A stretch of 64,000 nt of DNA from an uncultured delta proteobacterium. Lineage in GTDB: Bacteria; Desulfobacterota; Binatia; Bin18. Positions 1 to 64,000 of this stretch are shown here, piece by piece (the first letter of the stretch is position 1; every line of letters starts with the position of its first letter). The notes under the pieces are model-generated. The model made no database searches. It saw only the letters and a list, made by a program, of their open reading frames with translations, and was not told the origin of the DNA. Both the position numbers and the translations under genes were made by a program. The stretch is from positions 1 through 64,000 of the forward strand of contig CAVTCR010000033.1 in NCBI GenBank assembly GCA_963733195.1, written 5' to 3'.

Positions 1-592
1 CAACGCCGAGGAAGGCGCGCTCATTCGCTGCCATTGTCTGGCCCATGGGCGGCGCAAGTTCAGTGAATTGGATGAGGCCTTTCCCGCGGAGAGTACCGTG
101 GTAGTCAACACCCTCAAGGACGTGTTCGACCATGAGAGTAACCCGCGTCGAACAAATGACGGCGCCGGAACGCTTAGCCTATCACCAGCGGAACAGTGGG
201 CCGATCATGAAACAGCTCAAGCGGTGGCTCGACGGCAAACGACGAACGGCTCGTGGAGCCCAATAGTAGTTTGGCAAAGCGATCGCTTACATGGTGGAAC
301 ATTGGGAAGCCCTCACGCGGTTTTTGCACAAGCGGACGCGCCTATTGATAACAACCTTGCCGAGCGCGCATTAAAACTGGCCATTCGCCAGCGCAAGAAC
401 TCCTTGTTCTATGCCACCGAGCATAGTGCGTACATCGCCAGTATCCTCACCAGTGTGATTGCCACCTGTGGGCAGGCGGGGTCAACGCCTTGGACTATCT
501 GGTGGCGGTGCAGGAACACCGCCAGGAGGTGTTTGCCAATCCCAGTGCCTGGTTACCGTGGAGTTACCAGGCGGCCCTCGTGCCCGTCGTAA
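1..592 (+). CDS. tnpC: IS66 transposase TnpC, C-terminal part (frameshifted)
   Basis: Motif APIDNNLAERALKLAIRQRKNSLFY...ASILTSVIATC typical of the IS66 DDE transposase C-terminus. Confidence 0.85.
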   Translation, partial: NAEEGALIRCHCLAHGRRKFSELDEAFPAESTVVVNTLKDVFDHESNPRRTNDGAGTLSLSPAEQWADHETAQAVARRQTTNGSWSPIVVWQSDRLHGGTLGSPHAVFAQADAPIDNNLAERALKLAIRQRKNSLFYATEHSAYIASILTSVIATCGQAGSTPWTIWWRCRNTARRCLPIPVPGYRGVTRRPSCPS

Positions 593-939
593 CGCACGGG
601 CCGCCAGTCGGGGGCGAGTTGTGCGCGGTCGGGATGGCCGTTGCCTAAGAGGACGGTTAGCTCCCAGGCCGAGAGCGTCACACTCGGTGTGGTGGCGGTC
701 GGCCACCAGGAAAAATGCCCGTGGGACAGACGTTTCGTGCACAGCCAAAAGCCCTGGCCATCGTACGCCAAGAGTTTCAGCGTCGTGCCCGTGCGGTTGC
801 GAAACACATAGACCGTGCCGCCCAAGGGATTCTCGTGTAGGGGCTGGCGACAGAGCGCGGCGAGCCCATCGATGCCTTTCCGGAAGTCGACGGGCTGCAC
901 GGCCAGAAAGATGCGACTCTGGGGCGTAAGTTGGAGCAT
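553..939 (-). CDS. tnpB: IS66 accessory protein TnpB (Orf2)
   Basis: PVDFRKGIDGLAALC...VFRNR...LKLLAYDGQGFWLCTKRLSHGHFSWWP signature. Confidence 0.92.
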   Translation of the reverse strand: MLQLTPQSRIFLAVQPVDFRKGIDGLAALCRQPLHENPLGGTVYVFRNRTGTTLKLLAYDGQGFWLCTKRLSHGHFSWWPTATTPSVTLSAWELTVLLGNGHPDRAQLAPDWRPVRYDGHEGRLVTPR

Positions 940-1340
940 TAGTGGGAGTCCAGGAAGGTTTGCAGCAAGGGGACGAGCACGGGAGCGGCATCACTGTACA
1001 TGATACGTAAGCGTACCCCATCGGAGCGCTGGATCTCTACTTCCGTCGCAGGCGTCCGCCAAGCTGCCGCGACTTCGACAAAGTGCGGAACCTGGGCAGG
1101 CGGAAGGGGCGCGGCCTGCCATTCAAGGCCGCGCGCCGCTTCTTGAGCGCATGGGGCGTCAGTCCCAGTTGGTGGGCGACCCGCGTCACCGACAAGGTGG
1201 CCGTGAGCGCAACCGCCTGCGCCCATAACTCCTGCGGAATGCGTCCACGCGGGGTACGCCGGCTTTGCCGCCACTGCGCAAAGTGGTGGGTTAAGTGCGT
1301 CAGGGCCTCTTCGCGCCTGGGCCGGTGATAACGGCTGCAT
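939..1340 (-). CDS. tnpA: IS66 TnpA-like HTH protein (frameshifted)
   Basis: Split frames give ..FAQWRQSRRTPRGRIPQELWAQAVAL..VAHQLGL.. and FVEV..EVEIQRSDGVRLRI; homologous to 32907-33308. Confidence 0.75.
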   Translation of the reverse strand: MQPLSPAQARRGPDALNPPLCAVAAKPAYPAWTHSAGVMGAGGCAHGHLVGDAGRPPTGTDAPCAQEAARGLEWQAAPLPPAQVPHFVEVAAAWRTPATEVEIQRSDGVRLRIMYSDAAPVLVPLLQTFLDSH

Positions 1341-1549
1341 ACTAACTCTCCCGTGAAGAACTTGCGGGAGCGACTATAGATGCCCGCGCGCTCCTCTGTC
1401 ACGCAGCTTCGCCGGACGATGCTCGGTCCCCCGTCGCAACGAAGGACGAAAACGCACGGAGAGAAACCGCTGTCACTCGAGTGTAGGCAGTACGATACGG
1501 TTGAGGGACCTTCAGTAAGGGAGGTCAAGCGTGCCTGCCGGAAAGACAC

Positions 1550-1662
1550 AGAGCAACTAATTTTTTGTCGAAGCATTCCTTACACAGCTCAGCATTTTGC
1601 CAACGTAAGAATGAGATTTCATAGCTTTTCCCACACCCTTTGCAGGTGACTGGAGATTTCAT
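1550..1662 (-). pseudogene. First cassette ORF of integron A, 5' part (CxxC...CxxC small protein), interrupted by IS66
   Basis: GGAG RBS + ATG at 1662 about 20 bp after the reconstructed GTTAGGC site; MKSPVTCKGCGKSYEISFLRWQNAELCKECFDKKLVA runs into the IS66 IR. Confidence 0.55.
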
Positions 1663-1710
1663 TTGTTTACTCCCACCATAGCCTGCTATGAAAATGCCCC
1701 GGCAATCGTC

Positions 1711-2957
1711 CTACGCGGCTTGTCCGACTTCTTCAAGTGTGACCTTCACTCCGAGTGCTTCCAGCTGCTTCACTAAGCGTTGCCGTTGCTACTCGACCTG
1801 GTGCTGCGTCACGTACGCACTGCCTAAGTCTGTGTAGCCCACGCGTCGACGGAGCAGATGATAGACCACCCGTAACATACCATGCGCCACCGCGACAAGC
1901 GCTTTCTTCTTGCCCATCCGTTTCACCAGTCGATAATACTTGGCGGCCAGAAACGTCCCCTTCGCCCGCGTCGCGGCCCACGCCGCTTCAACCAGGGCGG
2001 TGCGCGATTACATGCGCTCCTTCTCGTCATATTTTTGCAACCGCTTGCGCTTGCCCGCCGACTCATGGTTGCCTGGACACAGTCCCGCCCAACTCGCCAG
2101 ATGTTCGGCGGAGGGAAACCGCGCCATATCGACCCCAATCTCAGAGACAATCGTGTGCGCGACGTGTTCGCCGATCCCCGGCATACTATCGAGCAACCCC
2201 ACGGCCTCCTGCACGAAAGGGTCGGGGCAGTGCTTAGCGACTTTCCTCCCCAATCCGGATCTCTACGCGTTGTATGGCAGCATGGATTCCCGCGACCCCG
2301 CGCGAGTAATTCGCCCAGCACCCAACGTTGGACTTGCGTCAACCGCCCGACTGACGCGTGGCGGAGGGCGTCCTTTTTGTTCTTCAGTTTCCCTTGGGCC
2401 AGCTCGGCCAACCTCCGCGCATCCTGCTCGCCTTCTGCTAACGCCTGCAGCATCAATCGCCCGCTCAGTCCCGACACGTCGCTGGCCACTTGCCCCAACT
2501 TGATGTTCCCACTCTCCAGGAGTTTCTGGAGCCGATTGGCGACGGCGGTGTGTTCACGCAGCAGTGTCTGCCGGTACCGCGTTAACTCGCGCAACTCCCG
2601 ACTCTCGCGCGGCGGAATAAAACTGGCCCGCAATAATCCATGCCGCAACAAATCCACCAACCACTCGCGCGCGCACGTCCGTTTTGCGCCCCGGCACTGC
2701 TTTGATATGTCGCGCGTTGACCAGGATCACTTCGAGTGTTCCCTCCAAATGTTGAACACCGGCTTCCAGTACAGCCCCGTACTTTCGATCGCGACATGCG
2801 TACAGCCCTCGCTGGTTAACCAATCGCCGAGGTGGAGCAACTCCTCCGTCATCGTCGCGAAGGTGCGAATCTCCTTTCGCCCTTTCTTGATCACACACGC
2901 CACGACTGTCTTGGCATGGACGTCTAGCCCACAACAGCATTCGTAGACGACTTCCAT
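1711..2957 (-). CDS. IS110 family transposase (multiple frameshifts)
   Basis: MEVVYECCCGLDVHAKTVVAC, AIESTGLYWKP, LLDSMPGIG..AHTIVSEIG.DMARFPSAEHLASWAGLCPGNHESAGK; C-terminus VTLEEVGQAA* at 1711. Confidence 0.92.
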
Positions 2958-3195
2958 CTTGGGCTCCTTTCGCCTTGGCGGGGAGAACCTCAGGCAAGAA
3001 AGAGTCTGCTATCCGTGCTGCCCCGTGACGGGCACAACAATGCGTGGTGCCTCAGGAGGCTCTCGGGTCCGGCTAACTTACGGGCTAGGTGGACGAAGGC
3101 TCTCGACCTCATCCGCACCAAAGACGGCGACTACTCTATCGCTCGCAGGCCTTCTTTTCATCCTGCGTGGTGTCGCCACGCAACATGTTTCGGCT
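2958..3195 (-). ncRNA. Putative IS110 bridge RNA region
   Basis: Non-coding region upstream of the transposase with hairpins and short matches to target (AGTTAG at 3073-3078, AGCCT at 3057-3061) and donor end (ATAGCAG at 3006-3012). Confidence 0.65.
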
Positions 3196-3200
3196 AACTA

Positions 3201-4805
3201 GAGCGAGTCGCAGAACTCAGAAAAGGATCAAGCTCGCCTTTTGCCTCTTGCTGGGTCCTTGTTTCCAACCCTCGCTTGCTCTCCGTCGCCCTAGACAACT
3301 GCGGTTGTCATCGTCCTGTCTTTCTCTACGATGTCTCTCATCAGATTGACCAAATTCATACAGACCATCGCACGCTGCCCGGCTGCTCGCGGGCTCTCGT
3401 TGCTGCGCTGTCTGCCCCCTCTGAATTCGTATTTGCTGCTCTTGAGGGTCCCGATGCTCCCCTCGGTCTGCCCGCGTTGGCTGCCAACCTCTTTCTGGTC
3501 TTCCTCGGCAACCGACCAGGGGGCTTTGCCGGCGGGCTGGATGCCGACCTTCTTGACCCCAGCCTTTTGCAGCTTCTCCACGGTCTGCGCGCAACTCCCG
3601 CCGCGGTCGTCGACTGCCATCTCCGGGCTGGCCTGCTCCCCAAACACCTCTCGATAATTCTGCAAGGCTGCGAGCGGCATCTTTCTCTCGTCGACACGCG
3701 CGTCCACGACTTTGCCAAAAATATACCCCCCGGGATCCGGTTGAGCAACCACTTCAGCCCGAACGCCACTTTCTTTCCTGCACTCTTCTTCACTATGGAC
3801 CGGGCTTGGGTGATCCCGGGGTGCAAGATCTTGTGGCGGGCGACTTTGCCAGTCTTCATCCACTGCTCGATCTGCGGGATTAACACCCCACTGACTTCTC
3901 CCATCTGCTGCAACTTTGCTACCGCTGCGTGGGCCACCTTGGTGCTTGCCACCCCAACTTGTTTGATCACCTGTCGGCTGCTGGTGATGAGTTGCTTGCT
4001 GTGACTGAGGATCTTCTTCAGCGCCTGATCTTTTGCGTGCTTGGTCTTGGCAAACAAATGGTAGTCTTTGACCCGGCCGAAAACCTCCTTGGCTTTCTCG
4101 ATGGCGGCTTGAGCGTGTTGGTAGCCGCGGTTTTTCAACTTCACGGCCGCTCGGTAAACCCGTTGGGCAATACCGCGCAGGATGCCGGCCTCATGCGGGT
4201 AGCCGATCTGTGGCTCCTGTACCGTGGTGTCGGCGGACAAGAGCTGGGGCTTGCCAAACCCTAACCGCACGGCTTCGGTCACTACCAGATGATTGATCTG
4301 TTGCCAGCCCGCCGTGCCTAAGGCAGCTTGTGCGCGGGCGATATTCGAATGATCGCGCAGATGCGGCAGCGGATTTCTGTAAGGTCCAAAAACACGCGCG
4401 CCACCACGTTCTCTGCGCTGTATTCTTCCATCTGCCGCGCCGAGAGGGCTTTGACCGCCATCAAGACCAACAAGGGGACATACAAAGCGACCCGCCAGGG
4501 CAGGCCGGGTATGCCGTCCACGTTTTTTCCTACCGCCGCCGTGACGGACCATCACCGCTTGAAGGGCCGGCCAATCGAGCGCGCGCTTGAGCTGCAGCAA
4601 CGGATGGGTGTCCGCGACAAAAAGCGAGACCAAATGAGGGGGCAACTCTGGCACGGCCCTGGGTTCGGGCGTACAATGCGCAGCGGTGCTCATGGTATGC
4701 TCCTGGAGTATGGATTTGATTGATCACATCCAAGTTCATACCTGTAGCACAGGAGCTATTCAACCTCAGAGCTGGTTGTATAGCTCCTCATTCTGCGACT
4801 CGCTC
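3201..4805 (-). mobile_element. IS5-like insertion sequence
   Basis: Perfect 15-bp terminal IR GAGCGAGTCGCAGAA (3201-3215 / 4791-4805); 6-bp TSD TAACTA (3195-3200, 4806-4811). Confidence 0.88.
3291..4693 (-). CDS. DDE transposase, IS5-like (frameshifted)
   Basis: HPLLQLKRALDW, RDHSNIAR, SADTTVQE, KKVAFGLKW, AVDDRG, RGQTEGSIGTLK motifs across frames. Confidence 0.8.
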
Positions 4806-4945
4806 TAACTAGTGATGGGCCGCGTATAGAGGATCTACCAATAGATGGAACTCACTATTAGTAGAAACTTCTTTGTATTTGTATAGAGGCCCGGCTTTAT
4901 ACATATAGAATGGGTCTCCCATCTACAGCTTTATACATATAGAAA
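4805..4945 (-). other. Putative attI site of integron A with direct-repeat array
   Basis: CTAACTAGTG core identical to 19764-19773; GCTTTATACATATAGAA x2 (4894-4910, 4928-4944); GTATAGAGG x2 (4824, 4881). Confidence 0.65.
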
Positions 4946-4975
4946 CTCGCTCCCTGTGACATCCATCGACCATCG

Positions 4976-5335
4976 CTAGCAACCGGCCGCTGCCACAATC
5001 CGTTTGCGCAACCCCAAGGCAATCACACGGTCATAGCGTAGTTTCCACACGCCGCGCCGGGCGTCCCACTGTCCACCAGCACTTTTCACCTGCTGGCGGA
5101 TCGTTGCCTCTGGAACTGCGACTCGCACCGCGACAATCTGGTCCGGGGCAGGTTGCGGAGTGGGAGGTGTCCATTGCCCTTCGGCAACCACTAATTCCAC
5201 TGTCTTGTACCGTTTCTGATTTTGGGCGTCGTACCGGTACCGTACACAGACCAAACGATTGCCGTACTCTGCTCGCAACCCCTTAGCACCGTCTTGGTCT
5301 GGATGCAATGTTAATCGGATGCGGGTGTTGTGCAT
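4976..5335 (-). CDS. Small basic hypothetical protein (YGxRLVCVRYRYD motif) directly downstream of intI
   Basis: 119-aa ORF with RBS (AAGGG), 36 bp after the intI stop, co-oriented. Confidence 0.75.
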   Translation of the reverse strand: MHNTRIRLTLHPDQDGAKGLRAEYGNRLVCVRYRYDAQNQKRYKTVELVVAEGQWTPPTPQPAPDQIVAVRVAVPEATIRQQVKSAGGQWDARRGVWKLRYDRVIALGLRKRIVAAAGC

Positions 5336-5559
5336 GGGTCTTTTCCCTTCTTGGGGCGTAGAAACGCGCGCTTATAGGCCATCGGCGGGACTCTGGACAC
5401 CTTGGCCGCCGCGATTGAGGACATGGGTGTAGATCATCGTCGTGCTGACATCGCGATGGCCAAGCAATTCTTGAATCGTGCGAATGTCATACCCGGCTTC
5501 CAATAAATGCGTGGCAAAGGAATGGCGGTACTCATCAGCATACTGCCCATGAAGGGGCG

Positions 5560-5937
5560 ACGGTCACCATTCATTATCATCACCATCCGTTTTATGGAGA
5601 ACACGGCACGTTCATTCGCCGGTTACGACGGTACACGAGCGATCAAGTCGTCATTGAGCTCCGTGATGAAGTGCAGGTAGCACTCCCAAGCTGGATGTTA
5701 GATCCGGTGGCATGCCAACACCTCAGTGATGAACCCCAGCCTCGTCTGGCCATTGCCGCCTTACTGGAATTGCGTCACCTCCTCGATAGTCAGCCCTTGC
5801 TTACAAGTCGCGTGGTCGCTAGCCGAAAGCGAACCGCTCAACAGACAGGAGAGGACCATGCGCGATCGCAGTCATCTACAAGTGCACCAACGCCCCTTAC
5901 CATTCAGCCGTCCAGACCTATGGGAGCAGATACCTGA
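5560..5937 (+). CDS. Small LSR-associated protein (DUF5372/Y4bD-like), start uncertain
   Basis: [13 protein letters not shown]...[12 protein letters not shown]...LLELRHLLD, typical of ORFs upstream of this LSR group. Confidence 0.55.
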
Positions 5938-6037
5938 GACCATTCGCCAACAGTGTCAGGATCTGTGCGTACAATTGTTACAAACTGTTCTTGAGAGTGA
6001 AGAACTCTCTCGGAGGGAATATGAACGAGAAGATTAA
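5858..6037 (+). CDS. Small hypothetical protein overlapping LSR start
   Basis: RBS GAGG + ATG 5858; MRDRSHLQ...[16 protein letters not shown]. Confidence 0.45.
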   Translation: MRDRSHLQVHQRPLPFSRPDLWEQIPETIRQQCQDLCVQLLQTVLESEELSRREYERED

Positions 6038-8104
6038 GCCTGAACATCTCACCCGCGCAGCCTATGTCTATGTCCGGCAATCCAGTGTGCACCAAGTCCG
6101 TCATCATCGTGAGAGTTTGCTGCGGCAGTATGCCTTAGCGGAACGTGCCACAGCAGCTGGGCTTTGCGAAAGTGGTGGTGATCGACGACGATTTAGGGGT
6201 GACGGGAGCCGGGACCCAAGAGCGGCACGGGTTTGGCCGCCTGTTGACGGCGGTGTGTCAAAAAGCAGCGGGGGCAGTCGTCGCGTTAGAGGCGTCTCGC
6301 CTCGCGCGCAACAACCGCGACTGGTATCATCTGATCGATCTGTGTGCGATGACCGAGACCTTGTTGATTGATGATGACGGGATTTACGATCCGCGACTGA
6401 TCAACGATCGGCTCGTGTTAGGCGTGAAAGGCACAATGAGTGAGTTTGAATTAAGTCTGTTGCGGCAACGGGCCCGCGAAGCCTTCGAACAGAAAGTGAG
6501 ACGTGGCTGTGTCCTCTGGCAAGTGCCTATCGGGTTCGTGCGCACGGACGAGGATCAGATTGAGAAAGTGCCAGACCGCCAAGTGCAGCAGGCCGTGCAG
6601 TTGGTGTTCCAGAAGTTTCGGGAGTTAGGGAGTGCCCGCCAGACCATGTTGTGGTTACGCGATGCCCAGATTCGTGTCCCGGCGATTGTGCCCAGCACAG
6701 GCGGTGAGGAGATCGTGTGGCAGTTGCCTGGTGAGAGTCGTATTCACCAAATGTTACGCAATCCCATGTATGCCGGTGCCCTCGCCTATGGCCGCACGAA
6801 GTTCCAGCGCACCCTGATTGACGGACGGCTGCAGCAGACCACCCGCAGCCGCAAAGCGCGGGAGGACTGGTCGGTCTTGCTGCGGGACCATCACGACGGC
6901 TACATCTCCTGGGAGGAGTATTGTAAGAATCAACAAATCCTGGAGGCGAATCTGGCAAGACGAGAGGCGAAAAATACGGGGGCGGCGAAAAGTGGGCCAG
7001 CGTTGCTCTCCGGATTGTTACGCTGCGGGCGGTGTGGCCGGATGCTGTTTGTCGCGTATGGTGGGAATGGAGGCCGCGTCCCACGCTATGGGTGTCACGG
7101 GGGACGCGTGGATCGCGGTTCGGCGGCGTGTTTATCGGTCGGGTAGCCTGCGCGTCGACCAAGCCGTCGTGGAGCAAGTCTTAGCGGCGATTCAACCAGC
7201 TGGGATTCATGCCGCCTTGGCGGCAGAGGCGGAAGTCGGCCGTGAGCAAGAGCAGATTCGCCAGACCCTGACCTTAGCGGTGGAGCGCGCGCGCTACGAA
7301 GCGCAGCGGGCGCAGCGACAGTTTGATGCCGTCGATCCCGACAATCGACTCGTCGCGAGTGAATTGGAAGCGCGGTGGAACCAGGCCTTGGTGAAGGTGG
7401 CGGAAGTCGAGACGCGGTTACACGCTCTCGCTCCTCCTCAACCGCTGAGTCCGACCCAAAAAGAACAGTTATTAATGTTGGGCAATGATCTCTCGTTATT
7501 GTGGCAGCATCCGGCCGCACCGGTGGAACTCAAAAAACGGATTCTGCGCACCGTGCTCGAAGAAATCGTGATCGACCGCGTTGAAGAGCCCGCGCAGGAA
7601 CTCTTGCACCTCCATTGGAAAGGTGGGGTGCACACGGAATTACGCGTGGCACGCAATGGCACCGGCCATCATCGTCGCGTTGCTGACGACAAAGCCATCG
7701 AACTGATCGAAGAGTTGTCCAAAATCTGTACGGCCCAGATGATTGCTCAAGTGCTCAATCGCTTGGGCTATCGAACAGGACAGGGACAGACGTGGCGTGT
7801 CCATCATATATATAATGTCCGGTATGAACGGCGACTGCCCAGTTATCAGAAAAAAGGTGAGTGGTTGACGTTGCAAGAGACCGCCACCGAACTCCAGGTC
7901 AGTGGTACCGTCATTAAACGTCTGCTGAAGGAGGGGATTTTACCTGCCCGCCAAGTCGTTCCGGGTGCGCCCTGGGTCATCGAACGCAAGAATCTCCAGT
8001 TACCCGTGGTCCAAGCGCAGATTCAGGCCGTGCATGCGGGCCGCAAACCGCCACAAATTACCGACAGACAAGCCGAACTTCCGCTACAATACAGCATTCT
8101 CTGA
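6021..8104 (+). CDS. Large serine recombinase (resolvase + recombinase + Zn-ribbon), frameshifted ~6150 and ~7140
   Basis: AYVYVRQSS, IDDDLG, EASRLARN, LLSGLLRCGRCG, VDPDNRLVASELEARWN. Confidence 0.92.
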
Positions 8105-9090
8105 AAGGAGTAGTACTATGTTGAAACGGTCCGCAAGATGTGACGGATTGGCGGGCTTGGTGAGTCCAACTCTTCCGAGCGGCTTCCTGCAGGCGCGTTG
8201 CGGCACGGACTCATGCAGATGATGCCGACGCTGATTCCCGGAGCGTGGATCAACGCTGAGATTGCGAGGCCGGAAACACCCACTGCCAGCCCCATTCTGT
8301 GTCGGCGTTGCGATACTTCCGGTCCAACGCATCTGGGAATGACACGCGACCGAATCCCACTGAAGATCACGTTGGTGAAGCTCGCGTACCCGTACGAGAT
8401 GTGCGGTCAGCGCTGGCTTTGACAACGAGCCGGGAGCATGGTGATGCGATCTTTGTGGCCTTTGCCTTCACGTACAACAATCTGATTGGCGGTGAAGTCA
8501 ACATCTTTGACGCGTAGTCGCAGGCATTCCATCAGACGCAGTCCGGCGCCGTACAGCAGATTGGCGATGAGCCAGAGCACGCCGTCCACCGCACCGAGCA
8601 AGCTTTGCACTTCCTGCTCTGGTGAGCACGGTCGGAAGACGTTGTGGGCGTTTGGCGCGGACGATGATTGTCTAGCCAGCCAGGATTGAGATCAAGCACG
8701 TGCCGGTACAAGAAGACGAGCGCATTGAGCGCCTGGTTTTGCGTGGCCGCGCTGACGTGCTTGTCCATGGCAAGATGTGGTGAGAAACTGCTCGATTTCT
8801 TCCTCGCCCATCTCACGCGGGTGGCGTTTGTTGATGGAAGAAGATAAAGCGTTTGATCCAGTGGATGTAGTGTCTTCCGTTCGCAGACTGTAATGCCGCA
8901 TGCGAATCGCCTCGCGGACTTGGTCGAGTAGTTTCGGTTTCTGCGCTGCGGAAAGAAATCTGGTCTGTGGGCCAGGGAAGGTGGAGGCTGGGGATACATC
9001 CGCGCGGGAACGCGCTGGATGTGACCCCGAGGGTATTCCCGTTGAAGGGCTGGTGCCAGTGATGTCATGAGTGCCCCCTTTTTTGTTGAT

Positions 9091-9123
9091 GGCGAATATA
9101 AAGCGAAAATAAAATTTCGTCAA
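9091..9123 (-). promoter_or_regulatory. intI-A promoter with TTCGC-N6-TTCGC repeat
   Basis: TTGACG-N17-TATATT; 17-bp block identical to 21115-21131. Confidence 0.7.
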
Positions 9124-9265
9124 GAGAAGTTCTGTCGCAGGTGATTGTTTCCCCTCACTTAATGCCTATCCGAATAACGGCTGCCACAGTGTTATGCGAA
9201 ACATCTCTTCTTCACGTTCAAAGCGGGATTCTTCGCTGCGCTGCTCAGGAACACATGGATACGAT

Positions 9266-9286
9266 GGCGGGCGCAGCCCGCCCTAC
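9266..9286 (-). repeat. GTAG-type REP-like palindrome
   Basis: GTAG-GGCGGGC-TGC-GCCCGCC; similar units at 22993 and 52424. Confidence 0.6.
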
Positions 9287-9350
9287 GGTGCTCAGCTTCT
9301 TGCCTCAGGGCGCGGTTACCTCACTGAGGACAACTTGCTATGAATACCGC

Positions 9351-10386
9351 GTGTTACTCGCTGACTTCGATTACGATCTTCCGCCGGAGCTAATTGCCCA
9401 GGAACCAGTCCGAGAGCGGTCACTTTCGCGTCTGCTCGCGCTTGATCGCGTTTCTCGGCGAATGTCTCACTATCAGTTTTCTGACATTGTTCATCTCCTT
9501 CCTGAAGATTGTGTATTGGTGCTGAACGATACGAAAGTTTTTCCTGCTCGGCTGAGGGGTCATAAAGAGAGTGGTGGCCGTATAGAACTCCTCCTGTTAC
9601 GCCGCTTGCCTGGCGAAGAGGAAATCTGGGAGGTGATGTGCAAAGGTGCTCAGGGGATGAGCGTGGGCATGCAAATCTCTCTTGCTCCCGAACTATCGGC
9701 CACCTGGGTTTCAACGCCGCGTGATGGACGTGGGATGATTCGCTTCTCCGCGCGAGGGGAGTTCCTCGCCATACTTGAACGACTCGGCGAAATCCCGTTG
9801 CCGCCGTACATCAAACGTCCTCCAGGGAATCGACCAGAAGATACCGAACGCTATCAGACGGTGTATGCACGACACATGGGGGCTGTTGCTGCACCAACGG
9901 CAGGTCTGCATTTCACGCCGGAATTATTAACTGCGATACGACAGCGTGGCGTGGAGATTGCCTTCCTCACATTGCATGTCGGTGCCGGGACGTTTCAACC
10001 GATGCGGACGGAACAGGTTGAAGCCCACGTCATGGAGGAAGAGGAGTACGAGATTAATGAAGATGTCGCGCGACGTATAAACATGGCCAAGCAGTGCCGG
10101 TCGCAAAATTATTGCCGTGGGTACGACGAGCACGAGAGCCTTAGAGTCGGCGTGGAACGACGGGTACGTGCGATCTGGACGGCGTCGTTCATCACTCTTC
10201 ATGTATCCAGGATTCACGTTCCAGGTGATCGATGGACTGATTACCAATTTTCATTTGCCACGCTCAACGCTCTTGATGCTTGTATCAGCCTTTGCTGGCC
10301 GAGACCTCATCCTTGAGGCGTATCAGGAAGCCATCGCTCAGCGGTATCGATTTTATAGCTACGGTGATGCGATGCTGATTCTCTAA
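9351..10386 (+). CDS. queA: S-adenosylmethionine:tRNA ribosyltransferase-isomerase (frameshift ~10095)
   Basis: [60 protein letters not shown]. Confidence 0.97.
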
Positions 10387-10418
10387 TGGCGGTTGCAAGG
10401 TAGCGGAAAAACGACTAA

Positions 10419-11955
<1,537 letters not shown>

Positions 11956-11959
<4 letters not shown>

Positions 11960-13533
11960 TGCAAAAGGGGATTCTCTACCGGGCGCTGTTGATTCTCGCA
12001 CTGATTGTGTGGGCAATAGTGTATCTCGTGCCCTCGACGATGGAGAAGGTACCGGATTGGTGGTCATCGATATTGCCATCGCGCAAGATTCGTTTGGGGT
12101 TGGACCTTCGTGGTGGGACGCATCTCTTATTGAACATCGATATGGAGAAGGCCGTTGCCAATGCTTTGGATCAGAACGCCGAAGAACTCCGCCGGGCGAT
12201 GCGTGAGGCGAATATCTCTGGCGTAGAAGTTCAACGAGCAGAAAAATCGCTGCGGATTCGCGCGTCGACACAAGAGGCGAAGAATAGCGTTGAAAAGCTT
12301 CTTTCCGAACAGTTTCCTATTCTCGTAACCGAGGGAGCACCGACACCAGCAGAAGGAGAGATTGCCCTTGTCTTCGACAGACGTGAACTCCAACGCCTGC
12401 ATGAATATGCGCTTGACCAATCCCTCGAAACGATTCGTAACCGTATCGATCAGTTTGGTGTCTCCGAGCCCACGGTTCAACGACAAGGCAGTCAAGACAT
12501 TCTCGTTCAGCTCCCCGGCATCCAAGATACGGCTCGCGCCAAAGATCTTTTGAAGAAAGTCGCGGCCCTTGAGTTCAAGTTAGTAGCAACTGATGGGAAA
12601 GGAGGTGCGGAAGGGACGGTGAATCTCACTGGTCAAGAACGAGAGCCTCTTAGTGGGCAGATGCGCAAGATCGATTATACGCTAGAAAGAAAGACCCTCA
12701 TGACCGGAGATGTGGTATCGGACGCGCGCGTGCGCCCGAGTTCAGATCTTGAAGGGCCGTACGTTGAACTTGTCTTGAATGATAGTGGGGCACGGTTGTT
12801 TGAAAAAATTACCAGTGACAACGTTGGACGCCAACTCGCCATCATTCTTGATAACACGGTCTATTCGGCTCCGGTGATCCGCGAGAAAATCGGTGGCGGA
12901 CGAGCCTCGATTACTGGTAACTTCGATATCAAAGAAGCGCGGGATTTGGCTATTGTTTTGCGTGCTGGCGCGCTTCCTGCCCCAGTGACGATTGCAGAGG
13001 AACGTACGGTTGGTCCTTCGCTTGGAAAAGATTCTATTCGCCAAGGGATATTATCTTTTATGGTCGGAGGCGCCCTAATCATAGTGTTTATGATCCTGTA
13101 CTACAAATTTGCTGGCGTACTTGCTGATTTGGCTGTGATCCTTAACGTTTTGCTGTTGATGGCGGCGTTAGCTGCGTTTGAAGCAACGCTGACCTTACCT
13201 GGCATCGCTGGTATTGTTCTGACCGTCGGTATGGCGGTAGATGCCAACGTGCTGATTAACGAACGCATGCGTGAAGAGTTACGATTAGGAAAAAATGCCC
13301 GTGCAGCAATAGAGGCAGGCTATGAGCGAGCATTGCCGGCGATTCTCGACTCGAACATTACCACCTTTCTTTCCGGCCTCATCCTATTTCAGTTTGGCTC
13401 GGGACCGGTGAAAGGTTTTGCTGTCACATTGTGTATCGGTATCATCACGACCGTGTTTACCGCTGTGTTCTGTACGCGTGTGGTCTATGACTACCTGCTA
13501 GCGAATCGGCGGTTAACAACGCTTAGTGTGTAG
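11956..13533 (+). CDS. secD: Protein translocase subunit SecD
   Basis: LGLDLRGG, IRNRIDQFGVSEP, VGPSLG, GMAVDANVLINER. Confidence 0.98.
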
Positions 13534-13637
13534 AGTGGAACGATGAAGCAGAATTCAGAATGATGAACAGTAAAAAACGAGAATGGGTTTTCATTCACGT
13601 TCATTATTTCGCGTTCTGCATTTGGTGGTAGGGATGT

Positions 13638-14541
13638 ATGGAACTAATCAAGCCAAATACGAATTTCGATTTTGTCCACTATTTAAAACCCGCGATTGCG
13701 TTCTCGCTTGCGCTGATTCTTCTTGGCCTTGCCTCCTTATGGTATCACGGCGGACCTAATTACGGTGTCGATTTTGTTGGTGGCACCGTAGTGCATGTCA
13801 AATTTACTCAGCCCACAACCATTGCGGATATTCGTCAAGCGCTGGCAACCACGAATATCGAAGGGGGGACCGTCCAGGACTTCGGCCAGGGCGGCAATGA
13901 ATTCCTCATTCGCCTGCCGGTTGCCGAGGCTGACAACCGAAGATATTTCCACAAAAGTGCAACAAGGGTTAGTGAGTAAGTTTGGCGAACAGGCGTTTGA
14001 AGTCCGCCGTATTGAGACGGTTGGCCCCAAAGTGGGAAAAGATCTCCAACGAAAGGCGATCCTTGCCGTAGCAGTTTCTGCCCTCGTCATGGGAATCTAT
14101 GTTGCTGTTCGTTTTGAGCCGCGTTTTGGCATAGGGGCAGCGGTGGCACTCTTCCACGATGTCCTGATCACGGTTGGCGCGCTCTCGTTAATGAACATGG
14201 AATTTGATCTCACGGTTATTGCTGCGCTCCTCACGGTCATTGGTTTCTCGGTCAACGATACAGTGATCGTATGCGATCGCATTCGTGAGAATATGCGGAA
14301 AATGCGACGGGAAGGACTGCTGAACATTATTAATAAGAGTATCAATGAGACATTAAGCCGGACGATTATCACCAACGGAACCGCTATTCTGGTGGTCATT
14401 GTGCTATATTTTTTTGGCGGTGAGGTGATTCACAGCTTTGCTTTTGCATTGTTGGTTGGGTTTATTGTCGGAACTTATTCCTCCATCTATGTTGCCAGTC
14501 CGATTGTGTTGTTATGGGAGAAAGCAGGGCAACGAGCGTGA
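13638..14541 (+). CDS. secF: Protein translocase subunit SecF (frameshift ~13935)
   Basis: GVDFVGG, VGPKVG, IGFSVNDTVIVCDRIRE, GTYSSIYVA. Confidence 0.96.
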
Positions 14542-16301
14542 GTACGCTCACGCGGTCTCCTGCGCGACGTTGGGTGATGCGTTCTCCTGACCCTACGCAC
14601 GTTGCAGTACTTTGCTCACAGACGCAAACAGGGTCAGCCTCTATTTCTCCGTTCTTGGCGCGATTACTGGTGAATCGCGGCATCGATACCCAAGAGAAAG
14701 CCACGACATTTCTTGCGCCGTCCCTACGTAGCGGCCTCCGTTCTCCGCTGCTTTTTCCTGATATGGCCCGAGCGACTGAACGCATCTTACAGGCGCGCGC
14801 CCGCGGTGAGCAGGTCTATATTTACGGTGACTATGACGTTGACGGTGTCACTGGTAGTTCGCAGCTTTTATTGTTCCTGCGGGAAATCGGTTTTGATCCT
14901 GGACTGTACATTCCCCACCGCACGCGTGAAGGATATGGCCTCAATGCGCAGGCCATGCGGACGATCGCCGAGCGCGGTGCTAAAGTGCTCATCACCGCAG
15001 ATTGTGGCGCAACGGCCCACACGGAAATCGCTTTAGCCCAAAGCTTGGGTGTTGATGTCATCATCTGTGACCACCATCATGTTCCCGAACAGCGTCCGCC
15101 CGCGTACGCCGTTCTTAACCCCATGGAGAAAGACTGTGCGTTCTCGTTTACCGGTCTTTCTGGTGCTGGAGTGGTGTTCTACCTGCTGATGGGGTTGCGG
15201 ATGCGCCTGCGAGAACAAGGGATGGATCCGGTGCCCGATTTGCGACGCTATCTTGATCTCGTGACGTTAGGGACTGTCGCTGACCTAGTCCCGCTGGTGG
15301 AAGAGAATCGTGTCCTGGTGACACACGGACTGAAGGAAATCGATCGTGGGCAACGTGTTGGCATTCGTGTACTCAAAGAAGTCAGCGGACAAGCAGAGGT
15401 CTCAAGCAGTTACATCGGATTTCGTCTCGGGCCGCGGTTGAATGCTGGAGGAAGATTAGCTGAAGCGCAGAAAGCGGTTGAATTGTTAACGACTGAGGAT
15501 GAAGAGCGTGCTCGTACTCTTGCGATCGATCTGGATGGGGAGAACCGTGCTCGCCAGGGGATTGAGGAAAAGATTCTCAATCAAGCCGTCGAGAAAGTGG
15601 AAGCATGGTCTGACTTACCCGACCGTCGCAGTATCGTCCTCGCGTCTGACGAATGGCACCCGGGTGTTATCGGTATCGTGGCGTCACGGCTGGTTGAACG
15701 ATTTGCGCGTCCGACTTTTCTGATTGCTATCGATGGTGCGAAGGGTAAAGGTTCCGGACGGAGCCCAAAGGTCTTCCATCTATATGAAGGGTTGAAAGCG
15801 TGTGCAGAGGTGTTGGATGGCTATGGTGGTCATCGTCAGGCTGCCGGGCTTTCGATCCAAGCTGACCGCATTTCCGTTTTTGCCGAGAAATTCGAAGCTG
15901 CTGCACGTGCACGCCTATCCGCTGAAGATTTAGTATCGGAAATCGACGTGGATGACGAAGTCGACCTTGCGATGATGACGGCCCGAACCATGGATGAAGT
16001 CCGCTTGCTTGAGCCGTATGGCCAAGGAAATCCTGAACCAATCTTTCTTGCCCGTGAAGCTGAAGTCGTTTCTACGCGCGTGGTTGGTGCGAAACCCCTG
16101 TTAGGGAAGCCTGGACACCTTAAGCTTGTGCTCCGTTCCGGGAGAGGGGGACGGCCCCTGGACGCTATTGGTTTTGGTATGGGTGACTGGCCACTAAAAC
16201 CGCGAGCCCGGATTAATATGCTTTATACTCCGGAGATCAATGTGTGGAACGGAAACGCGAGTTTACAGCTCCGTTTACGTGATTTAAATTTGAGTAAGTA
16301 G
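14538..16301 (+). CDS. recJ: Single-stranded DNA-specific exonuclease RecJ
   Basis: YGDYDVDG, TADCG, CDHH, GTVADLVPL, PRLNAGGR, GGHRQAAG. Confidence 0.97.
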   Translation: MSTLTRSPARRWVMRSPDPTHVAVLCSQTQTGSASISPFLARLLVNRGIDTQEKATTFLAPSLRSGLRSPLLFPDMARATERILQARARGEQVYIYGDYDVDGVTGSSQLLLFLREIGFDPGLYIPHRTREGYGLNAQAMRTIAERGAKVLITADCGATAHTEIALAQSLGVDVIICDHHHVPEQRPPAYAVLNPMEKDCAFSFTGLSGAGVVFYLLMGLRMRLREQGMDPVPDLRRYLDLVTLGTVADLVPLVEENRVLVTHGLKEIDRGQRVGIRVLKEVSGQAEVSSSYIGFRLGPRLNAGGRLAEAQKAVELLTTEDEERARTLAIDLDGENRARQGIEEKILNQAVEKVEAWSDLPDRRSIVLASDEWHPGVIGIVASRLVERFARPTFLIAIDGAKGKGSGRSPKVFHLYEGLKACAEVLDGYGGHRQAAGLSIQADRISVFAEKFEAAARARLSAEDLVSEIDVDDEVDLAMMTARTMDEVRLLEPYGQGNPEPIFLAREAEVVSTRVVGAKPLLGKPGHLKLVLRSGRGGRPLDAIGFGMGDWPLKPRARINMLYTPEINVWNGNASLQLRLRDLNLSK

Positions 16302-16318
16302 TTGAAATTCCAAATATA

Positions 16319-16555
16319 TTGACCGTTTTGTGGACGTATGGCATACTCGCCGGAAAATTTTTCGATGAACCGAGCTTTGTTGTGGTCGAGAAAGACAACT
16401 CCCTACTCCATAGCCGGCAAGCAACCGAACTGCTCGACCTCAGTCCTGATACGGTCAATGAACTCGCTAGTAAGAATACATTACCTGCCGTTAAACGCGG
16501 ACGACAATGGCGTTTTCGTCGCCGCGATATCTCGTCCCTTAAGAGGCAAATGTAG
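16319..16555 (+). CDS. Excisionase-like helix-turn-helix protein (HTH_17); true start probably ~16382
   Basis: LLHSRQATELLDLSPDTVNELASKNTLPAVKRGRQWRF pattern. Confidence 0.7.
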   Translation: MTVLWTYGILAGKFFDEPSFVVVEKDNSLLHSRQATELLDLSPDTVNELASKNTLPAVKRGRQWRFRRRDISSLKRQM

Positions 16556-16590
16556 GAACGGGCGGCAGCGTAAGCCGTCGGGGAGGGTAC

Positions 16591-17280
16591 GTGATTTCCG
16601 CTAGAAGAGAGAGAGAACTAAGGAATCCTCACGAAAGTAAGATCTATTCTGACTTTTCACACCTGTACGAGAAGATCTTTTCACCGTTTTTTGAGAAACG
16701 GATTCATGGGGTAATTAAGAGCTTGCAGATCCCGCCCGGAGCCAAAGTGCTTGAAGTTGGTATCGGGACCGGCCTGTCGATGGCAGCATATCCTGCTCAC
16801 TGCGAAGTCACTGGTGTTGATCTCGCTGCCGACATGCTTGAAAAAGCCCAACAGAAAGCCGATGAGAATGGGTGGCGCCATTTCCGTTTGCTGGAGATGG
16901 ATGCGCTCAATCTGACCTTTCTAGATAATTCATTTGACTATGTCCTGTCGTTTCATGTTATAAGTGTGGTTCCAGATCCGGCGCGCATGATGCACGAGAT
17001 TCACCGTGTCTGTAAACCGGGCGGTTCGGTAGTCATCATCAATCACTTCCGCTCGACCAAGCCGGTAATTGGACCACTAGTTGGGGCTCTGACGCCGATT
17101 ACTCGCCATCTCGGATGGGATGCCTCGCTTCGGCTTTCCGAAGCTTTTGCTGGGGTTCCGGTACACATTGAGAAGTGTTTTAAGACCTCACCGTTCTCGC
17201 TGTTTACCGTGGTGGTAGCACAGAACCAGAAACCCACGACGAACGGAGCAACTCACTATCATCAGCATCATCAGCTGTAA
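16591..17280 (+). CDS. Class I SAM methyltransferase (PmtA-like phospholipid N-methyltransferase)
   Basis: VLEVGIGTG, ISVVPDP, RVCKPGG..VIINHF. Confidence 0.8.
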   Translation: MISARRERELRNPHESKIYSDFSHLYEKIFSPFFEKRIHGVIKSLQIPPGAKVLEVGIGTGLSMAAYPAHCEVTGVDLAADMLEKAQQKADENGWRHFRLLEMDALNLTFLDNSFDYVLSFHVISVVPDPARMMHEIHRVCKPGGSVVIINHFRSTKPVIGPLVGALTPITRHLGWDASLRLSEAFAGVPVHIEKCFKTSPFSLFTVVVAQNQKPTTNGATHYHQHHQL

Positions 17281-17300
17281 GGACGGGGCAACCCGTCCTT
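17279..17300. terminator. Hairpin between convergent genes
   Basis: AAGGACGGG-GCAA-CCCGTCCTT. Confidence 0.6.
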
Positions 17301-17312
17301 ACTTGCCGAGAG

Positions 17313-17648
17313 CTACGCGAGAGGTACTACCGCTGTAATTGCCGGTCCACTTCCGACCACTCGGGTCGTATGCCCCGGACCGGTGAGGTCTTCAGCGAGA
17401 GTGGCATCGCCAGGGTTCAGCCGTTTTACTGTTCCATCTTTGAACCCGAGCTCAAGTTGTCCGGTGAACACGATCACATATTGTCGCCGCGGGGCTGGAT
17501 GCCAGTCCATGAACGTTCCGGTAGGAAGCTCGCGAAACTGGATATGGACGGTTGAACGTGCTTCGCCCAGAATTGGATGAGCGGCAATGGACTGTTCTTC
17601 AAGGTGAGACTGCCCATCACTACCTGTATACATACGAAAGATGGCCAT
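17313..17648 (-). CDS. Cupin-like protein
   Basis: YTGSDGQSH, WHPAPRRQY, AEDLTGPGH; paralog of 23057-23449. Confidence 0.8.
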   Translation of the reverse strand: MAIFRMYTGSDGQSHLEEQSIAAHPILGEARSTVHIQFRELPTGTFMDWHPAPRRQYVIVFTGQLELGFKDGTVKRLNPGDATLAEDLTGPGHTTRVVGSGPAITAVVPLA

Positions 17649-17690
17649 AGTGGTCCTCCTTTACTCGTGTCAGTTTGTTAGTGCCTATGG

Positions 17691-17715
17691 GTCAGGTGCA
17701 ATGGCTCAGTTAGAC
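17691..17715 (-). other. Truncated attC (left half only)
   Basis: GTCTAAC-TGAGCCATTGCACCTGAC just after the cassette gene stop; GTCTAAC complements the GTTAGAC at the cassette start (18744-18750). Confidence 0.55.
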
Positions 17716-17747
17716 ATGGCCAGTTGGGGCAGCTGCATCCGCAGTCG

Positions 17748-18170
17748 CTATGACGGATAATAGAACCCATCAGTACGAATTGATTCCAGGGCTTTTGTCA
17801 GCGTAAGCTCCTGCTCCACTTCCACCCATTTCCCGGTGTGCCGCATGAACGAGAGATTGAACCGGTTCCCTCCAACGTACTCGAGGCGAGTGAACGGAGC
17901 CTCGAAGAACGGTGAGATCGCCGTCGGGCCTGGGCACGCGTACTTTGCCACGAGATAGAAATAGTTCCGATGCCACTTCGTGAACAAGTCAACAATATAG
18001 TTGAAGTGATGGCCCTCCAGCGATTCCTTGACATATTGTGGCTTCCACTCGTCAATGAGCCTTTGACCCTGTTGAGATACTTCGGTCTTTACTGCTTCAG
18101 GAACTTTTGCCTTTGGGGCGGAGCGCGGCGCATAGACCCACATTTTGGGCGGGAGTTTTCGTTTTGCCAT
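17748..18170 (-). CDS. Cassette-borne hypothetical protein (DUF3024-like)
   Basis: FTRLEY..FNLSFMRHTGKW motif; lies between att sites. Confidence 0.7.
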   Translation of the reverse strand: MAKRKLPPKMWVYAPRSAPKAKVPEAVKTEVSQQGQRLIDEWKPQYVKESLEGHHFNYIVDLFTKWHRNYFYLVAKYACPGPTAISPFFEAPFTRLEYVGGNRFNLSFMRHTGKWVEVEQELTLTKALESIRTDGFYYPS

Positions 18171-18403
18171 ACTGACTCCAACGCACTGACCTACCAAGTC
18201 ACTATGAGTATCAGCACTCCGCTGCCAACGCACAAGACCACGTCTATCACCTCTCGCTCACCCTGTGGCCCTCCGTGTGCTTGCGCGTTCACTCAGAACC
18301 GCCACTGGGCCACGCTCATGTGTGAGGCGGCGTTCTCGTCCCAACAAGCCCGTAGATTGTGGGGACCGTGCTGACCATAAACTCAACTCTTGGCGAAAGC
18401 CTC

Positions 18404-18667
18404 TCACAGCTTCCCCTTGTACTTTGAGGACCACCCAAACAATGCTCTCAGCTTCTGCCCAGGATTGAATTTAAATGCCGTGCTCTCTCGCCTCCGATCC
18501 AGATAGAAGCCGCCAAACCCTGCAAATGAAATCCCTTTGCCAGACTTGAACACCTGATACATTGCTTCCAGTGTCGCATCAAGCCAGGCCTCCGCTGTTG
18601 CTTCATCTGTCCCCATCTTTTTAGCGAGGCGCCGAACAAACTCTTCCTTCTTGATGTGTTCGGCCAT
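18404..18667 (-). CDS. HU-like DNA-binding protein (cassette-borne, short arm)
   Basis: KEEFVRRLA...GISFAGFGGF...FKFNPGQKLR. Confidence 0.8.
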   Translation of the reverse strand: MAEHIKKEEFVRRLAKKMGTDEATAEAWLDATLEAMYQVFKSGKGISFAGFGGFYLDRRRESTAFKFNPGQKLRALFGWSSKYKGKL

Positions 18668-18743
18668 GTCAATTTCGCTCCTCTGTGACGCCGCATAAAT
18701 AACAAGGGCTTGCTCACCACCCAAGAGCACGTTGCAAACCAGC

Positions 18744-18835
18744 GTCTAACGCGCCGGCTGAGCGCCCGGCGGCCACTGTCGTTTGCTCAGAGTACGTCGC
18801 CTCACCGCCGGTGCGCCTCCAGCCGGTTGTTAGCG
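18744..18835 (-). other. attC recombination site
   Basis: Minus strand: CGCTAAC-AA-CCGGCTGGAG...CTCAGCCGG-CGC-GTTAGAC; paired arms with extrahelical G, 92 bp, 11 bp after the antitoxin stop. Confidence 0.9.
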
Positions 18836-18846
18836 CCCTCTGCTCC

Positions 18847-19146
18847 TTACGCTGCCTTTGCCGTGAGCTTCACCCCAAGCGCCCGCGCGACTTTGAGTAC
18901 GGTGTCGAAGCGAGGTTTTGCTCCAGGGGCAAGCGCTTTGTACAAACTCTCCCGCCCGAGCCCCGTTTCTTTGGCAATTTGAGACATCCCGCGTGCTCGC
19001 GCGATGTCTCCGAGCGCGAGGAGCAAGAGGTCTGGCTCATTCGCCTCAAGCACGGCCGTCATGTACTCGGCGATGGCTGCCTCGTCAGTGAGGTAGCGCG
19101 CGGCGTCAAACGGGAGAAGCTTACGAGGGGTCTTGGCTTTCTTCAT
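18847..19146 (-). CDS. Addiction module antitoxin (HigA/HI1420-like HTH)
   Basis: FDAARYL..ALGDIARARGMSQIAKETGLGRESLYKAL..PRFDTV. Confidence 0.9.
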   Translation of the reverse strand: MKKAKTPRKLLPFDAARYLTDEAAIAEYMTAVLEANEPDLLLLALGDIARARGMSQIAKETGLGRESLYKALAPGAKPRFDTVLKVARALGVKLTAKAA

Positions 19147-19445
19147 AGGTCGTCTCCGATCTCGCTAGAGATACCCTTGGCGCGCTTAATGTCTCGCCTC
19201 TGTGTGGATTTGTCACCGCCGCAAAGAAGGACAATCACCACACTCCGGCGGCGGGTAAAGTACAGACGATACCCCGGCCCGACGTCGACGCGCATCTCGG
19301 ATACGTCACCGCCCACTGGAGCCCAGTCTCCGAGATTGCCGGCTTCAGCAAGGCGAAGGCGCGCAGCAATTCGAACCTGTGCCCGTTTGTCTCGAAGCCC
19401 GTCAAGCCAGGTCTGGAACTCTTCTGTCTGACGGACGATAAACAT
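19143..19445 (-). CDS. RelE/ParE-family toxin (HigB/HI1419-like)
   Basis: FQTWLDGLRD..GNLGD..VGGDVSEMRVDVGPGYRLYF..LLCGGDKSTQ. Confidence 0.92.
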   Translation of the reverse strand: MFIVRQTEEFQTWLDGLRDKRAQVRIAARLRLAEAGNLGDWAPVGGDVSEMRVDVGPGYRLYFTRRRSVVIVLLCGGDKSTQRRDIKRAKGISSEIGDDL

Positions 19446-19449
19446 CGAC

Positions 19450-19479
19450 CATACGTATCCGATCGGATACGTATGTCAA
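19450..19479 (-). promoter_or_regulatory. TA promoter/operator, perfect 26-bp palindrome
   Basis: CATACGTATCCGATCGGATACGTATG (19450-19475) overlapping TTGACA. Confidence 0.8.
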
Positions 19480-19761
19480 GCGGGATGCCCATCCTGGGGC
19501 ACTAGCACTTCTCCTCTCTGGTTCCACATAAAAGTCCAATTGCAGAAAACCCACGGCGACAGCGAATACCCCACGTTCTCATTCCGTGGGAGTAGTTAGA
19601 GAGGCAATTAAATCGTACCGCTCTTGGATCGTTACCCCCGGTGGATACACCATCCAATGCTGGGCCGAGCGCGTCCACACATGCACTCGAAGCGCTCTCC
19701 GAGGCGCTGGACATCGAAAGATTCCGTTGCACTCTTCTGTCTTCCTTTCTTGAGTTTGTCG

Positions 19762-19985
19762 GTCTAACTAGTGGGTTTACTGCCACCTAACCGGCAGTAT
19801 ATCTCGATATTGAGATTCCCCGCCATCCCAAGAAAATCTCTCGCAGTATCCGCTCGGTCCACGCATTTTGTCAAGCCTTTTCTCAGCAGCAAACACTGCC
19901 AGTTTGGCGGTATATCCAGATACCAGCCCGCGGTATATCCCACGTATATCTCACTGGCCGTATATCCCGATATCAGCCCGCAGTC
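19762..19985 (-). other. Putative attI site of integron B with GTATATC repeat array and Pc-like promoter
   Basis: CACTAGTTAGAC (GTTRRRY); GTATATC at 19797, 19910, 19933, 19944, 19960; TTGACA (19869-19874)-N18-GATACT facing the cassettes. Confidence 0.7.
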
Positions 19986-20005
19986 GGTCGCCATCCTTCT
20001 CCGCG

Positions 20006-21094
20006 CTACAGCCGGTCGGCCGGACTCTTTACCCCTCGCCCGCCACGATTCAGCACGTGGGTATACACCATTGTCGTGTTGACATCCTTGTGCCCTAGTA
20101 GTTCCTGCACAGTGCGAATGTCATACCCATCTTCCAGTAAGTGCGTTGCAAACGAATGGCGAAACGTGTGACATCCCGCATGCTTGGCTACTCCAGATTT
20201 TTGACATGCCGTTTTGACCGCTTTCTGGAGCACCGATTCATGCAGATGGTGGCGGCGCAGCTTGCCTGAGCACGGATCGATGGCGAGCTTGGAGGCCGGA
20301 AACACAAACTGCCACCCCCACTCCTGCGGAGCGTTCGGATATTTCTTCTCTAATGCATTTGGTAAGGACGCCCCACCTTGTCCGTGTTCCAGGTCTCGTT
20401 GATAGCGTATTTTCACTCGTTCAAGATGTTGGCGTAGTGGTTCCACCACAGAACTCGGTAACATGGTTACGCGATCCTTGTCACCTTTCCCGGCGCGCAC
20501 GGTAATCTGATTGTGGCCAAAGTCGATCTCTTGTACGCGTAAGCGAAGACATTCCATCAGCCGGAGCCCAGCACCGTAGAGGAGTGTGACCATCACCCAC
20601 TCAACGCCTTCAAGACCATCAACAATGGCACGCACTTCTTGCCGAGTAAGGACCACCGGTAGACGGTGTGGCCTTTTGGCCCGCACCACGCCGTTGATGT
20701 AGCCAACCGGTTGCTCCAACACCGCGCGATAGAGAAACAACAAGGCATTTAAAGCTTGATTTTGTGTCGAGGCGCTTACCTGTGATTCTGTAGCCAGAGC
20801 GGAGAGAAATTGCCCGATCTCGATCTCTCCCATCTCTCGTGGATGACGTTTTCCATGAAAGAAAATGAAGCGTTTGATCCAGTGCATGTACGCTTTTTCA
20901 GTCCGCAGACTATAGTGCCGCGTGCGCATCGCCCCGCGGACTTGGTCAAGGAGCTTGGGCTTGGGCCCTTCTGACGAAGGCGGAGTCAAGTTACCAAACC
21001 GAACTGGGGACGGGGAATAGGGTGATGGGGATGGATTGCGTTGTGCGTGAGACTGCCGCTCGCCTCGAGGCACGACGGACAAGTAGGTAGGCAT
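20006..21094 (-). CDS. intI: Integron integrase B (intact)
   Basis: R-K-HxxR-H-Y catalytic set plus integron patch [20 protein letters not shown]...RRHHLHES. Confidence 0.97.
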
Positions 21095-21114
21095 AATCCC
21101 CTCCTTTCTAGGAG

Positions 21115-21147
21115 GGCGAATATAAAGCGAAGAAAAAATTGCGTCAA
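21115..21147 (-). promoter_or_regulatory. intI-B promoter with TTCGC-N6-TTCGC repeat
   Basis: TTGACG-N17-TATATT, same block as 9091-9107. Confidence 0.7.
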
Positions 21148-21230
21148 GACGCTATCATCGAAAACATCTTCCCGCCTTTGCGTTTCTTGGAGGAGTTGCT
21201 TACTGTACCGGAAAAAGAGGAGGAACACGT

Positions 21231-22988
21231 ATGGCGAAGTTTTCTCGCCGTCCAGCGCGCTCATTACTGACCGAGGAGGTAACACCGAGTGAAGCGATTG
21301 TCAGAGTCCTCGAACAAGCCGGGATCGATATGGTCTTTGGCATGCCTGGTGGCAATACCGGTGTTTTGTACAATGCCTTGTATGACCACAAAAGCACGAT
21401 CCGTGCGGTGCTCGTGCGTGAAGAGTCGCGTGCTGGAGTCATGGCTGAAGTCTATGGACGACTCACGGGAAAACCAGGAGTGACTATCGCCCAGGCGGCG
21501 TTCATGGTTCATGTCAGTATGGGTGCAATTGAAGCGCATCTTTCCAGCTCGCCAATGCTGATTCTGACTGATCTCAGCGATCATTCTCCGTATTCGTTGC
21601 ATGGTCCGTATCAATCTGGCGCTGGGGAGTATGGGTCATGGGATGCGAAACAGACATTCTCCGGTTTCACCAAACAGACGTTTGTTGCTACAAGTGGCAC
21701 TCATGCCGTGCAGTGCACGCAGATGGCGATCAAGCATGCACTTACGGGTGAGCGTGGTCCGGTAGCAGTTCTGTACCACAGCCAGGCATTACGAGGACGG
21801 ATCGGCCCGAACTCGCGTCCACCGTTGTACACAACGGAACCTTTTCTCCCTACTTCTCCGCCTTCCGCTGATCCCACAACGGTCGAAGAAGCGGTCAAGC
21901 TGCTTGTCCAAGCCGAACGGCCAGTGGTGATCGCCGGTAACGGAGTACGTATCAGCCATGCATATGATGAGTTGGTGGCTGTGGCTGAAGCCCTTGCTGC
22001 TCCGGTAGCGACGACGGCGGGAGGGAAGGGGACGTTTGCTGAGACGCATGCTCTGGCGTTAGGAACATGTGGAAATTTCGGGACACCGCTCGCGAATGCG
22101 GTGGTTGGAGCTGCTGACGTGGTGCTGGTAGTAGGATCGAAACTCGCGCCGACTGATACTGCTTTTGAGACAATAAAGTTGCTCGACCCTAAGCGGCAAA
22201 CGATCATTCAGATTGAGATTGAACCAAAGAATGCCTCGTGGACATATCCGGTGGAAGTACCGCTGATTGGCGATGCGAAAGCGGTACTGACGCAGTTAGC
22301 TGAGGCGATCCAGTCTGTCGGTGGAGTGTCGGTAACGAAGAAAGATACGACGCGGACGCAACTCCAGAGTGCACGTGCACAACATGGGTTCTTCAACGCG
22401 GCTGAGTTTGTCTCGAATGCTGCCCCGATCCTTCCACAGCGAGTAATCAAGGATTTGCAAAAAACGGTGGCCAACGATGCAATCATTACGTGTGATGCAG
22501 GAGAGAATCGTATTTTCATGACGCACTACTACCAGACCAAAGGCCCAGGAACGTTTCTCCAGCCTGCCGGTGTCGGAGGAATGGGCTATGCGATTCCCTC
22601 TGCATTAGCGGCGAAGCTGATTTACCCACAACGGCAAGTTATCGCTGTTTCTGGTGACGGAGGTTTCGCAATTGGTCTTAATGGTTTGATGACCGCACGA
22701 GAAGAAAATATCCCTATTGTTTCCGTTGTCTTCAACAATGGGGCACTCGGCTGGGTGAAGCACGGGCAAGGCGATCGCAACATCGCCTGTGATTTTGCTG
22801 ATTTTGATCACGCCGGCATTGCACGATCTATCGGTTGTGGTGGTATCCGCGTCGAGCATCCCAGCCAACTTGAGCCGGCTCTGAAAGAAGCATTATCGAG
22901 TGAGAAACCAACTGTGGTCGATGTCAAAACGTCACTCAGTGAGACGTTTGCCAAAGTAACGTCGCCACTGGTGGGAGAACGGGGATAG
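21231..22988 (+). CDS. Thiamine pyrophosphate-binding protein (acetolactate synthase-like)
   Basis: VFGMPGG, VREE..A, GDGGF..NN motif. Confidence 0.9.
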   Translation: MAKFSRRPARSLLTEEVTPSEAIVRVLEQAGIDMVFGMPGGNTGVLYNALYDHKSTIRAVLVREESRAGVMAEVYGRLTGKPGVTIAQAAFMVHVSMGAIEAHLSSSPMLILTDLSDHSPYSLHGPYQSGAGEYGSWDAKQTFSGFTKQTFVATSGTHAVQCTQMAIKHALTGERGPVAVLYHSQALRGRIGPNSRPPLYTTEPFLPTSPPSADPTTVEEAVKLLVQAERPVVIAGNGVRISHAYDELVAVAEALAAPVATTAGGKGTFAETHALALGTCGNFGTPLANAVVGAADVVLVVGSKLAPTDTAFETIKLLDPKRQTIIQIEIEPKNASWTYPVEVPLIGDAKAVLTQLAEAIQSVGGVSVTKKDTTRTQLQSARAQHGFFNAAEFVSNAAPILPQRVIKDLQKTVANDAIITCDAGENRIFMTHYYQTKGPGTFLQPAGVGGMGYAIPSALAAKLIYPQRQVIAVSGDGGFAIGLNGLMTAREENIPIVSVVFNNGALGWVKHGQGDRNIACDFADFDHAGIARSIGCGGIRVEHPSQLEPALKEALSSEKPTVVDVKTSLSETFAKVTSPLVGERG

Positions 22989-22992
22989 CGAA

Positions 22993-23020
22993 GTAGGGAC
23001 ATACAACCGTATGCCCCTAC
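22993..23020. repeat. GTAG...CTAC REP-like hairpin
   Basis: GTAGGGACATAC-AACC-GTATGCCCCTAC. Confidence 0.55.
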
Positions 23021-23056
23021 GATAAGATATGATTACAGTGTACCGCTCTGCGTGGT

Positions 23057-23449
23057 TTAGGCTGACCATTTCTCCACAGAAAAACCTGGCGGGAGTGGTG
23101 CGAACATTACCTGTGTAGGGCCACCGACGGTTCGCGTCAGGTGGCCTTTGCCGGTGACATCGTCAGCAAGGAATGCCTCACCGGCACGCCACTGACGGGT
23201 CTGGCCGTCGGTCGTGCTCACTTCGAGCACACCGGAGAGTACGATGACGATTTGCCGTGCCGGTGCGTTGTGCCATGTCTGTGACATCCCAGCAGGAAGT
23301 TCGGCGAAACGCACGTTTGGCGAGGCGTAGGCATTCGAGAGCAGTAACGTGTGACCGTCTGCATCTTTCATTGGCTGTGAAACTGGAATGTCGATTTCGG
23401 TGAAGCGCGAGCCTCCGTCCTCAGTCGAGATAAAGCGTGTGATTTTCAT
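23057..23449 (-). CDS. Cupin-like protein
   Basis: WHNAPARQ, ADDVTGKGH. Confidence 0.8.
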   Translation of the reverse strand: MKITRFISTEDGGSRFTEIDIPVSQPMKDADGHTLLLSNAYASPNVRFAELPAGMSQTWHNAPARQIVIVLSGVLEVSTTDGQTRQWRAGEAFLADDVTGKGHLTRTVGGPTQVMFAPLPPGFSVEKWSA

Positions 23450-23585
23450 TCTTGTTCCCTCCTTAGGTGCGACGCGACGCTACCCTTTTTCTTATGCCAA
23501 GGTCAAGCGAGTAGAAATATAGTTGCGGTTGGTAAGGTGAAAGTGTTACAGACACGCTAGCAATACAGAGAAGGAGGGCGAACCA

Positions 23586-24068
23586 GTGAGTACCACTGAT
23601 ATCGAACGTAGACTCCAAGCATTAGAAGACGTTGAGGCGATAAAGAAACTCAAGATTCGCTATTGCCACTGTGCTGATGCGCAAGACCATGCCGGCTTCG
23701 CCAGCCTTTTCACTGAAGACGCTGTCTGGGAGGGAGGAGCTTTTGGTCACGCCGAGGGTCGAAAAAACATCGAAGAATTCCTTCGTGGAGTTCAGGGACA
23801 ATCTCTTCCATTTGCACTCCATTACGTCATGAATGCGACGGTTGAGGTGCATGGCAACACCGCCGTTGGACAATGGTATTTGTTGGAACCATGCACCATG
23901 ACAACGAATGATGGTCGCCAGACGCAAGCCGTATGGGGAACCGCGACCTATGAAGATCGTTTGATAAAAGTGAACGGAGAGTGGAAATTTACCAAAGTTC
24001 ATCTCAAGCCAGTCTTCTGGACACCCTTTGACCAAGGATGGGCGAAGAAACGCTTCGTACAGGAGTGA
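23586..24068 (+). CDS. SnoaL/NTF2-like protein (SnoaL_4)
   Basis: LEDVEAIKKLK.RY...LFTEDAVW...YED....NGEWKF. Confidence 0.85.
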   Translation: MSTTDIERRLQALEDVEAIKKLKIRYCHCADAQDHAGFASLFTEDAVWEGGAFGHAEGRKNIEEFLRGVQGQSLPFALHYVMNATVEVHGNTAVGQWYLLEPCTMTTNDGRQTQAVWGTATYEDRLIKVNGEWKFTKVHLKPVFWTPFDQGWAKKRFVQE

Positions 24069-24078
24069 GGAAGCCGAG

Positions 24079-24273
24079 ATGGATAAGAAAACTATTATTG
24101 CTGCTAAGCTGGCCGAATGGGGCATGTCGCTGACCGAGAGTGAAATCGAGCAACTCGTGCCAGCGTATGACAACCTTCTCCGTTGGCAGGAGGTGGTGCA
24201 CGGTATGTTGCGCTCACGAAAAATTGCTTATGAACAATCGACGTCGTGGCATAAACAGCATCCAAACTTGTAA
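24079..24273 (+). CDS. Small hypothetical protein
   Basis: RBS GAGG; 64-aa ORF between two co-oriented genes. Confidence 0.5.
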   Translation: MDKKTIIAAKLAEWGMSLTESEIEQLVPAYDNLLRWQEVVHGMLRSRKIAYEQSTSWHKQHPNL

Positions 24274-24332
24274 AGCACGGAGAAAAAGATCGTACACGAT
24301 ACGCTCTTGTACGTAGAAAGGGGAACGATAAA

Positions 24333-24779
24333 ATGCTTGGAGCCTTTTCCCACGTTGGTATTACTGTCAGTGATATGGAACGCGCGTTGCGCTTTTACCG
24401 CGATCTGCTCGGGCTCAGGGTCGTTGGCGATGTGACGTTTGCCGGAGAGGAAGCAGATTTGCTGACCCAGGAGAAAGGGACCCAACTCCGTGCAGTCTAT
24501 TTACGGAGTGTCGAAGAGCCAAAAGGTGCCCCGATTGAACTGCTGTACTTCCTCTCGCCAGTTGCTGAAGGCAAGCCATACCCAGGGATCAAAAACCCAG
24601 GGATTACTGAGGTCGCTTTTTGGGTGAAGGACATCGAAAAGGTGTACACCGACCTCAAAACGCAAGGGGTGCAGTTTTATTCACGACCGCAATTGTTTGA
24701 GCTGGATGAATACAGGGTAAAGGCGGTATATTTCCGTGATCCTGACGGAACGACGCTGGAACTCTTGCAGCGTGTGTAA
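24333..24779 (+). CDS. VOC/glyoxalase family protein
   Basis: SHVGITVSDMERALRFY...YFRDPDG..LEL. Confidence 0.9.
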   Translation: MLGAFSHVGITVSDMERALRFYRDLLGLRVVGDVTFAGEEADLLTQEKGTQLRAVYLRSVEEPKGAPIELLYFLSPVAEGKPYPGIKNPGITEVAFWVKDIEKVYTDLKTQGVQFYSRPQLFELDEYRVKAVYFRDPDGTTLELLQRV

Positions 24780-24798
24780 TCGTTCGGTGTGGGCTGAG

Positions 24799-25847
24799 CT
24801 ACACTGCTATTTGTTTGGTGATGGCTTCGGTAGTAAAGCCACCGACCAGCTCGTTACCATCCGTGTACAACCAGTCGTTGACTTGGTCGAGTGTGACTGT
24901 GACCATGTCACCGGCGTCGACGTTACGCAGATGGACTGGCTCATTATCTAGTGTACCGGTCACAGTTTCTTCGTTGATCTCAGTGACAATGAGCCACATG
25001 TACTCGGTTTCTTGCCCATCTGTGAAGGGAGCCTTGACGGCAAAAGTTTGATCTGAACGTCGCTGCTCGAAGGTGTTGACAAAGACCGACCACATCGAGT
25101 TGGCTTTCTGCGAAGCCTCTTGCATATCCATGTCATTTGCGGTGATACGGATAGCGGGAACTTCTGTCAGTTCTGCCACGGCCTGGAGTGGGGTATCGCC
25201 TTGGAGATGTGCAATCAAACCTGGATGCCAGAGGTTCAGTTGATTCGTAGCAGGGCAGAAGAGGCCAACACAGTCGCTGTCGGCGAGCGCGGCAATCATG
25301 CGACCCAAGCGCTGGTAGATGTCGTCAGACGTAGCACCAGCCGGAGCTTCGAGTAAATCGACCGACAGCCACGCGGCATGCCCTCGAACCATTTGTTGCA
25401 AGCGCACATTTGGAATGTGCTCTGGCGTATTTTCTGTTTGGTCAATATAGGGGTCAGCGGAATTGTTGACGCGAAAAGTAAATCCGTCTGCTCGAATACG
25501 AAAGGTCGGAGGTGTGTCAGCATTAGAGTTGATTGGATGGGAATCTTCTGGAGCGACAGTTACTCCAAGTGCTTCTTCAACTACCTGAGAAAGCTGTTCG
25601 CGGTAATATTCCGTGGCGACTGTAAGAGAAGGACAAAGGACTGTAGCTGTACAGGCTGTTGTTGTGGAGATGTGGCACGCCATAGGAAGACAAACCCGAC
25701 GGTAAGCGCAAGCGTTGACCCCACCTGTTCCCAAAGAAACGGATGGATTTCTTCGGTGGTAGCAAAAGAGCAAGAAAGCCAGAGGACCTGTGTGACTAAC
25801 AAGAGACTGACAAACCCAAGGCCGAGATCGGCCAGTTTCGTCTTCAT
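24799..25847 (-). CDS. DUF2314 (YegJ-like) membrane-anchored protein (frameshift ~25600)
   Basis: N-terminal TM helices (25581-25847) plus FAVKAPF..EYMWL..GTLDNEP..DWLY..GGFT. Confidence 0.75.
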
Positions 25848-26329
25848 TTACACTCCTTAGGCGATAACCCCCATGCACGCTCAGTATCCCCTATCGGCGA
25901 GGCAAGGTGTGCCTTTATTGACGAAAGCGCTGGAGTGTCCTGATGTTCATTTCGTTGAGATGTTGTCGTGAACGACCACCAGGCGCGAGCATTTTCAGCT
26001 TTACAGAAGGGCGCTGTCGAGGCATGAGCACCTCGTCATCCTCTGTTTCTTCCTAACTCAATGACTTGAAGCTGCGCCAAGGTGAAACAAGATTCTTGCT
26101 AGAAATTGATTCAAACTTGAGAGACGGAGCATTGACAACAATGAGTAAGTTAGCAAACAAATTCCCTGGTTAGGATGAAAATCGAACTCAGGGTGAGAAA
26201 GGAGCTCTCCGTATATATAATGGGTATCGATTCATCGACAGTGACGCGCATGATCATAGAGCCGCACGATATGTTCCAAAAATATTTGGAGTCGAAGTTC
26301 CGCGCTCAGATGCCCGAAGTGTGGGTTGA

Positions 26330-27202
26330 TTACCAGAGCGAACCACCTGGTTTTGGATTTAAGGTTGCTATGCCGACGTCGTCCCGCGCTGCTGTTTGCA
26401 GCGACTCATTTAGTACGCGAGCAAGCCGAATCCCTGCTTTTGCCAATTGACTATCAACGATGGGAAGATTGGCTCTGTAATAACCTGATCGCAGGTTGTG
26501 ATCGTTAGGAAGGTGATACGCGTGTGTACGAGCAAGAGTGTGAGCTTCAAGTACCCAATCGACGGGAGTCCCACGTTGGAGCGTCTCAAGATTTTGAGAA
26601 GCAAGCCAGGTAATGAGGCGATGAGTATATGCCCGTTCTCCTAAATGGGTGCGGAGGAGTAAGCCGTTGTCCCATACGGCGTGAAGATTTGTAGGAGTAC
26701 CAAAAAAGGTGACGGTTACATCGTTGCCACCCCGGTCGTTGTTGTTTATGCAGTGCAGTGGTTGATGAGCGTCGGCGACGAGATGTACGAGGAACGCGAG
26801 CGCTTCTTGCCGAGCCTCTCTAGGGGAGGTACGGTCAGCCACAAGTGCTCGATACTTGGCAATAGCAGAAATGACACAGTTGCCGTTTGGGCAATCGCGA
26901 CGAGGGTCGTAGTTGGAAGCCTCTAAAGGAATGTTGACGTAATGCCACGGACTGGTCTCTGGGCGGGTTTTACGCCAATGATCAGCGTCATCTGCTATAG
27001 TGGCTAGAGATCGTGAGTTGATGATCTCAGCAACTTTTTGTTGTGTTTGAGGGGAGAGCTGTGTGGTGGCGACGTGAGCGACGATGCGATGTGCGCGTGT
27101 TCCCCAGGCGCGAGCTAAGAACGGGGAGTGGAGAAAAGCAAAACAAAAGGTGATAATCAGGAAAATGCACCGTCTCTTGTGTCGGTGCCTGAACGCAATC
27201 AC
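26330..27202 (-). CDS. S1/P1 nuclease, secreted
   Basis: Signal peptide then WG..AH, WHYVN, HLVADAHQPLH, NLHAVWD. Confidence 0.92.
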   Translation of the reverse strand: MIAFRHRHKRRCIFLIITFCFAFLHSPFLARAWGTRAHRIVAHVATTQLSPQTQQKVAEIINSRSLATIADDADHWRKTRPETSPWHYVNIPLEASNYDPRRDCPNGNCVISAIAKYRALVADRTSPREARQEALAFLVHLVADAHQPLHCINNNDRGGNDVTVTFFGTPTNLHAVWDNGLLLRTHLGERAYTHRLITWLASQNLETLQRGTPVDWVLEAHTLARTHAYHLPNDHNLRSGYYRANLPIVDSQLAKAGIRLARVLNESLQTAARDDVGIATLNPKPGGSLW

Positions 27203-27203
27203 G

Positions 27204-28601
27204 TTATGAGTTTTCCTGTATCGCAGAGAGCATTGCAGAAATAGTTGTGAGTTTCTCTCGCGGTTTTCCGGCGCATTGCCCGTTGGCAACCTCGACTTTG
27301 TCAATGCGTTGCCAGTCGGTAAAGGTGACGTAACGTACACTCTTCCGAGCGAGAAGGGTGAGGATCGCTTCGGGAGCGGCACACAGAGTGGGAAGGGCTC
27401 TCTCTTCCATATCGGCCATCATACTTTCCACTGTGGCCGTTGCATCAGGTTTGTTTGTTCCTATAACACCAGAAGGGCCACGCTTGATCCAGCCTGCTAC
27501 ATACAGGCGGGGGACTGGGCTCTTCGAGACAGGGTCGATGACACGTCCGTCACGACTAGGAATGATGCCCTTGCGTTCATCGAAAGGGACATTCGGCAAC
27601 GGTATCCCCTTGTATCCAATGGAGCGAAAGACCATCTGGCATGGCAATTCTTCATACTGTCCTGTGCCCTGTGCCTTGAAATTTCCTTGTTCATCAGAAA
27701 TCAAGATATTGTGCTCGAGGCGGATTCCTTCGACACGGTCTCGTCCGAGGATAGCCACTGGTGAGGTGAAGAAATGCATGCGAATCTTTCGTGGTTGGGT
27801 GCCTTCTCCCTTGGTGAGCTGCCTCTTGAGGATTTCCAGGTTGCGCTGATGGGTAGGCTCCGAGGCGTGAGCAGTTAAAAACTGTTGCGTGATAGCATCG
27901 AGCGTAAGGTCCTCAGGTTGGACAATGAGATCGACCCCTTGGAGTTCGGTTAATTCACGGATTTCTGGGTTGGTAAAAGCGGCCTGAGCTGGTCCGCGTC
28001 GTCCACAGACAATGATCTCCTCCACGGTACTCTGTTGCAATGTGGCGAGCGCATAGCTGGTAATATCAGTATGAGCAAGCTCACTCGGTGAACGAGCGAG
28101 AATACGAGTCACGTCCATAGCAACATTACCATTACCGATTACAATGGCGGATGTAGTGTTGCTGAGATTGAAGTGCAAGTGGTGATAGTCAGGCTGTCCG
28201 TTGTACCAACCAACGAAGGCAGTGGCAGGATAGCTTCCTGGTAGATCTTCACCGGGAATATCCATATGACGGTCTGACTCTGTACCGGTAGTGAACAGGA
28301 TTTGATGATAATGTACGAGGACTTCGTCAAGTGTGAGGTCCGTGCCTAAGGTGACATTGCCGAAGAAACGAAATCCAGGCCGCTGGGCGATTCGTTCGTA
28401 CTGTTTGATAATGGATTTGATCTTTGGGTGGTCAGGCGCGACGCCGCCACGTACGAGGCCGTAAGGCGTTGGCAGACGATCAAAGAGATCAACCTGTACT
28501 GAACAAGTCGTTTGCTTTAACAATTCCTCTGCTGAATAAAACCCCGCTGGACCAGCGCCAAAAATAGCGATACGTAAGGTGTTTCGGGTGGAATTGGTCA
28601 T
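27204..28601 (-). CDS. Ferredoxin-NADP+ reductase (adrenodoxin reductase/FprA-like)
   Basis: GAGPAG, GLVRGGVAPDH, GNGNVAMD, GWIKRGPSGVIG. Confidence 0.92.
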   Translation of the reverse strand: MTNSTRNTLRIAIFGAGPAGFYSAEELLKQTTCSVQVDLFDRLPTPYGLVRGGVAPDHPKIKSIIKQYERIAQRPGFRFFGNVTLGTDLTLDEVLVHYHQILFTTGTESDRHMDIPGEDLPGSYPATAFVGWYNGQPDYHHLHFNLSNTTSAIVIGNGNVAMDVTRILARSPSELAHTDITSYALATLQQSTVEEIIVCGRRGPAQAAFTNPEIRELTELQGVDLIVQPEDLTLDAITQQFLTAHASEPTHQRNLEILKRQLTKGEGTQPRKIRMHFFTSPVAILGRDRVEGIRLEHNILISDEQGNFKAQGTGQYEELPCQMVFRSIGYKGIPLPNVPFDERKGIIPSRDGRVIDPVSKSPVPRLYVAGWIKRGPSGVIGTNKPDATATVESMMADMEERALPTLCAAPEAILTLLARKSVRYVTFTDWQRIDKVEVANGQCAGKPREKLTTISAMLSAIQENS

Positions 28602-28941
28602 TTGTATAGTGGGTCGTAACCTTGGTTCCGAAGGCTTTTTTCCCTAAGGACAATAATGTTGCCATTATTTTTTCATAACTTGTGAGGTGAAACGAGAGGT
28701 GAAAATGACTGTGCAGGTTAGATGTCCATCGCGTTAGCTATCGCCGAATGTGATTGATAAGAGAGCCATCGTAGCCGACGTACTCTGTGGCTAATGCGCG
28801 CTCGGTGGTTCTGAGTGTGGAGCGTGTCGTTGCTTATAAGAAAGATAAGTCTTCTTCATCTGCGACGACCTTTCGTTCATTTTCTTGTTGCGATACACCA
28901 GTAGGGATCTACGTATGAGAGTGCAAGAAAAAGGAGAAGGA

Positions 28942-29547
28942 ATGATGAGTACACCATATGTTGCTAAGAAGTTTACGTTGAGCGGATTGGTGGGAATTTC
29001 TGATCAAACGCTCGATATGCACTTTAAATTATACGAGGGATATGTTGCTCAGACGAACCAGCTCACGACAAAACTCAGTGAACTGCTGAAAGGTGGATCG
29101 GTTGATCAAGAGAACATGGCAGCCTATTCGGAACTGACTCGCAGACTTGGTTTCGAGTATAATGGTATGGTTCTGCATGAATATTATTTCGACAATCTCA
29201 AAAAGGGCGGCTCTTCAGAGCCAAATTCGAACTCGGCATTTGTGAAGGCAGTTCAGGCGAGCCACGGTAGCTATGAAGCGTGGAAGTCTGACTTTGTGAC
29301 GATAGGCAAAATGCGTGGCGTTGGGTGGGCGGTGTGTTATCAAAATCCTGTCACTGGTCGCCTTTCTAATCACTGGATTACGTTACATGAGGAGGGAAAT
29401 ATTGCCGGATTTACTCCAGTTCTCGTCATGGATGTTTGGGAGCACGCGTTTCTGCTCGACTACAAACCGGCTGAGCGACCGAAGTATATTGATGCTTTCA
29501 TGACGAATGTTGACTGGCAAGCGGTAGAATCGCGGCTCAAGAAGTAA
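28942..29547 (+). CDS. sod: Fe/Mn superoxide dismutase family protein
   Basis: MHFKLYEGYV, NGMVLHEYYF, MDVWEHAF. Confidence 0.88.
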   Translation: MMSTPYVAKKFTLSGLVGISDQTLDMHFKLYEGYVAQTNQLTTKLSELLKGGSVDQENMAAYSELTRRLGFEYNGMVLHEYYFDNLKKGGSSEPNSNSAFVKAVQASHGSYEAWKSDFVTIGKMRGVGWAVCYQNPVTGRLSNHWITLHEEGNIAGFTPVLVMDVWEHAFLLDYKPAERPKYIDAFMTNVDWQAVESRLKK

Positions 29548-29776
29548 CGTATTGGCCACTGTCCAGCGACTACTGTCGTGTCCTTCCGGTGACGCTGCTT
29601 GACATTCCCGATTGAGGCGCAGTCCCAGCTCGACGGCTTATGCCGAATACTTGAGGCTGAGGGCACTTGCCCCCTCCTTCACTAGTGGGCGTCCCTCCTG
29701 CTATAAGCTTCGCAGTCTCAGGCCGGAAGCCGTTTGCTGGGATATGGCGAACGGAATCGGAGGAGGAGAGGGTGCG

Positions 29777-30090
29777 ATGAAACGTCCTAAAGAAGTGACC
29801 CTCAGCCGCGAGGACGGCGAAGCGTTGATCGAGCGTCTCGAAAAGGATGCCTTGACCGCCGAGGATCGGCGGGTGCTCGTGAAGGTGCTGACGTTTTATT
29901 TCTGCTTGCTCTTTGCGTTACGCGAGGCGAAGCTAAGTCTGAAACGACTGAGGACGTTGGTGTTTGGCGAGAAGCCCAAGAAACGCGAGCCGCCGACGTC
30001 AGGCGGGACTGCGGACGGTGGGGGGGCGGGCGGCAACGGAGCCAGGACGGCCGCAGCACCAGGAGTGCACCCGACCTCGGCACCAGAGCC
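29777..30090 (+). pseudogene. tnpC: IS66 TnpC N-terminal stub
   Basis: MKRPKEVTLSREDGEALIERLE...LKRLRTLVFGEK, then truncated. Confidence 0.75.
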
Positions 30091-30287
30091 GCTAGAATTG
30101 ACTTTCTTTACTGTCGGTTGTATGCGTCAGTTCATGTTCATAGAACGTTAGCATCTAGTATAGCATATGCGCGAGTGCCGTGCCGCTGGACCTCGATGCG
30201 GCCCCGGGCGGCGCAAATCAGCGGCAAGATAGGCCTCGCTATCTGCCATTAGTTGCAGCGAATCAGCCAGAAAGGAGAAGGATCGAC

Positions 30288-32534
<2,247 letters not shown>

Positions 32535-32725
32535 GTTCGTTACCAATACCGTTGCAGCAAGCGCGGGCTACCCTCTGCGGTTCGCCCGCGCTTTGCTGTT
32601 GACGGGGGTGTGTGCCGAGTCACCAGGCCACGAGCACATTGTGATGGAGAGGTGCCGGCCTGGCCCACAGACGTCGCGGTCGTCCAGAGTACATGGTGAT
32701 ACGCGTCAAACTGGGAAAACGCTCG

Positions 32726-32907
32726 CCATCGTAGGCCAAGAGTTTGAGGGTCGTACCGGTACGGTTGCGAAACACATAGACCGTGCCGCCCAACGGATTC
32801 TCGTGCAGGAGGGTGCGACACAGCGCGGCCAATCCATCGATGCCTTTCCGAAAGTCGACGGGCTGCACGGCCAAAAAGATGCGACTCTGGGGCGCGAGCT
32901 GGAGCAT
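32726..32907 (-). pseudogene. tnpB: IS66 TnpB, 3'-truncated
   Basis: Near-identical to 553-939 up to LAYDG, then diverges. Confidence 0.85.
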
Positions 32908-33308
32908 TACCTGCGCTCCAGAAAGGTCTGGAGCAGCAGTGCAAGCGGGGGCGAGGATTCGTGAGCGGTGATCCGCAGGCGCGTACCGTCCGCCCGCTGG
33001 ACCTCCACCTCGGCAGTCGGCGAGCGCCAGGCGGGGGTGACTTCCACGAAGGACGGAGTGACCGGCTGGGCGGGGGCACCGCTAGCAACCGCTTTCCCGC
33101 CGCCGCGCTTGCGTAACCGTTGCGGACAGAGCCCGAGCTGTTGGGCGACGCGGGAAAGGGGCAACACGTGAGTCAGGGCCACAGCTTGTTCCCACAACGC
33201 TTGCGGGATCCGCCCGCGGGGTGTAGTCCGGCGCTGCCGCCACTGGGTAAACTGCTGCACCACGTAGTGCAGTTCGTCCTCGGCTTGGGATACAGTTAGC
33301 AGAGTCAT
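32907..33308 (-). CDS. tnpA: IS66 TnpA-like protein
   Basis: FTQWRQ..RGRIPQALWEQAV..FVEV..EVEVQRADGTRLRI. Confidence 0.75.
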   Translation of the reverse strand: MTLLTVSQAEDELHYVVQQFTQWRQRRTTPRGRIPQALWEQAVALTHVLPLSRVAQQLGLCPQRLRKRGGGKAVASGAPAQPVTPSFVEVTPAWRSPTAEVEVQRADGTRLRITAHESSPPLALLLQTFLERR

Positions 33309-34086
33309 CGGAACCTTCCCTCCTCGGTGCAATGACGATGAGGGAAGAGAGTAAGCGCATTCGCGTTCCGTTGTCACGCAGGCCTACCGGAAGGGTACCT
33401 ACTGTCAAGGAGTCTTTAGTGATTGAAATTAGGAATGCTTGAGGTTAAACAAGTGAGCACGAACACACTCCTCAATCCATGAATACGTATTCATTAGTTC
33501 TTGCTCGATTGAGGTAGATGGCTCTACGCCAACAACTGAAACCCCCTGCGCCGGTAACGAATACGTTTCCTCGATAAGCCATTAACGCGAGAACCTCTTG
33601 GAGGAATCGTTGCCGGCAGCGAGGAGCCATTTCCAATACAGTGACAGTTCCCTACTGGCGATCGTCTGAGAAAGAACATGGGAGGTTGCTGCAGGGATCT
33701 GCATCTTGGTCGGAGATTGAGAGGCGACATAAGGAAAAAAGGGGTAGAGGCGTCCTGCGTCGCTTCCTTGAGAATGTCGCTTGTGGGATCTGACGGTCCC
33801 TAAGCACATTCTGGTGTTTGCCCTTCTTACACGCAACGACCCACCGATCCTGGCCTCTGTTGTAGGAAAGGAAAAGGTGGAGCGATGCAGGAAGCCTCTT
33901 TGGGGGACTTCTAAATAGCGTAGCTAGTCGGGTGAGAGCAATCGAGGAAAAGGTGGAATTAAAAATACTACATAAGGGAGGGGAGGAGGGTATTCTTGAT
34001 GAAGAGGACGAGCAGTATCCTCATAAGAAGACCCACTCTGGTTTGTCTTGATTTGTCGGCAATACCCTGTACGAACAATAGTCCGA

Positions 34087-34719
34087 TCAGGACAGAGAAA
34101 CGAGGCCTCGTTTTAAGGCGGTAGTCACAGCTTGTGTACGGTCGCTGGCGCCAAGTTTTCCGAGGATGTTGTTCACGTGTGTTTTGACTGTTCCTTCACT
34201 GATAAACAACGCCGCCGCAATTTGCTTGTTGCTCTTTCCTGCCATGAGCAGTCGAAGCACATCGAGCTCTCGGTGTGTCAGTTCTGGGCCTCTCATCCGC
34301 TCGGCGAGCTTTGCTGCGATGTCAGGAGGGATACGGGTCTGGCCAGCGTGAACGGCACGAATCGTATCGAGGATCTCTTGCGAAGGGGTGTCCTTCATTA
34401 GGTAGGCTTTGGCTCCAGCTCGTAACCCACGGTAAATGTCCTCTTCAGTATCATAGATTGTGAGTACGATGATGCGGGCAGTTGGTGCTTGCTCGCGAAT
34501 GCCAATGATTGCTGTGACGCCATCGACTTCAGGCATGCGTAAGTCGATAAATGTCACGTCTGGCGTAAACCGCCGGAACAGGTCGATAGCTTCTCGCCCA
34601 TTATTGGCTTCACCGACCACGGTCATATCTTCTCGTCGTTCAATGAGAGCAACTAAGCCTTCGCGAACGACGGGATGTTCATCAGCGATAAGGATACGAA
34701 TTGGGTTAGTTTTGTTCAT
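34087..34719 (-). CDS. NarL/LuxR-family response regulator
   Basis: REC (DLRMP) + LTHRELDVL..GKSNKQIA..TVKTHV. Confidence 0.95.
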   Translation of the reverse strand: MNKTNPIRILIADEHPVVREGLVALIERREDMTVVGEANNGREAIDLFRRFTPDVTFIDLRMPEVDGVTAIIGIREQAPTARIIVLTIYDTEEDIYRGLRAGAKAYLMKDTPSQEILDTIRAVHAGQTRIPPDIAAKLAERMRGPELTHRELDVLRLLMAGKSNKQIAAALFISEGTVKTHVNNILGKLGASDRTQAVTTALKRGLVSLS

Positions 34720-34742
34720 AGCACGATTGTTCCTCAGGTGAG

Positions 34743-37325
34743 TTAAGAGTTTGGAACTTTGACAGCTATTTTAGTCCCCTGTCCCGGGGTGCTAGTAAGA
34801 GTGAGGTGCCCTCCGAGGCGCTCTGCCCGTTCTCGCATACTGGTGAGGCCAAAGCCACTTCCAGCGAGAGGGGTAAGCGTATCGAATCCTCGGCCATCGT
34901 CTTGTACGTGTAACTGCACCTCATGGGAATAAAATCCCAGGACGATTGAAATGGCACGTGGTTGTGCGTGCTTCCATGCGTTGATAATGGCCACTTGGCT
35001 GATACGCAAAAGGTTTGCCGCGACTTCAGCCGGCAGAGAGTATGGCGTGCCGTGGAGAGTGAATGCGATCGGGATTTGTGTACACGCTTCAAGCTGTACA
35101 GAAAGACGCTCCAACGCTGTTGGAAGGTCTAGGTGATCCAACACTTGGGGGCGTAATGCGCGCACCGACCGGCGGGCTTCGGTGAGACTCTCACGGGCGA
35201 GGGCTGTAGCTCGGGTTAAGTGCGAGTGGGCATCATCAGGAGTAGTCTCAATCACTTCTTTTGCGGCTTCTAACTGGATGATGACACCGGTTAGACCCTG
35301 TGCAAAGGTATCATGAATCTCTCGTGCGAGACGATTGCGTTCCTCGAGTATGGCTGCTTGGCGGCGCTGCTCGGCAAAATTTGCAAGTTGCATTGCAAGA
35401 GCCACTTGCTGGGCGAGGGTCTGTGCAAGCTCAAGTTCTGCTGAATGGTAGCTATTGACTGCTGTACTTTGTACGCTTACCCAGCCCGTCACTTCATCTT
35501 CCAGCACCAAAGGCAGCAACAAGAGGCTACGAATACCTTGAGAGAGCAAGACCTCTCTCGTAGTGAGACGAGCCTCGTGTTCGAGGTCGGTAACGATAAT
35601 GGGGCGTTGCGTTTGCACGAGTTCTGGCCAGAACTGAGCTTCGTCCATGGCGAAGGAGGACTGGGAGGGCAGAAAGCCGTGCGAAACGAGTTCTGTGCTT
35701 CCATTTTCAAATATCATGTAAGGAGAAAAACTCTCTTCGGATTCTTTACAAAGCCACAAGCAGGCTCGGGATGCTTTTAGTTGCTGAGCAATTGCTGTGA
35801 GGGCCTGGCTCAAGAAAGGGTCGAGAGTCGGTTCTCTTGTCAGTGTTTTGAGAGTCCGAGCTAGAGCAATTGTCTGTCCCCGAGAAACCTGAGCTTCTTC
35901 CTGTAGTATGGCTTGGGCCTCTTTCTGTGAGGTAATGTCTTCAAGCGTGCTAACGTGACCGGCGAGCTGGCCGTCACTCGCTTGCAGCGGAGTGGCACGG
36001 GCACGGACCCAACGACTTTCTCCGTTGGGATGCACGAACCGCCATTCGTGGGAGAATTCGTGACCGGTATGTATTGATGAGGTCCAGGCAGTAGCGACCG
36101 AATCGTGATCATCGGGGTGTACGGCTTGTAACCAGCCGTTTCCGAGAATGTCGTTAGCGGGTATTCCAGCTAGTGCTTGCCAGTGCGCGTTGGTGTACAC
36201 GAGACTGCCACTAGTATCTGCTTGAGCGATACCGATAGGGGCAGAAGCACTGAGCAGGCGGTACCGCGCTTCACTGTCGCGTAGGGCTTCTTGGGCTTGT
36301 TTTCGCTCAAGGATTTCCTTCTCGAGTAGGATATTTGCTTGGGTGAGTTCAACTGTTCGTGCAGCCACACGACGTTCTAACTCGTCGTGATATTCTTGGC
36401 GTCGCTGTTCAGCGCGCTTATGGTCAGCAACCTCTTTCTGTAATGCTGCATTGATTTTTGCCAATTCTGCAACCCGGTCTTGCATGCGGTGTTCGCCACC
36501 TGCACGGAGGGGATGCCGGAGTGTTTGCAGGCGATTCTGAGTGGTGTTGTCGTTAGCATAGAGGTGAACGTATAGAGGATGTCCTGCGACTTCATAGCGG
36601 GCATTGTGGTACGGGAGGACGTGTTCTTCTCCATTTTTTGTAGAGAGTCGTAACAACCCTTCAACGGTTGGCCTATGCTGGGCGAGGTCCAGGTACTTGC
36701 CGAATACGTGCTGTTCCGAGGGAATAAGGAACTCACCAAGGTTATGCCCGATCATTTGGTTGGTTTGGTAACCTAATACGGAGGCGAGTCTACGGCTAAT
36801 AAATAGTAAGGTACCGTTGAGGTCATGGGTGCAAAGGGTACCCTTCGCCGGCGCTTCGAGATAGGCACATAGATGTTCATTGGGTTCAAGACGGATATCT
36901 CGTCTCAATTGAGAGTTCACGTTGGTCAGGTGGCAGTGGAGGGTAAAAAATTTTTCGGTGAGGTCCTGTGAGGCAATGACTGTGAGGGTTGTACTTACCA
37001 GCGGTCCTTGTTGGGGCTGAAGGAAAACTTCCCAGGCCTCGGCGCGTACGGAAGGGCGGAGTCGACGTAATAAAGAAAGGAAAAGCTTTCGGCTTTCTCG
37101 CGCCAGATAGCGAAGCATAGGTTTGCCCCGCAGAGCAGTTGGCGAAGTTTGTAAAAGCGCTGCTGCTGCAAGATTTGTCTCTTGAATCGTTCCGGCTCCA
37201 TCTGTCACGAGATAGCCTTCGAGAGTGTTGGTATGCAATCTGTGAAAGCCTGAGGACTCTTGTTGTGACGGAGGCGCATTGGGTTGCAAGTCGGGAAAAA
37301 TCGGCAATGGGTCTGTTCTGGTCAT
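34743..37325 (-). CDS. PAS/GAF sensor histidine kinase (HisKA_3)
   Basis: Multiple PAS, GAF, ERNRLAREIHD, DDGRGF..GFGL..RER. Confidence 0.93.
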   Translation of the reverse strand: MTRTDPLPIFPDLQPNAPPSQQESSGFHRLHTNTLEGYLVTDGAGTIQETNLAAAALLQTSPTALRGKPMLRYLARESRKLFLSLLRRLRPSVRAEAWEVFLQPQQGPLVSTTLTVIASQDLTEKFFTLHCHLTNVNSQLRRDIRLEPNEHLCAYLEAPAKGTLCTHDLNGTLLFISRRLASVLGYQTNQMIGHNLGEFLIPSEQHVFGKYLDLAQHRPTVEGLLRLSTKNGEEHVLPYHNARYEVAGHPLYVHLYANDNTTQNRLQTLRHPLRAGGEHRMQDRVAELAKINAALQKEVADHKRAEQRRQEYHDELERRVAARTVELTQANILLEKEILERKQAQEALRDSEARYRLLSASAPIGIAQADTSGSLVYTNAHWQALAGIPANDILGNGWLQAVHPDDHDSVATAWTSSIHTGHEFSHEWRFVHPNGESRWVRARATPLQASDGQLAGHVSTLEDITSQKEAQAILQEEAQVSRGQTIALARTLKTLTREPTLDPFLSQALTAIAQQLKASRACLWLCKESEESFSPYMIFENGSTELVSHGFLPSQSSFAMDEAQFWPELVQTQRPIIVTDLEHEARLTTREVLLSQGIRSLLLLPLVLEDEVTGWVSVQSTAVNSYHSAELELAQTLAQQVALAMQLANFAEQRRQAAILEERNRLAREIHDTFAQGLTGVIIQLEAAKEVIETTPDDAHSHLTRATALARESLTEARRSVRALRPQVLDHLDLPTALERLSVQLEACTQIPIAFTLHGTPYSLPAEVAANLLRISQVAIINAWKHAQPRAISIVLGFYSHEVQLHVQDDGRGFDTLTPLAGSGFGLTSMRERAERLGGHLTLTSTPGQGTKIAVKVPNS

Positions 37326-37759
37326 TGGTCGTTCTTTCTCAAAAGGAATCTGAGATGGTTTGCCTCGTTGAGTTAGTTTTACATTTGAATGATTCGTACG
37401 TACATGACAAACAGTCAGTTCCTTTTCCTCACACTGTCAATAGATCAGAGGCAAAGTATATAAAAAAGTATAGCAGAGATTCTTACCAGTGCTACTTTTT
37501 TACAGAGGTTTGAGGACACAAAAGCTGCGGAATTTCGGGACCGATAAAGGCGGGAGGGATCTGGAGTAAGTCTCAAGCTTGGAAAAGCATTTCCTGTAAC
37601 TATTGCTTAAGCAGTCGTATCGTCGATTTTCGCAAGCTTTGTATGATGTCGGTTCTTCTCATTAGATGGCCTGAGATGTCATTACAGAGATGTAGATCTT
37701 GGTTGTTTTGTTAGCTGCAGTAGGACACTTTGTGATTTTCTTGTCCGGGAGGAGATGTA

Positions 37760-39319
37760 TCACTCTAGGCTCGCTTCGACGAGCATCGGACCTGAAGAGG
37801 TGAATGAATAGCGAAGCGCATTTGTAAGCTCTTCGCCAGTGCGGACGGTACGAGCCTCAACACCGAACCCTTCGGCAATTTTAACGTAAGAGATTTCAGG
37901 ATTATCAAGTCCTGTTAGTGCGAGACTCGCAGGGCCTGGCGTAGTTCTGGCGCGTTCCATCTCCCAACGTAAGATAGAGTATGCTCGGTTTTTGCAGATG
38001 ACGGTTGTCACCTTCTGTTTTTCGCGAGCCATAGTCCAGAGGGATTGTATTGTGTACAGAGAAGATCCGTCTCCTTCCAAACAAATGACCCGCTTGTGAG
38101 GTTCTGCTGCTGCAGCCCCGACCGCGCAGGGAAGTCCTTGGCCGATCGAACCGCCAGTAAGAGTCATGTAAGTAAAAGGAGGAGCGCCGGCAGCAAAACT
38201 ATAATAAGAAAATCCCGCGGTCGCACCTTCATCCATAACGATGGTGTTTTCCGTCTGAGCTGCCGCAATGGCCTGACACATTAAGAGGGGAGTGAGCGGG
38301 CCGTGTGGAGCCTGAGGTCGTTCTGGAGCTGGAACGTTGCGCACGGGTGGAGCACCGATTGTGTCAGCCAAGGCGACCAAGGCTGAAGCTGGATCTACTG
38401 TTGGGTCACAGAGCTGGATTATCGCGGCGTCCTCAGCGCATAGACCGCTGCGGCTGTTGGGGTAACCAAAGAACGCAACGGGTTCGGCAGCTCCAGCGAG
38501 GATTACGTTATGGTAGGAGGCAAGCAGCTGACGAGCCGGTTCGGGAGGGTAGGGAATTTTGTCGGGGCAGATGAGACCCGCCCCACGATCCTGCACGGGG
38601 GGGAAGGTTGGTGCAAGAACTCTGCAACCGGTTGCACGGGCGATCCGATCTGCCGCACGTAAGCCGGGAGTACGGAGAGCAGAGCCACTGAGGACGAGGG
38701 CTGCGTTTCCTGAACGAAGAGCTCTCGCTGCGCGTTCGATATCGGTTGAGCTGGGTGTGGTGTGAACTGGTAGTTGTATGGAAACTTGCTGGTCGGGAAC
38801 TTGAGCCCACTGAACGTCGCCGGGGACAATAAGAGTAGCCGGACCACTGGGGAGCTGAAGGGCGTGGGTGATAGCCGTCGCCATATCGGTGGCGGCGAGT
38901 TCTGGGCGAGTTGTAGTGTGGACAAACTTCGACATAGGACGGGCGAGAGTCCCTATGTCAGAGGTTAAGGGTGCGTTGGCTGCGATATGCCAGGAGGCGT
39001 GTTCCCCGACCACAGAAATAACAGGAGTTCCTGCCTTGCGAGCGTTGTGTAGATTGGCGAGGCCATTGGCGAGCCCTGGGCCTAAGTGGAGGAGGGCAAG
39101 CGCAGGTTTACCGGAGATTCTTGCATAGCCGTCAGCGGCACCGGTGCATACCCCTTCAAAGATAGCTAACACCGAGTGAATCGAAGGATTATGATCAAGG
39201 GCTTGGACGAGTGAGAGTTCTGTAGTGCCGGGATTGGCAAAACAGATCTTAATATCAGCGGCGGCAGCGACTTTTAGGATTGCTTCGGCACCGGTAATCA
39301 TCTTCTGCTCTGAGGCCAT
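37760..39319 (-). CDS. Acetolactate synthase large subunit-like TPP enzyme
   Basis: CFANPGTTE, LFE-like motif IFEGVCTGAADGY, GDGS. Confidence 0.9.
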   Translation of the reverse strand: MASEQKMITGAEAILKVAAAADIKICFANPGTTELSLVQALDHNPSIHSVLAIFEGVCTGAADGYARISGKPALALLHLGPGLANGLANLHNARKAGTPVISVVGEHASWHIAANAPLTSDIGTLARPMSKFVHTTTRPELAATDMATAITHALQLPSGPATLIVPGDVQWAQVPDQQVSIQLPVHTTPSSTDIERAARALRSGNAALVLSGSALRTPGLRAADRIARATGCRVLAPTFPPVQDRGAGLICPDKIPYPPEPARQLLASYHNVILAGAAEPVAFFGYPNSRSGLCAEDAAIIQLCDPTVDPASALVALADTIGAPPVRNVPAPERPQAPHGPLTPLLMCQAIAAAQTENTIVMDEGATAGFSYYSFAAGAPPFTYMTLTGGSIGQGLPCAVGAAAAEPHKRVICLEGDGSSLYTIQSLWTMAREKQKVTTVICKNRAYSILRWEMERARTTPGPASLALTGLDNPEISYVKIAEGFGVEARTVRTGEELTNALRYSFTSSGPMLVEASLE

Positions 39320-39550
39320 AGGCTTTCCTCCCGGTGCGGAAGGTTAGTGAGTTGATGAGGGAGCGTCAAGGAGAGCTGTGAATCCTCAGGTGCTAAGGTT
39401 GCTGACTTTTGCAGCGGGCGCCCTCTCTCATAGGGGCAATCCGCTTTGTGCCTGCGGCACACGCGGATCGTCCCTCTTCGTTCGGGCGAGTTCCTTGCGT
39501 AGTGTTGGGGTTCTGAGGTAGGAGGAGGAAAACCTTGTTGGGAGGAAAAC

Positions 39551-39904
39551 ATGGCAATCAAGAAATTTTCGAGTGCGTATTACGTTGTGAAGAATATGGA
39601 TCGTGCTGTGACGTTCTATAAAGACGTGCTGGGGATGAACGTCAAGTTTCGAGATGGAAACCGGTGGACGCAGTTTGATGTGAATGGAGTAGGTGTAGCG
39701 TTGGCGGATCCAAGTGAAGGGACGGTGCCAGCGGGAGGGGGTGGCACCGTTGTTCTTGAAGTCGACAATCTTCTGGAAACACGAGAGAAACTGATTAGCA
39801 GCGGAGCGCAAGTGAACGACATTGTTGATATGGGCGGGCACGGCAAGTACTTCACCGTGAAAGACCCAGAAGGAAACGTGGTGCAGATCTTTGCACGAAC
39901 GTGA
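39551..39904 (+). CDS. VOC family protein
   Basis: VKNMDRAVTFY..KDPEGN. Confidence 0.88.
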   Translation: MAIKKFSSAYYVVKNMDRAVTFYKDVLGMNVKFRDGNRWTQFDVNGVGVALADPSEGTVPAGGGGTVVLEVDNLLETREKLISSGAQVNDIVDMGGHGKYFTVKDPEGNVVQIFART

Positions 39905-39910
39905 GCGGTG

Positions 39911-40363
39911 TCAGGGGGTGTGGAACAGGAAGTAATCGAGAGACCACCAGCCGGGGCCGGTGAGAACAAACATGGCGAAGAGAATGGTGAGATTGATCGC
40001 GTACTCTGCGCCTGGAGGGTTGTTGAGGATCAGGTAGCCACCACCGCGATGACCGGTCAGAGAGGCGATAAGCATGTTGATAGTGAGGGCAAGGGCAACC
40101 GGACGAGTTAGGAGCCCTACGGTAAAGAGGATGCCACCAACGAATTCAATGATGGTAGCGACCCAGGCATTGAGAAGCGGAAAGGGCATTCCAAGATCTT
40201 TAAGCCATCCGGCGAAGGCTGGAACGCCACCAGGATTGGTTGGGTGATAACCGAGTTTGCCCGTGCCGTGAACTATGATGCATATGCCAAGAGCAACCCG
40301 GACGACAAAGAGCGCGAAGTTGAGCCATGAGTCAGAAGTCGAAAGTAAGAGATTTTCGAGCAT
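39911..40363 (-). CDS. DoxX family membrane protein
   Basis: R..LG....HG..K, EFVGG, GLLTR, GPG.WSLD. Confidence 0.9.
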   Translation of the reverse strand: MLENLLLSTSDSWLNFALFVVRVALGICIIVHGTGKLGYHPTNPGGVPAFAGWLKDLGMPFPLLNAWVATIIEFVGGILFTVGLLTRPVALALTINMLIASLTGHRGGGYLILNNPPGAEYAINLTILFAMFVLTGPGWWSLDYFLFHTP

Positions 40364-40428
40364 GCATTCCCCTCCTGGATAGAATGGCGGGGATCATAGT
40401 GAAAGAGATAGCGACGGTAAAGGGAGAG

Positions 40429-41439
40429 ATGAAGATGATGGGAGATAGAGGTAGAGGATGGAAATGGAAGAGGTTTGTATTCGTTCTGTGCGCGGTAGGT
40501 TTCCTAGTTTGTGAAGCCTCAAGGGTTAATGCGCAACAAGAAGAGCCGGTGTGGAAATGGACGCCAGAGCAAATCCAGTCGCACGTCAATAAAGTGCGGA
40601 GTGGAAAAGACTTGACGCCGAAACGGTGGCCGAATGGAGCGCGAGTGGCGGTCAGCCTTTCGTTTGATTTTGATACAGAGCCAGTATGGTTGGGATTTCA
40701 GAAGCAACAGAGTCCATCGTACATGTCACGTGGGGAGTATGGGGCGCGGGCAGGAATGCCACGAATTATGGCACTGCTCGATAAATACAAAATTCCGGCG
40801 ACCTTCTTCATTCCAGCGATTTCAATGGTCCTACACCCTGAAGTCGTCGAGGATATCAAAAAGCGACCGCATCACGAGTTTGGATTTCACTCGTACGTGC
40901 ATGAGAATCCGATGGAACTGACAGAGAAGGAAGAACGAGAAGTTTACGATAAAGCGATGAAGATTTTTGTTGAAAAAGTAGGGAAGCGACCAGTGGGGTT
41001 CCGATCGGCAGCATGGGATCTGACACCAGCAACGATCCGGCTCGTGAAAGAGATGGGCTTTCTCTACGATAGTAGCATGATGGCTGACGATCGACCGTAT
41101 GAGTTAGTGACTGAAGGGCAGGCGTCAGGCGTCGTTGAGTTACCAGTGGAATGGATCCTCGATGACTGGCCATACTTTCAGTTGAGTTGGTCAAGTCACC
41201 ATGTGGGACTACGGAACCCGAATGATGTGTACTCAGTGTGGGCAGGAGAGTTTGATGGAGCGTATGCGGAGGGTTCGACATTCATCTTGGTCATGCACCC
41301 CCAAGTCATTGGGCATCGGTATCGAATGCAGATGTTAGAGCGTCTAGTCGCATACATGAAGAAGAAGCCGGGGGTTTGGTTTGCGACCCACGAGCAAATC
41401 GCACGATACGTGCAGGAGCAAGGGGAAAGTAGTCAGTAG
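40429..41439 (+). CDS. Polysaccharide deacetylase family protein (PuuE/PgdA-like), signal peptide
   Basis: SFDFD, ATFFIP, HSYVHE, GFRS, YDSS, MHPQVIG. Confidence 0.88.
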   Translation: MKMMGDRGRGWKWKRFVFVLCAVGFLVCEASRVNAQQEEPVWKWTPEQIQSHVNKVRSGKDLTPKRWPNGARVAVSLSFDFDTEPVWLGFQKQQSPSYMSRGEYGARAGMPRIMALLDKYKIPATFFIPAISMVLHPEVVEDIKKRPHHEFGFHSYVHENPMELTEKEEREVYDKAMKIFVEKVGKRPVGFRSAAWDLTPATIRLVKEMGFLYDSSMMADDRPYELVTEGQASGVVELPVEWILDDWPYFQLSWSSHHVGLRNPNDVYSVWAGEFDGAYAEGSTFILVMHPQVIGHRYRMQMLERLVAYMKKKPGVWFATHEQIARYVQEQGESSQ

Positions 41440-41499
41440 GAAAAGGCGACAAGGGTAAAAAGGAAAAAGAATAAATGAGCAACGAATAAGGAGGGGACT

Positions 41500-43182
41500 A
41501 TGAACTATGATCTGCTGATCAAAGGTGCGGACATCTGTGACGGAACAGGTAGGCCGCGGTTCCACGAATCAATCGGGGTGCGTGACGGCGTAATTGTCGA
41601 GATCGGAGAAATCTCAGGACGTGCGACGCGGACAATCAATGCTAATGGACTGGTGGTGGCACCGGGATTCATCGATATTCATACGCACTATGATGCGCAG
41701 ATTTCCTGGGACCCGTTGTTGACTTGTTCGCCGTGGCATGGGGTGACTTCGGTACTCATGGGCAACTGTGGGGTTGGAGTCGCTCCATGCCGCCCACATG
41801 AGAAGGATATCGTGTCGTGGGATTTGGTGAATGTGGAGGCAATGCCACACGATGTGCTCCTGGGTGGCGTGGCATGGGATGAATGGGAAAGCTTTCCCCA
41901 ATACATGAATGCCATAACAAGCCGTGGGATCGCACTTAATGTTGGGTTCTTGGTTCCACTTTCGAGTTTTCGCTATTACGTGATGGGGACTGCCGCTTCA
42001 GAACGGGCCGCGACTGCTGCGGAAATCGAACGCATGACGGTCCTGTTCCGGCAGGCAATGGAGGCAGGAGCGTATGGATTTTCTCTGAGTCTGCTCAACC
42101 AACATATCGGTTACCAAGGGAAGCCGCTCGCTAGTCGATTGGCTACAAAGGAAGAGATCTGCGCGTTAGGGCAAGTGATGCGCGAGCTTGGCCGTGGCGT
42201 GGTCGAGATCGCACTCACCAAGAGTGTGAGTGTCCTGACAGATGAAGAACTAGACCTGTTAGTTGCTGTGGCAAACGAAAGCCAACGACCGGTGACATGG
42301 CTCGGGCTGCTCGGACGATCGGATATGCCGGGGGTGTGTCGCTCTGCGTTGACGCGGATCGAGCCTTTTCTGAGGAGAGGATTGCGAATCCCACCGCAAG
42401 TGACGCCGCGCCCGATCCAGCAGTACTATACGATGAAAGTGCCCTTTATTTTTGCGAGTTTGCCGTCCTGGCGCGAGGCGTTTAATCGTCCAGTCGCTGA
42501 ACAAATCGCGTTATACCGGAAAGCTGACTTTCGTGACGCATTTCGCCGGGATCTGAAAGTTGGTGGGGCGATCTTCACCAATCAGTGGGATCGCGTGCAT
42601 GTCGTGCGTGTCGAGAAGGATCACAACAAGCGCTATGTCAACAAAAGTATTGCGGAGATTGCCACATTATGGAAGCGAGACCCCATCGATACGGTTCTTG
42701 ACCTTGCTATTGATGAAGAGCTCGAGATGGGAATTACACTGTCAGTGATTAACACCAACCCGGACGAAGTACGGGAATTGATTACGCATCCGGATGTATT
42801 GATTGGACTTTCTGATGCTGGTGCACATGTGGATCAACACTGCGATGCCGGAGTGCCAACATATCTACTGAGCGAGTGGGTGCGAAAGCGACAAGCAATG
42901 AGCTTAGAGGAGGGGGTCCGGCGGTTGACAGGAGAGCCTGCCGCGTTCCTAGGACAGACTAAGAAAGGACGTGTGGCGGTAGGTATGGATGCTGACTTGG
43001 TAGTATTTGATCCCGAAACGATCGGAGTGCAACCTCCTGAGTGGGTTAGCGATTTACCGGGAGGAAAGCCGCGCCTTATCGAACGAGCCCAGGGAGTTCA
43101 CCATACGATAGTGGGAGGGGCCATTTTATTTGCTGAGGGGGTATATCAAGGTGGGCTACCGGGGAAAGTTATGCGTCCGTAG
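41500..43182 (+). CDS. Amidohydrolase (N-acyl-D-amino-acid deacylase family)
   Basis: PGFIDIHTHYD, GNCG, SDAGAH. Confidence 0.9.
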   Translation: MNYDLLIKGADICDGTGRPRFHESIGVRDGVIVEIGEISGRATRTINANGLVVAPGFIDIHTHYDAQISWDPLLTCSPWHGVTSVLMGNCGVGVAPCRPHEKDIVSWDLVNVEAMPHDVLLGGVAWDEWESFPQYMNAITSRGIALNVGFLVPLSSFRYYVMGTAASERAATAAEIERMTVLFRQAMEAGAYGFSLSLLNQHIGYQGKPLASRLATKEEICALGQVMRELGRGVVEIALTKSVSVLTDEELDLLVAVANESQRPVTWLGLLGRSDMPGVCRSALTRIEPFLRRGLRIPPQVTPRPIQQYYTMKVPFIFASLPSWREAFNRPVAEQIALYRKADFRDAFRRDLKVGGAIFTNQWDRVHVVRVEKDHNKRYVNKSIAEIATLWKRDPIDTVLDLAIDEELEMGITLSVINTNPDEVRELITHPDVLIGLSDAGAHVDQHCDAGVPTYLLSEWVRKRQAMSLEEGVRRLTGEPAAFLGQTKKGRVAVGMDADLVVFDPETIGVQPPEWVSDLPGGKPRLIERAQGVHHTIVGGAILFAEGVYQGGLPGKVMRP

Positions 43183-43188
43183 GGGAGT

Positions 43189-43230
43189 AATGAAGAATTA
43201 AGAGTGAAGAATTAAGAATGAAGAGTGAGG
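43189..43230 (+). repeat. Heptamer tandem repeat (6 units)
   Basis: AATGAAG AATTAAG AGTGAAG AATTAAG AATGAAG AGTGAGG. Confidence 0.8.
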
Positions 43231-43376
43231 GATAGGAAAAGGCTGGAGATTTTCGGAGTCTTTTGACTCTCTAGCTAGTTCTCCTTGACAACACATAGGG
43301 AGCTGGCGTATGAGGCAAAGGAAATGAACACTCACTCAGAAAGCACCGTGGGAATACACGCGAAAGGAACGCGCGA

Positions 43377-44114
43377 GTGAAGGCGCAAGTCGTGCGGAGG
43401 AAACGCAAGGCCACCTCGCAAGTTGCGGACGAGAAGCGTCTCCTCGAAGGGAAAGAACGCATCGCCGATGCTGCAGCAACCCTATTTCTGAGTGGTGGCT
43501 ACCACAGCACAAGCGTGCGTGAAATTGCTCAAAGGGCTGGGCTCAGTGTTGGTTCGGTATTCAATTATTTCACGAGTAAAGAAGAGATCCTCTTCTTTTT
43601 ATTCTCTCGCAATCAAGAGCGCACCGAAGCGACGTTACGAGATCAACAAGCGGAATTTGAGCGACTAAAAGCGGAGGGAGTAAATCCGAAGGATCTGCTC
43701 TGGCTTGCCTATCAGTCGTACGTACGCCTCATCGAAGAGCTGCGCCGCTATACCGTCCTTGGATACCAAGAAATGAAGTCATTAACCGCGGCGGAGCGAC
43801 GTCGCCTGCTCGAAGGAGAAGAGCGGATCCAGCACTTTTTGGAAGAAATTATTGCGTATGGTGTGGAACGAGGAGTTTTCCCGCCGGGAGATATCGATTT
43901 GAAAGCCCACAGCCTGATGGTCTTGTCACAGTCATGGGCGGTGCGACACTGGGCCTTGAAGCGCTTTACCAAAGTGGACGATTATTTGACGGCACTAAAG
44001 GCGATCGTGCTCGGAGTGGTGGAAAGTGAGACAGCCAAAGTGAATGGAATCATCACCTTGGTTGGAGAGACAAAGGGGGATGATTCGGTTCAATCACGGA
44101 GTACGTTAGTGTAG
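43377..44114 (+). CDS. TetR/AcrR family regulator
   Basis: LF...GY..TSVREIA..AG.S.GSVFNYF.SKEEI. Confidence 0.92.
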   Translation: MKAQVVRRKRKATSQVADEKRLLEGKERIADAAATLFLSGGYHSTSVREIAQRAGLSVGSVFNYFTSKEEILFFLFSRNQERTEATLRDQQAEFERLKAEGVNPKDLLWLAYQSYVRLIEELRRYTVLGYQEMKSLTAAERRRLLEGEERIQHFLEEIIAYGVERGVFPPGDIDLKAHSLMVLSQSWAVRHWALKRFTKVDDYLTALKAIVLGVVESETAKVNGIITLVGETKGDDSVQSRSTLV

Positions 44115-44596
44115 CTAAGCGATACGCCCTTCGGTTTGTGCTCGACCGGATGATGTTCGTATACGAAGTAGAAACATATGGGAACACCTTTCCTGGTAGC
44201 GAATGACATCTGCGGCGAAAGCCTATAAGGCCTGGTCATGACACAGGATTAGTGAAGTGACACACCGTGGATGAACAATGTTTTGACGCTACCAGGTAGG
44301 CTGCTGCGCAGATAGAAAGTAAATGCGTAAGCGGCTCGGGGACCCCCGGGAAGAAGGAGGGGAGGGCTCTTGCGAGCCCTCCTTCCTGGGGTGAAATAAA
44401 AAAAGTTGGCCCCTTGTTACCGTGTCCGGGGAAAAGCGAGCATTTCCTCTGACGTCACATTGTGACGCGGTATCGTACTGTCCTCGAATGACAACCGTGC
44501 TAGCTAGGAAGTAGAGCGGGTGGGAGTAAGTAGTGATCTTCTTTATGGCTGCTGCTACTCCTTCCTAAACATAACCGCAGCGCCGAGGAGGATACA

Positions 44597-46267
44597 ATGG
44601 CTCAGGTCGATGGTAGTCAGCTGATGGCCGAAGGGCTCAGGGAAGAAGGCGTCGATACTATCTTCTACATTATGGGGGGGCCGAATATTCTCCTATCGAT
44701 GCATGCCGAGCGCCTGGGGATCCGTCTGATTGACGTACGCCATGAACAGGCGGCAGCGATGATGGCGCATGCTTATTCACGGGTGACCGGTAAGGTCGGT
44801 GTGTGTATGGGAGCTGGAGGTCCTGGGGCAGCGAATCTCCTGACCGGCATGTCGAACGCGTTTCTTGATGCGTGCCCGGTTCTGGCATTAGGCGGCTCCT
44901 CAGCGGTGAATTATTACGATCTTGGTGATTTTCAGGAATTCGATCAGCTTGCCGTATTTAAGCCGATCTCAAAGTGGGCAGTGCGCATTTATGAAGCCCG
45001 GCGGGCGAAAGAATACGTACACATGGGAATGCTTAAGGCCCGCCAAGGCAAACCCGGACCTGTATACTTGGATATGCCTGGCAATATGCTGGTCGAGAAG
45101 GTTGATGAGCGTAAGGTATCGCCACGACCAACGATCAGCCGGAAATCGACTTTGACAGCGGACAGCCATTCCATCGAGAGGGCAGTCGACCTCCTCAAGG
45201 GTGCAAAGAAACCACTGCTTGTCACAGGAAGTGGTATCTTTTGGTCGAATGCTGGTAAGGCGATGCAAGAGTTTGTCGAAACAACTGGGATTCCCTTTTT
45301 TACTACCCCGCAAGGACGAGGCGTTGTTGCAGATGACCATCCCTTGTCGCTTCTCGGAGCACGTTCATTCGCTTTCAAAGAAGCCGACGTGGTGCTGGTG
45401 GTTGGTACACGGATCAACTTCATCATTGGCTATGGTCAGCCGCCGCGGTTTTCCCCTGAGGCAAAGTTCATCCAGGTGGATGTCGATTCAGAGGAAATCG
45501 GTCGTACTCGAAGCGTTGAACTCGGGATCGTCGGTGATGCGAAAGCGGTATTCGAGCAACTGACTCAAGTGGCGAAAGGTCGAGTACGTTTTGGTGAGGA
45601 CTCAGCCTGGGTACAACAGCTCGGCGCAAAAGATCGTGAAAATCGCGAAAAGATGGTTCCGCTTCTCAACTCTACACAGACTCCAGTGCATCCGATGCGG
45701 CTCTGTAAAGAGGTACGTGACTTCATGCCTCGCAACGGTATTCTCGCGGTTGACGGACATGAGATCATGAACATGTCTCGGCAAGTAATTCCGTCGTTTG
45801 TCCCTGGGGCGCGGCTGAATCCCGGTCCGAATGGTTGTATGGGGGTAGGATTACCGTTTGGTGTTGGAGCCAAAGCTGCAGCGCCGGACAAGATGGTTGT
45901 TGTACTACATGGTGACGGATCACTCGGTATGAACCTGATGGAACTCGATACCGCGGTACGTAACCAGTTGCCGGTGCTCGTGGTTGTGAGCAATAATGCC
46001 GGATGGACCGCGCGAGCAAACGGAATGCATGTGCCAGGGCGTGAACTTGGCCATGTTCGGTATGACCAAGTTGCGCTTGGGTTTGGTGCGTATGGTGAAC
46101 TTGTTGAAGATCCAAAGGCGATTCGGCCTGCGTTGGAACGCGCAGTGAAGGAGGTGGAAAAAGGAAAACCTGCGCTGCTCAATGTGATTACGGAACCGAC
46201 GGCGCGAGCGCAGACGGTTCCGTTTGCGAGTTATGGCGGTGAGTCGGCAGGAACGTCGCTGATGTAA
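44597..46267 (+). CDS. TPP enzyme, 2-hydroxyacyl-CoA lyase/oxalyl-CoA decarboxylase-like
   Basis: RHEQAA, GDFQEFDQ, FFTTPQGRG, GCMGVGLPF, GDGS. Confidence 0.85.
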   Translation: MAQVDGSQLMAEGLREEGVDTIFYIMGGPNILLSMHAERLGIRLIDVRHEQAAAMMAHAYSRVTGKVGVCMGAGGPGAANLLTGMSNAFLDACPVLALGGSSAVNYYDLGDFQEFDQLAVFKPISKWAVRIYEARRAKEYVHMGMLKARQGKPGPVYLDMPGNMLVEKVDERKVSPRPTISRKSTLTADSHSIERAVDLLKGAKKPLLVTGSGIFWSNAGKAMQEFVETTGIPFFTTPQGRGVVADDHPLSLLGARSFAFKEADVVLVVGTRINFIIGYGQPPRFSPEAKFIQVDVDSEEIGRTRSVELGIVGDAKAVFEQLTQVAKGRVRFGEDSAWVQQLGAKDRENREKMVPLLNSTQTPVHPMRLCKEVRDFMPRNGILAVDGHEIMNMSRQVIPSFVPGARLNPGPNGCMGVGLPFGVGAKAAAPDKMVVVLHGDGSLGMNLMELDTAVRNQLPVLVVVSNNAGWTARANGMHVPGRELGHVRYDQVALGFGAYGELVEDPKAIRPALERAVKEVEKGKPALLNVITEPTARAQTVPFASYGGESAGTSLM

Positions 46268-46335
46268 GGTATAGGGAACAGGGAAGAGCAGGAAACAAAG
46301 AGTTTCTTCCTGTTCTATCCCTAAGAGGGAGCGCT

Positions 46336-47583
46336 ATGCAGGGATTTCTCTTCGACGTAAAGGTCCTCGAGCTCGCAGACGAGAAAGGCGAATTCCTCGG
46401 AAAGTTGTTGGCGGGAGCTGGGGCTGATGTTCTGAAAGTCGAGCCGCCGGAGGGGAATTCCACTCGTACTCTTGGTCCATTCTACCACGATGAATCTCAC
46501 CCAGATCGCAGTCTGTATTTTTGGCATTATAATTTTGGCAAACGGGGCGTGTCTCTCGATATTCATTCCCCCGAAGGCACGGCGATCCTTAAAAAACTCA
46601 TCGCGCAATGCGATGTGTTGGTTGATTCGCTTCCGCTCGATACGCTCAAAAAACTTGGCCTGGATTGGCAGGCTCTGCAACAACTCAACTCTCGGCTGAT
46701 TTATGTGGTGCTGACTCCTTTCGGACGCAGTGGTCCATGGCGCGATTACAAAGCGACGGACCTCGTTCATCTTGCATTGGGCGGACAGATGATGTGCTGT
46801 GGCTACAGCCCGCAAGAAGATGGGAAATATGATACCCCACCGATCGCGCCACAGATGTGGCACGCGTACCATATCGCTGGGAACCAAGCCTTTATCGCAA
46901 CAGTTGGAGCGCTTATCGGTCGTGAATCGACAGGGCAGGGTGAGATGATTGATGTGCCGATTCACCAGGCGGTGAGTGTCTGTACAGAAATCGATGTTCC
47001 CAATTGGATCTATAACCAAACTGCTTGTTATCGACAAACCGGGCGACACGCACAACCTGTTATTGGGCCAGAAGTGCAGTTCCCAACTAAAGACGACCGC
47101 TACTCAATCATTTTGCCTAATCCGTTTCCTGGTGGATACGAAACGATCGTGAGTTTTCTTGACGGCAAAGGGAAAGCCGGAGACCTCACTGACAAGAAGT
47201 ATGACGATCCCAATAACCGTAAAGGTCTCGCGTTTGCCAAACACTTCGCGGACGTGCAAGCTGAATGTGTTACCGCGTTTGGCATGGAAGAGATCTGGCG
47301 CGAAGGTCAGAACCTCGGGATTCCATGGTCGCCAATCCGTAAACCTGAGGAAAACTTGAGTGATGAACAATGGCAGATGCGGGCGACGTTCACTGAAGTT
47401 GAACATCCAGAACTGGGTGAGCGTTTTTCCTACGTTGGTGCGCCGATGCTGCCGCAGGAAGTGTCCTGGCGCACTGGACCGCGCGCACCGCTCGTCGGAG
47501 AACACAACGAGGATGTCTTTTGTGGGAGATTGGGGATGAGTCAAGATGAGATCGTTGCACTGAAAGAGCGCGGAATTGTATAA
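46336..47583 (+). CDS. CoA-transferase family III (CaiB/BaiF; BbsE-like subunit)
   Basis: GKLLAGAGADVLKVEPPEG, NFGKRG, TPFG..GP, APLVGEHN. Confidence 0.9.
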   Translation: MQGFLFDVKVLELADEKGEFLGKLLAGAGADVLKVEPPEGNSTRTLGPFYHDESHPDRSLYFWHYNFGKRGVSLDIHSPEGTAILKKLIAQCDVLVDSLPLDTLKKLGLDWQALQQLNSRLIYVVLTPFGRSGPWRDYKATDLVHLALGGQMMCCGYSPQEDGKYDTPPIAPQMWHAYHIAGNQAFIATVGALIGRESTGQGEMIDVPIHQAVSVCTEIDVPNWIYNQTACYRQTGRHAQPVIGPEVQFPTKDDRYSIILPNPFPGGYETIVSFLDGKGKAGDLTDKKYDDPNNRKGLAFAKHFADVQAECVTAFGMEEIWREGQNLGIPWSPIRKPEENLSDEQWQMRATFTEVEHPELGERFSYVGAPMLPQEVSWRTGPRAPLVGEHNEDVFCGRLGMSQDEIVALKERGIV

Positions 47584-47614
47584 GGGCGAAATGGGTAAAG
47601 GATAAAGGATAAAA

Positions 47615-48911
47615 ATGGGACATCGACCATTAGAAGGTGTGCGGGTTGCTGATCTGACGTGGCTGCTCGCTGGTGCTGGCGGGCCGCGATTACTTGCTAG
47701 TCTTGGCGCTGAGATTATCCGCATCGAATGGAAAGATCGCCTTGATTTCCTCCGCTATATGCCGCCGTTTGCACCGTCCAAAGGCGAGCAGGCAGAAAAA
47801 GCCGGCGCGCTAGAGATGACTGGTCTCAGCAAAGACAGCGCGAAAAGCGTGAATCGGGCTGGCTTTTTTAACGACGTTAACGCAGGGAAACGTGGCATCA
47901 GTCTGAACATGGGGCATCCCAAAGGCCGCGAACTGTTCAAGCGACTGGTGGGGATTAGTGATGTCGTAGTCGAGGCCTTCACTGCAGAAACCATGCGCAA
48001 ATGGGGCTTGGGCTACGAAGAACTCAAAGCGATTAAGAACGATATCATTTACATCCAACAACCAGGTTGGGGGTACAAAGGTCCGTATGTCAAATTCGTT
48101 TCCTACGGCCCGATCGCACAAGCTGCGAGTGGCTTGACTGAACAGTCTGGACTGCCATGCTCCCCACCCACCTGCGGGTTGGGGATTTTCGTACATGGAT
48201 TGGAGCGGGGCATATTACTGTGCGATCTCTATGCTCTGTGCAATCTATTACAAGAAACGTACTGGCAAAGGGCAGTACATTGATTGCTCGCAGGTTGAAC
48301 CGGGAATCTATATGACTGGGACGGCGGTGCTCGATTCGCTGATCAATGGACGCTCTTGGCAGCGGACTGGTAATCGCTCTCCATACAAGGCTGCTGCACC
48401 GCATGGCGCGTATCGCTGCACTGGTGATGACCGCTGGATTGCAATTGCGGTCACAAATGACGCTGAGTGGACGGCCTTAGTGCAAACGATGGGTAATCCG
48501 GTCTGGAGTCAGCAAGAGCAATTTCGCTCTCTCACTGCGCGTTTGCTGCATCAAGACGAACTTGATCAATTCGTGAGCGAGTGGACGAAAGATCAAGAGC
48601 CATTTGCCCTGCAGGAGCGGCTACAGAAAGCCGGAGTTCCGGCTGGTGTATGCCAGACCGCACAAGATCGTATTGAACGAGATCCTCAACTCCAGCATCT
48701 GAAATGGTTGATCCCTCTTCGCCACACAGAAATTGGCGAGTGGCCAATCAAGGATGTTCCGTTCCACTTCACTAATGGAATTGTAAACCAAGGTGGACCG
48801 ACGGAACGCGCGGCACCATGTTATGGGGAAGATAGTGATTATGTGTATGACGAGTTGTTGAAGTTAACCAAACAAGAGAAGGCGGAGTTGGAGAAAGAAG
48901 GTGTCATTTAG
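47615..48911 (+). CDS. CoA-transferase family III (BbsF-like subunit; frameshift ~48170)
   Basis: PLEGVRVADLT, LASLGAEIIRIE, NAGKRG, APHGAYRC. Confidence 0.9.
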
Positions 48912-49012
48912 GAGTCATGGGATCAGGGATTGGGGGCTGGGAAAAGGTAATGAGAATACCTAACTCCCAACCCCTGACTCCCGATCCCTGTAGCGCAGAA
49001 AGGAGGTCAGTA

Positions 49013-50695
49013 ATGTCTTACGATCTACTTATTAAGAATGGGACGGTTGTTGATGGTACCGGCGCGCCACAGTATCGGGCGGACGTCGCTGTTGCCAACG
49101 GGAGGATTGCTGAGATCGGTAAAATCACCGAAGGAGCGAAAAAGACTCTTGATGCCTCGGACCTTATTGTCGCACCAGGATTTATTGATCCGCATACACA
49201 TTATGATGCACAGATTTGCTGGGATCCGCTTATTACCTCGTCTTCCTGGCATGGCGTGACGAGTCTCGTCATGGGAAACTGTGGCGTCGGGATCGCACCA
49301 TGTAAACCAGAAGCGCGCGAAATCGCCGCGTGGGATCTCGTCAATGTCGAAGCTATTCCCTTTGACGTGCTAACCAAGGGCATAACCTGGGATTGGGTGA
49401 CGTTCCCTGAGTACATGGATGCGGCGCAGAAGCGCGGCAGCGGCATCAACGTTGGGTTTATGGCCCCGCTGACCCCATTCCGTCACTTTGTGATGGGCGA
49501 GGAGTCGATGGACCGCCCGGCGACGTCGCAAGAAACCGCGCAGATCAAGGCGTTGATCAAAGAAGCCGTGGCGGCGGGAGCGTTCGGCTTCACCACGACT
49601 AATGTTGCGCAGCATATTGGCTACAAAGGCCGTCCGATTGCCTGCCGGCAGGCGGACCACAATGAGTTCAAAGCCTACGCCAATGCGCTCAAGGAATTGG
49701 GCAAAGGCTGCATGGAACTGGCGCTGACGAACGACGTCGGGGCTATCGATGAGCAAGAGTACGCGTTATTAGACTTGCTGCTAACCGAAAGCGGCCGCCC
49801 GGTCACGTGGCTGGCGCTGCTCGATCGTGATGATAGACCTGGATCTTGGAAGAAGACGCTTGAGGCGACTGACGCCCTATGCAAGAAAGGAGCGGTGCCG
49901 CAAGTGAGCTGTCGACCGCTCATTATCCAGATCGATTTGCGCGTGCCTTTCATTTTCGCGAACCTGCCGTGTTGGAAACCCGCCTTCCAGCGTCCAGTGG
50001 AGGAACAGAAACAATTCTACCGTGATGCAAGCTTCCGCGCGGGCTTCCGCAAAGAGATGGAGGCGCCCAAGGTGTTCGGCGGCAAATGGGAACGGTGCGT
50101 CGTGCATGAAGTAGGAAACCCGGCGATGAAATCGTTGATCGGGAAGTCCGTGGCGCAGATCGCCAAAGAGCGTGGCAAGGATGGCCTCGACACCTTCCTG
50201 GATCTGGCGATCGAGGATGATCTGCAACTCCTGTACACCTATGAATTGTTCAACGCGAAGGAAGAGAATATCCCGGAGCTGATCCTCGAGCCACGCGTGA
50301 TGATCGGCCTCTCGGACGGCGGCGCCCACTGCGATATGCTGTGCGACGTCGGGTACTGCACGTATCTGTTGGGGACCTGGGTGCGCGACAAAGGTGTTCT
50401 TACCTTAGAGCATGCTATCAAACGCATTACCTCTGAGCCTGCGGCGTTCTTCGGTATTACCCAACGCGGCATGATCAAGAAAGGCTTAGCTGCTGACTTT
50501 GCCATCTTTGACTTCAACACGGTGGGTTCGAAGAAGCGTGGCGATATGGTTAATGACCTGCCGGGCGGCGGCAAACGGCTCATCATGCCTGCACAAGGCG
50601 TGCAATACACTGTCGTGAACGGTTCGGTGCTGTATGACGGCGGCAAACACACTGGCGCGATGCCTGGACAAGTGCTGCGTTCAGGGCAAGCGTAG
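49013..50695 (+). CDS. Amidohydrolase (N-acyl-D-amino-acid deacylase family)
   Basis: PGFIDPHTHYD, SDGGAH; paralog of 41500-43182. Confidence 0.9.
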   Translation: MSYDLLIKNGTVVDGTGAPQYRADVAVANGRIAEIGKITEGAKKTLDASDLIVAPGFIDPHTHYDAQICWDPLITSSSWHGVTSLVMGNCGVGIAPCKPEAREIAAWDLVNVEAIPFDVLTKGITWDWVTFPEYMDAAQKRGSGINVGFMAPLTPFRHFVMGEESMDRPATSQETAQIKALIKEAVAAGAFGFTTTNVAQHIGYKGRPIACRQADHNEFKAYANALKELGKGCMELALTNDVGAIDEQEYALLDLLLTESGRPVTWLALLDRDDRPGSWKKTLEATDALCKKGAVPQVSCRPLIIQIDLRVPFIFANLPCWKPAFQRPVEEQKQFYRDASFRAGFRKEMEAPKVFGGKWERCVVHEVGNPAMKSLIGKSVAQIAKERGKDGLDTFLDLAIEDDLQLLYTYELFNAKEENIPELILEPRVMIGLSDGGAHCDMLCDVGYCTYLLGTWVRDKGVLTLEHAIKRITSEPAAFFGITQRGMIKKGLAADFAIFDFNTVGSKKRGDMVNDLPGGGKRLIMPAQGVQYTVVNGSVLYDGGKHTGAMPGQVLRSGQA

Positions 50696-50815
50696 GAAAT
50701 CCAGTAGTCAGTATTCAGGTAAGCCAGTAAGTTCTAGGGTAGGCAGCTCCCGATTGTCTGTTGCCACAGCCTCTAACAGTTTCTAGGCTGAAGGTCTCAA
50801 AAGGAGGACCTGACC

Positions 50816-51262
50816 ATGCTACAGAAACTTTTTCACGTCAACGTCTGTGTACGTGATATGGAGCGGTCGATTCGCTTCTATCAAGATCTTGGATTCACCA
50901 AGGTCAACGATTTTACCCTCGATGATCCGAGCGTGGGTGATGCGCTTGGGATAAAGGCAAAGAAACTGCGCGGTGTATTCATGCGCTTAGGAAATGATGC
51001 CAATGCGCCAGTGCTTGATCTCGTGCAGTTCATCGATCCACCGACCCAAGGCCAGCCGTATCCGACCCTGAATAACGTTGGCATCTGCCGTATTGCTTTC
51101 ACGGTTGACGACATCGACAAAACCTACGAACAGCTCAAGGCGCTGAAGGTTGATTTTGTTGCTCCGCTCAAGAAGATCAACGGGCCAAATGGTAACCAGA
51201 TTGGTGTGGTCTGTTTCAAAGACCCGGATGGGACGATTCTTGAGTTGATTAGTGGGATGTAA
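50816..51262 (+). CDS. VOC family protein
   Basis: HVNVCVRDMERSIRFY..FKDPDG..LEL. Confidence 0.9.
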   Translation: MLQKLFHVNVCVRDMERSIRFYQDLGFTKVNDFTLDDPSVGDALGIKAKKLRGVFMRLGNDANAPVLDLVQFIDPPTQGQPYPTLNNVGICRIAFTVDDIDKTYEQLKALKVDFVAPLKKINGPNGNQIGVVCFKDPDGTILELISGM

Positions 51263-51310
51263 GTCAGGCTATTGGGGAAGAGGAGAAATGGAGAAGAGGA
51301 AAGGAACGGC

Positions 51311-52392
51311 ATGAAATTCGGGATTTTTTACGAGATCACAGTGCCACGCAAATGGGGTCGTGAGGCTGAAGCGAAGACCTTCCATGAAGTCGTCGAACAG
51401 GTTGTACTGGCTGAACAAGTGGGTTTCGACAACTTCTGGACTGTCGAGCATCACTTCTTGGATGAGTTTTCCCACTGTTCAGCACCAGAAGTGTTGTATG
51501 GAGTCATTGCTGCCAAGACGAAGCGCATTCGTATCGGCCATGGTGTGAGACTGTTGCCGTTCCCCTACAACCATCCTGTACGCGTAGCCGAGTCAGCAGC
51601 AACGCTCGATATTCTCTCCAATGGCCGTCTAGAGTTTGGCACTGGTCGATCGGCAACAATGACCGAACTCGGCGGCTTCGGCATCAATCCAGCCGATACG
51701 CGTGGCATGTGGGAGGAATCACTCTCCATTCTTCCGCGGATGTGGAAAGAAGATCCGTTTCGCGGCCATGAAGGAAAGTACTTCAAAATTCCACAACGTA
51801 ACGTGGTGCCGAAGCCGATTCAAACTCCTCACCCGCCGTTATGGATGGCGTGTTCAAGTCCCGAGAGTCACGAGCTTGCCGGGAAAAAGGGGCTGGGCTC
51901 TTGTCTTTTACGCTCGCACTGCATCTGCAAGAAGTTGGCAGACGCGTGCAGTTGTACAAAAATGCTATTGCCAACGCCAAGCCAGTCGGTGACTTCGCGA
52001 ACAACCAAGCAGCGGTGTTTTCGCTAGTGCACTGTTCGCGCACGAACAAGGAAGCACGGGAAGAAGCCGAAGAAGGAGTGCTGTGGTACAACCACAAATC
52101 GTTTGAACAGCTCGGGCAATCGGTCGATGCCTTTGTGCAGCAGGGCTCTGGCTACGAGTATTACGACAAGTTTAATAAAGCCCGACCAGACAAATTTACC
52201 TTTGATTATGTTGATAAACACAGCATGGTGATTGTCGGTGATCCTGCCTATTGCATTGAGAAGGTCCAGCAATACAAAGATATCGGTGTTGAGCAGTTGC
52301 TCTGTTTGATGCAGAACTACGGCATCCCGCACGAGAAGACGATGCAGTCGATCCGTTTGTGGGGCGAGAAAGTAATTCCGCATTTTAAGTAG
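51311..52392 (+). CDS. LLM-class flavin-dependent oxidoreductase (frameshift ~51900)
   Basis: MKFGIF, WTVEHHF, ATLDILSNGRLEFGTGR, PKPIQ.PHPP. Confidence 0.92.
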
Positions 52393-52423
52393 TTATCAGT
52401 CGTCAGTTGTCAGTAAAGAAGAA

Positions 52424-52444
52424 GTAGGGTGGGCACTGCCCACC
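52424..52444 (+). repeat. GTAG-type REP-like palindrome
   Basis: GTAG-GGTGGGC-ACT-GCCCACC. Confidence 0.6.
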
Positions 52445-52454
52445 TTTTCTCGAC

Positions 52455-53552
52455 ATGGGAGGAAATATTAGATGGCGACAGATTCGTCCGATCGATCCCG
52501 CAAAAGTGAAAGCCAGTGGAGAGCGAATTTTCGGGTATCTGAAAGGGATGGGCGTTTCAGCGATGATTTACCTTGGCGATACGCTGGGACTCTATCGGGC
52601 TATGCAGAACGCTGGACCGTTGACGAGTGAAGAATTGGCGCAGAAAGCGGGATTGCACGAGCGGTGGGTGCGAGAGTGGCTGCGAGGCCAGGCCGCGGCT
52701 GGAGTCTTAGATTATGTAGGAGGCGAGCGCTTCGAGTTATCTGTAGAGACAGGAATGTTTTTGGCTGATCCGGATAGTCCGAAGCTGGCGGTAGGAATTT
52801 TTAGTGATCTGCCGCAACGGATGGCGGTAGTTGAACGCCTCCCGGAATCATTCAAGACTGGCATAGGGCTAAAATATGATGCGCGCGGGCCTGAGGGGGC
52901 AGTCGGCATCGAGCGCGTGTTTGGTAATTGGTACCGTTTTTCCCTCGTGCAGCAAGTGCTTCCGAAGCTAGAAGGAGTAACGGACAAGCTCCGCTCCGGG
53001 GCGACCGCGGCGGATATTGGCTGCGGGGCGGGGATGGCGCTCATTGTCATGGCAAAGGCGTTTCCACAATCTCAGTTCCACGGCTATGACATTTCTCAGC
53101 ATGCGCTAGCACGAGCCGAAACGAACAAGGCCAGTGCCGGAGTGAAAAACGTTACATATCATGATGCGGCGGTTGATCGTTTGCCAGCCGATAATAGTGT
53201 TGATTTTATTACGACCTTTGACTGTATCCATGACATGACGCACCCGATGGAAATGATTCACACCATCCGGAAGGCAATCAAGCCTGATGGTACGTGGTTT
53301 ATTGCTGATCCCAAGAGTGCACCAACCTTTGAGGAAAACTTAGCGAAGAACCCCATGACGGCCTTGATGTATGCATTCTCAGTCATGGGCTGTATGTCTT
53401 CGGCGTTGTCTGAACCGGGTGGGGCAGGGCTCGGTACTTTGGGGTTCAATGAGACAGTAGCGCGACGCATGACCGCGGAAGCTGGATTTACCCGTTTCAC
53501 TCGACATGACTTTGAAAATCCGCTGAATGCGTACTACGAAGTGCGACCATAG
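52455..53552 (+). CDS. Class I SAM methyltransferase with N-terminal wHTH (Rv2258c-like); true start probably ATG 52472 with an indel
   Basis: LHERWVREWL, DIGCGAG, FDCIHD. Confidence 0.88.
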   Translation: MGGNIRWRQIRPIDPAKVKASGERIFGYLKGMGVSAMIYLGDTLGLYRAMQNAGPLTSEELAQKAGLHERWVREWLRGQAAAGVLDYVGGERFELSVETGMFLADPDSPKLAVGIFSDLPQRMAVVERLPESFKTGIGLKYDARGPEGAVGIERVFGNWYRFSLVQQVLPKLEGVTDKLRSGATAADIGCGAGMALIVMAKAFPQSQFHGYDISQHALARAETNKASAGVKNVTYHDAAVDRLPADNSVDFITTFDCIHDMTHPMEMIHTIRKAIKPDGTWFIADPKSAPTFEENLAKNPMTALMYAFSVMGCMSSALSEPGGAGLGTLGFNETVARRMTAEAGFTRFTRHDFENPLNAYYEVRP

Positions 53553-53687
53553 GAGGTATTGGTTAAGGCAGCATTTGTACAGCTCCTGTAAAGAGGAGAA
53601 CTTTGCTTGTCTGTTGAACATGGAAGGCAGGTTCCCTCTCCGAGTTCAATAAGCCGGAAATCTGTGCAGAAAGAAAGGTAGGCTATC

Positions 53688-54767
53688 ATGACAGACTCCC
53701 AGTCTATTGACAAAGAAAAAGTGAAGGCATTTGCCGAACAAGTGTTTGGCTTCCTTGGTGGCACCGTTATCTCGGCAATGATCTACCTCGGCGATCGCAT
53801 GGGGCTTTACCAAGTACTACAAAACTCCGGACCAATGACGAGCGAGGAATTAGCGAAGAAGACCGGTCTGCATGAGCGTTGGATACGTGAGTGGTTGCAG
53901 GGGCAAGCTGCTGCCAGACTGATCGATTACCAAGGTAATGGCCGGTTTGCCTTATCACCTGAGGCTGCACTGGTCTTGGCTAATGAAAATAGCCCCGCGT
54001 TTATTGCTGGGGGCTTTTGTGCTTTACCGCAGTGGATGGCGGTGTTAGAGCGACTGCCCGAATCTTTCAAGAGCGGACTTGGTCTTCCATACGATGCTTT
54101 CGGACCGGAAGGCGCACGCGGGGTCGAACGTTTGTTTGCTCCCTGGTTTCGCACGCAACTCGTGCCGGTGGCTCTACCGCGACTCGACGGAGTCGTCACC
54201 AAGCTTGAGGCGGGCGCGAAAGTCGCTGACGTCGGGTGTGGCTCAGGAGTGGCGCTGGTGGAAATGGCCAAAGCGTATCCAAAGGCATCTTTCCATGGCT
54301 ACGACATCTCTACGAATGCGTTGGCGCGAGCAGAAGCACATAAGGCGCAAAGCGGAGTGCGCAACGCGACTTTCCATAATGTCAACGGTGACGCTCTACC
54401 TGAAGACGCGAGTTTTGATTTCATTACGACCTTCGACTGTATCCATGACATGCCGAATCCTGACTCCGTCATTCGTGCGATTCGCAAAGCGATACATCGA
54501 GATGGAACGTGGCTCATCGCTGACATCCACGGCAAAGGAACATTTGAGGAAAATCTTGTGGATAACCCTATGGCAGGGATGATGTACGCCTTCTCCGTTC
54601 TCAGTTGTATGTCGTCTTCCCTGTCCGTACCGGGAGGTGCAGGGCTCGGAACGCTGGGTTTTAGTGAGCCGGTCGCTCGCGCGATGACTGCTGCGGCTGG
54701 CTTCACGCGCTTCCAGCCGAAAGATTTCGAGAATCCGTTCAATGCCTATTACGAGGTCCGTCCATAA
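53688..54767 (+). CDS. Class I SAM methyltransferase (tandem paralog)
   Basis: LHERWIREWL, DVGCGSG, FDCIHD, NAYYEVRP. Confidence 0.9.
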   Translation: MTDSQSIDKEKVKAFAEQVFGFLGGTVISAMIYLGDRMGLYQVLQNSGPMTSEELAKKTGLHERWIREWLQGQAAARLIDYQGNGRFALSPEAALVLANENSPAFIAGGFCALPQWMAVLERLPESFKSGLGLPYDAFGPEGARGVERLFAPWFRTQLVPVALPRLDGVVTKLEAGAKVADVGCGSGVALVEMAKAYPKASFHGYDISTNALARAEAHKAQSGVRNATFHNVNGDALPEDASFDFITTFDCIHDMPNPDSVIRAIRKAIHRDGTWLIADIHGKGTFEENLVDNPMAGMMYAFSVLSCMSSSLSVPGGAGLGTLGFSEPVARAMTAAAGFTRFQPKDFENPFNAYYEVRP

Positions 54768-54797
54768 CCCCCACTCTAGAAAGAGAAGAACACGGCA

Positions 54798-55199
54798 ATG
54801 GAAAAGAAATTCATCAATCCACCAACAATTGCGACTCCCCGAGGATATACACATATAGTGACAGCAACCAGCGGGAAGATGGTATTCATCTCCGGGCAGG
54901 TTGCTTTCAATGTGAAAGGTGAACTTGTTGGTAAGGGCGATCTACGGGCGCAAACGACGCAGGTCTATGAGAACTTGAAGAACGCATTGGCTGCAGCCGG
55001 GGCTACGACGGCTGATGTCGTGAAGCTCAATACCTACGTGGTTGACTTTAAGTCCTCTGACTTAGCGGCGATTCGGGAAGTGCGAGGGCAGTATTTCCCG
55101 TTTGAGAATATGCCAGCGAGCACCCTTGTTGGTGTCCAAGCCCTCGCCTTCGAAGGGTTACTGATTGAGATCGAGGCGATTGCGATAGTGAAGGAATAA
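54798..55199 (+). CDS. RidA family protein
   Basis: FISGQV, PASTLVGV..L....LIEIEAIA. Confidence 0.92.
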   Translation: MEKKFINPPTIATPRGYTHIVTATSGKMVFISGQVAFNVKGELVGKGDLRAQTTQVYENLKNALAAAGATTADVVKLNTYVVDFKSSDLAAIREVRGQYFPFENMPASTLVGVQALAFEGLLIEIEAIAIVKE

Positions 55200-55259
55200 C
55201 ACCTCAGGTTAGGACGAAAAGGCAAGAAGCAAAAGGTAAAAGTATCGAAGGAAGAAAAT

Positions 55260-57009
55260 ATGGAACGCACGTTCGATCCTATTCTAGTCGAAGTCATCAA
55301 GAATGAGTTAGCATCTATCACCGAAGAGATGGCGATTGCTGTGTGGAAGACCGGTCGGTCGGCGATGATGAAGACTGGCGACTTTGCTACCGCGATGTGT
55401 GATGGTCAGGGTCGTCTTATTGGTCAAGGGTACGCTGCGCCGTTTCAGCTTGCGTTCTTTATCGAAATGATGCCGTACATCATCAAGAAGTACGGCACGA
55501 ACTTCAAACCTGGAGACGTGATCGTCACGAACGACCCTTATGCTGGCATAACCCATATGCCAGATGTTGCGATTATCGCTCCGTCATTCTGGAAGGATCA
55601 ATTGGTCGCTTTCACCTTGGCCTACTCGCACCATACTGACATCGGCGGACGTTTTCCCGGTGGGTTCAGTAGCCAATGTACGGAGACCTTTGAAGAAGGA
55701 TTACGCTTGCCGACGCTCAAGCTGTACGAAGGCGGCAAACGCAACGAAGCGTTGGTGGAAACGATTTTGGCAAATGTCCGTGTGTCTGACGAATGGCTCG
55801 GTGATGTCGAGGCAAAGATTGCCGGTTGCTGGCGCGGAGAGCGAGAAATTCGCACGTTGCTGGATAAGTATGGTCTAGAAACGTACCAATCTTCTTGTGA
55901 TTATCTGATCGATTACTCCGAACGAGCGACCCGGGCCGCACTGACAGCGATCCCGCCGGGCGAGTATTACTACGAGGATATCTTTGAAGATGATGGTTTT
56001 GGCAGCGATGGTGTGGCCCTGCCGCTGAAAGTCAGGTTGCGAGCGGAGGGGGAGACGCTAACGGTTGATTTTACTGGGTCCGCTCCGCAAGCACGAGGGG
56101 CAATCAATTTGCCATTGAGTATGACGAAGGCGACTGTCTTCGGCACCATCAAGAGTATTGTTGGGACAGACGTTTTGACCAATGTAGGATTTGTTCGACC
56201 CATCAATGTTGTGGCCCCGCTTGGGACGATCGTGAATCCGCGGTTTCCTGCAGCAGTGGGCGGACGGGCACCTCTGTTCTTTCGTGTGTTTGACGTGCTG
56301 TTCCGTGCGTTGGCGAAAGCCCTCCCTGATCGGGTGCCGATTCCTGGAGAAGGTGGAGATGTCCTTCATTTCACTGGACAGAAAGCTGACGGGACGAATT
56401 TCGCCGTAATGGACATTTACTTTGGTGGCTGGGGCGGACGACCGCAGAAAGATGGCATCGACGGTGTCGCGCCGATGTCATTCGGTTCTTATGGGACAAT
56501 TCCTGCCGAGTTGCTGGAGCGTGAGTATCCATTGGTTGTTGATGGTTTCGGCTATGTGCCGGACACCGCTGGAGCGGGGAAGCATCGCGGTTCGTTGTCG
56601 ATCTACAAGCAATGGCGTTTCTTGCAGCCAGGACACATCATGGTGCGGACAAACAGACTGTTACGAGCATCAGACGGGATGGCTGGTGGGCAACCGGGAT
56701 CGCTGTCTACAAATATCTTGAATCCAGGGGATGAGAATACAAGAAGTTCCACGTAAGGCACATATGCACATGGAAGTGAAGCCTGGTGATCGTATCTATC
56801 ATGTTGTGAGTGCATCTGGTGGACACGGGGATCCGTGGGAGCGCGAGCCGGAGAAAGTCCTTGCCGATGTGAAAGATGAAAAACTGACAGCAAGAGCAGC
56901 GCGAGAACAGTATGGGGTGGTGATTAACGTGCCTGACCTCAGCGTGGATTGGGGGAGAACAACTGCGTTACGCCTGCAGCGACAAATGCCAGCCGCAGCG
57001 GCAGATTAG
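55260..57009 (+). CDS. Hydantoinase B/oxoprolinase family protein (frameshift ~56740)
   Basis: NDPY..ITHMPD, HHTDIGG, EEGL, GAGKHRG, GG.GDP. Confidence 0.9.
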
Positions 57010-57027
57010 TAGAACCGACGTGAGCGC

Positions 57028-57414
57028 TTACCATACTGTACGGATTGGATATTGGGAAATGAGTGGATCCGGGGTCAAGAGAACCATACCATGAACAATA
57101 GCTTGGCAGATTAACATGCGATCAAATGGGTCCTTATGAGCCAGAGGTAACTTTCCAAGATACAGGGATGCTTCTTCCTCTAATGGTAGAGACTCAATGC
57201 CATGTTTGGTCCTTTGAGCGGGAATGTATTGCTCCGGAGATGCTGGCAAGGGAAGTTTACCGAGCGCATGTTTGACGCCCATCTCCCAGGTACAAACCAC
57301 ACTCAGATATACCTCGTTTTCTCTTTCAACAAACAACTCTAATGCCCGCTGCGACAAAGCAGGAGCGTCAGTTGCGATCCAGAGAAATGTACACGTATCT
57401 AACAGGATCTTCAT
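57028..57414 (-). CDS. vapC: VapC PIN-domain toxin
   Basis: LLDTCTFLW...HKDPFDRMLICQA. Confidence 0.92.
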   Translation of the reverse strand: MKILLDTCTFLWIATDAPALSQRALELFVERENEVYLSVVCTWEMGVKHALGKLPLPASPEQYIPAQRTKHGIESLPLEEEASLYLGKLPLAHKDPFDRMLICQAIVHGMVLLTPDPLISQYPIRTVW

Positions 57415-57656
57415 GGCTCTTGCCCAGCAAATACGTTGAGGATCTCATCGGGCAACGGTTCAAAAAACTCCGGAGGGACCGTGAATTCTCCCTTTGCTAA
57501 CCCAACTGGACGCTTACCTTTCTGTTGGGCAGGAAGAGGGCGAATTTCAGCAATTGGGACATTTCGTTTACACAAAAGAATGGATTCCCCTTTCTCTAAT
57601 AGAGGAAGATAACGAGAAAGATGAGTCTTTGCCTCATGGATGTTAAGTTTTTTCAT
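57411..57656 (-). CDS. Phd/YefM-type antitoxin
   Basis: NIHEAKTHLSRYL; overlaps the vapC start. Confidence 0.9.
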   Translation of the reverse strand: MKKLNIHEAKTHLSRYLPLLEKGESILLCKRNVPIAEIRPLPAQQKGKRPVGLAKGEFTVPPEFFEPLPDEILNVFAGQEP

Positions 57657-57709
57657 AGTTTAATTCATAGGCTGAAAAGTGAACTAAGTCAATTTTGCTA
57701 GAGGATCTT

Positions 57710-59761
57710 ATGCGCGTTGGTTTCGACATAGGTGGAACATTTACAGATGTCATAGTGCTAGGGGATGACGGTCGGCTGACGACCGCGAAAGTGTTGTCGC
57801 TTCTTGATCGTGTGGGAGAAGACATTGTTAGGTGCGTGCAACGCTCAGCCTCACACGCGAAGGTTGAGAGTTTTGTCCACGGTACGACAATTGGCTCAAA
57901 TGCGGTGATCGAGAATAAAACCGCTTTGACGGGACTGATTACTACAAAGGGTTTTCGTGATGAGTTAGAGATGCGTGGGCAGCGACGCCCCAATATCTAT
58001 GATGCATCGTGGGATCGTTTACCACCACTCGTCCCACGTTCATTACGCCTTGAAGTGCACGAGCGTGCCCTTGGCGACGGCACTATTGAACAGCCGCTCG
58101 ACCCGAAAGACGCACAAACTGTGATTCGTACGCTTCTTGATGCGCATGTGGAAGCAATCGCGGTTGCGCTGGTGAATTCATACCTGAATCCTCTCCACGA
58201 GCAGCAAATCGGCCGACTGATCTTGGAAATGGCTCCCCGTATGGTGGTGTGCCTATCGTCGGATATTCACCCAGAGATTCGCGAGTATGAACGCACGAGT
58301 ACAACCGTCATCAACGCCTCGCTTATTCCGGTGGTTGATCGCTACTTGAATCAATTAGAGAAACATTTGTCTGCCTACAGCAATCGACTACTGATTATGC
58401 AGTCGAATGGCGGGATCATGACCGCGCAAGGAGCGCGACGACGCCCGGCGTATATGATCGAATCGGGACCGGCAGCAGGAGTTTTGGCCGCGTCGCGACT
58501 AGCGGCGGAATCAGGACTCACTCAGGTGTTGTCGTTCGATATGGGAGGAACGACCGCTAAGGCGTGCCTCATTGAGAATGGTGTTCCGCTGGAAAAAGCC
58601 GGCGGAGAAGTCGGTGGTGGCGCGACCATGACGACTCGCCTCTTTGGCGGAGGAGGTCATGCGCTTCGCGTTCCATCTCTCGATATTGTCGAAGTCGGAG
58701 CTGGTGGCGGAAGCGTTGCTTGGATCGATGATGGTGGTGCGCTGCGTGTTGGTCCGCAGAGTGCGGGAGCTGAACCAGGACCAGTCTGCTATGGGCGTGG
58801 CGGACAAGAAGCAACAGTGACCGACGCGAACGTCGTGCTTGGTTATATCAACCCTGAAGCGATTGCTGGATCAACGTTACGGATCAATCGCCAAGCCGCG
58901 TTGGAAGCGATCGAACAGAAGTTGGCCAAGCCGTTGAACCTCGACGTGCTACGGGCTGCGTATGGCATCACACAAGTTGCTAATGCGGCGATGATGCGCG
59001 CGCTCCGCGCGGTTTCAACCGAACGAGGACGTGATCCACGCCAGTTTACCTTGCTCGCTTTTGGCGGTTCTGGCCCCGTGCATGCTGTTGCACTGGCGGA
59101 GAGTTTAGGTATTGGCCGTGTGCTGGTCCCGTTGTTCCCCGGACTCTTCAGTGCGTTGGGATTGCTCCTGGCAGACTATCGCCACGATTACATTCGCAGT
59201 GTTGCGACAGCACTTGAGAAGGTGAATGTGGAAGAGCTACGCCATCAGTATGAGGTGATGGAAGCAACGGCCCGAGAGGAACTCTTGCAAGAGGGCGTGG
59301 CAAGCGATGCTATTCGTTTTGAACGACAAATCGACCTCAAGTATGGCTATCAAGTGTCTGAAATCAACTTACCGTTTCCGACTGTGAACACGCTGGAGCT
59401 ACGAGCGGAGTTATCTCGGATATTTACCGAGGCTCATAAACAGGCTTTCGGATATGACCGTGATGACACGATTGAAGTCGTCAACCTGCGACTGCGGGCA
59501 TTGGCTTCAGCAGGAAGTCTGCGTTTTACTGACCTAGTCAGCCGAGCAAATGGGCAAGGCGCAGGGAATAGTTCTTCGCGCGACGCGTATTTCGGACCGA
59601 CGCACGGCACGCAATCCACCCCCATCCGTTGTCGTGCTGATATTGCGACAGAACAGACTGGGCCGTTGATTGTTGAAGAGCCGGATACGACGATTGTTGT
59701 TCCTCCGAGGTGGAAAGTCCAGAAAGACGAACAGGCGAACCTGATATTGCTGAAAATGTAA
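57710..59761 (+). CDS. Hydantoinase A/oxoprolinase family protein
   Basis: DIGGTFTD, HGTT, SGPAAG, DMGGTT, GAGGGS, AFGGSGP. Confidence 0.93.
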   Translation: MRVGFDIGGTFTDVIVLGDDGRLTTAKVLSLLDRVGEDIVRCVQRSASHAKVESFVHGTTIGSNAVIENKTALTGLITTKGFRDELEMRGQRRPNIYDASWDRLPPLVPRSLRLEVHERALGDGTIEQPLDPKDAQTVIRTLLDAHVEAIAVALVNSYLNPLHEQQIGRLILEMAPRMVVCLSSDIHPEIREYERTSTTVINASLIPVVDRYLNQLEKHLSAYSNRLLIMQSNGGIMTAQGARRRPAYMIESGPAAGVLAASRLAAESGLTQVLSFDMGGTTAKACLIENGVPLEKAGGEVGGGATMTTRLFGGGGHALRVPSLDIVEVGAGGGSVAWIDDGGALRVGPQSAGAEPGPVCYGRGGQEATVTDANVVLGYINPEAIAGSTLRINRQAALEAIEQKLAKPLNLDVLRAAYGITQVANAAMMRALRAVSTERGRDPRQFTLLAFGGSGPVHAVALAESLGIGRVLVPLFPGLFSALGLLLADYRHDYIRSVATALEKVNVEELRHQYEVMEATAREELLQEGVASDAIRFERQIDLKYGYQVSEINLPFPTVNTLELRAELSRIFTEAHKQAFGYDRDDTIEVVNLRLRALASAGSLRFTDLVSRANGQGAGNSSSRDAYFGPTHGTQSTPIRCRADIATEQTGPLIVEEPDTTIVVPPRWKVQKDEQANLILLKM

Positions 59762-59802
59762 GCTGGGCTTGGTTCTTTCATGTGAGACAGATTCACACTG
59801 TC

Positions 59803-60171
59803 CTATATCACGACTTCTAAATGAAGTTCCTCCGCAACTCGGGGAGTCATTTTTCGCCCGCTTTCCTGACGCAACTCTACTAAGCCGGAGTCAGCCAGTT
59901 CCTTGATTTCCTCATAGACGCGTTTGAAATCTCTCTTGGCGAGCGTAGCCAGTTCGTTAATCGAAGCAGGATGCTGTTGACGAATGAGGCGAATAAGAGC
60001 AATCCGTTTCGGAGTCAAGAAACGGCGGAGCGCTTCCGCGCTGGTAAAAAAGAGACGCTGTCTTTTCGGTTGTATCTTCTTTCCCGCAGCCACTGCTTTC
60101 ATTGTCGCGGCAGTTTCGGCGAGAACTTCATCTACAGTACGAATACCTATTGTTACCTTTTTGATTTTCAT
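59803..60171 (-). CDS. Predicted transcriptional regulator/antitoxin (HVO_A0114-like wHTH)
   Basis: LTPKRIALI..PASINELA..KRDFKRVYEEI..L. Confidence 0.75.
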   Translation of the reverse strand: MKIKKVTIGIRTVDEVLAETAATMKAVAAGKKIQPKRQRLFFTSAEALRRFLTPKRIALIRLIRQQHPASINELATLAKRDFKRVYEEIKELADSGLVELRQESGRKMTPRVAEELHLEVVI

Positions 60172-60470
60172 GATTTGCTCCTTCTTGCTCGTGCTATGTC
60201 AGCGCGAAAGTCAGCAATCAGCGCATCCACATTCTGGTACGCATAGGATCCTTCCTCTCCGAGCACATGACGGTGGTGACTTTTCGGCCAATGATTGTCA
60301 TATCCCACCACTCGTTCTCCCATAGGGGAAATCAACGCAAGGGAGTAATCGACCCCGTCTGGATTCATTCGATTATGCTCTACTTCCCAGACTTTGATGA
60401 TGATACGCCACCCCTCATCGTCGCGGAGTTCATCGTGTAATAGTAGGGTCGCCTTACGTCTTCGTTTCAT
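60168..60470 (-). CDS. DUF6516-like putative toxin
   Basis: VGYDNH..KSHHRH..Y....LIADF; upstream palindrome TATGGC-N7-GCCATA (60471-60489). Confidence 0.75.
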   Translation of the reverse strand: MKRRRKATLLLHDELRDDEGWRIIIKVWEVEHNRMNPDGVDYSLALISPMGERVVGYDNHWPKSHHRHVLGEEGSYAYQNVDALIADFRADIARARRSKS

Positions 60471-60601
60471 TATGGCGAAGATTGCCATAGCTAGGAACTA
60501 CCGTCCATCCGTCGGTGTAGCCACTGGGCCGCTTTTCTCTTTGCATTTTGACGCTGCCATGATACAGCAACGCTAAGCCATGTTACGGGTAAGGCAACAG
60601 C

Positions 60602-63600
60602 ATGCAGTGTGTGAGTTGCGGGTTTGAGAATCCCGAAGGGATGAAGTTCTGTGAAGAGTGCGGGACGAAGTTCATACAGCTTTGCCCAAGCTGTGGATAC
60701 GAGGTAAGACCAACCGCCAAGTTCTGTGGCGAGTGTGGCACTGCGCTTACCGGAAAGGCAAAAGGCAAAAAGCAAAAGGCAAAGAAAGTCGTCAGTCCTC
60801 AGTCATCAGTTGTCAGTTCCTCCCAGCCTCCCGCTCCGCAGGCTTTAACTACCGAACTCCAAACTCAGGACCCTAGCTCTCAGACGCTAGACCCTAGACT
60901 GAAAGACTCTAGACGAGACGCCGCCGAAAGGCGGCAGTTGACCGTGATGTTCTGTGACCTGGTGGGTTCTACCGCGCTCTCCGAGCAACTTGATCCCGAA
61001 GAATGGCGTGAGGTGGTGCAGACGCTATCAAGAGACCTGTGCGGAGGTGGTCAGCCGCGTTGACGGACATATTGCCCAGTATCTAGGTGATGGATTACTC
61101 GTCTACTTTGGCTATCCCACTGCCCACGAAGATGATGCCCAGCGCGCCGTACGGGCAGCCATCGGGATTGTGGAGGCTATCCAACACGTTCCATTACTCC
61201 AATCTCACGGCGTACAAGTACGCATCGGCATTCACACCGGCCTAGTCGTCGTGGGCGAGATTGGAAGCGGGAGACGAGAACAGTTGGCCTTGGGCGAGAC
61301 TCCCAATATTGCGGCGCGGCTGCAAGGACTCGCGGAGCCGAATACGGTAGTCGTCAGTGCCGCCACGCAGCGTTTGATGCTCGGCTTATTTGACTGTCAG
61401 GACCTGGGTCGGCAAGAGCTAAAAGGCGTCTCGGCGCCGCTCCAGGTCTATCGTGTCCTGAGTGAAAGCAGTGCCCAGAGCCGTCTGGAGGTCGAGGTCA
61501 GCACCGGCAGGTTAACTCCCTTGGTGGGCAGAGCCCATGAGGTGGGCTTAATCCTAGAGCGCTGGACGGCAGCGCAGGCGGGCGATGGTCAAGTCGTGTT
61601 GCTGAACGGTGAGCCGGGCATCGGCAAATCGCGCCTGGTACAGGAGGTCAAGGAGCGACGTCGTACAGCAGGGAGCTATCTGCCTGGAGTTTCGCTGTTC
61701 CCCGTACTCCCAGAATAGTGCTCTCTATCCGGTCATTACCCACCTGCAGCGGTGTTGCAGGTCGAGCGGGACGATCCGCCTCAGGCCAAGCTGGCCAAAC
61801 TCCAGCAGACGCTGACGCGCTATCACTTCCCCCAGGCCGATACTCTCTCGCTCTTGGCCGCGCTGCTCTCACTTGCCCCATCCGGAGGATGCTCCCACCG
61901 CTGACGCTGAGTCCGCAGAAACAGAAGCAGAAGACCCAAGAGGCGTTAGTCGCGTGGCTCGTGGAAGAAGCCGAGCGACACCCGGTGTACTGTGTCTGGG
62001 AAGACTTGCACTGGGCTGATCCTTCCACCTTAGAACTCTTAGGTCTCCTGCTCGACCAAGTGCCGACGGCCCGGATGCTGGTGCTGTTGACCGCGCGGCC
62101 CGAGTTCACGCCGCCGTGGAGCAGTCGTACGCACCTGACCCCACTGACCTTGGCCCGGCTCCCGCGCACGCAGGCAGGGGAGATGATCGAGAAGGTCACA
62201 GGCGGCAAGCCGCTCCCGGCCGAAGTGCAACAACAGATTGTGAGTAAGACCGATGGCGTGCCGCTGTTTGTCGAAGAGCTAACCAAGATGGTGCTGGAGT
62301 CGGGGATCGTCAGAGAACAGGACGGCTCCTATGCGCTCACAGGACCGCTGCCTCCACTGGCGATTCCCACCACGCTGCACGACTCGCTCATGGCGCGGCT
62401 CGATCGGTTGGCCACGGTCAAAGAGGTGGCGCAGATGGGGGCGACCTTGGGGCGGGAGTTTTCCTATGAGTTGATTCACGCTGTCTCGCCGGGAGACGAG
62501 ACGAACCTTGCAGCAAGCACTGACGAAGCTGGTGGAAGCCGAAGTGCTCTACCAGCGGGGGCTGCCGCCGCAGGCACGCTACATCTTCAAGCATGCCTTG
62601 ATTCAGGACGCGGCCTATCAGTCGTTGCTCAAGAGCAGACGGCAGCAGTATCACCAACAGATTGCCCACGTGTTAGAAGAGCAATTTCCGGAGATCGAAA
62701 GAGACGCAACCCGAACTGCTGGCCCATCACTACACCGAGGCGGGGCTCAGCGAGCAGGCCATTCCCTATTGGCAGCAGGCAGGGCAAAGAGCCATCGAGC
62801 GCTCGGCCAATGTGGAAGCGATCGGTCACCTCACAAGGGGCTGGAGTTGCTCAAGACCCTGCCGGACACTCCCGAGCGCGCCCAGCAAGAACTCACGCTG
62901 CAAATCACCCTGGGCGCGCCGTTGATAGCCACCAAAGGCTATGCGGCCCCGGAAGTGGAAAAAGCCTACACCCGGGCACGGGAGCTGTGTCAGCAGGTGG
63001 GAGAGACTCCTCAGCTCTTCCCGGTGCTGTGCAGGACTGTGGGCGTTTTATTTAGTGCGGGCGGAGTTACCAGACGGCACGTGAGCTGGCGGAGCAGCTG
63101 CTCAGCTTGGCCCAGCGCCATGCAAGATCCTGCTCTCCTCGTGGAGGCCCACTATGCACTGGGGCTGACCTTGTTCTGTCTTGGGAGAGTTAGCCCCGGC
63201 CCGAGAGCACTTGGAGCAGGGCATTACCCTCTATGACCCCCAGCAGCATCGCTCCCTTGCCCTTCTCTATGGACGAGGACCCTGGAGTGTGTTGCCGCGG
63301 CTTGTGCGGCCTTGGCCTTGTGGTTGCTTGGCTATCCGGACCAAGCCCTGAAGAGGACCACGAGGCGCTCACCTTGGCCCAGGAGCTGTCTCACCCCTTT
63401 AGCTTGGCGTATGCCCTGACTTTGCTGCCTGGCTCCATCAATTCCGCCGGGAGGGGCAGGCAGCCCAAGAGCGGGCAGAGGCAGCTGATTGCACTCTCGA
63501 CTGAGCAGGGGTTTCCGTTCTGTTGGCGTATGGGAACTATCCTGCAGGGCTGGGCGCTGGCCGAGCAGGGGCAGGGAGAGGAAGGGATTGCGCAGATGCG

Positions 63601-64000
63601 CCAGGGCCTGGCCGCCTACCGGGCCACGGGGGCAGAGCTGTGGCGGCCATATTTTCTTGCCCTGCTGGCCGAGGCGTATGGGAAAGTGGGACAGCCAGAG
63701 GAAGGGCTAGCGTGCTGGCCGAGGCGCTGGCTATGGTGGACAAAAATGGGGAGCGTTTCTACGAGGCGGAGCTGTATCGGCTGCAAAGGCGAGCTGACGC
63801 TCGCATCAGTCTAGCGTCCAGCAAGTCTCAGAGTCCAAGACGTCTCAAGTCCGAAGGAAGCCGAAGAGTGTTTTCTGCAAGGCCATCGAGATTGCCCGCC
63901 AGCAACAAGCGAAGTCGCTGGAGCTGCGCGCGGCGATGAGCTTGAGCCGGCTGTGGCAGCAGCAAGGCAAGAAAGACGAAGCTCACAAGATGTTGGCCGA
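60602..64000 (+). CDS. Double zinc-ribbon / adenylate-guanylate cyclase / AAA ATPase / TPR protein (frameshifted, runs off window)
   Basis: CxxC ribbons, [45 protein letters not shown]-like C-terminus. Confidence 0.9.

Follow-up and report, generated by a model that had tools for sequence, protein, structure and literature searches.

A reverse integron that apparently works and the remains of another flank a housekeeping operon in a genome related to Candidatus Binatia

Two reverse integrons beside the queA-recJ operon

We find that an ordinary housekeeping operon, in the 64 kb stretch of DNA analysed here (the window), is very probably flanked by two independent integrons, both chromosomal and of the already described reverse, or inverted-integrase, type. 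A reverse integron is a gene-capture platform in which the integrase gene shares the orientation of the captured genes. The window apparently holds one working integron of this kind (platform 2) and the wreck of another (platform 1), separated by genes that are part of neither:

9141..17648, plus strand (cupin gene minus): chromosomal backbone of queA, tgt, yajC, secD, secF, recJ, a methyltransferase gene and a cupin gene, identified with Pfam and collinear with a relative

This backbone shares 77% DNA identity and gene order with a same-genus genome from which both platforms are missing. A first-pass annotation of the same DNA had noted that directly repeated att cores flank these essential genes; the repeats are a by-product of two independent platforms, and one of these repeats is disrupted by insertion sequences (IS).

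Platform 2: integrase, putative attI site and cassettes

Platform 2 (17663-21170) looks functional, a prediction made from its sequence, and comprises the following features:

21119..21147, minus strand: Pint of intI2, TTGACG-17-TATATT, a consensus match
20006..21094, minus strand: intI2, intact integron integrase gene (TIGR02249 profile; alignment to IntI4)
19764..20005, minus strand: putative attI2, with core CACTAGTTAG/AC at 19764-19773, repeats and a Pc-like promoter
18847..19445, minus strand: cassette 1, a toxin-antitoxin pair (HI1419-type RelE/ParE toxin, 19143-19445; HI1420-type antitoxin, 18847-19146)
18744..18835, minus strand: intact attC of cassette 1, R'' CTAAC, R' GTTAGAC
18404..18730, minus strand: cassette 2 ORF, HU/IHF-like DNA-binding protein (Bac_DNA_binding, E 5e-9)
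18249..18328, minus strand: decayed attC with internal deletions, R''/R' cores lost
17748..18233, minus strand: cassette 3 ORF, DUF3024, within the 17663-21170 segment missing from a same-genus genome

The intact minus-strand integrase proposed in the first-pass annotation is borne out by a score of 477 bits on TIGR02249 (cut-off 265), a threshold that IntI2 alone passes among 27 matches in its own genome, and by an end-to-end alignment to the solved IntI4 structure 2a3v (E 4e-100) that includes the IntI-specific extra segment (residues 236-290). Its reading frame is open over the full length, and every position invariant in 29 IntI sequences is retained. Downstream, attI2 contains GCGGTATATCC in four copies (19794-19967), a repeat type also found after the closest related intI (locus L086), and these repeats precede a GTTAGAC core that lies 233 nt past the intI2 stop codon and matches the GTTRRRY crossover at the sequence level. 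A putative Pc within attI2 (TTGACA-18-GATACT, 19874-19845) agrees with the consensus at 10 of 12 positions; it and Pint are consensus matches only, four promoter-like sites being seen where 2.1 are expected in shuffles. Transcription would start at Pint, downstream of which come intI2, attI2 (repeats, Pc-like promoter, core G|TTAGAC) and three cassettes, all on the same strand. As the sole intact integrase, IntI2 would be the only remaining enzyme able to move cassettes, and we infer that it may act in trans on other arrays.

Exact copies of the attI2 core, CACTAGTTAG, are present on the minus strand at 4805-4814 and again at 19764-19773, as expected from the earlier claim that the same core follows the 3' end of each integrase. 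The count itself is within chance, given that the four matches with at most one mismatch were equalled in 8 of 100 shuffles, and the meaning of the core comes from its context: it includes the GTTAG core of the attC R' boxes of this genome, and the homologous attI of an intact same-genus integron (locus L096) ends in CACTAGTTGG.

Integron 2 is a 3.5 kb indel carrying a toxin-antitoxin pair, an HU-like gene and a DUF3024 gene; a putative palindromic operator and promoter of the toxin-antitoxin pair can be read at approximately 19446-19480. The attC already proposed at 18744-18835 is real by our measures: with a covariance model built without this site, the minus strand, that of intI2, gives 36.9 bits (E 4e-7) and the plus strand just 10.4 bits. 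The decayed site at 18249-18328 reaches 24.8 bits (E 6e-4) with attC model R2, trained on 39 attC sites from other contigs and relatives, and E 2.8e-5 with an nhmmer model from other contigs only. Across the window, model R2 returns exactly two attC sites at E < 0.01, each of which shares the strand of intI2 and lies downstream of it. A truncated third attC, suggested by eye at approximately 17684-17722, was backed by neither the covariance model nor the nhmmer model. The cupin gene (17313-17648) was rejected as a cassette, given that two genomes of the same genus have it at this very position without the integron.

An intact attC in just one of the three cassettes means that platform 2 may be largely fossil despite its intact integrase gene. 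A stronger form of this argument would hold that platform 2 is a fossil too, that intI2 is intact by chance or because decay is recent, and that cassettes are immobile in this genome. Two of the three cassette ends are indeed decayed, and the many intI remnants, together with IS in attI sites, speak of a general decay trend. However, the full-length frame of intI2, its complete set of invariant positions and its whole-length match to IntI4 all argue the other way, as do approximately 60 well preserved attC elsewhere in the genome (40-99 bits). We therefore consider a wholly fossil platform 2 unlikely, and retain an apparently working integron as the preferred reading.

Orientation of cassettes across genomes

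The reverse, co-oriented architecture is supported both by the strand-specific attC scores and by related loci. The first-pass annotation would have been contradicted by cassettes upstream of intI in relatives; in the IntI2-like group of related loci, model R1 places 15 attC at six of six informative loci, all downstream and on the intI strand. In a 51%-identical group, the same model places 7 attC at three of three informative loci, all upstream and on the opposite strand. These opposite outcomes indicate that model R1 distinguishes the reverse from the classical layout. With this model, loci from other phyla comprise 12 classical and 2 reverse layouts, and the family of related genomes holds both types. 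The genome itself carries at least five more intI remnants, and the IntI2-like remnants on contigs C1, C32, C41, C62 and C77 all have attC downstream on the same strand.

Contig C28 departs from this pattern: there, two attC share a strand with a tyrosine recombinase gene and lie upstream of it. Its product, only 27% identical to IntI2, is probably not an IntI.

Platform 1: an interrupted integrase gene and nested insertion sequences

Platform 1 (1-9125) is a decayed platform and does not constitute a complete integron. Its features are:

9088..9125, minus strand: Pint of platform 1 (89% identity with the intI2 Pint)
8132..9068, minus strand: intI1 pseudogene, 5' piece, in three reading frames, 68% DNA identity to intI2
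5528..8131, plus strand: inserted element with a large serine recombinase gene (approximately 6022-8104), single-copy in the genome
5372..5527, minus strand: intI1 pseudogene, 3' piece, matching IntI2 residues 311-362 (83% identical)
4976..5335, minus strand: ORF119, intact 119-aa gene between intI1 and attI1
4805..4975, minus strand: attI1 remnant, with core CACTAGTTAG (4805-4814), a perfect 14-bp palindrome (4833-4846) and 17-nt direct repeats (4894-4910, 4928-4944)
3202..4804, minus strand: IS lying within the attI1 core, with a DDE transposase (3356-4693) that distantly resembles IS5/ISNCY
1681..3199, minus strand: frameshifted IS110-family IS adjoining the GTTAG core of attI1
1037..1576, minus strand: ORF of 179 aa, possible truncated first cassette
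1..1425, no strand assigned: IS66-family repeat at the contig start, with 83% identical copies on contigs C72 and C32 and DDE_Tnp_IS66 in ORF 2-592

A second intI on the minus strand, called at 9068..5372 in the earlier annotation, is thus present, in the form of a pseudogene with at least two frameshifts and a 2.6 kb insertion; its 5' piece shows two TGA stops within the match and HSPs in frames -3, -2 and -1. The inserted serine recombinase carries Resolvase, Recombinase and Zn_ribbon_recom domains. Its best NCBIfam match is XisF, and the element is small, single-copy and lies inside a gene, and comparison with the uninterrupted intI remnants on C1 and C32 locates its junctions to a precision of a few bases. 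All this would suit a programmed interrupter of the kind known from cyanobacteria (the fdxN element with its XisF), whose excision would restore intI1 when needed. Yet the XisF match reaches 96 bits where the cut-off is 375, the recombinase gene itself carries two frameshifts, and further frameshifts of intI1 lie outside the insertion, so that excision would not restore the gene. On these grounds the element was rejected as an XisF-type interrupter, a role we regard as extremely improbable.

Beyond the pseudogene, the attI1 remnant is homologous to the attI of locus L096 and has been struck by two elements. The IS at 3202-4804 has inverted repeat arms (3194-3215 and 4791-4812) and is bounded on both sides by the 8-bp direct repeat CTAACTAG; the core copy at 4805-4812 and a one-mismatch copy at 3194-3201 are the two halves of a target duplication made by the IS. 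Its transposase matches ISNCY (59 bits) and IS5 (45 bits) in NCBIfam, both far under the cut-offs. The IS110-family IS is 87% identical to C24:50449-51960, where an ORF of 459 aa holds DEDD_Tnp_IS110 and Transposase_20 domains, and both copies begin directly after ...AGTTAG. The attI1 core was struck first by the IS110-family element and then by the IS5/ISNCY-like element, and the array is cut off at the contig end by the IS66-like element.

With two nested IS in the attI1 core, the DNA that follows is IS rather than cassettes. Cassette-like genes, claimed after both cores, consequently follow only that of platform 2; in platform 1 the core is followed by the IS5/ISNCY-like IS, the IS110-family IS, a truncated ORF and the IS66-like repeat. 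This 179-aa ORF, the sole candidate cassette ORF of platform 1, is truncated by the IS66 repeat, extends beyond it only at approximately 1426-1576 and has no family match in Pfam or NCBIfam, and neither covariance nor nhmmer models detect an attC within 1-5400.

Relationship between the two integrases

The first-pass annotation had proposed a lineage-specific twin system with co-regulated integrases, which would have arisen by duplication and been kept together. Both platforms do lie on the same strand, approximately 11 kb apart, and have in common the 10-mer core and 38 nt of promoter sequence (89% identity). However, the coding DNA of intI1 and intI2 is only 68-76% identical, lower than the promoter, and over most shared stretches intI1 resembles remnants from other contigs (74-78%) more closely than it does intI2. 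Of 16 related intI genes, 11 have the shared promoter motif upstream, which makes it a clade trait and not specific to this pair. Moreover, one platform carries ORF119 and palindrome-type attI repeats that are absent from the other, and intI1 is dead. The two genes did not arise as a pair recently and represent distinct subtypes, an ORF119 gene following one of them only.

Comparison with relatives points the same way. One same-genus genome is collinear over 9330-17662 and 21171-22981 (queA to recJ, methyltransferase, cupin and TPP-enzyme genes) and carries neither platform: it has 72 nt where the window has 17663-21170, with a TTGAC motif also present at the junction of this empty site, and its DNA upstream of queA corresponds to contig C26 here. 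A second same-genus genome likewise lacks integron 2 after the cupin gene, and attC were found in none of four syntenic loci of relatives. Neither platform is fixed at the queA-recJ locus, and the 3.5 kb indel of integron 2 may be either a gain here or a loss in relatives. The twin system is largely refuted by these observations and we give it next to no credence, in favour of two independent reverse integrons.

A small gene and palindrome array between intI and attI

In one reverse-integron clade, a conserved ORF119 separates intI from attI, and the gene stays intact beside a dead intI, as in the window. In platforms of this type the gene is followed by 14-bp palindromes (ATCTA-N4-TAGAT), four or five in number and regularly placed at fixed intervals (approximately 34, 26, 20 and 20 nt). 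The protein comprises two small domains, of which the second bears a weak resemblance to DUF5710: the window protein was rejected as a member of that family (15.4 bits against a Pfam gathering score of 26.5), and 29 of 52 homologues give sub-threshold matches (best E 8e-5). Approximately half of the ORF119 loci in metagenomes are without an IntI C-terminus directly upstream, and of nine such loci with 3 kb of upstream sequence and no IntI match, at least four have same-strand attC after the module.

In class 1 integrons, the accessory direct repeats DR1 and DR2 of the attI1 site bind the class 1 integrase, IntI1. Like that class 1 site, the sites described here have short repeats upstream of a simple site with L and R boxes around the crossover, but ORF119-type platforms differ in their array of palindromes at fixed spacing and their dedicated small gene. 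DR1 and DR2 have also been reported for a reverse integron (PMC7691350). We tentatively suggest that ORF119 and the palindromes form an undescribed module between intI and the core, whose protein might bind the palindromes and thereby either serve attI x attC recombination, in an architectural role or by setting its direction, or regulate cassette transcription.

Comparison with known integrons

The literature already describes reverse integrons, genomes with several integrases, intI pseudogenes and arrays riddled with IS. Reverse integrons, along with an "inverted integrase group", are on record (PMC3607928, PMC4889954, PMC3575428, PMC7691350), and one survey reports more than one IntI in 20% of integron-bearing genomes and intI pseudogenes beside attC clusters (PMC4889954). 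As in reverse integrons of the Treponema denticola type, whose cassettes are described as mostly of unknown function with toxin-antitoxin pairs among them (PMC3607928, PMC7691350), platform 2 carries such a pair. Unlike that type, its array is tiny (3 cassettes), its family carries both reverse and classical integrons, and its host lineage is different, the closest named Tgt homologues coming from metagenome-assembled genomes of Candidatus Binatia or "Deltaproteobacteria bacterium". Our literature search found no paper covering integrons in Binatia.

Sedentary chromosomal integrons and CALIN, as described in the IntegronFinder survey (PMC4889954), share with this genome integrase-less attC clusters, neighbouring intI pseudogenes, IS inside integrons and more than one intI per genome. 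The genome differs in its high density of sites (approximately 67 attC on approximately 30 contigs of a 6.9 Mb draft, with 150 of 1835 first-look candidates scored) and in the five further contigs with co-oriented IntI2-like remnants.

The IS110-family element recalls the IS1111-attC group (PMC11187229), in which a DEDD-transposase IS sits at an integron recombination site, and here occupies the same position relative to GTTAG at two places in the genome. Membership is nevertheless ruled out by its target, an attI-type core rather than attC, and by the long non-coding region upstream of tnp, the IS110 and not the IS1111 layout according to the same report. With two copies seen, any target specificity of the element is at most putative. 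Elements of IS110 and IS5/ISNCY-like type, and of IS91 type on other contigs, have landed at attI cores, marking the attI core as an insertion hot spot.

Significance

The locus provides a documented example from a little-studied soil lineage (relatives labelled Candidatus Binatia), in a genome unusually rich in attC clusters and a family whose possession of both classical and reverse integrons makes a clean comparison of the two layouts possible. The association of ORF119 with a palindrome array at attI is a lead to a conserved small gene. If our suggestion is true, ORF119 would encode the first accessory protein dedicated to an integron platform, and, if functional, would mean that integron recombination or cassette expression has a dedicated co-factor in some lineages.

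Platform 2 and its integrase

The second of the two integron platforms, a segment spanning 17663-21170, carries an intact integrase gene, and IntI2 is the sole match above the TIGR02249 cut-off among 27 in its own genome, a 6.9 Mb draft in 87 contigs that is 93% complete and in which the window is C33:1-64000. Residues 49-362 of IntI2 align with the solved Vibrio IntI4 (2a3v) at E 4e-100, and the alignment spans the catalytic motifs of the C-terminus as well as the integron-specific segment. Read on the minus strand from 21147, the platform consists of a promoter-like site, intI2, an attI region, a core, and cassettes 1-3.

Features of platform 2, in order of reading
Minus strand, predicted promoter-like site before intI2, TTGACG-17-TATATT
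20006-21094, minus strand, intI2, 362 aa; TIGR02249 477 bits against a cut-off of 265
Minus strand, attI2 region of 240 nt, with four copies of GCGGTATATCC and a promoter-like TTGACA-18-GATACT
Minus strand, attI2 core, CACTAG/TTAGAC
Minus strand, cassette 1: leader with its own putative palindromic operator, HI1419/HI1420-type toxin-antitoxin pair, intact attC ending GTTAGAC
Minus strand, cassette 2: HU/IHF-like gene and decayed attC
Minus strand, cassette 3: DUF3024 gene

A perfect 24-nt palindrome, ATACGTATCCGATCGGATACGTAT, overlaps the promoter-like site ahead of the toxin-antitoxin pair (window 19446-19480), and is likely to be the autoregulation operator of this cassette. A candidate half attC after the DUF3024 gene was picked out by eye only, without statistical support.

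One same-genus genome aligns continuously with 9330-17662 and then with 21171-22981, with 72 nt replacing 17663-21170, while in a second the cupin gene directly adjoins DNA found here beyond the integron. This makes platform 2 an indel of 3.5 kb. The cupin gene, which the first-pass annotation had taken for a cassette, is chromosomal and occupies the same place in both of these integron-free genomes. Three cupin paralogues exist (window 17313-17648, window 23057-23449 and G000:C28:36382-36714, the last on another contig of the same genome). The C28 paralogue, 62% identical, has a pair of attC sites beside it; a cupin cassette may thus occur elsewhere, though the window copy is chromosomal. Among named homologues, those closest to the window's Tgt come from MAGs labelled Candidatus Binatia or 'Deltaproteobacteria bacterium', and our literature search found no paper combining 'Binatia' with 'integron'.

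Recognition of attC sites

A hand-made scan for strict RYYYAAC/GTTRRRY cores returned no attC site, and the cores were then relaxed. A loose structural scan recovered imperfect palindromes of ~98 nt that form one family in related genomes, and an nhmmer profile of this family found ~65 sites in the own genome. For the attC family RNAalifold gave the inner stem only, and a three-helix structure was set by hand. In an alignment of 30 own-genome sites, 86.8% of cells are paired under the hand-set structure versus 31-42% with slid partners; the observed value was reached by none of 500 shuffles on four of five measures, and by 4 of 500 on the fifth (pairs changed on both sides).

Two covariance models were built, R1 from own-genome sites only, and R2 from 39 sites on other contigs and in relatives, with the window's site excluded. 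Run with filters off over the entire window, R2 gives two sites at E < 0.01.

attC sites in the window
18835-18744, minus strand, intact attC; R2 36.9 bits, E 4e-7 (plus strand 10.4 bits)
18328-18249, minus strand, decayed attC; R2 24.8 bits

Neither nhmmer nor R2 searches found an attC in 1-5400. The own genome holds 68 R2 matches at E <= 0.01 (150 of 1835 first-look candidates scored), one of which is the same site on both strands.

Integron layouts in relatives

An integrase above the TIGR02249 cut-off is present in 17 of 41 related genomes, many of which have more than one. Among 16 loci with an integrase 59-77% identical to IntI2, R1 detects 15 attC sites, distributed over 6 loci, all of them downstream and on the intI strand, which bears out the reverse arrangement proposed by the first-pass annotation. 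The other ten IntI2-like loci yield no attC with R1, and in nine of these the contig ends within 1.1 kb downstream. Related assemblies tend to break 130-800 nt past the reverse-type intI stop (L086, L089, L091, L087, L092, L093, L095, L082), and these breaks fall in the repeat-rich attI region or the first cassettes. At four loci with 51-52% identity, R1 detects 7 attC sites, spread over 3 loci; each of them lies upstream of intI and on the strand opposite to it. Given that both orientations are seen at related loci, the family carries reverse as well as classical layouts. Among loci from other phyla, 35 of 51 were scored with R2, giving 12 classical, 2 reverse and 21 without a call. Within the own genome, attC sites follow each of the IntI2-like remnants on contigs C1, C32, C41, C62 and C77, downstream and in the orientation of the remnant. 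Contig C28 carries two attC sites upstream of a recombinase that is 27% identical to IntI2 and is probably not an IntI.

Published work describes a named reverse or inverted integrase group (PMC3607928, PMC4889954, PMC3575428, PMC7691350), and reports more than one IntI in 20% of integron-bearing genomes and intI pseudogenes beside attC clusters (PMC4889954). Published accounts also place IS elements in a quarter of integrons. The layouts and multiplicity seen here agree with these accounts; the sequence features are real, and the architecture is of a known kind.

Platform 1 and the relationship of the two integrases

The first-pass annotation had joined the two platforms into a twin, co-regulated system. 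Instead, we find two unrelated platforms, one of them dead, whose integrases, 68-76% identical in DNA, either are paralogues of long standing or arrived separately. The coding sequence of intI1 is scattered over three frames, with two TGA stops.

Features of platform 1 and the adjoining DNA
9068..5372, minus strand, intI1; 68% (8940-8203) and 76% (5527-5367) DNA identity to intI2
5528-8131, insertion in intI1, a large serine recombinase element, placed by uninterrupted remnants on C1 and C32
5335..4976, minus strand, ORF119 (119 aa), intact, between the dead intI1 and attI1; homologue in related locus L081 at 2492-2878
Between two CTAACTAG copies (3194-3201 and 4805-4812), IS of 1.6 kb, bounded by perfect inverted repeats of 14 bp and encoding a DDE transposase with distant similarity to IS5/ISNCY
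3199..1681, minus strand, IS110-family element, frameshifted; intact 87% identical copy on C24
1576..1037, minus strand, ORF beyond the IS110-family element, cut by an IS66-like repeat reaching the contig start

The inserted recombinase has Resolvase, Recombinase and zinc-ribbon domains, its gene carries two frameshifts, and XisF is its top NCBIfam match (96 bits; cut-off 375). This 2.6 kb element is single-copy and hardly more than its recombinase gene, and its junction can be placed within a few bases. The second half of the IS66-like element was sought at contig ends and not found.

Over most shared stretches, the identity of intI1 to remnants on contigs C32, C1 and C41 (74-78%) exceeds its identity to intI2. 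In a quick tree with SH-aLRT support only, comprising the window, all 20 related loci and 12 loci from other phyla (13 of 51 hand-picked, one dropped for in-frame stops), IntI2 clusters with two relatives lacking ORF119 (support 95 and 92), and 14 ORF119-linked integrases cluster with a support of 84, below the 95 mark. Neither queA nor the TPP-enzyme gene adjoins intI at any of 20 related loci, and none of four syntenic queA-recJ loci of relatives contains an attC.

A 38-nt stretch upstream of both intI genes (89% identical) is a predicted promoter, the block reading CTTGAC-N17-TATATTCGCC at window 21112-21149 and 9088-9125. A 17-nt motif around its -10 box, with at most three changes allowed, recurs ahead of 11 of the 16 related IntI2-like genes and ahead of none of four other-group genes. 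The -10 box is spanned by a direct repeat, TTCGC-N6-TTCGC, which may be an operator, and inspection of the block by eye revealed no E. coli-type LexA box.

The claim that the same core and cassette-like genes follow both integrases holds in part: CACTAGTTAG occurs exactly twice in the window (4805-4814 and 19764-19773, both minus strand), once at each platform, but the first core is followed by IS DNA rather than cassette-like genes. With the 1.6 kb IS taken out, attI1 would read ...CCCATCACTAGTTAG, followed directly by the IS110-family element. The attI1 core is real: the attI of L096, an intact same-genus integron, matches attI1 over ~40 nt, ending in CACTAGTTGG. No alignment between attI1 and attI2 was found beyond the core, and after related intI genes CACTAGTTAG is unconserved except in L096 and, loosely, L094.

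Mobile elements at attI cores

The C24 copy of the IS110-family element also begins right after ...AGTTAG, where it heads an eight-site attC array; the stretch before it aligns poorly with attI1, having only short motifs in common. The element thus stands directly after ...AGTTAG at two attI-type sites (window 1681-3199 and G000:C24:50449-51960, the latter being L101:2449-3961), and its non-coding part is long and lies upstream of tnp. This placement at two attI cores suggests that RNA may guide the element to the attI core of integrons. Known attC-targeting relatives are of the IS1111 type. Elsewhere, four loci have ACATAGCGGACGAGGCGTCCAC... after their attI core GTTGG: G000:C1 from ~40150 downward (L106:6245-6814), G000:C41, L082 and L092. 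On C1 it runs into a transposase gene of the IS91 family (Y2_Tnp, E 5e-43); a rolling-circle IS is thus among the elements at attI cores.

ORF119 and the palindrome array

A homologue of ORF119 stands directly after intI in 14 of the 16 IntI2-like related loci, the exceptions being L086, with 150 nt of sequence there, and L088, without a homologue; none follows intI2 or any of the four classical integrases. All 193 homologues at E <= 1e-3 are unnamed or 'hypothetical' and none has a Pfam family, with DUF5710 appearing below threshold in 29 of 52. The predicted structure is confident, with a pLDDT of 90.6; comparison with known folds gave no match (Foldseek/PDB best E 0.29; VIA-align best Z 3.9), and so we assign no fold. 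A complex prediction for the cognate IntI and ORF119 pair of L081, both supplied as alignments, scored 0.00, a 'no answer' that is neutral either way.

Downstream of the ORF119 gene lie 2-5 ATCTA-N4-TAGAT palindromes, spaced by about 34, 26, 20 and 20 nt, and then an L/R-box core, for example GTCTAAT-ACAT-GTTAGG. In the genome at large, palindromes of this kind have a background frequency of 0.01 per kb. At L081:3081-3195, L096, L094, L095, L092 and L087, four or five of the 14-bp palindromes form an array just upstream of the attI core. The window's attI1 retains one perfect copy (4833-4846), and a further three-palindrome cluster lies at C24:30845-30918.

A gene-centred survey covered the best 80 of at least 585 metagenome loci with ORF119 (L121-L200). 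Of these 80, 73 extend 200 nt or more upstream of the gene, and 37 of the 73 have the C-terminus of an IntI immediately before it in the same orientation. Downstream, 70 extend 250 nt or more, and 51 of those contain two or more palindromes within 600 nt; all 21 distinct attC sites found are downstream on the same strand. Where the upstream sequence reaches 3 kb (16 of the 80 loci), 9 loci show no IntI match. Ten long ORFs located upstream, in nine loci that either lack intI or are ambiguous, comprise six ordinary genes (PQQ dehydrogenases, PPDK, a GH3 hydrolase, a CoA-transferase and a zinc-type alcohol dehydrogenase), one reverse transcriptase and three without a match. At least four intI-less loci (L151, L174, L175, L179) still have attC downstream, and thus the module of ORF119 and palindromes lasts longer than intI, in the window as elsewhere. 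ORF119 may bind the palindromes, and could help recombination or control cassette transcription. It is this module, more than the architecture of the integrons themselves, that we regard as the more interesting lead.

Follow-up and report, generated by a model that had tools for sequence, protein, structure and literature searches.

Among IS110-group elements, the guide RNAs of IS621 and ISEc21 have been studied experimentally. In the available portions of the IS621 papers (Durrant 2024; Hiraizumi 2024), the RNA is encoded in the left end of the element and comprises a target loop and a donor module, with guides that cover the core dinucleotide, which is CT. The left target guide lies 5' and the right one 3', a right donor guide is present, and handshake guides adjoin the right guides. 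As far as the available text of PMC11208160 describes it, the left guide corresponds to the top-strand left flank and the right guide to the reverse complement of the core plus the right flank. The seekRNA of ISEc21, an element of the IS110 family, comes from an upstream non-coding region (NCR) and carries two short target matches, of which the bottom-strand match comes first, and its target lies inside IS3-family transposase genes, according to the available part of its description.

To our knowledge, the IS1111-attC group is the only part of the IS110 superfamily for which integron targeting has been described, and most cases come from clinical class 1 integrons. In the portions available of the work on this group, its members (ISPa21, ISKpn4, ISPst6 and ISPa25) are also DEDD elements of the IS110 superfamily and are inserted at a fixed point in attC. 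ISKpn4 and ISPst6 produce an NCR-derived RNA with short matches to both target strands, in which the top-strand complement lies 5' of the bottom-strand match (PMC11187229, available text). Another class of mobile elements that homes to attC (PMC3001079), the group IIC-attC introns, consists of retroelements with an unrelated mechanism. Our literature searches found no printed description of an upstream-NCR IS110 element aimed at attI, and the accessible part of 10.64898/2026.08.14.744561 makes no mention of integron, attC or attI.

Here we analysed a window of 64,000 nucleotides (the whole stretch of DNA considered) from an uncultured delta proteobacterium, in which a preliminary description had placed an IS110 element with a putative RNA guide for the integron core. 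We consider it probable that this is a dead IS110-family DEDD insertion sequence whose 5' NCR encodes a guide RNA of the bridge or seek type, and that its lineage is one that occurs in integron att sites.

A decayed IS110 element at a rebuilt integron core

The boundaries of the element (Table 1) were set by comparison with an 87%-identical intact sister copy of the same genome (G000:C24:50449-51960), which is seated at AAAGTTAG|GCC; the flanks of the two copies diverge exactly outside AG|CC... and ...CAG|GC. The intact copy encodes a protein of 412 aa (P0001) that matches PF01548 (110.8 bits), PF02371 (88.5 bits) and NF033542 (293.9 bits, cut-off 140), and both of its domains are homologous, with distant similarity, to the IS621 structure 8wt6 (E 5e-15). 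The element is therefore a member of the IS110 family with a DEDD transposase, as the preliminary description had called it. The long 5' NCR claimed for it is also present, as the non-coding ends measure 237 nt upstream and 28 nt downstream of tnp in L002, the long left end and short right end of the IS110 group. In elements of the IS1111 group the guide RNA is encoded beyond the 3' end of tnp, in a long right end, and the corresponding region here has only 28 nt. Neither terminal inverted repeats nor a target duplication are found. AG stands at both junctions, and GTTAG|GC is the fixed target of both copies in this genome and of L121, a copy in another genome. Most relatives also have an AG core, and the distant ones have AA or AC.

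The window copy is a relic. Compared with the intact gene of 412 aa, its transposase gene has 1-nt and 2-nt deletions, insertions of 1, 4 and 6 nt, and in-frame TGA, TAA and TAG codons, and with this frameshifted gene and a mutated RNA helix it cannot be active. Its pseudogene status does not appear in the preliminary description. Near the left end, ATGAAAA forms with TTTTCAT a family-conserved 7-bp repeat, whose left arm lies 31 nt from the element end (IS1111-group range 7-17 bp), and a TAnnnT hexamer is conserved 17 nt downstream of it. These two motifs might be read as a promoter; a sigma-70 consensus scan of the intact copy returned zero promoters. An Rfam search by E-value gave zero matches in window positions 1-8000. 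Among the sequencing runs listed for this sequence none is of RNA, and each contains less than one third of the sampled words.

Table 1. Features of the window, with positions counted from its first letter.
Feature	Coordinates	Strand	Details
Small Cys-rich protein, first ORF past the core, putative first cassette gene	1525..1662	-	ORF translation
IS110-family element, decayed copy	1683..3193	-	Left end opens CCGAAACATG at 3193; right end closes ...TTTTCATAGCAG at 1683
Transposase pseudogene	1711..2957	-	Compared with the intact 412-aa gene
Predicted left donor guide GATAGCAG	3006..3013	-	Last 7 nt equal the element right end 1689-1683; conserved ACTC follows
Hairpin H4 (TGT-T-GY ... GC-ACG), directly 5' of the left donor guide	3014..3039	-	343/345 cells paired
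Predicted left target guide block TAAGTTAG + CC	3071..3080	-	AAGTTAG equals left flank + core
Hairpin H2, between the two target guides	3081..3096	-	5' strand reads TCGTCC here (mutated) and TGGTGC in the C24 copy
Predicted right target guide AGCCT	3097..3101	-	Reverse complement of core + right flank AGGCT; directly 5' of helix H2
Helix H1, 5' strand GGTC	3105..3108	-	Pairs with GACC 3069-3066; closes the loop holding both target guides
ATGAAAA, sub-terminal inverted repeat partner of TTTTCAT (1694-1688); also possible -35 box	3155..3161	-	Conserved in the alignment
Core dinucleotide AG, left junction	3194..3195	-	Same AG closes the element at 1684-1683
Second IS, inserted at the IS110 left junction	3202..4804	-	8-bp direct repeat CTAACTAG at 3194-3201 and 4805-4812
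attI-like module	4813..4975	-	Repeated CTATATGTA/CTCTATAC motifs + GTTTCTACTAATAG; ends in the rebuilt core CACTAG|TTAGGC
orf119, conserved gene between intI remnant and attI-like module	4976..5335	-	Homologs at C1, C32, C47, C41, C19 and L121
Integron integrase, C-terminal fragment	5372..5563	-	N-terminal remnants at ~8105-9036
Intact integron integrase (20006-21094) and its own attI downstream, same strand	19790..21094	-	477 bits, cut-off 265

Removal of the IS110 element (3193-1683, minus strand) together with the second IS restores ...CACTAGTTAG|GCTATGG, which contains GTTAGGC, a GTTRRRY site. This is what the preliminary description had claimed; its label of IS5 for the second IS fared less well, since the 445-aa ORF of that element (3356-4693) reaches 45 bits for IS5 in NCBIfam (cut-off 275) and 59 bits for ISNCY (cut-off 325), both below threshold, and zero matches in Pfam. 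On the integrase side of the rebuilt core, orf119 has zero matches in Pfam or NCBIfam, and an element carrying a serine recombinase splits the integrase fragment from its N-terminal remnants. On the cassette side, the sequence from the Cys-rich ORF to the contig end is presumably IS66-like, judging from its translation. The attI of the intact integrase elsewhere in the window consists of GATATAC repeats followed by GTTAGGT, with an attC-like site further downstream, and this arrangement shows the 'inverted' layout of the integrons of this genome, in which intI points toward the cassettes.

Insertion sites of related copies

The attI-like module belongs to a repeat family of 135-nt modules with at least 9 copies in the genome, at 73-96% identity. 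They end in GTT-type cores and the sequence after each copy differs. The insertion site of the C24 copy is also the end of an attI-like module, and, as at the window site, intI remnants precede it. A homologous module at C1, behind an intI remnant and orf119, is unoccupied. Using a crude, looser detector, we found attC-like sites behind 3 of 9 modules, against 3 matches in 80 random 8-kb pieces. A strict detector was too insensitive and missed attC sites that are visible by eye, and the looser one still finds few, so a result of no attC near relatives says little. The modules are putative attI sites; the intI genes adjacent to them are all remnants.

The window and C24 copies both rebuild AGTTAGGC, in unrelated flanks. 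Elsewhere in the genome, 93 AGTTAGGC sites and 1236 AGTTAG sites are empty, which counts in favour of the integron reading. L121, with a transposase of 94% identity, provides a different kind of site. Once the IS is removed and an extra CAG at the right junction is discounted, the element lies at GTTAG|GC of a canonical attC of 99 nt (ACCTAAC..GTTAGGC, dG -31.6), which fits the RYYYAAC ... GTTRRRY imperfect palindrome of ~60-140 nt expected of such sites. Upstream of this attC are orf119, an attI-like core and a single cassette. Its right guide, with the extra CAG again discounted, has a 5-nt match to the attC flank. Against the guide reading, the attI-like core of L121 offers a better match to the left flank (TAAGTTAG|GT) and is unoccupied, and the attC (GCGTTAG|GC) is the site used. 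No junction attC was found at the other 8 sites tested alongside L121. The lineage thus occurs in integron recombination sites of both kinds, attI-like and attC: each of the 3 context-resolved insertions at 94-100% identity interrupts an att-site core (two attI-like modules and one attC), and the three agree in register and orientation. Contigs in two other soil runs show an identical left end after (A)AGTTAG and then a different flank.

Among the relatives with the same left guide at 69-79% identity (L033, L035, L037 and L123-125, many with short flanks), no intI, orf119 or junction attC was detectable. These elements sit at GTTAGCG, GTTAGGG and similar sequences, and L123-125 are three copies in one genome. 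A tblastn search of the loci of all relatives with the intact IntI and orf119 recovered nothing next to them beyond the orf119 of L121 and, in L065 and L126, weak matches to tyrosine recombinases. The preliminary description had proposed integron targeting and expected GTTAG|GC in the flanks of other copies. This is what we found for the closest lineage, with its three att-site insertions that include the C24 copy and L121, but not for the 69-79% relatives at GTTAGCG, GTTAGGG and similar sites, which show no integron context. The association of the lineage with integrons could be caused by an added target preference or by better survival of insertions there.

Guide segments and helices of the non-coding region

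We aligned 77 related NCRs from metagenomes, leaving out L064, L076 and L110, whose upstream region fails to align, and re-tested the rules on 33 further loci, which were those of 65 new loci that showed both family landmarks. Elements with poor end calls were omitted from the flank tests. The matches in a single copy are weak alone, and they are trusted here because they hold across the family.

On the minus strand, the motifs reported in the preliminary description are where it had located them (AGTTAG at 3078-3073, AGCCT at 3061-3057, and ATAGCAG at 3012-3006 and again at 1689-1683). The positions proposed for the left target guide (AAGTTAG) and the left donor guide (ATAGCAG) proved right, as across the 77 + 33 relatives the former covaries with the flank and the latter with the element end. 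In 53 of 77 elements the 8-nt left target guide agrees with the element's own left-end region at 7 or more of 8 positions, as do 3.1% of 2720 cross-lineage trials, and this was reproduced in the replication set (25/33 against 1.9%). The 2 nt that follow this guide repeat the two bases with which the element begins at its left end. For the left donor guide, an 8/8 match to the own end was observed in 37 of 60 elements, against 0.27% of 2202 cross-lineage trials, with a replicate of 21/30 against 0.5%.

The right target guide had been assigned to the AGCCT at 3061-3057, and this assignment has to be abandoned. That segment lies inside a GAGARCC motif 3' of helix H1 that is kept despite other right flanks, and it is absent from the columns complementary to the right flank. 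The AGCCT that covaries is the one at 3101-3097, 5' of the left guide. In this segment, 5' of TGGTG, the mean contiguous complementarity to the right flank is 3.82, against a null of 2.43 +/- 0.11 (replicate: 3.04 against 2.16 +/- 0.13). A stretch of at least 6 nt is present in 12 of 61 elements, where the null has a mean of 1.0 and a maximum of 5. Covariation is visible in L041 (GAGGCCT, flank GCCTCC), L046 (GAGCCCT, flank GGCTCC) and L079, with 9 nt; in the two copies of this genome the match is short, 2-3 nt past the core. Because the covarying right guide sits 5' of the left guide, the guide order differs from that of IS621, which the preliminary description had expected.

A right donor guide was sought exhaustively as the reverse complement of the core plus the left end, and a complement of at least 6 nt appeared in 1 of 74 elements, in keeping with an early caveat that none was clear. 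A scan of column profiles was empty, and the places inspected also included the segment directly 5' of hairpin H4 (the position analogous to that of the right target guide), the sequence after the left donor guide and the GGTC..GGCG region. Donor recognition is only half explained because no right donor guide was found.

The helices were derived from the alignment by counting pairs, as RNAalifold gave only part of the structure. Pairing holds in 96-99% of cells for H1, H2 and H4, whereas sliding the partner gives 1-74%; of their 14 pairs, 8 show double-sided changes. H1 is paired in 273/276 cells, with double-sided changes in 2 of its 4 pairs, and H2 in 329/343 cells, with such changes in 3 of 5 pairs. 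By these compensatory changes, the predicted target guides are placed in an internal loop. Folding of single sequences, the check first suggested for the guides, was uninformative, with two NCRs folding no better than shuffles (z +1.25 and -1.65), and it was the alignment helices, with their covariation, that seated the guides in a loop.

Discussion

In the intact C24 copy, a single internal loop closed by H1 (GGTC/GACC) and capped by H2 would hold both target guides. The right target guide (..GCCT), on the 5' side of the loop, would bind AG|GC by pairing with its top strand, and together with the left guide, 3' of H2, it would specify AAGTTAG|GC. These 9 bp contain the integron core GTTAGGC. 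A second module consists of H4 followed by ATAGCAG, a match to the right end of the element itself, and would act as the left donor guide. If recombination takes place at the AG core, the insertion point lies 4 nt 3' of G|TT, where the integrase crosses over. Transcription, RNA-protein binding and chemistry would be as in IS621 and ISEc21, judging by homology to these elements.

The guides fit the published rules because the left ones correspond to the top-strand flank and the right one to the reverse complement of the core plus the right flank. Within what the available portions of the cited sources describe, the element resembles IS621 in having the RNA in the left end, a target loop and a donor module, a core dinucleotide covered by guides, and left guides and a right target guide that follow the same strands; with ISEc21 it shares the upstream NCR and the two short target matches. 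It differs from IS621 in its core, AG in place of CT, in that no right donor guide was found, and in the 2-nt donor match, which follows the left target guide instead of adjoining the right guides. The right target guide lies 5' of H2 and the left one 3', an order opposite to that of the experimentally studied IS110-group RNAs of IS621 and ISEc21, although the supplementary bridge-RNA tables of Durrant might already show it. The same order is found in the ISKpn4 and ISPst6 seekRNAs, and the 7-bp sub-terminal inverted repeat may be a counterpart of those of IS1111 elements. In contrast to IS1111, the guide RNA region is upstream of tnp and the transposase has 412 aa instead of 330-350 aa. Unlike those of the IS1111-attC group, the sites include attI-like cores besides attC, and the hosts are soil bacteria with chromosomal integrons in which intI points toward the cassettes.

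It is scarcely credible that the guide-like matches are due to chance and that site choice by the transposase depends entirely on protein-DNA contacts. The matches in a single copy do span only 5-7 nt and single-sequence folds are no better than shuffles, but three guide blocks covary with flanks and ends throughout the family, a result replicated out of sample, the helices carry compensatory changes, and the protein is homologous to enzymes shown experimentally to be RNA-guided. We also regard as very unlikely that the two copies in this genome go back to one insertion into an ancestral module that was duplicated with the module or platform. The existence of a module family of at least 9 copies would allow this, but the window and C24 modules barely align, the 25 nt beside the insertion differ, the right flanks of the two copies are different genes, and the third site, that of L121 in another genome, is not a module but an attC.

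The guide RNA could also act with no specificity for integrons, recognizing ~6-8 bp, (A)AGTTAG with or without GC, in which case harmless insertions in cassette arrays would persist and others would be purged. We consider this unlikely, although several observations agree with it: the left flank dominates the natural sites, the right guide has fewer than 5 contiguous nt in 41 of 61 elements, relatives with the same left guide (L123-125, L035-L037) are in non-integron contexts, and 93 AGTTAGGC sites are on offer in the genome. Against it, the modules hold at most 5 of ~1240 AGTTAG sites and yet host both copies of this genome, the 3 context-resolved insertions of the 94-100% lineage are all at att cores in the same register and orientation, and the encoded 9 bp includes the single motif shared by attI and attC.

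Decidedly improbable, in our view, is a more far-reaching version of the guide-RNA reading. In this version, IS110 proper includes a branch whose guide RNA arose independently, recognizes the common motif of attI and attC as a duplex, and works with a swapped guide order and without a right donor guide; the integrase could then move the IS and the next cassette as a composite cassette. Insertion 4 nt past the crossover would leave the left junction G|TTAGCC, and this core variant occurs at two unoccupied modules (C28 and C19). If this were true, an RNA-guided transposon would be carried along by the recombination machinery of the integron.

With an IS110 element guided by RNA to integron att sites, the other branch of the family would share the niche of the IS1111-attC group, and would do so in soil bacteria with chromosomal integrons, at attI-like sites as well as attC. 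This points to convergent reprogramming of guide RNAs onto the universal integron core. For the engineering of bridge recombinases, the family would offer a natural design in which the right target guide precedes the left one, the left target guide is extended by 2 donor-matching nt, and a right donor guide is not recognizable. For the biology of integrons, an IS at the attI core comes to lie between the platform and its cassettes, and the capture of cassettes may be frozen or redirected.

The IS110 element and its copies

Several indels, together with in-frame TGA, TAA and TAG codons, disrupt the transposase gene of the IS110-type element in the window. One further copy is found in the 87 contigs of the genome, an intact one on contig C24 that is 87% identical to the window copy, and its 412-aa transposase (P0001) matches PF01548 and PF02371, scores 293.9 bits against the NCBIfam model NF033542 ("IS110 family RNA-guided transposase", cut-off 140) and shows distant similarity to the IS621 and ISCro4 enzymes of solved structure. 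A second IS sits exactly at the left junction of the element; it had been labelled an IS5, a name that we do not retain because its ORF gives ISNCY/IS5 matches below threshold only. Excising both elements restores CACTAGTTAG|GCTATGG, while the insertion point of the C24 copy is TTAAAGTTAG|GCCTACT. Helix H2 of the putative guide RNA is mutated on its 5' side in the window copy (TCGTCC for TGGTGC), so this copy's RNA has decayed along with the gene, leaving a relic.

Features of the window, of related loci and of the putative guide RNA
Feature	Location	Details
IS110-type element	3193-1683	minus strand, window
Second IS	3202-4804	window; exactly at IS110 left junction; 8-bp duplication CTAACTAG
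Putative IS66-like three-gene element, after the first cassette	1-1500	window; frameshifts; runs off contig start
Intact integron integrase	20006-21094	window; 477 bits, cut-off 265
Broken intI	C-terminal piece 5372-5563; N-terminal remnants ~8105-9036	window
Element splitting the intI gene	5560-8400	window; large serine recombinase
Serine recombinase ORFs	6139-7146, 6818-8104	window; apparently frameshifted; weak XisF-type match
orf119	window 4976-5335; C1:40340-40630, C32:16101-16240, C19, C41, C47; L121:291-713	C contigs, same genome; L121, another genome
attI-like module copies	C24:50318-50454, C68, C28, C19, C66, C63, C1, C39, C16	same genome
H1 (GGTC/GACC)		273/276 cells paired; double-sided changes in 2/4 pairs
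H2 (TGG-T-GC ... GC-CCG)		329/343 cells paired; double-sided changes in 3/5 pairs
H4 (before left donor guide)		343/345 cells paired; double-sided changes in 3/5 pairs

Predicted guide segments in the 5' non-coding region

Relatives came from three successive collections: the phylum, where 19 of 401 genomes sampled gave a match, metagenomes (80 loci at 55-94% protein identity) and species genomes (79 loci). An alignment of 80 upstream regions, from which 3 non-aligning ones were removed, shows a constant arrangement throughout the family, ...GAGGTC-GA-[variable]-TGGTGC-NNN-AGCCCG-[11 nt]-GACC-N-GAGARCC-...-GGCACC-...-TGTTGC-hairpin-AGCACG-[8 nt]-ACTC..., in which the 11-nt block repeats six flank bases, two core bases and the element's own first bases, and the 8-nt block the element's last bases. 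Of 77 elements, 53 have a left target guide that matches its own site at 7 or more of 8 positions; when guides were taken from other lineages, 3.1% of 2720 trials did so. The left donor guide matches its own end at 8/8 in 37 of 60 (other lineages, 0.27% of 2202 trials). Both results were replicated in loci outside the rule-finding set (25/33 versus 1.9% and 21/30 versus 0.5%, respectively). Comparing copies of the same element at different places (L035-37, L039-47, L123-125) assigns the matching flank bases to the target and not to the element. The two bases after the core in the left target guide are the two with which the left end begins, a match that is partly circular because the same bases helped to set the element boundary.

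On the right side, the variable bases directly 5' of TGGTG complement the core and right flank, with a mean contiguous match of 3.82 compared to 2.43 +/- 0.11 in 2000 permutations (3.04 versus 2.16 +/- 0.13 in the replication) and matches of at least 6 nt in 12 of 61 elements (null mean 1.0, maximum 5); a blind profile scan also placed its top-scoring column in this segment. Kinship among elements inflates these tests, but the long matches are nonetheless spread over many separate lineages (L036, L041, L045, L046, L048, L049, L065, L066, L079, L095). The preliminary description gave correct coordinates for AGTTAG, AGCCT and ATAGCAG but took AGCCT at 3061-3057 as the right target guide; that motif is part of the conserved GAGARCC, kept by relatives with quite different right flanks, and the covarying segment lies at 3101-3097. 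Since this segment happens to read AGCCT as well in the window copy, and GCCT in the intact one, AAGTTAG|GC(T) remains the encoded target.

Three helices are supported (Table), slid-partner controls pairing in 1-74% of cells. The internal loop bounded by H1 and H2 holds both target guides, with the right one on its 5' side and the left one on its 3' side; they thus lie in a loop and not in stems, as the preliminary description required. This order, which had been thought to be that of known IS110 bridge RNAs, is opposite to that of IS621 and ISEc21 and agrees with that reported for IS1111 seekRNAs (PMC11187229). The guide-to-target relations are the same as those published for IS621 (PMC11208160), whose left guides have the top-strand sequence and whose right target guide is reverse-complementary to the core and right flank. 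A right donor guide, already not clearly found in the window copy, was not detected by the profile scan, and a complement of at least 6 nt occurs in 1 of 74 elements; the family has no recognisable one. Taken at sequence level, the 5' non-coding region appears to carry the guide segments of a putative RNA.

Integron context

The attI of the intact integron lies downstream on the integrase's strand, as repeats followed by GTTAGGT, with an attC-like site farther along. The IS110 site is preceded by a broken intI, the conserved orf119 and a repeat-rich module, in a window where decayed mobile elements are dense. Contig C1 repeats this arrangement with an unoccupied core, ...AATTAAAGTTGGAC, and the module there shares 81% identity with the C24 copy's left flank. 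The module (~135 nt) belongs to a repeat family of at least 9 copies (73-96% identity), each terminating in AAAGTT.. followed by sequence that differs between copies. attC-like sites lie behind 3 of 9 modules, compared to 3 matches in 80 random 8-kb pieces. The modules are putative attI sites. Within them are GGCTA..GTAG repeats and a palindrome, CTATATGTAGCC..GGCTACATATAG; intI is absent from the neighbourhood of most copies, and the C66 core is followed downstream by a tyrosine recombinase gene. At several loci and in another genome, the conserved orf119 (~119-140 aa) has the 3' end of intI (intact or a remnant) on one side and the module on the other; it has no family match in Pfam or NCBIfam and may be an unrecognised component of this integron platform.

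Insertion sites across the family

At L121, in another genome and with a 94% identical transposase, orf119 is followed by an empty attI-like core (CACTAAGTTAGGT), one 532-aa gene and a 99-nt attC (ACCTAAC...GTTAGGC, dG -31.6), with the IS at GTTAG|GC. This attC reading requires that three additional bases, CAG, at the right junction be assigned to the element; five flank bases then match the right guide. The same CAG separates the ..GCAG end from the guide-predicted right flank in 4 elements (L034, L038, L047, L121), and the left junction of L035 has 4 extra nt, a tandem AGCG; these resemble duplications of 3-4 nt at the junction and may have arisen by exchange at another AG.

All three context-readable insertions are in integron sites, in a single register and orientation, while 93 AGTTAGGC and 1236 AGTTAG sites of the window's genome are unoccupied. 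The expectation that other copies lie at GTTAG|GC holds for C24 and L121 but not for less close relatives that share the left guide (L033-L037, L123-125), which occupy GTTAGCG, GTTAGGG and similar sites; intI, orf119 and a junction attC were not found in their flanks, many of which are short. In soil-metagenome contigs an identical left end follows (A)AGTTAG within flanks of other sequence.

Many members target another member's end, forming tandem arrays (L022 on G349:C56, L056, L057, L063, L068, L085, L089, L091, L106), recognised by a left flank like ..TTTTCxxxxxAG or a right flank like a left end; L022 additionally has four short gene-less remnants of right-end/left-end junctions. One metagenome lineage (~76% identity; L039-L042, L044, L046, L047) is always at ..CCTAACnCCTATCAG|GCCTCCGGTGTCAAG.., the start of a conserved stretch of more than 170 nt that is possibly the end of another mobile element.

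Relation to known integron-targeting elements

That IS1111-attC elements target integrons, and do so by seekRNAs, is already published (PMC11187229). The published main texts searched describe no IS110 element with an upstream non-coding region aimed at integron cores. The central idea of the preliminary description, an RNA-guided IS110 targeting integrons, survives with its right guide moved, its guide order corrected and the window copy a relic. Same-phylum relatives at 40-49% identity (L007-L010, L013, L016 and similar) have a 5' region of ~140 nt and a 3' region of 180-240 nt, and because this layout is IS1111-like, the guide region may have moved between element ends within the clade. Relative to the IS1111-attC group, what would be new here is an upstream-guide IS110 element at integron cores.
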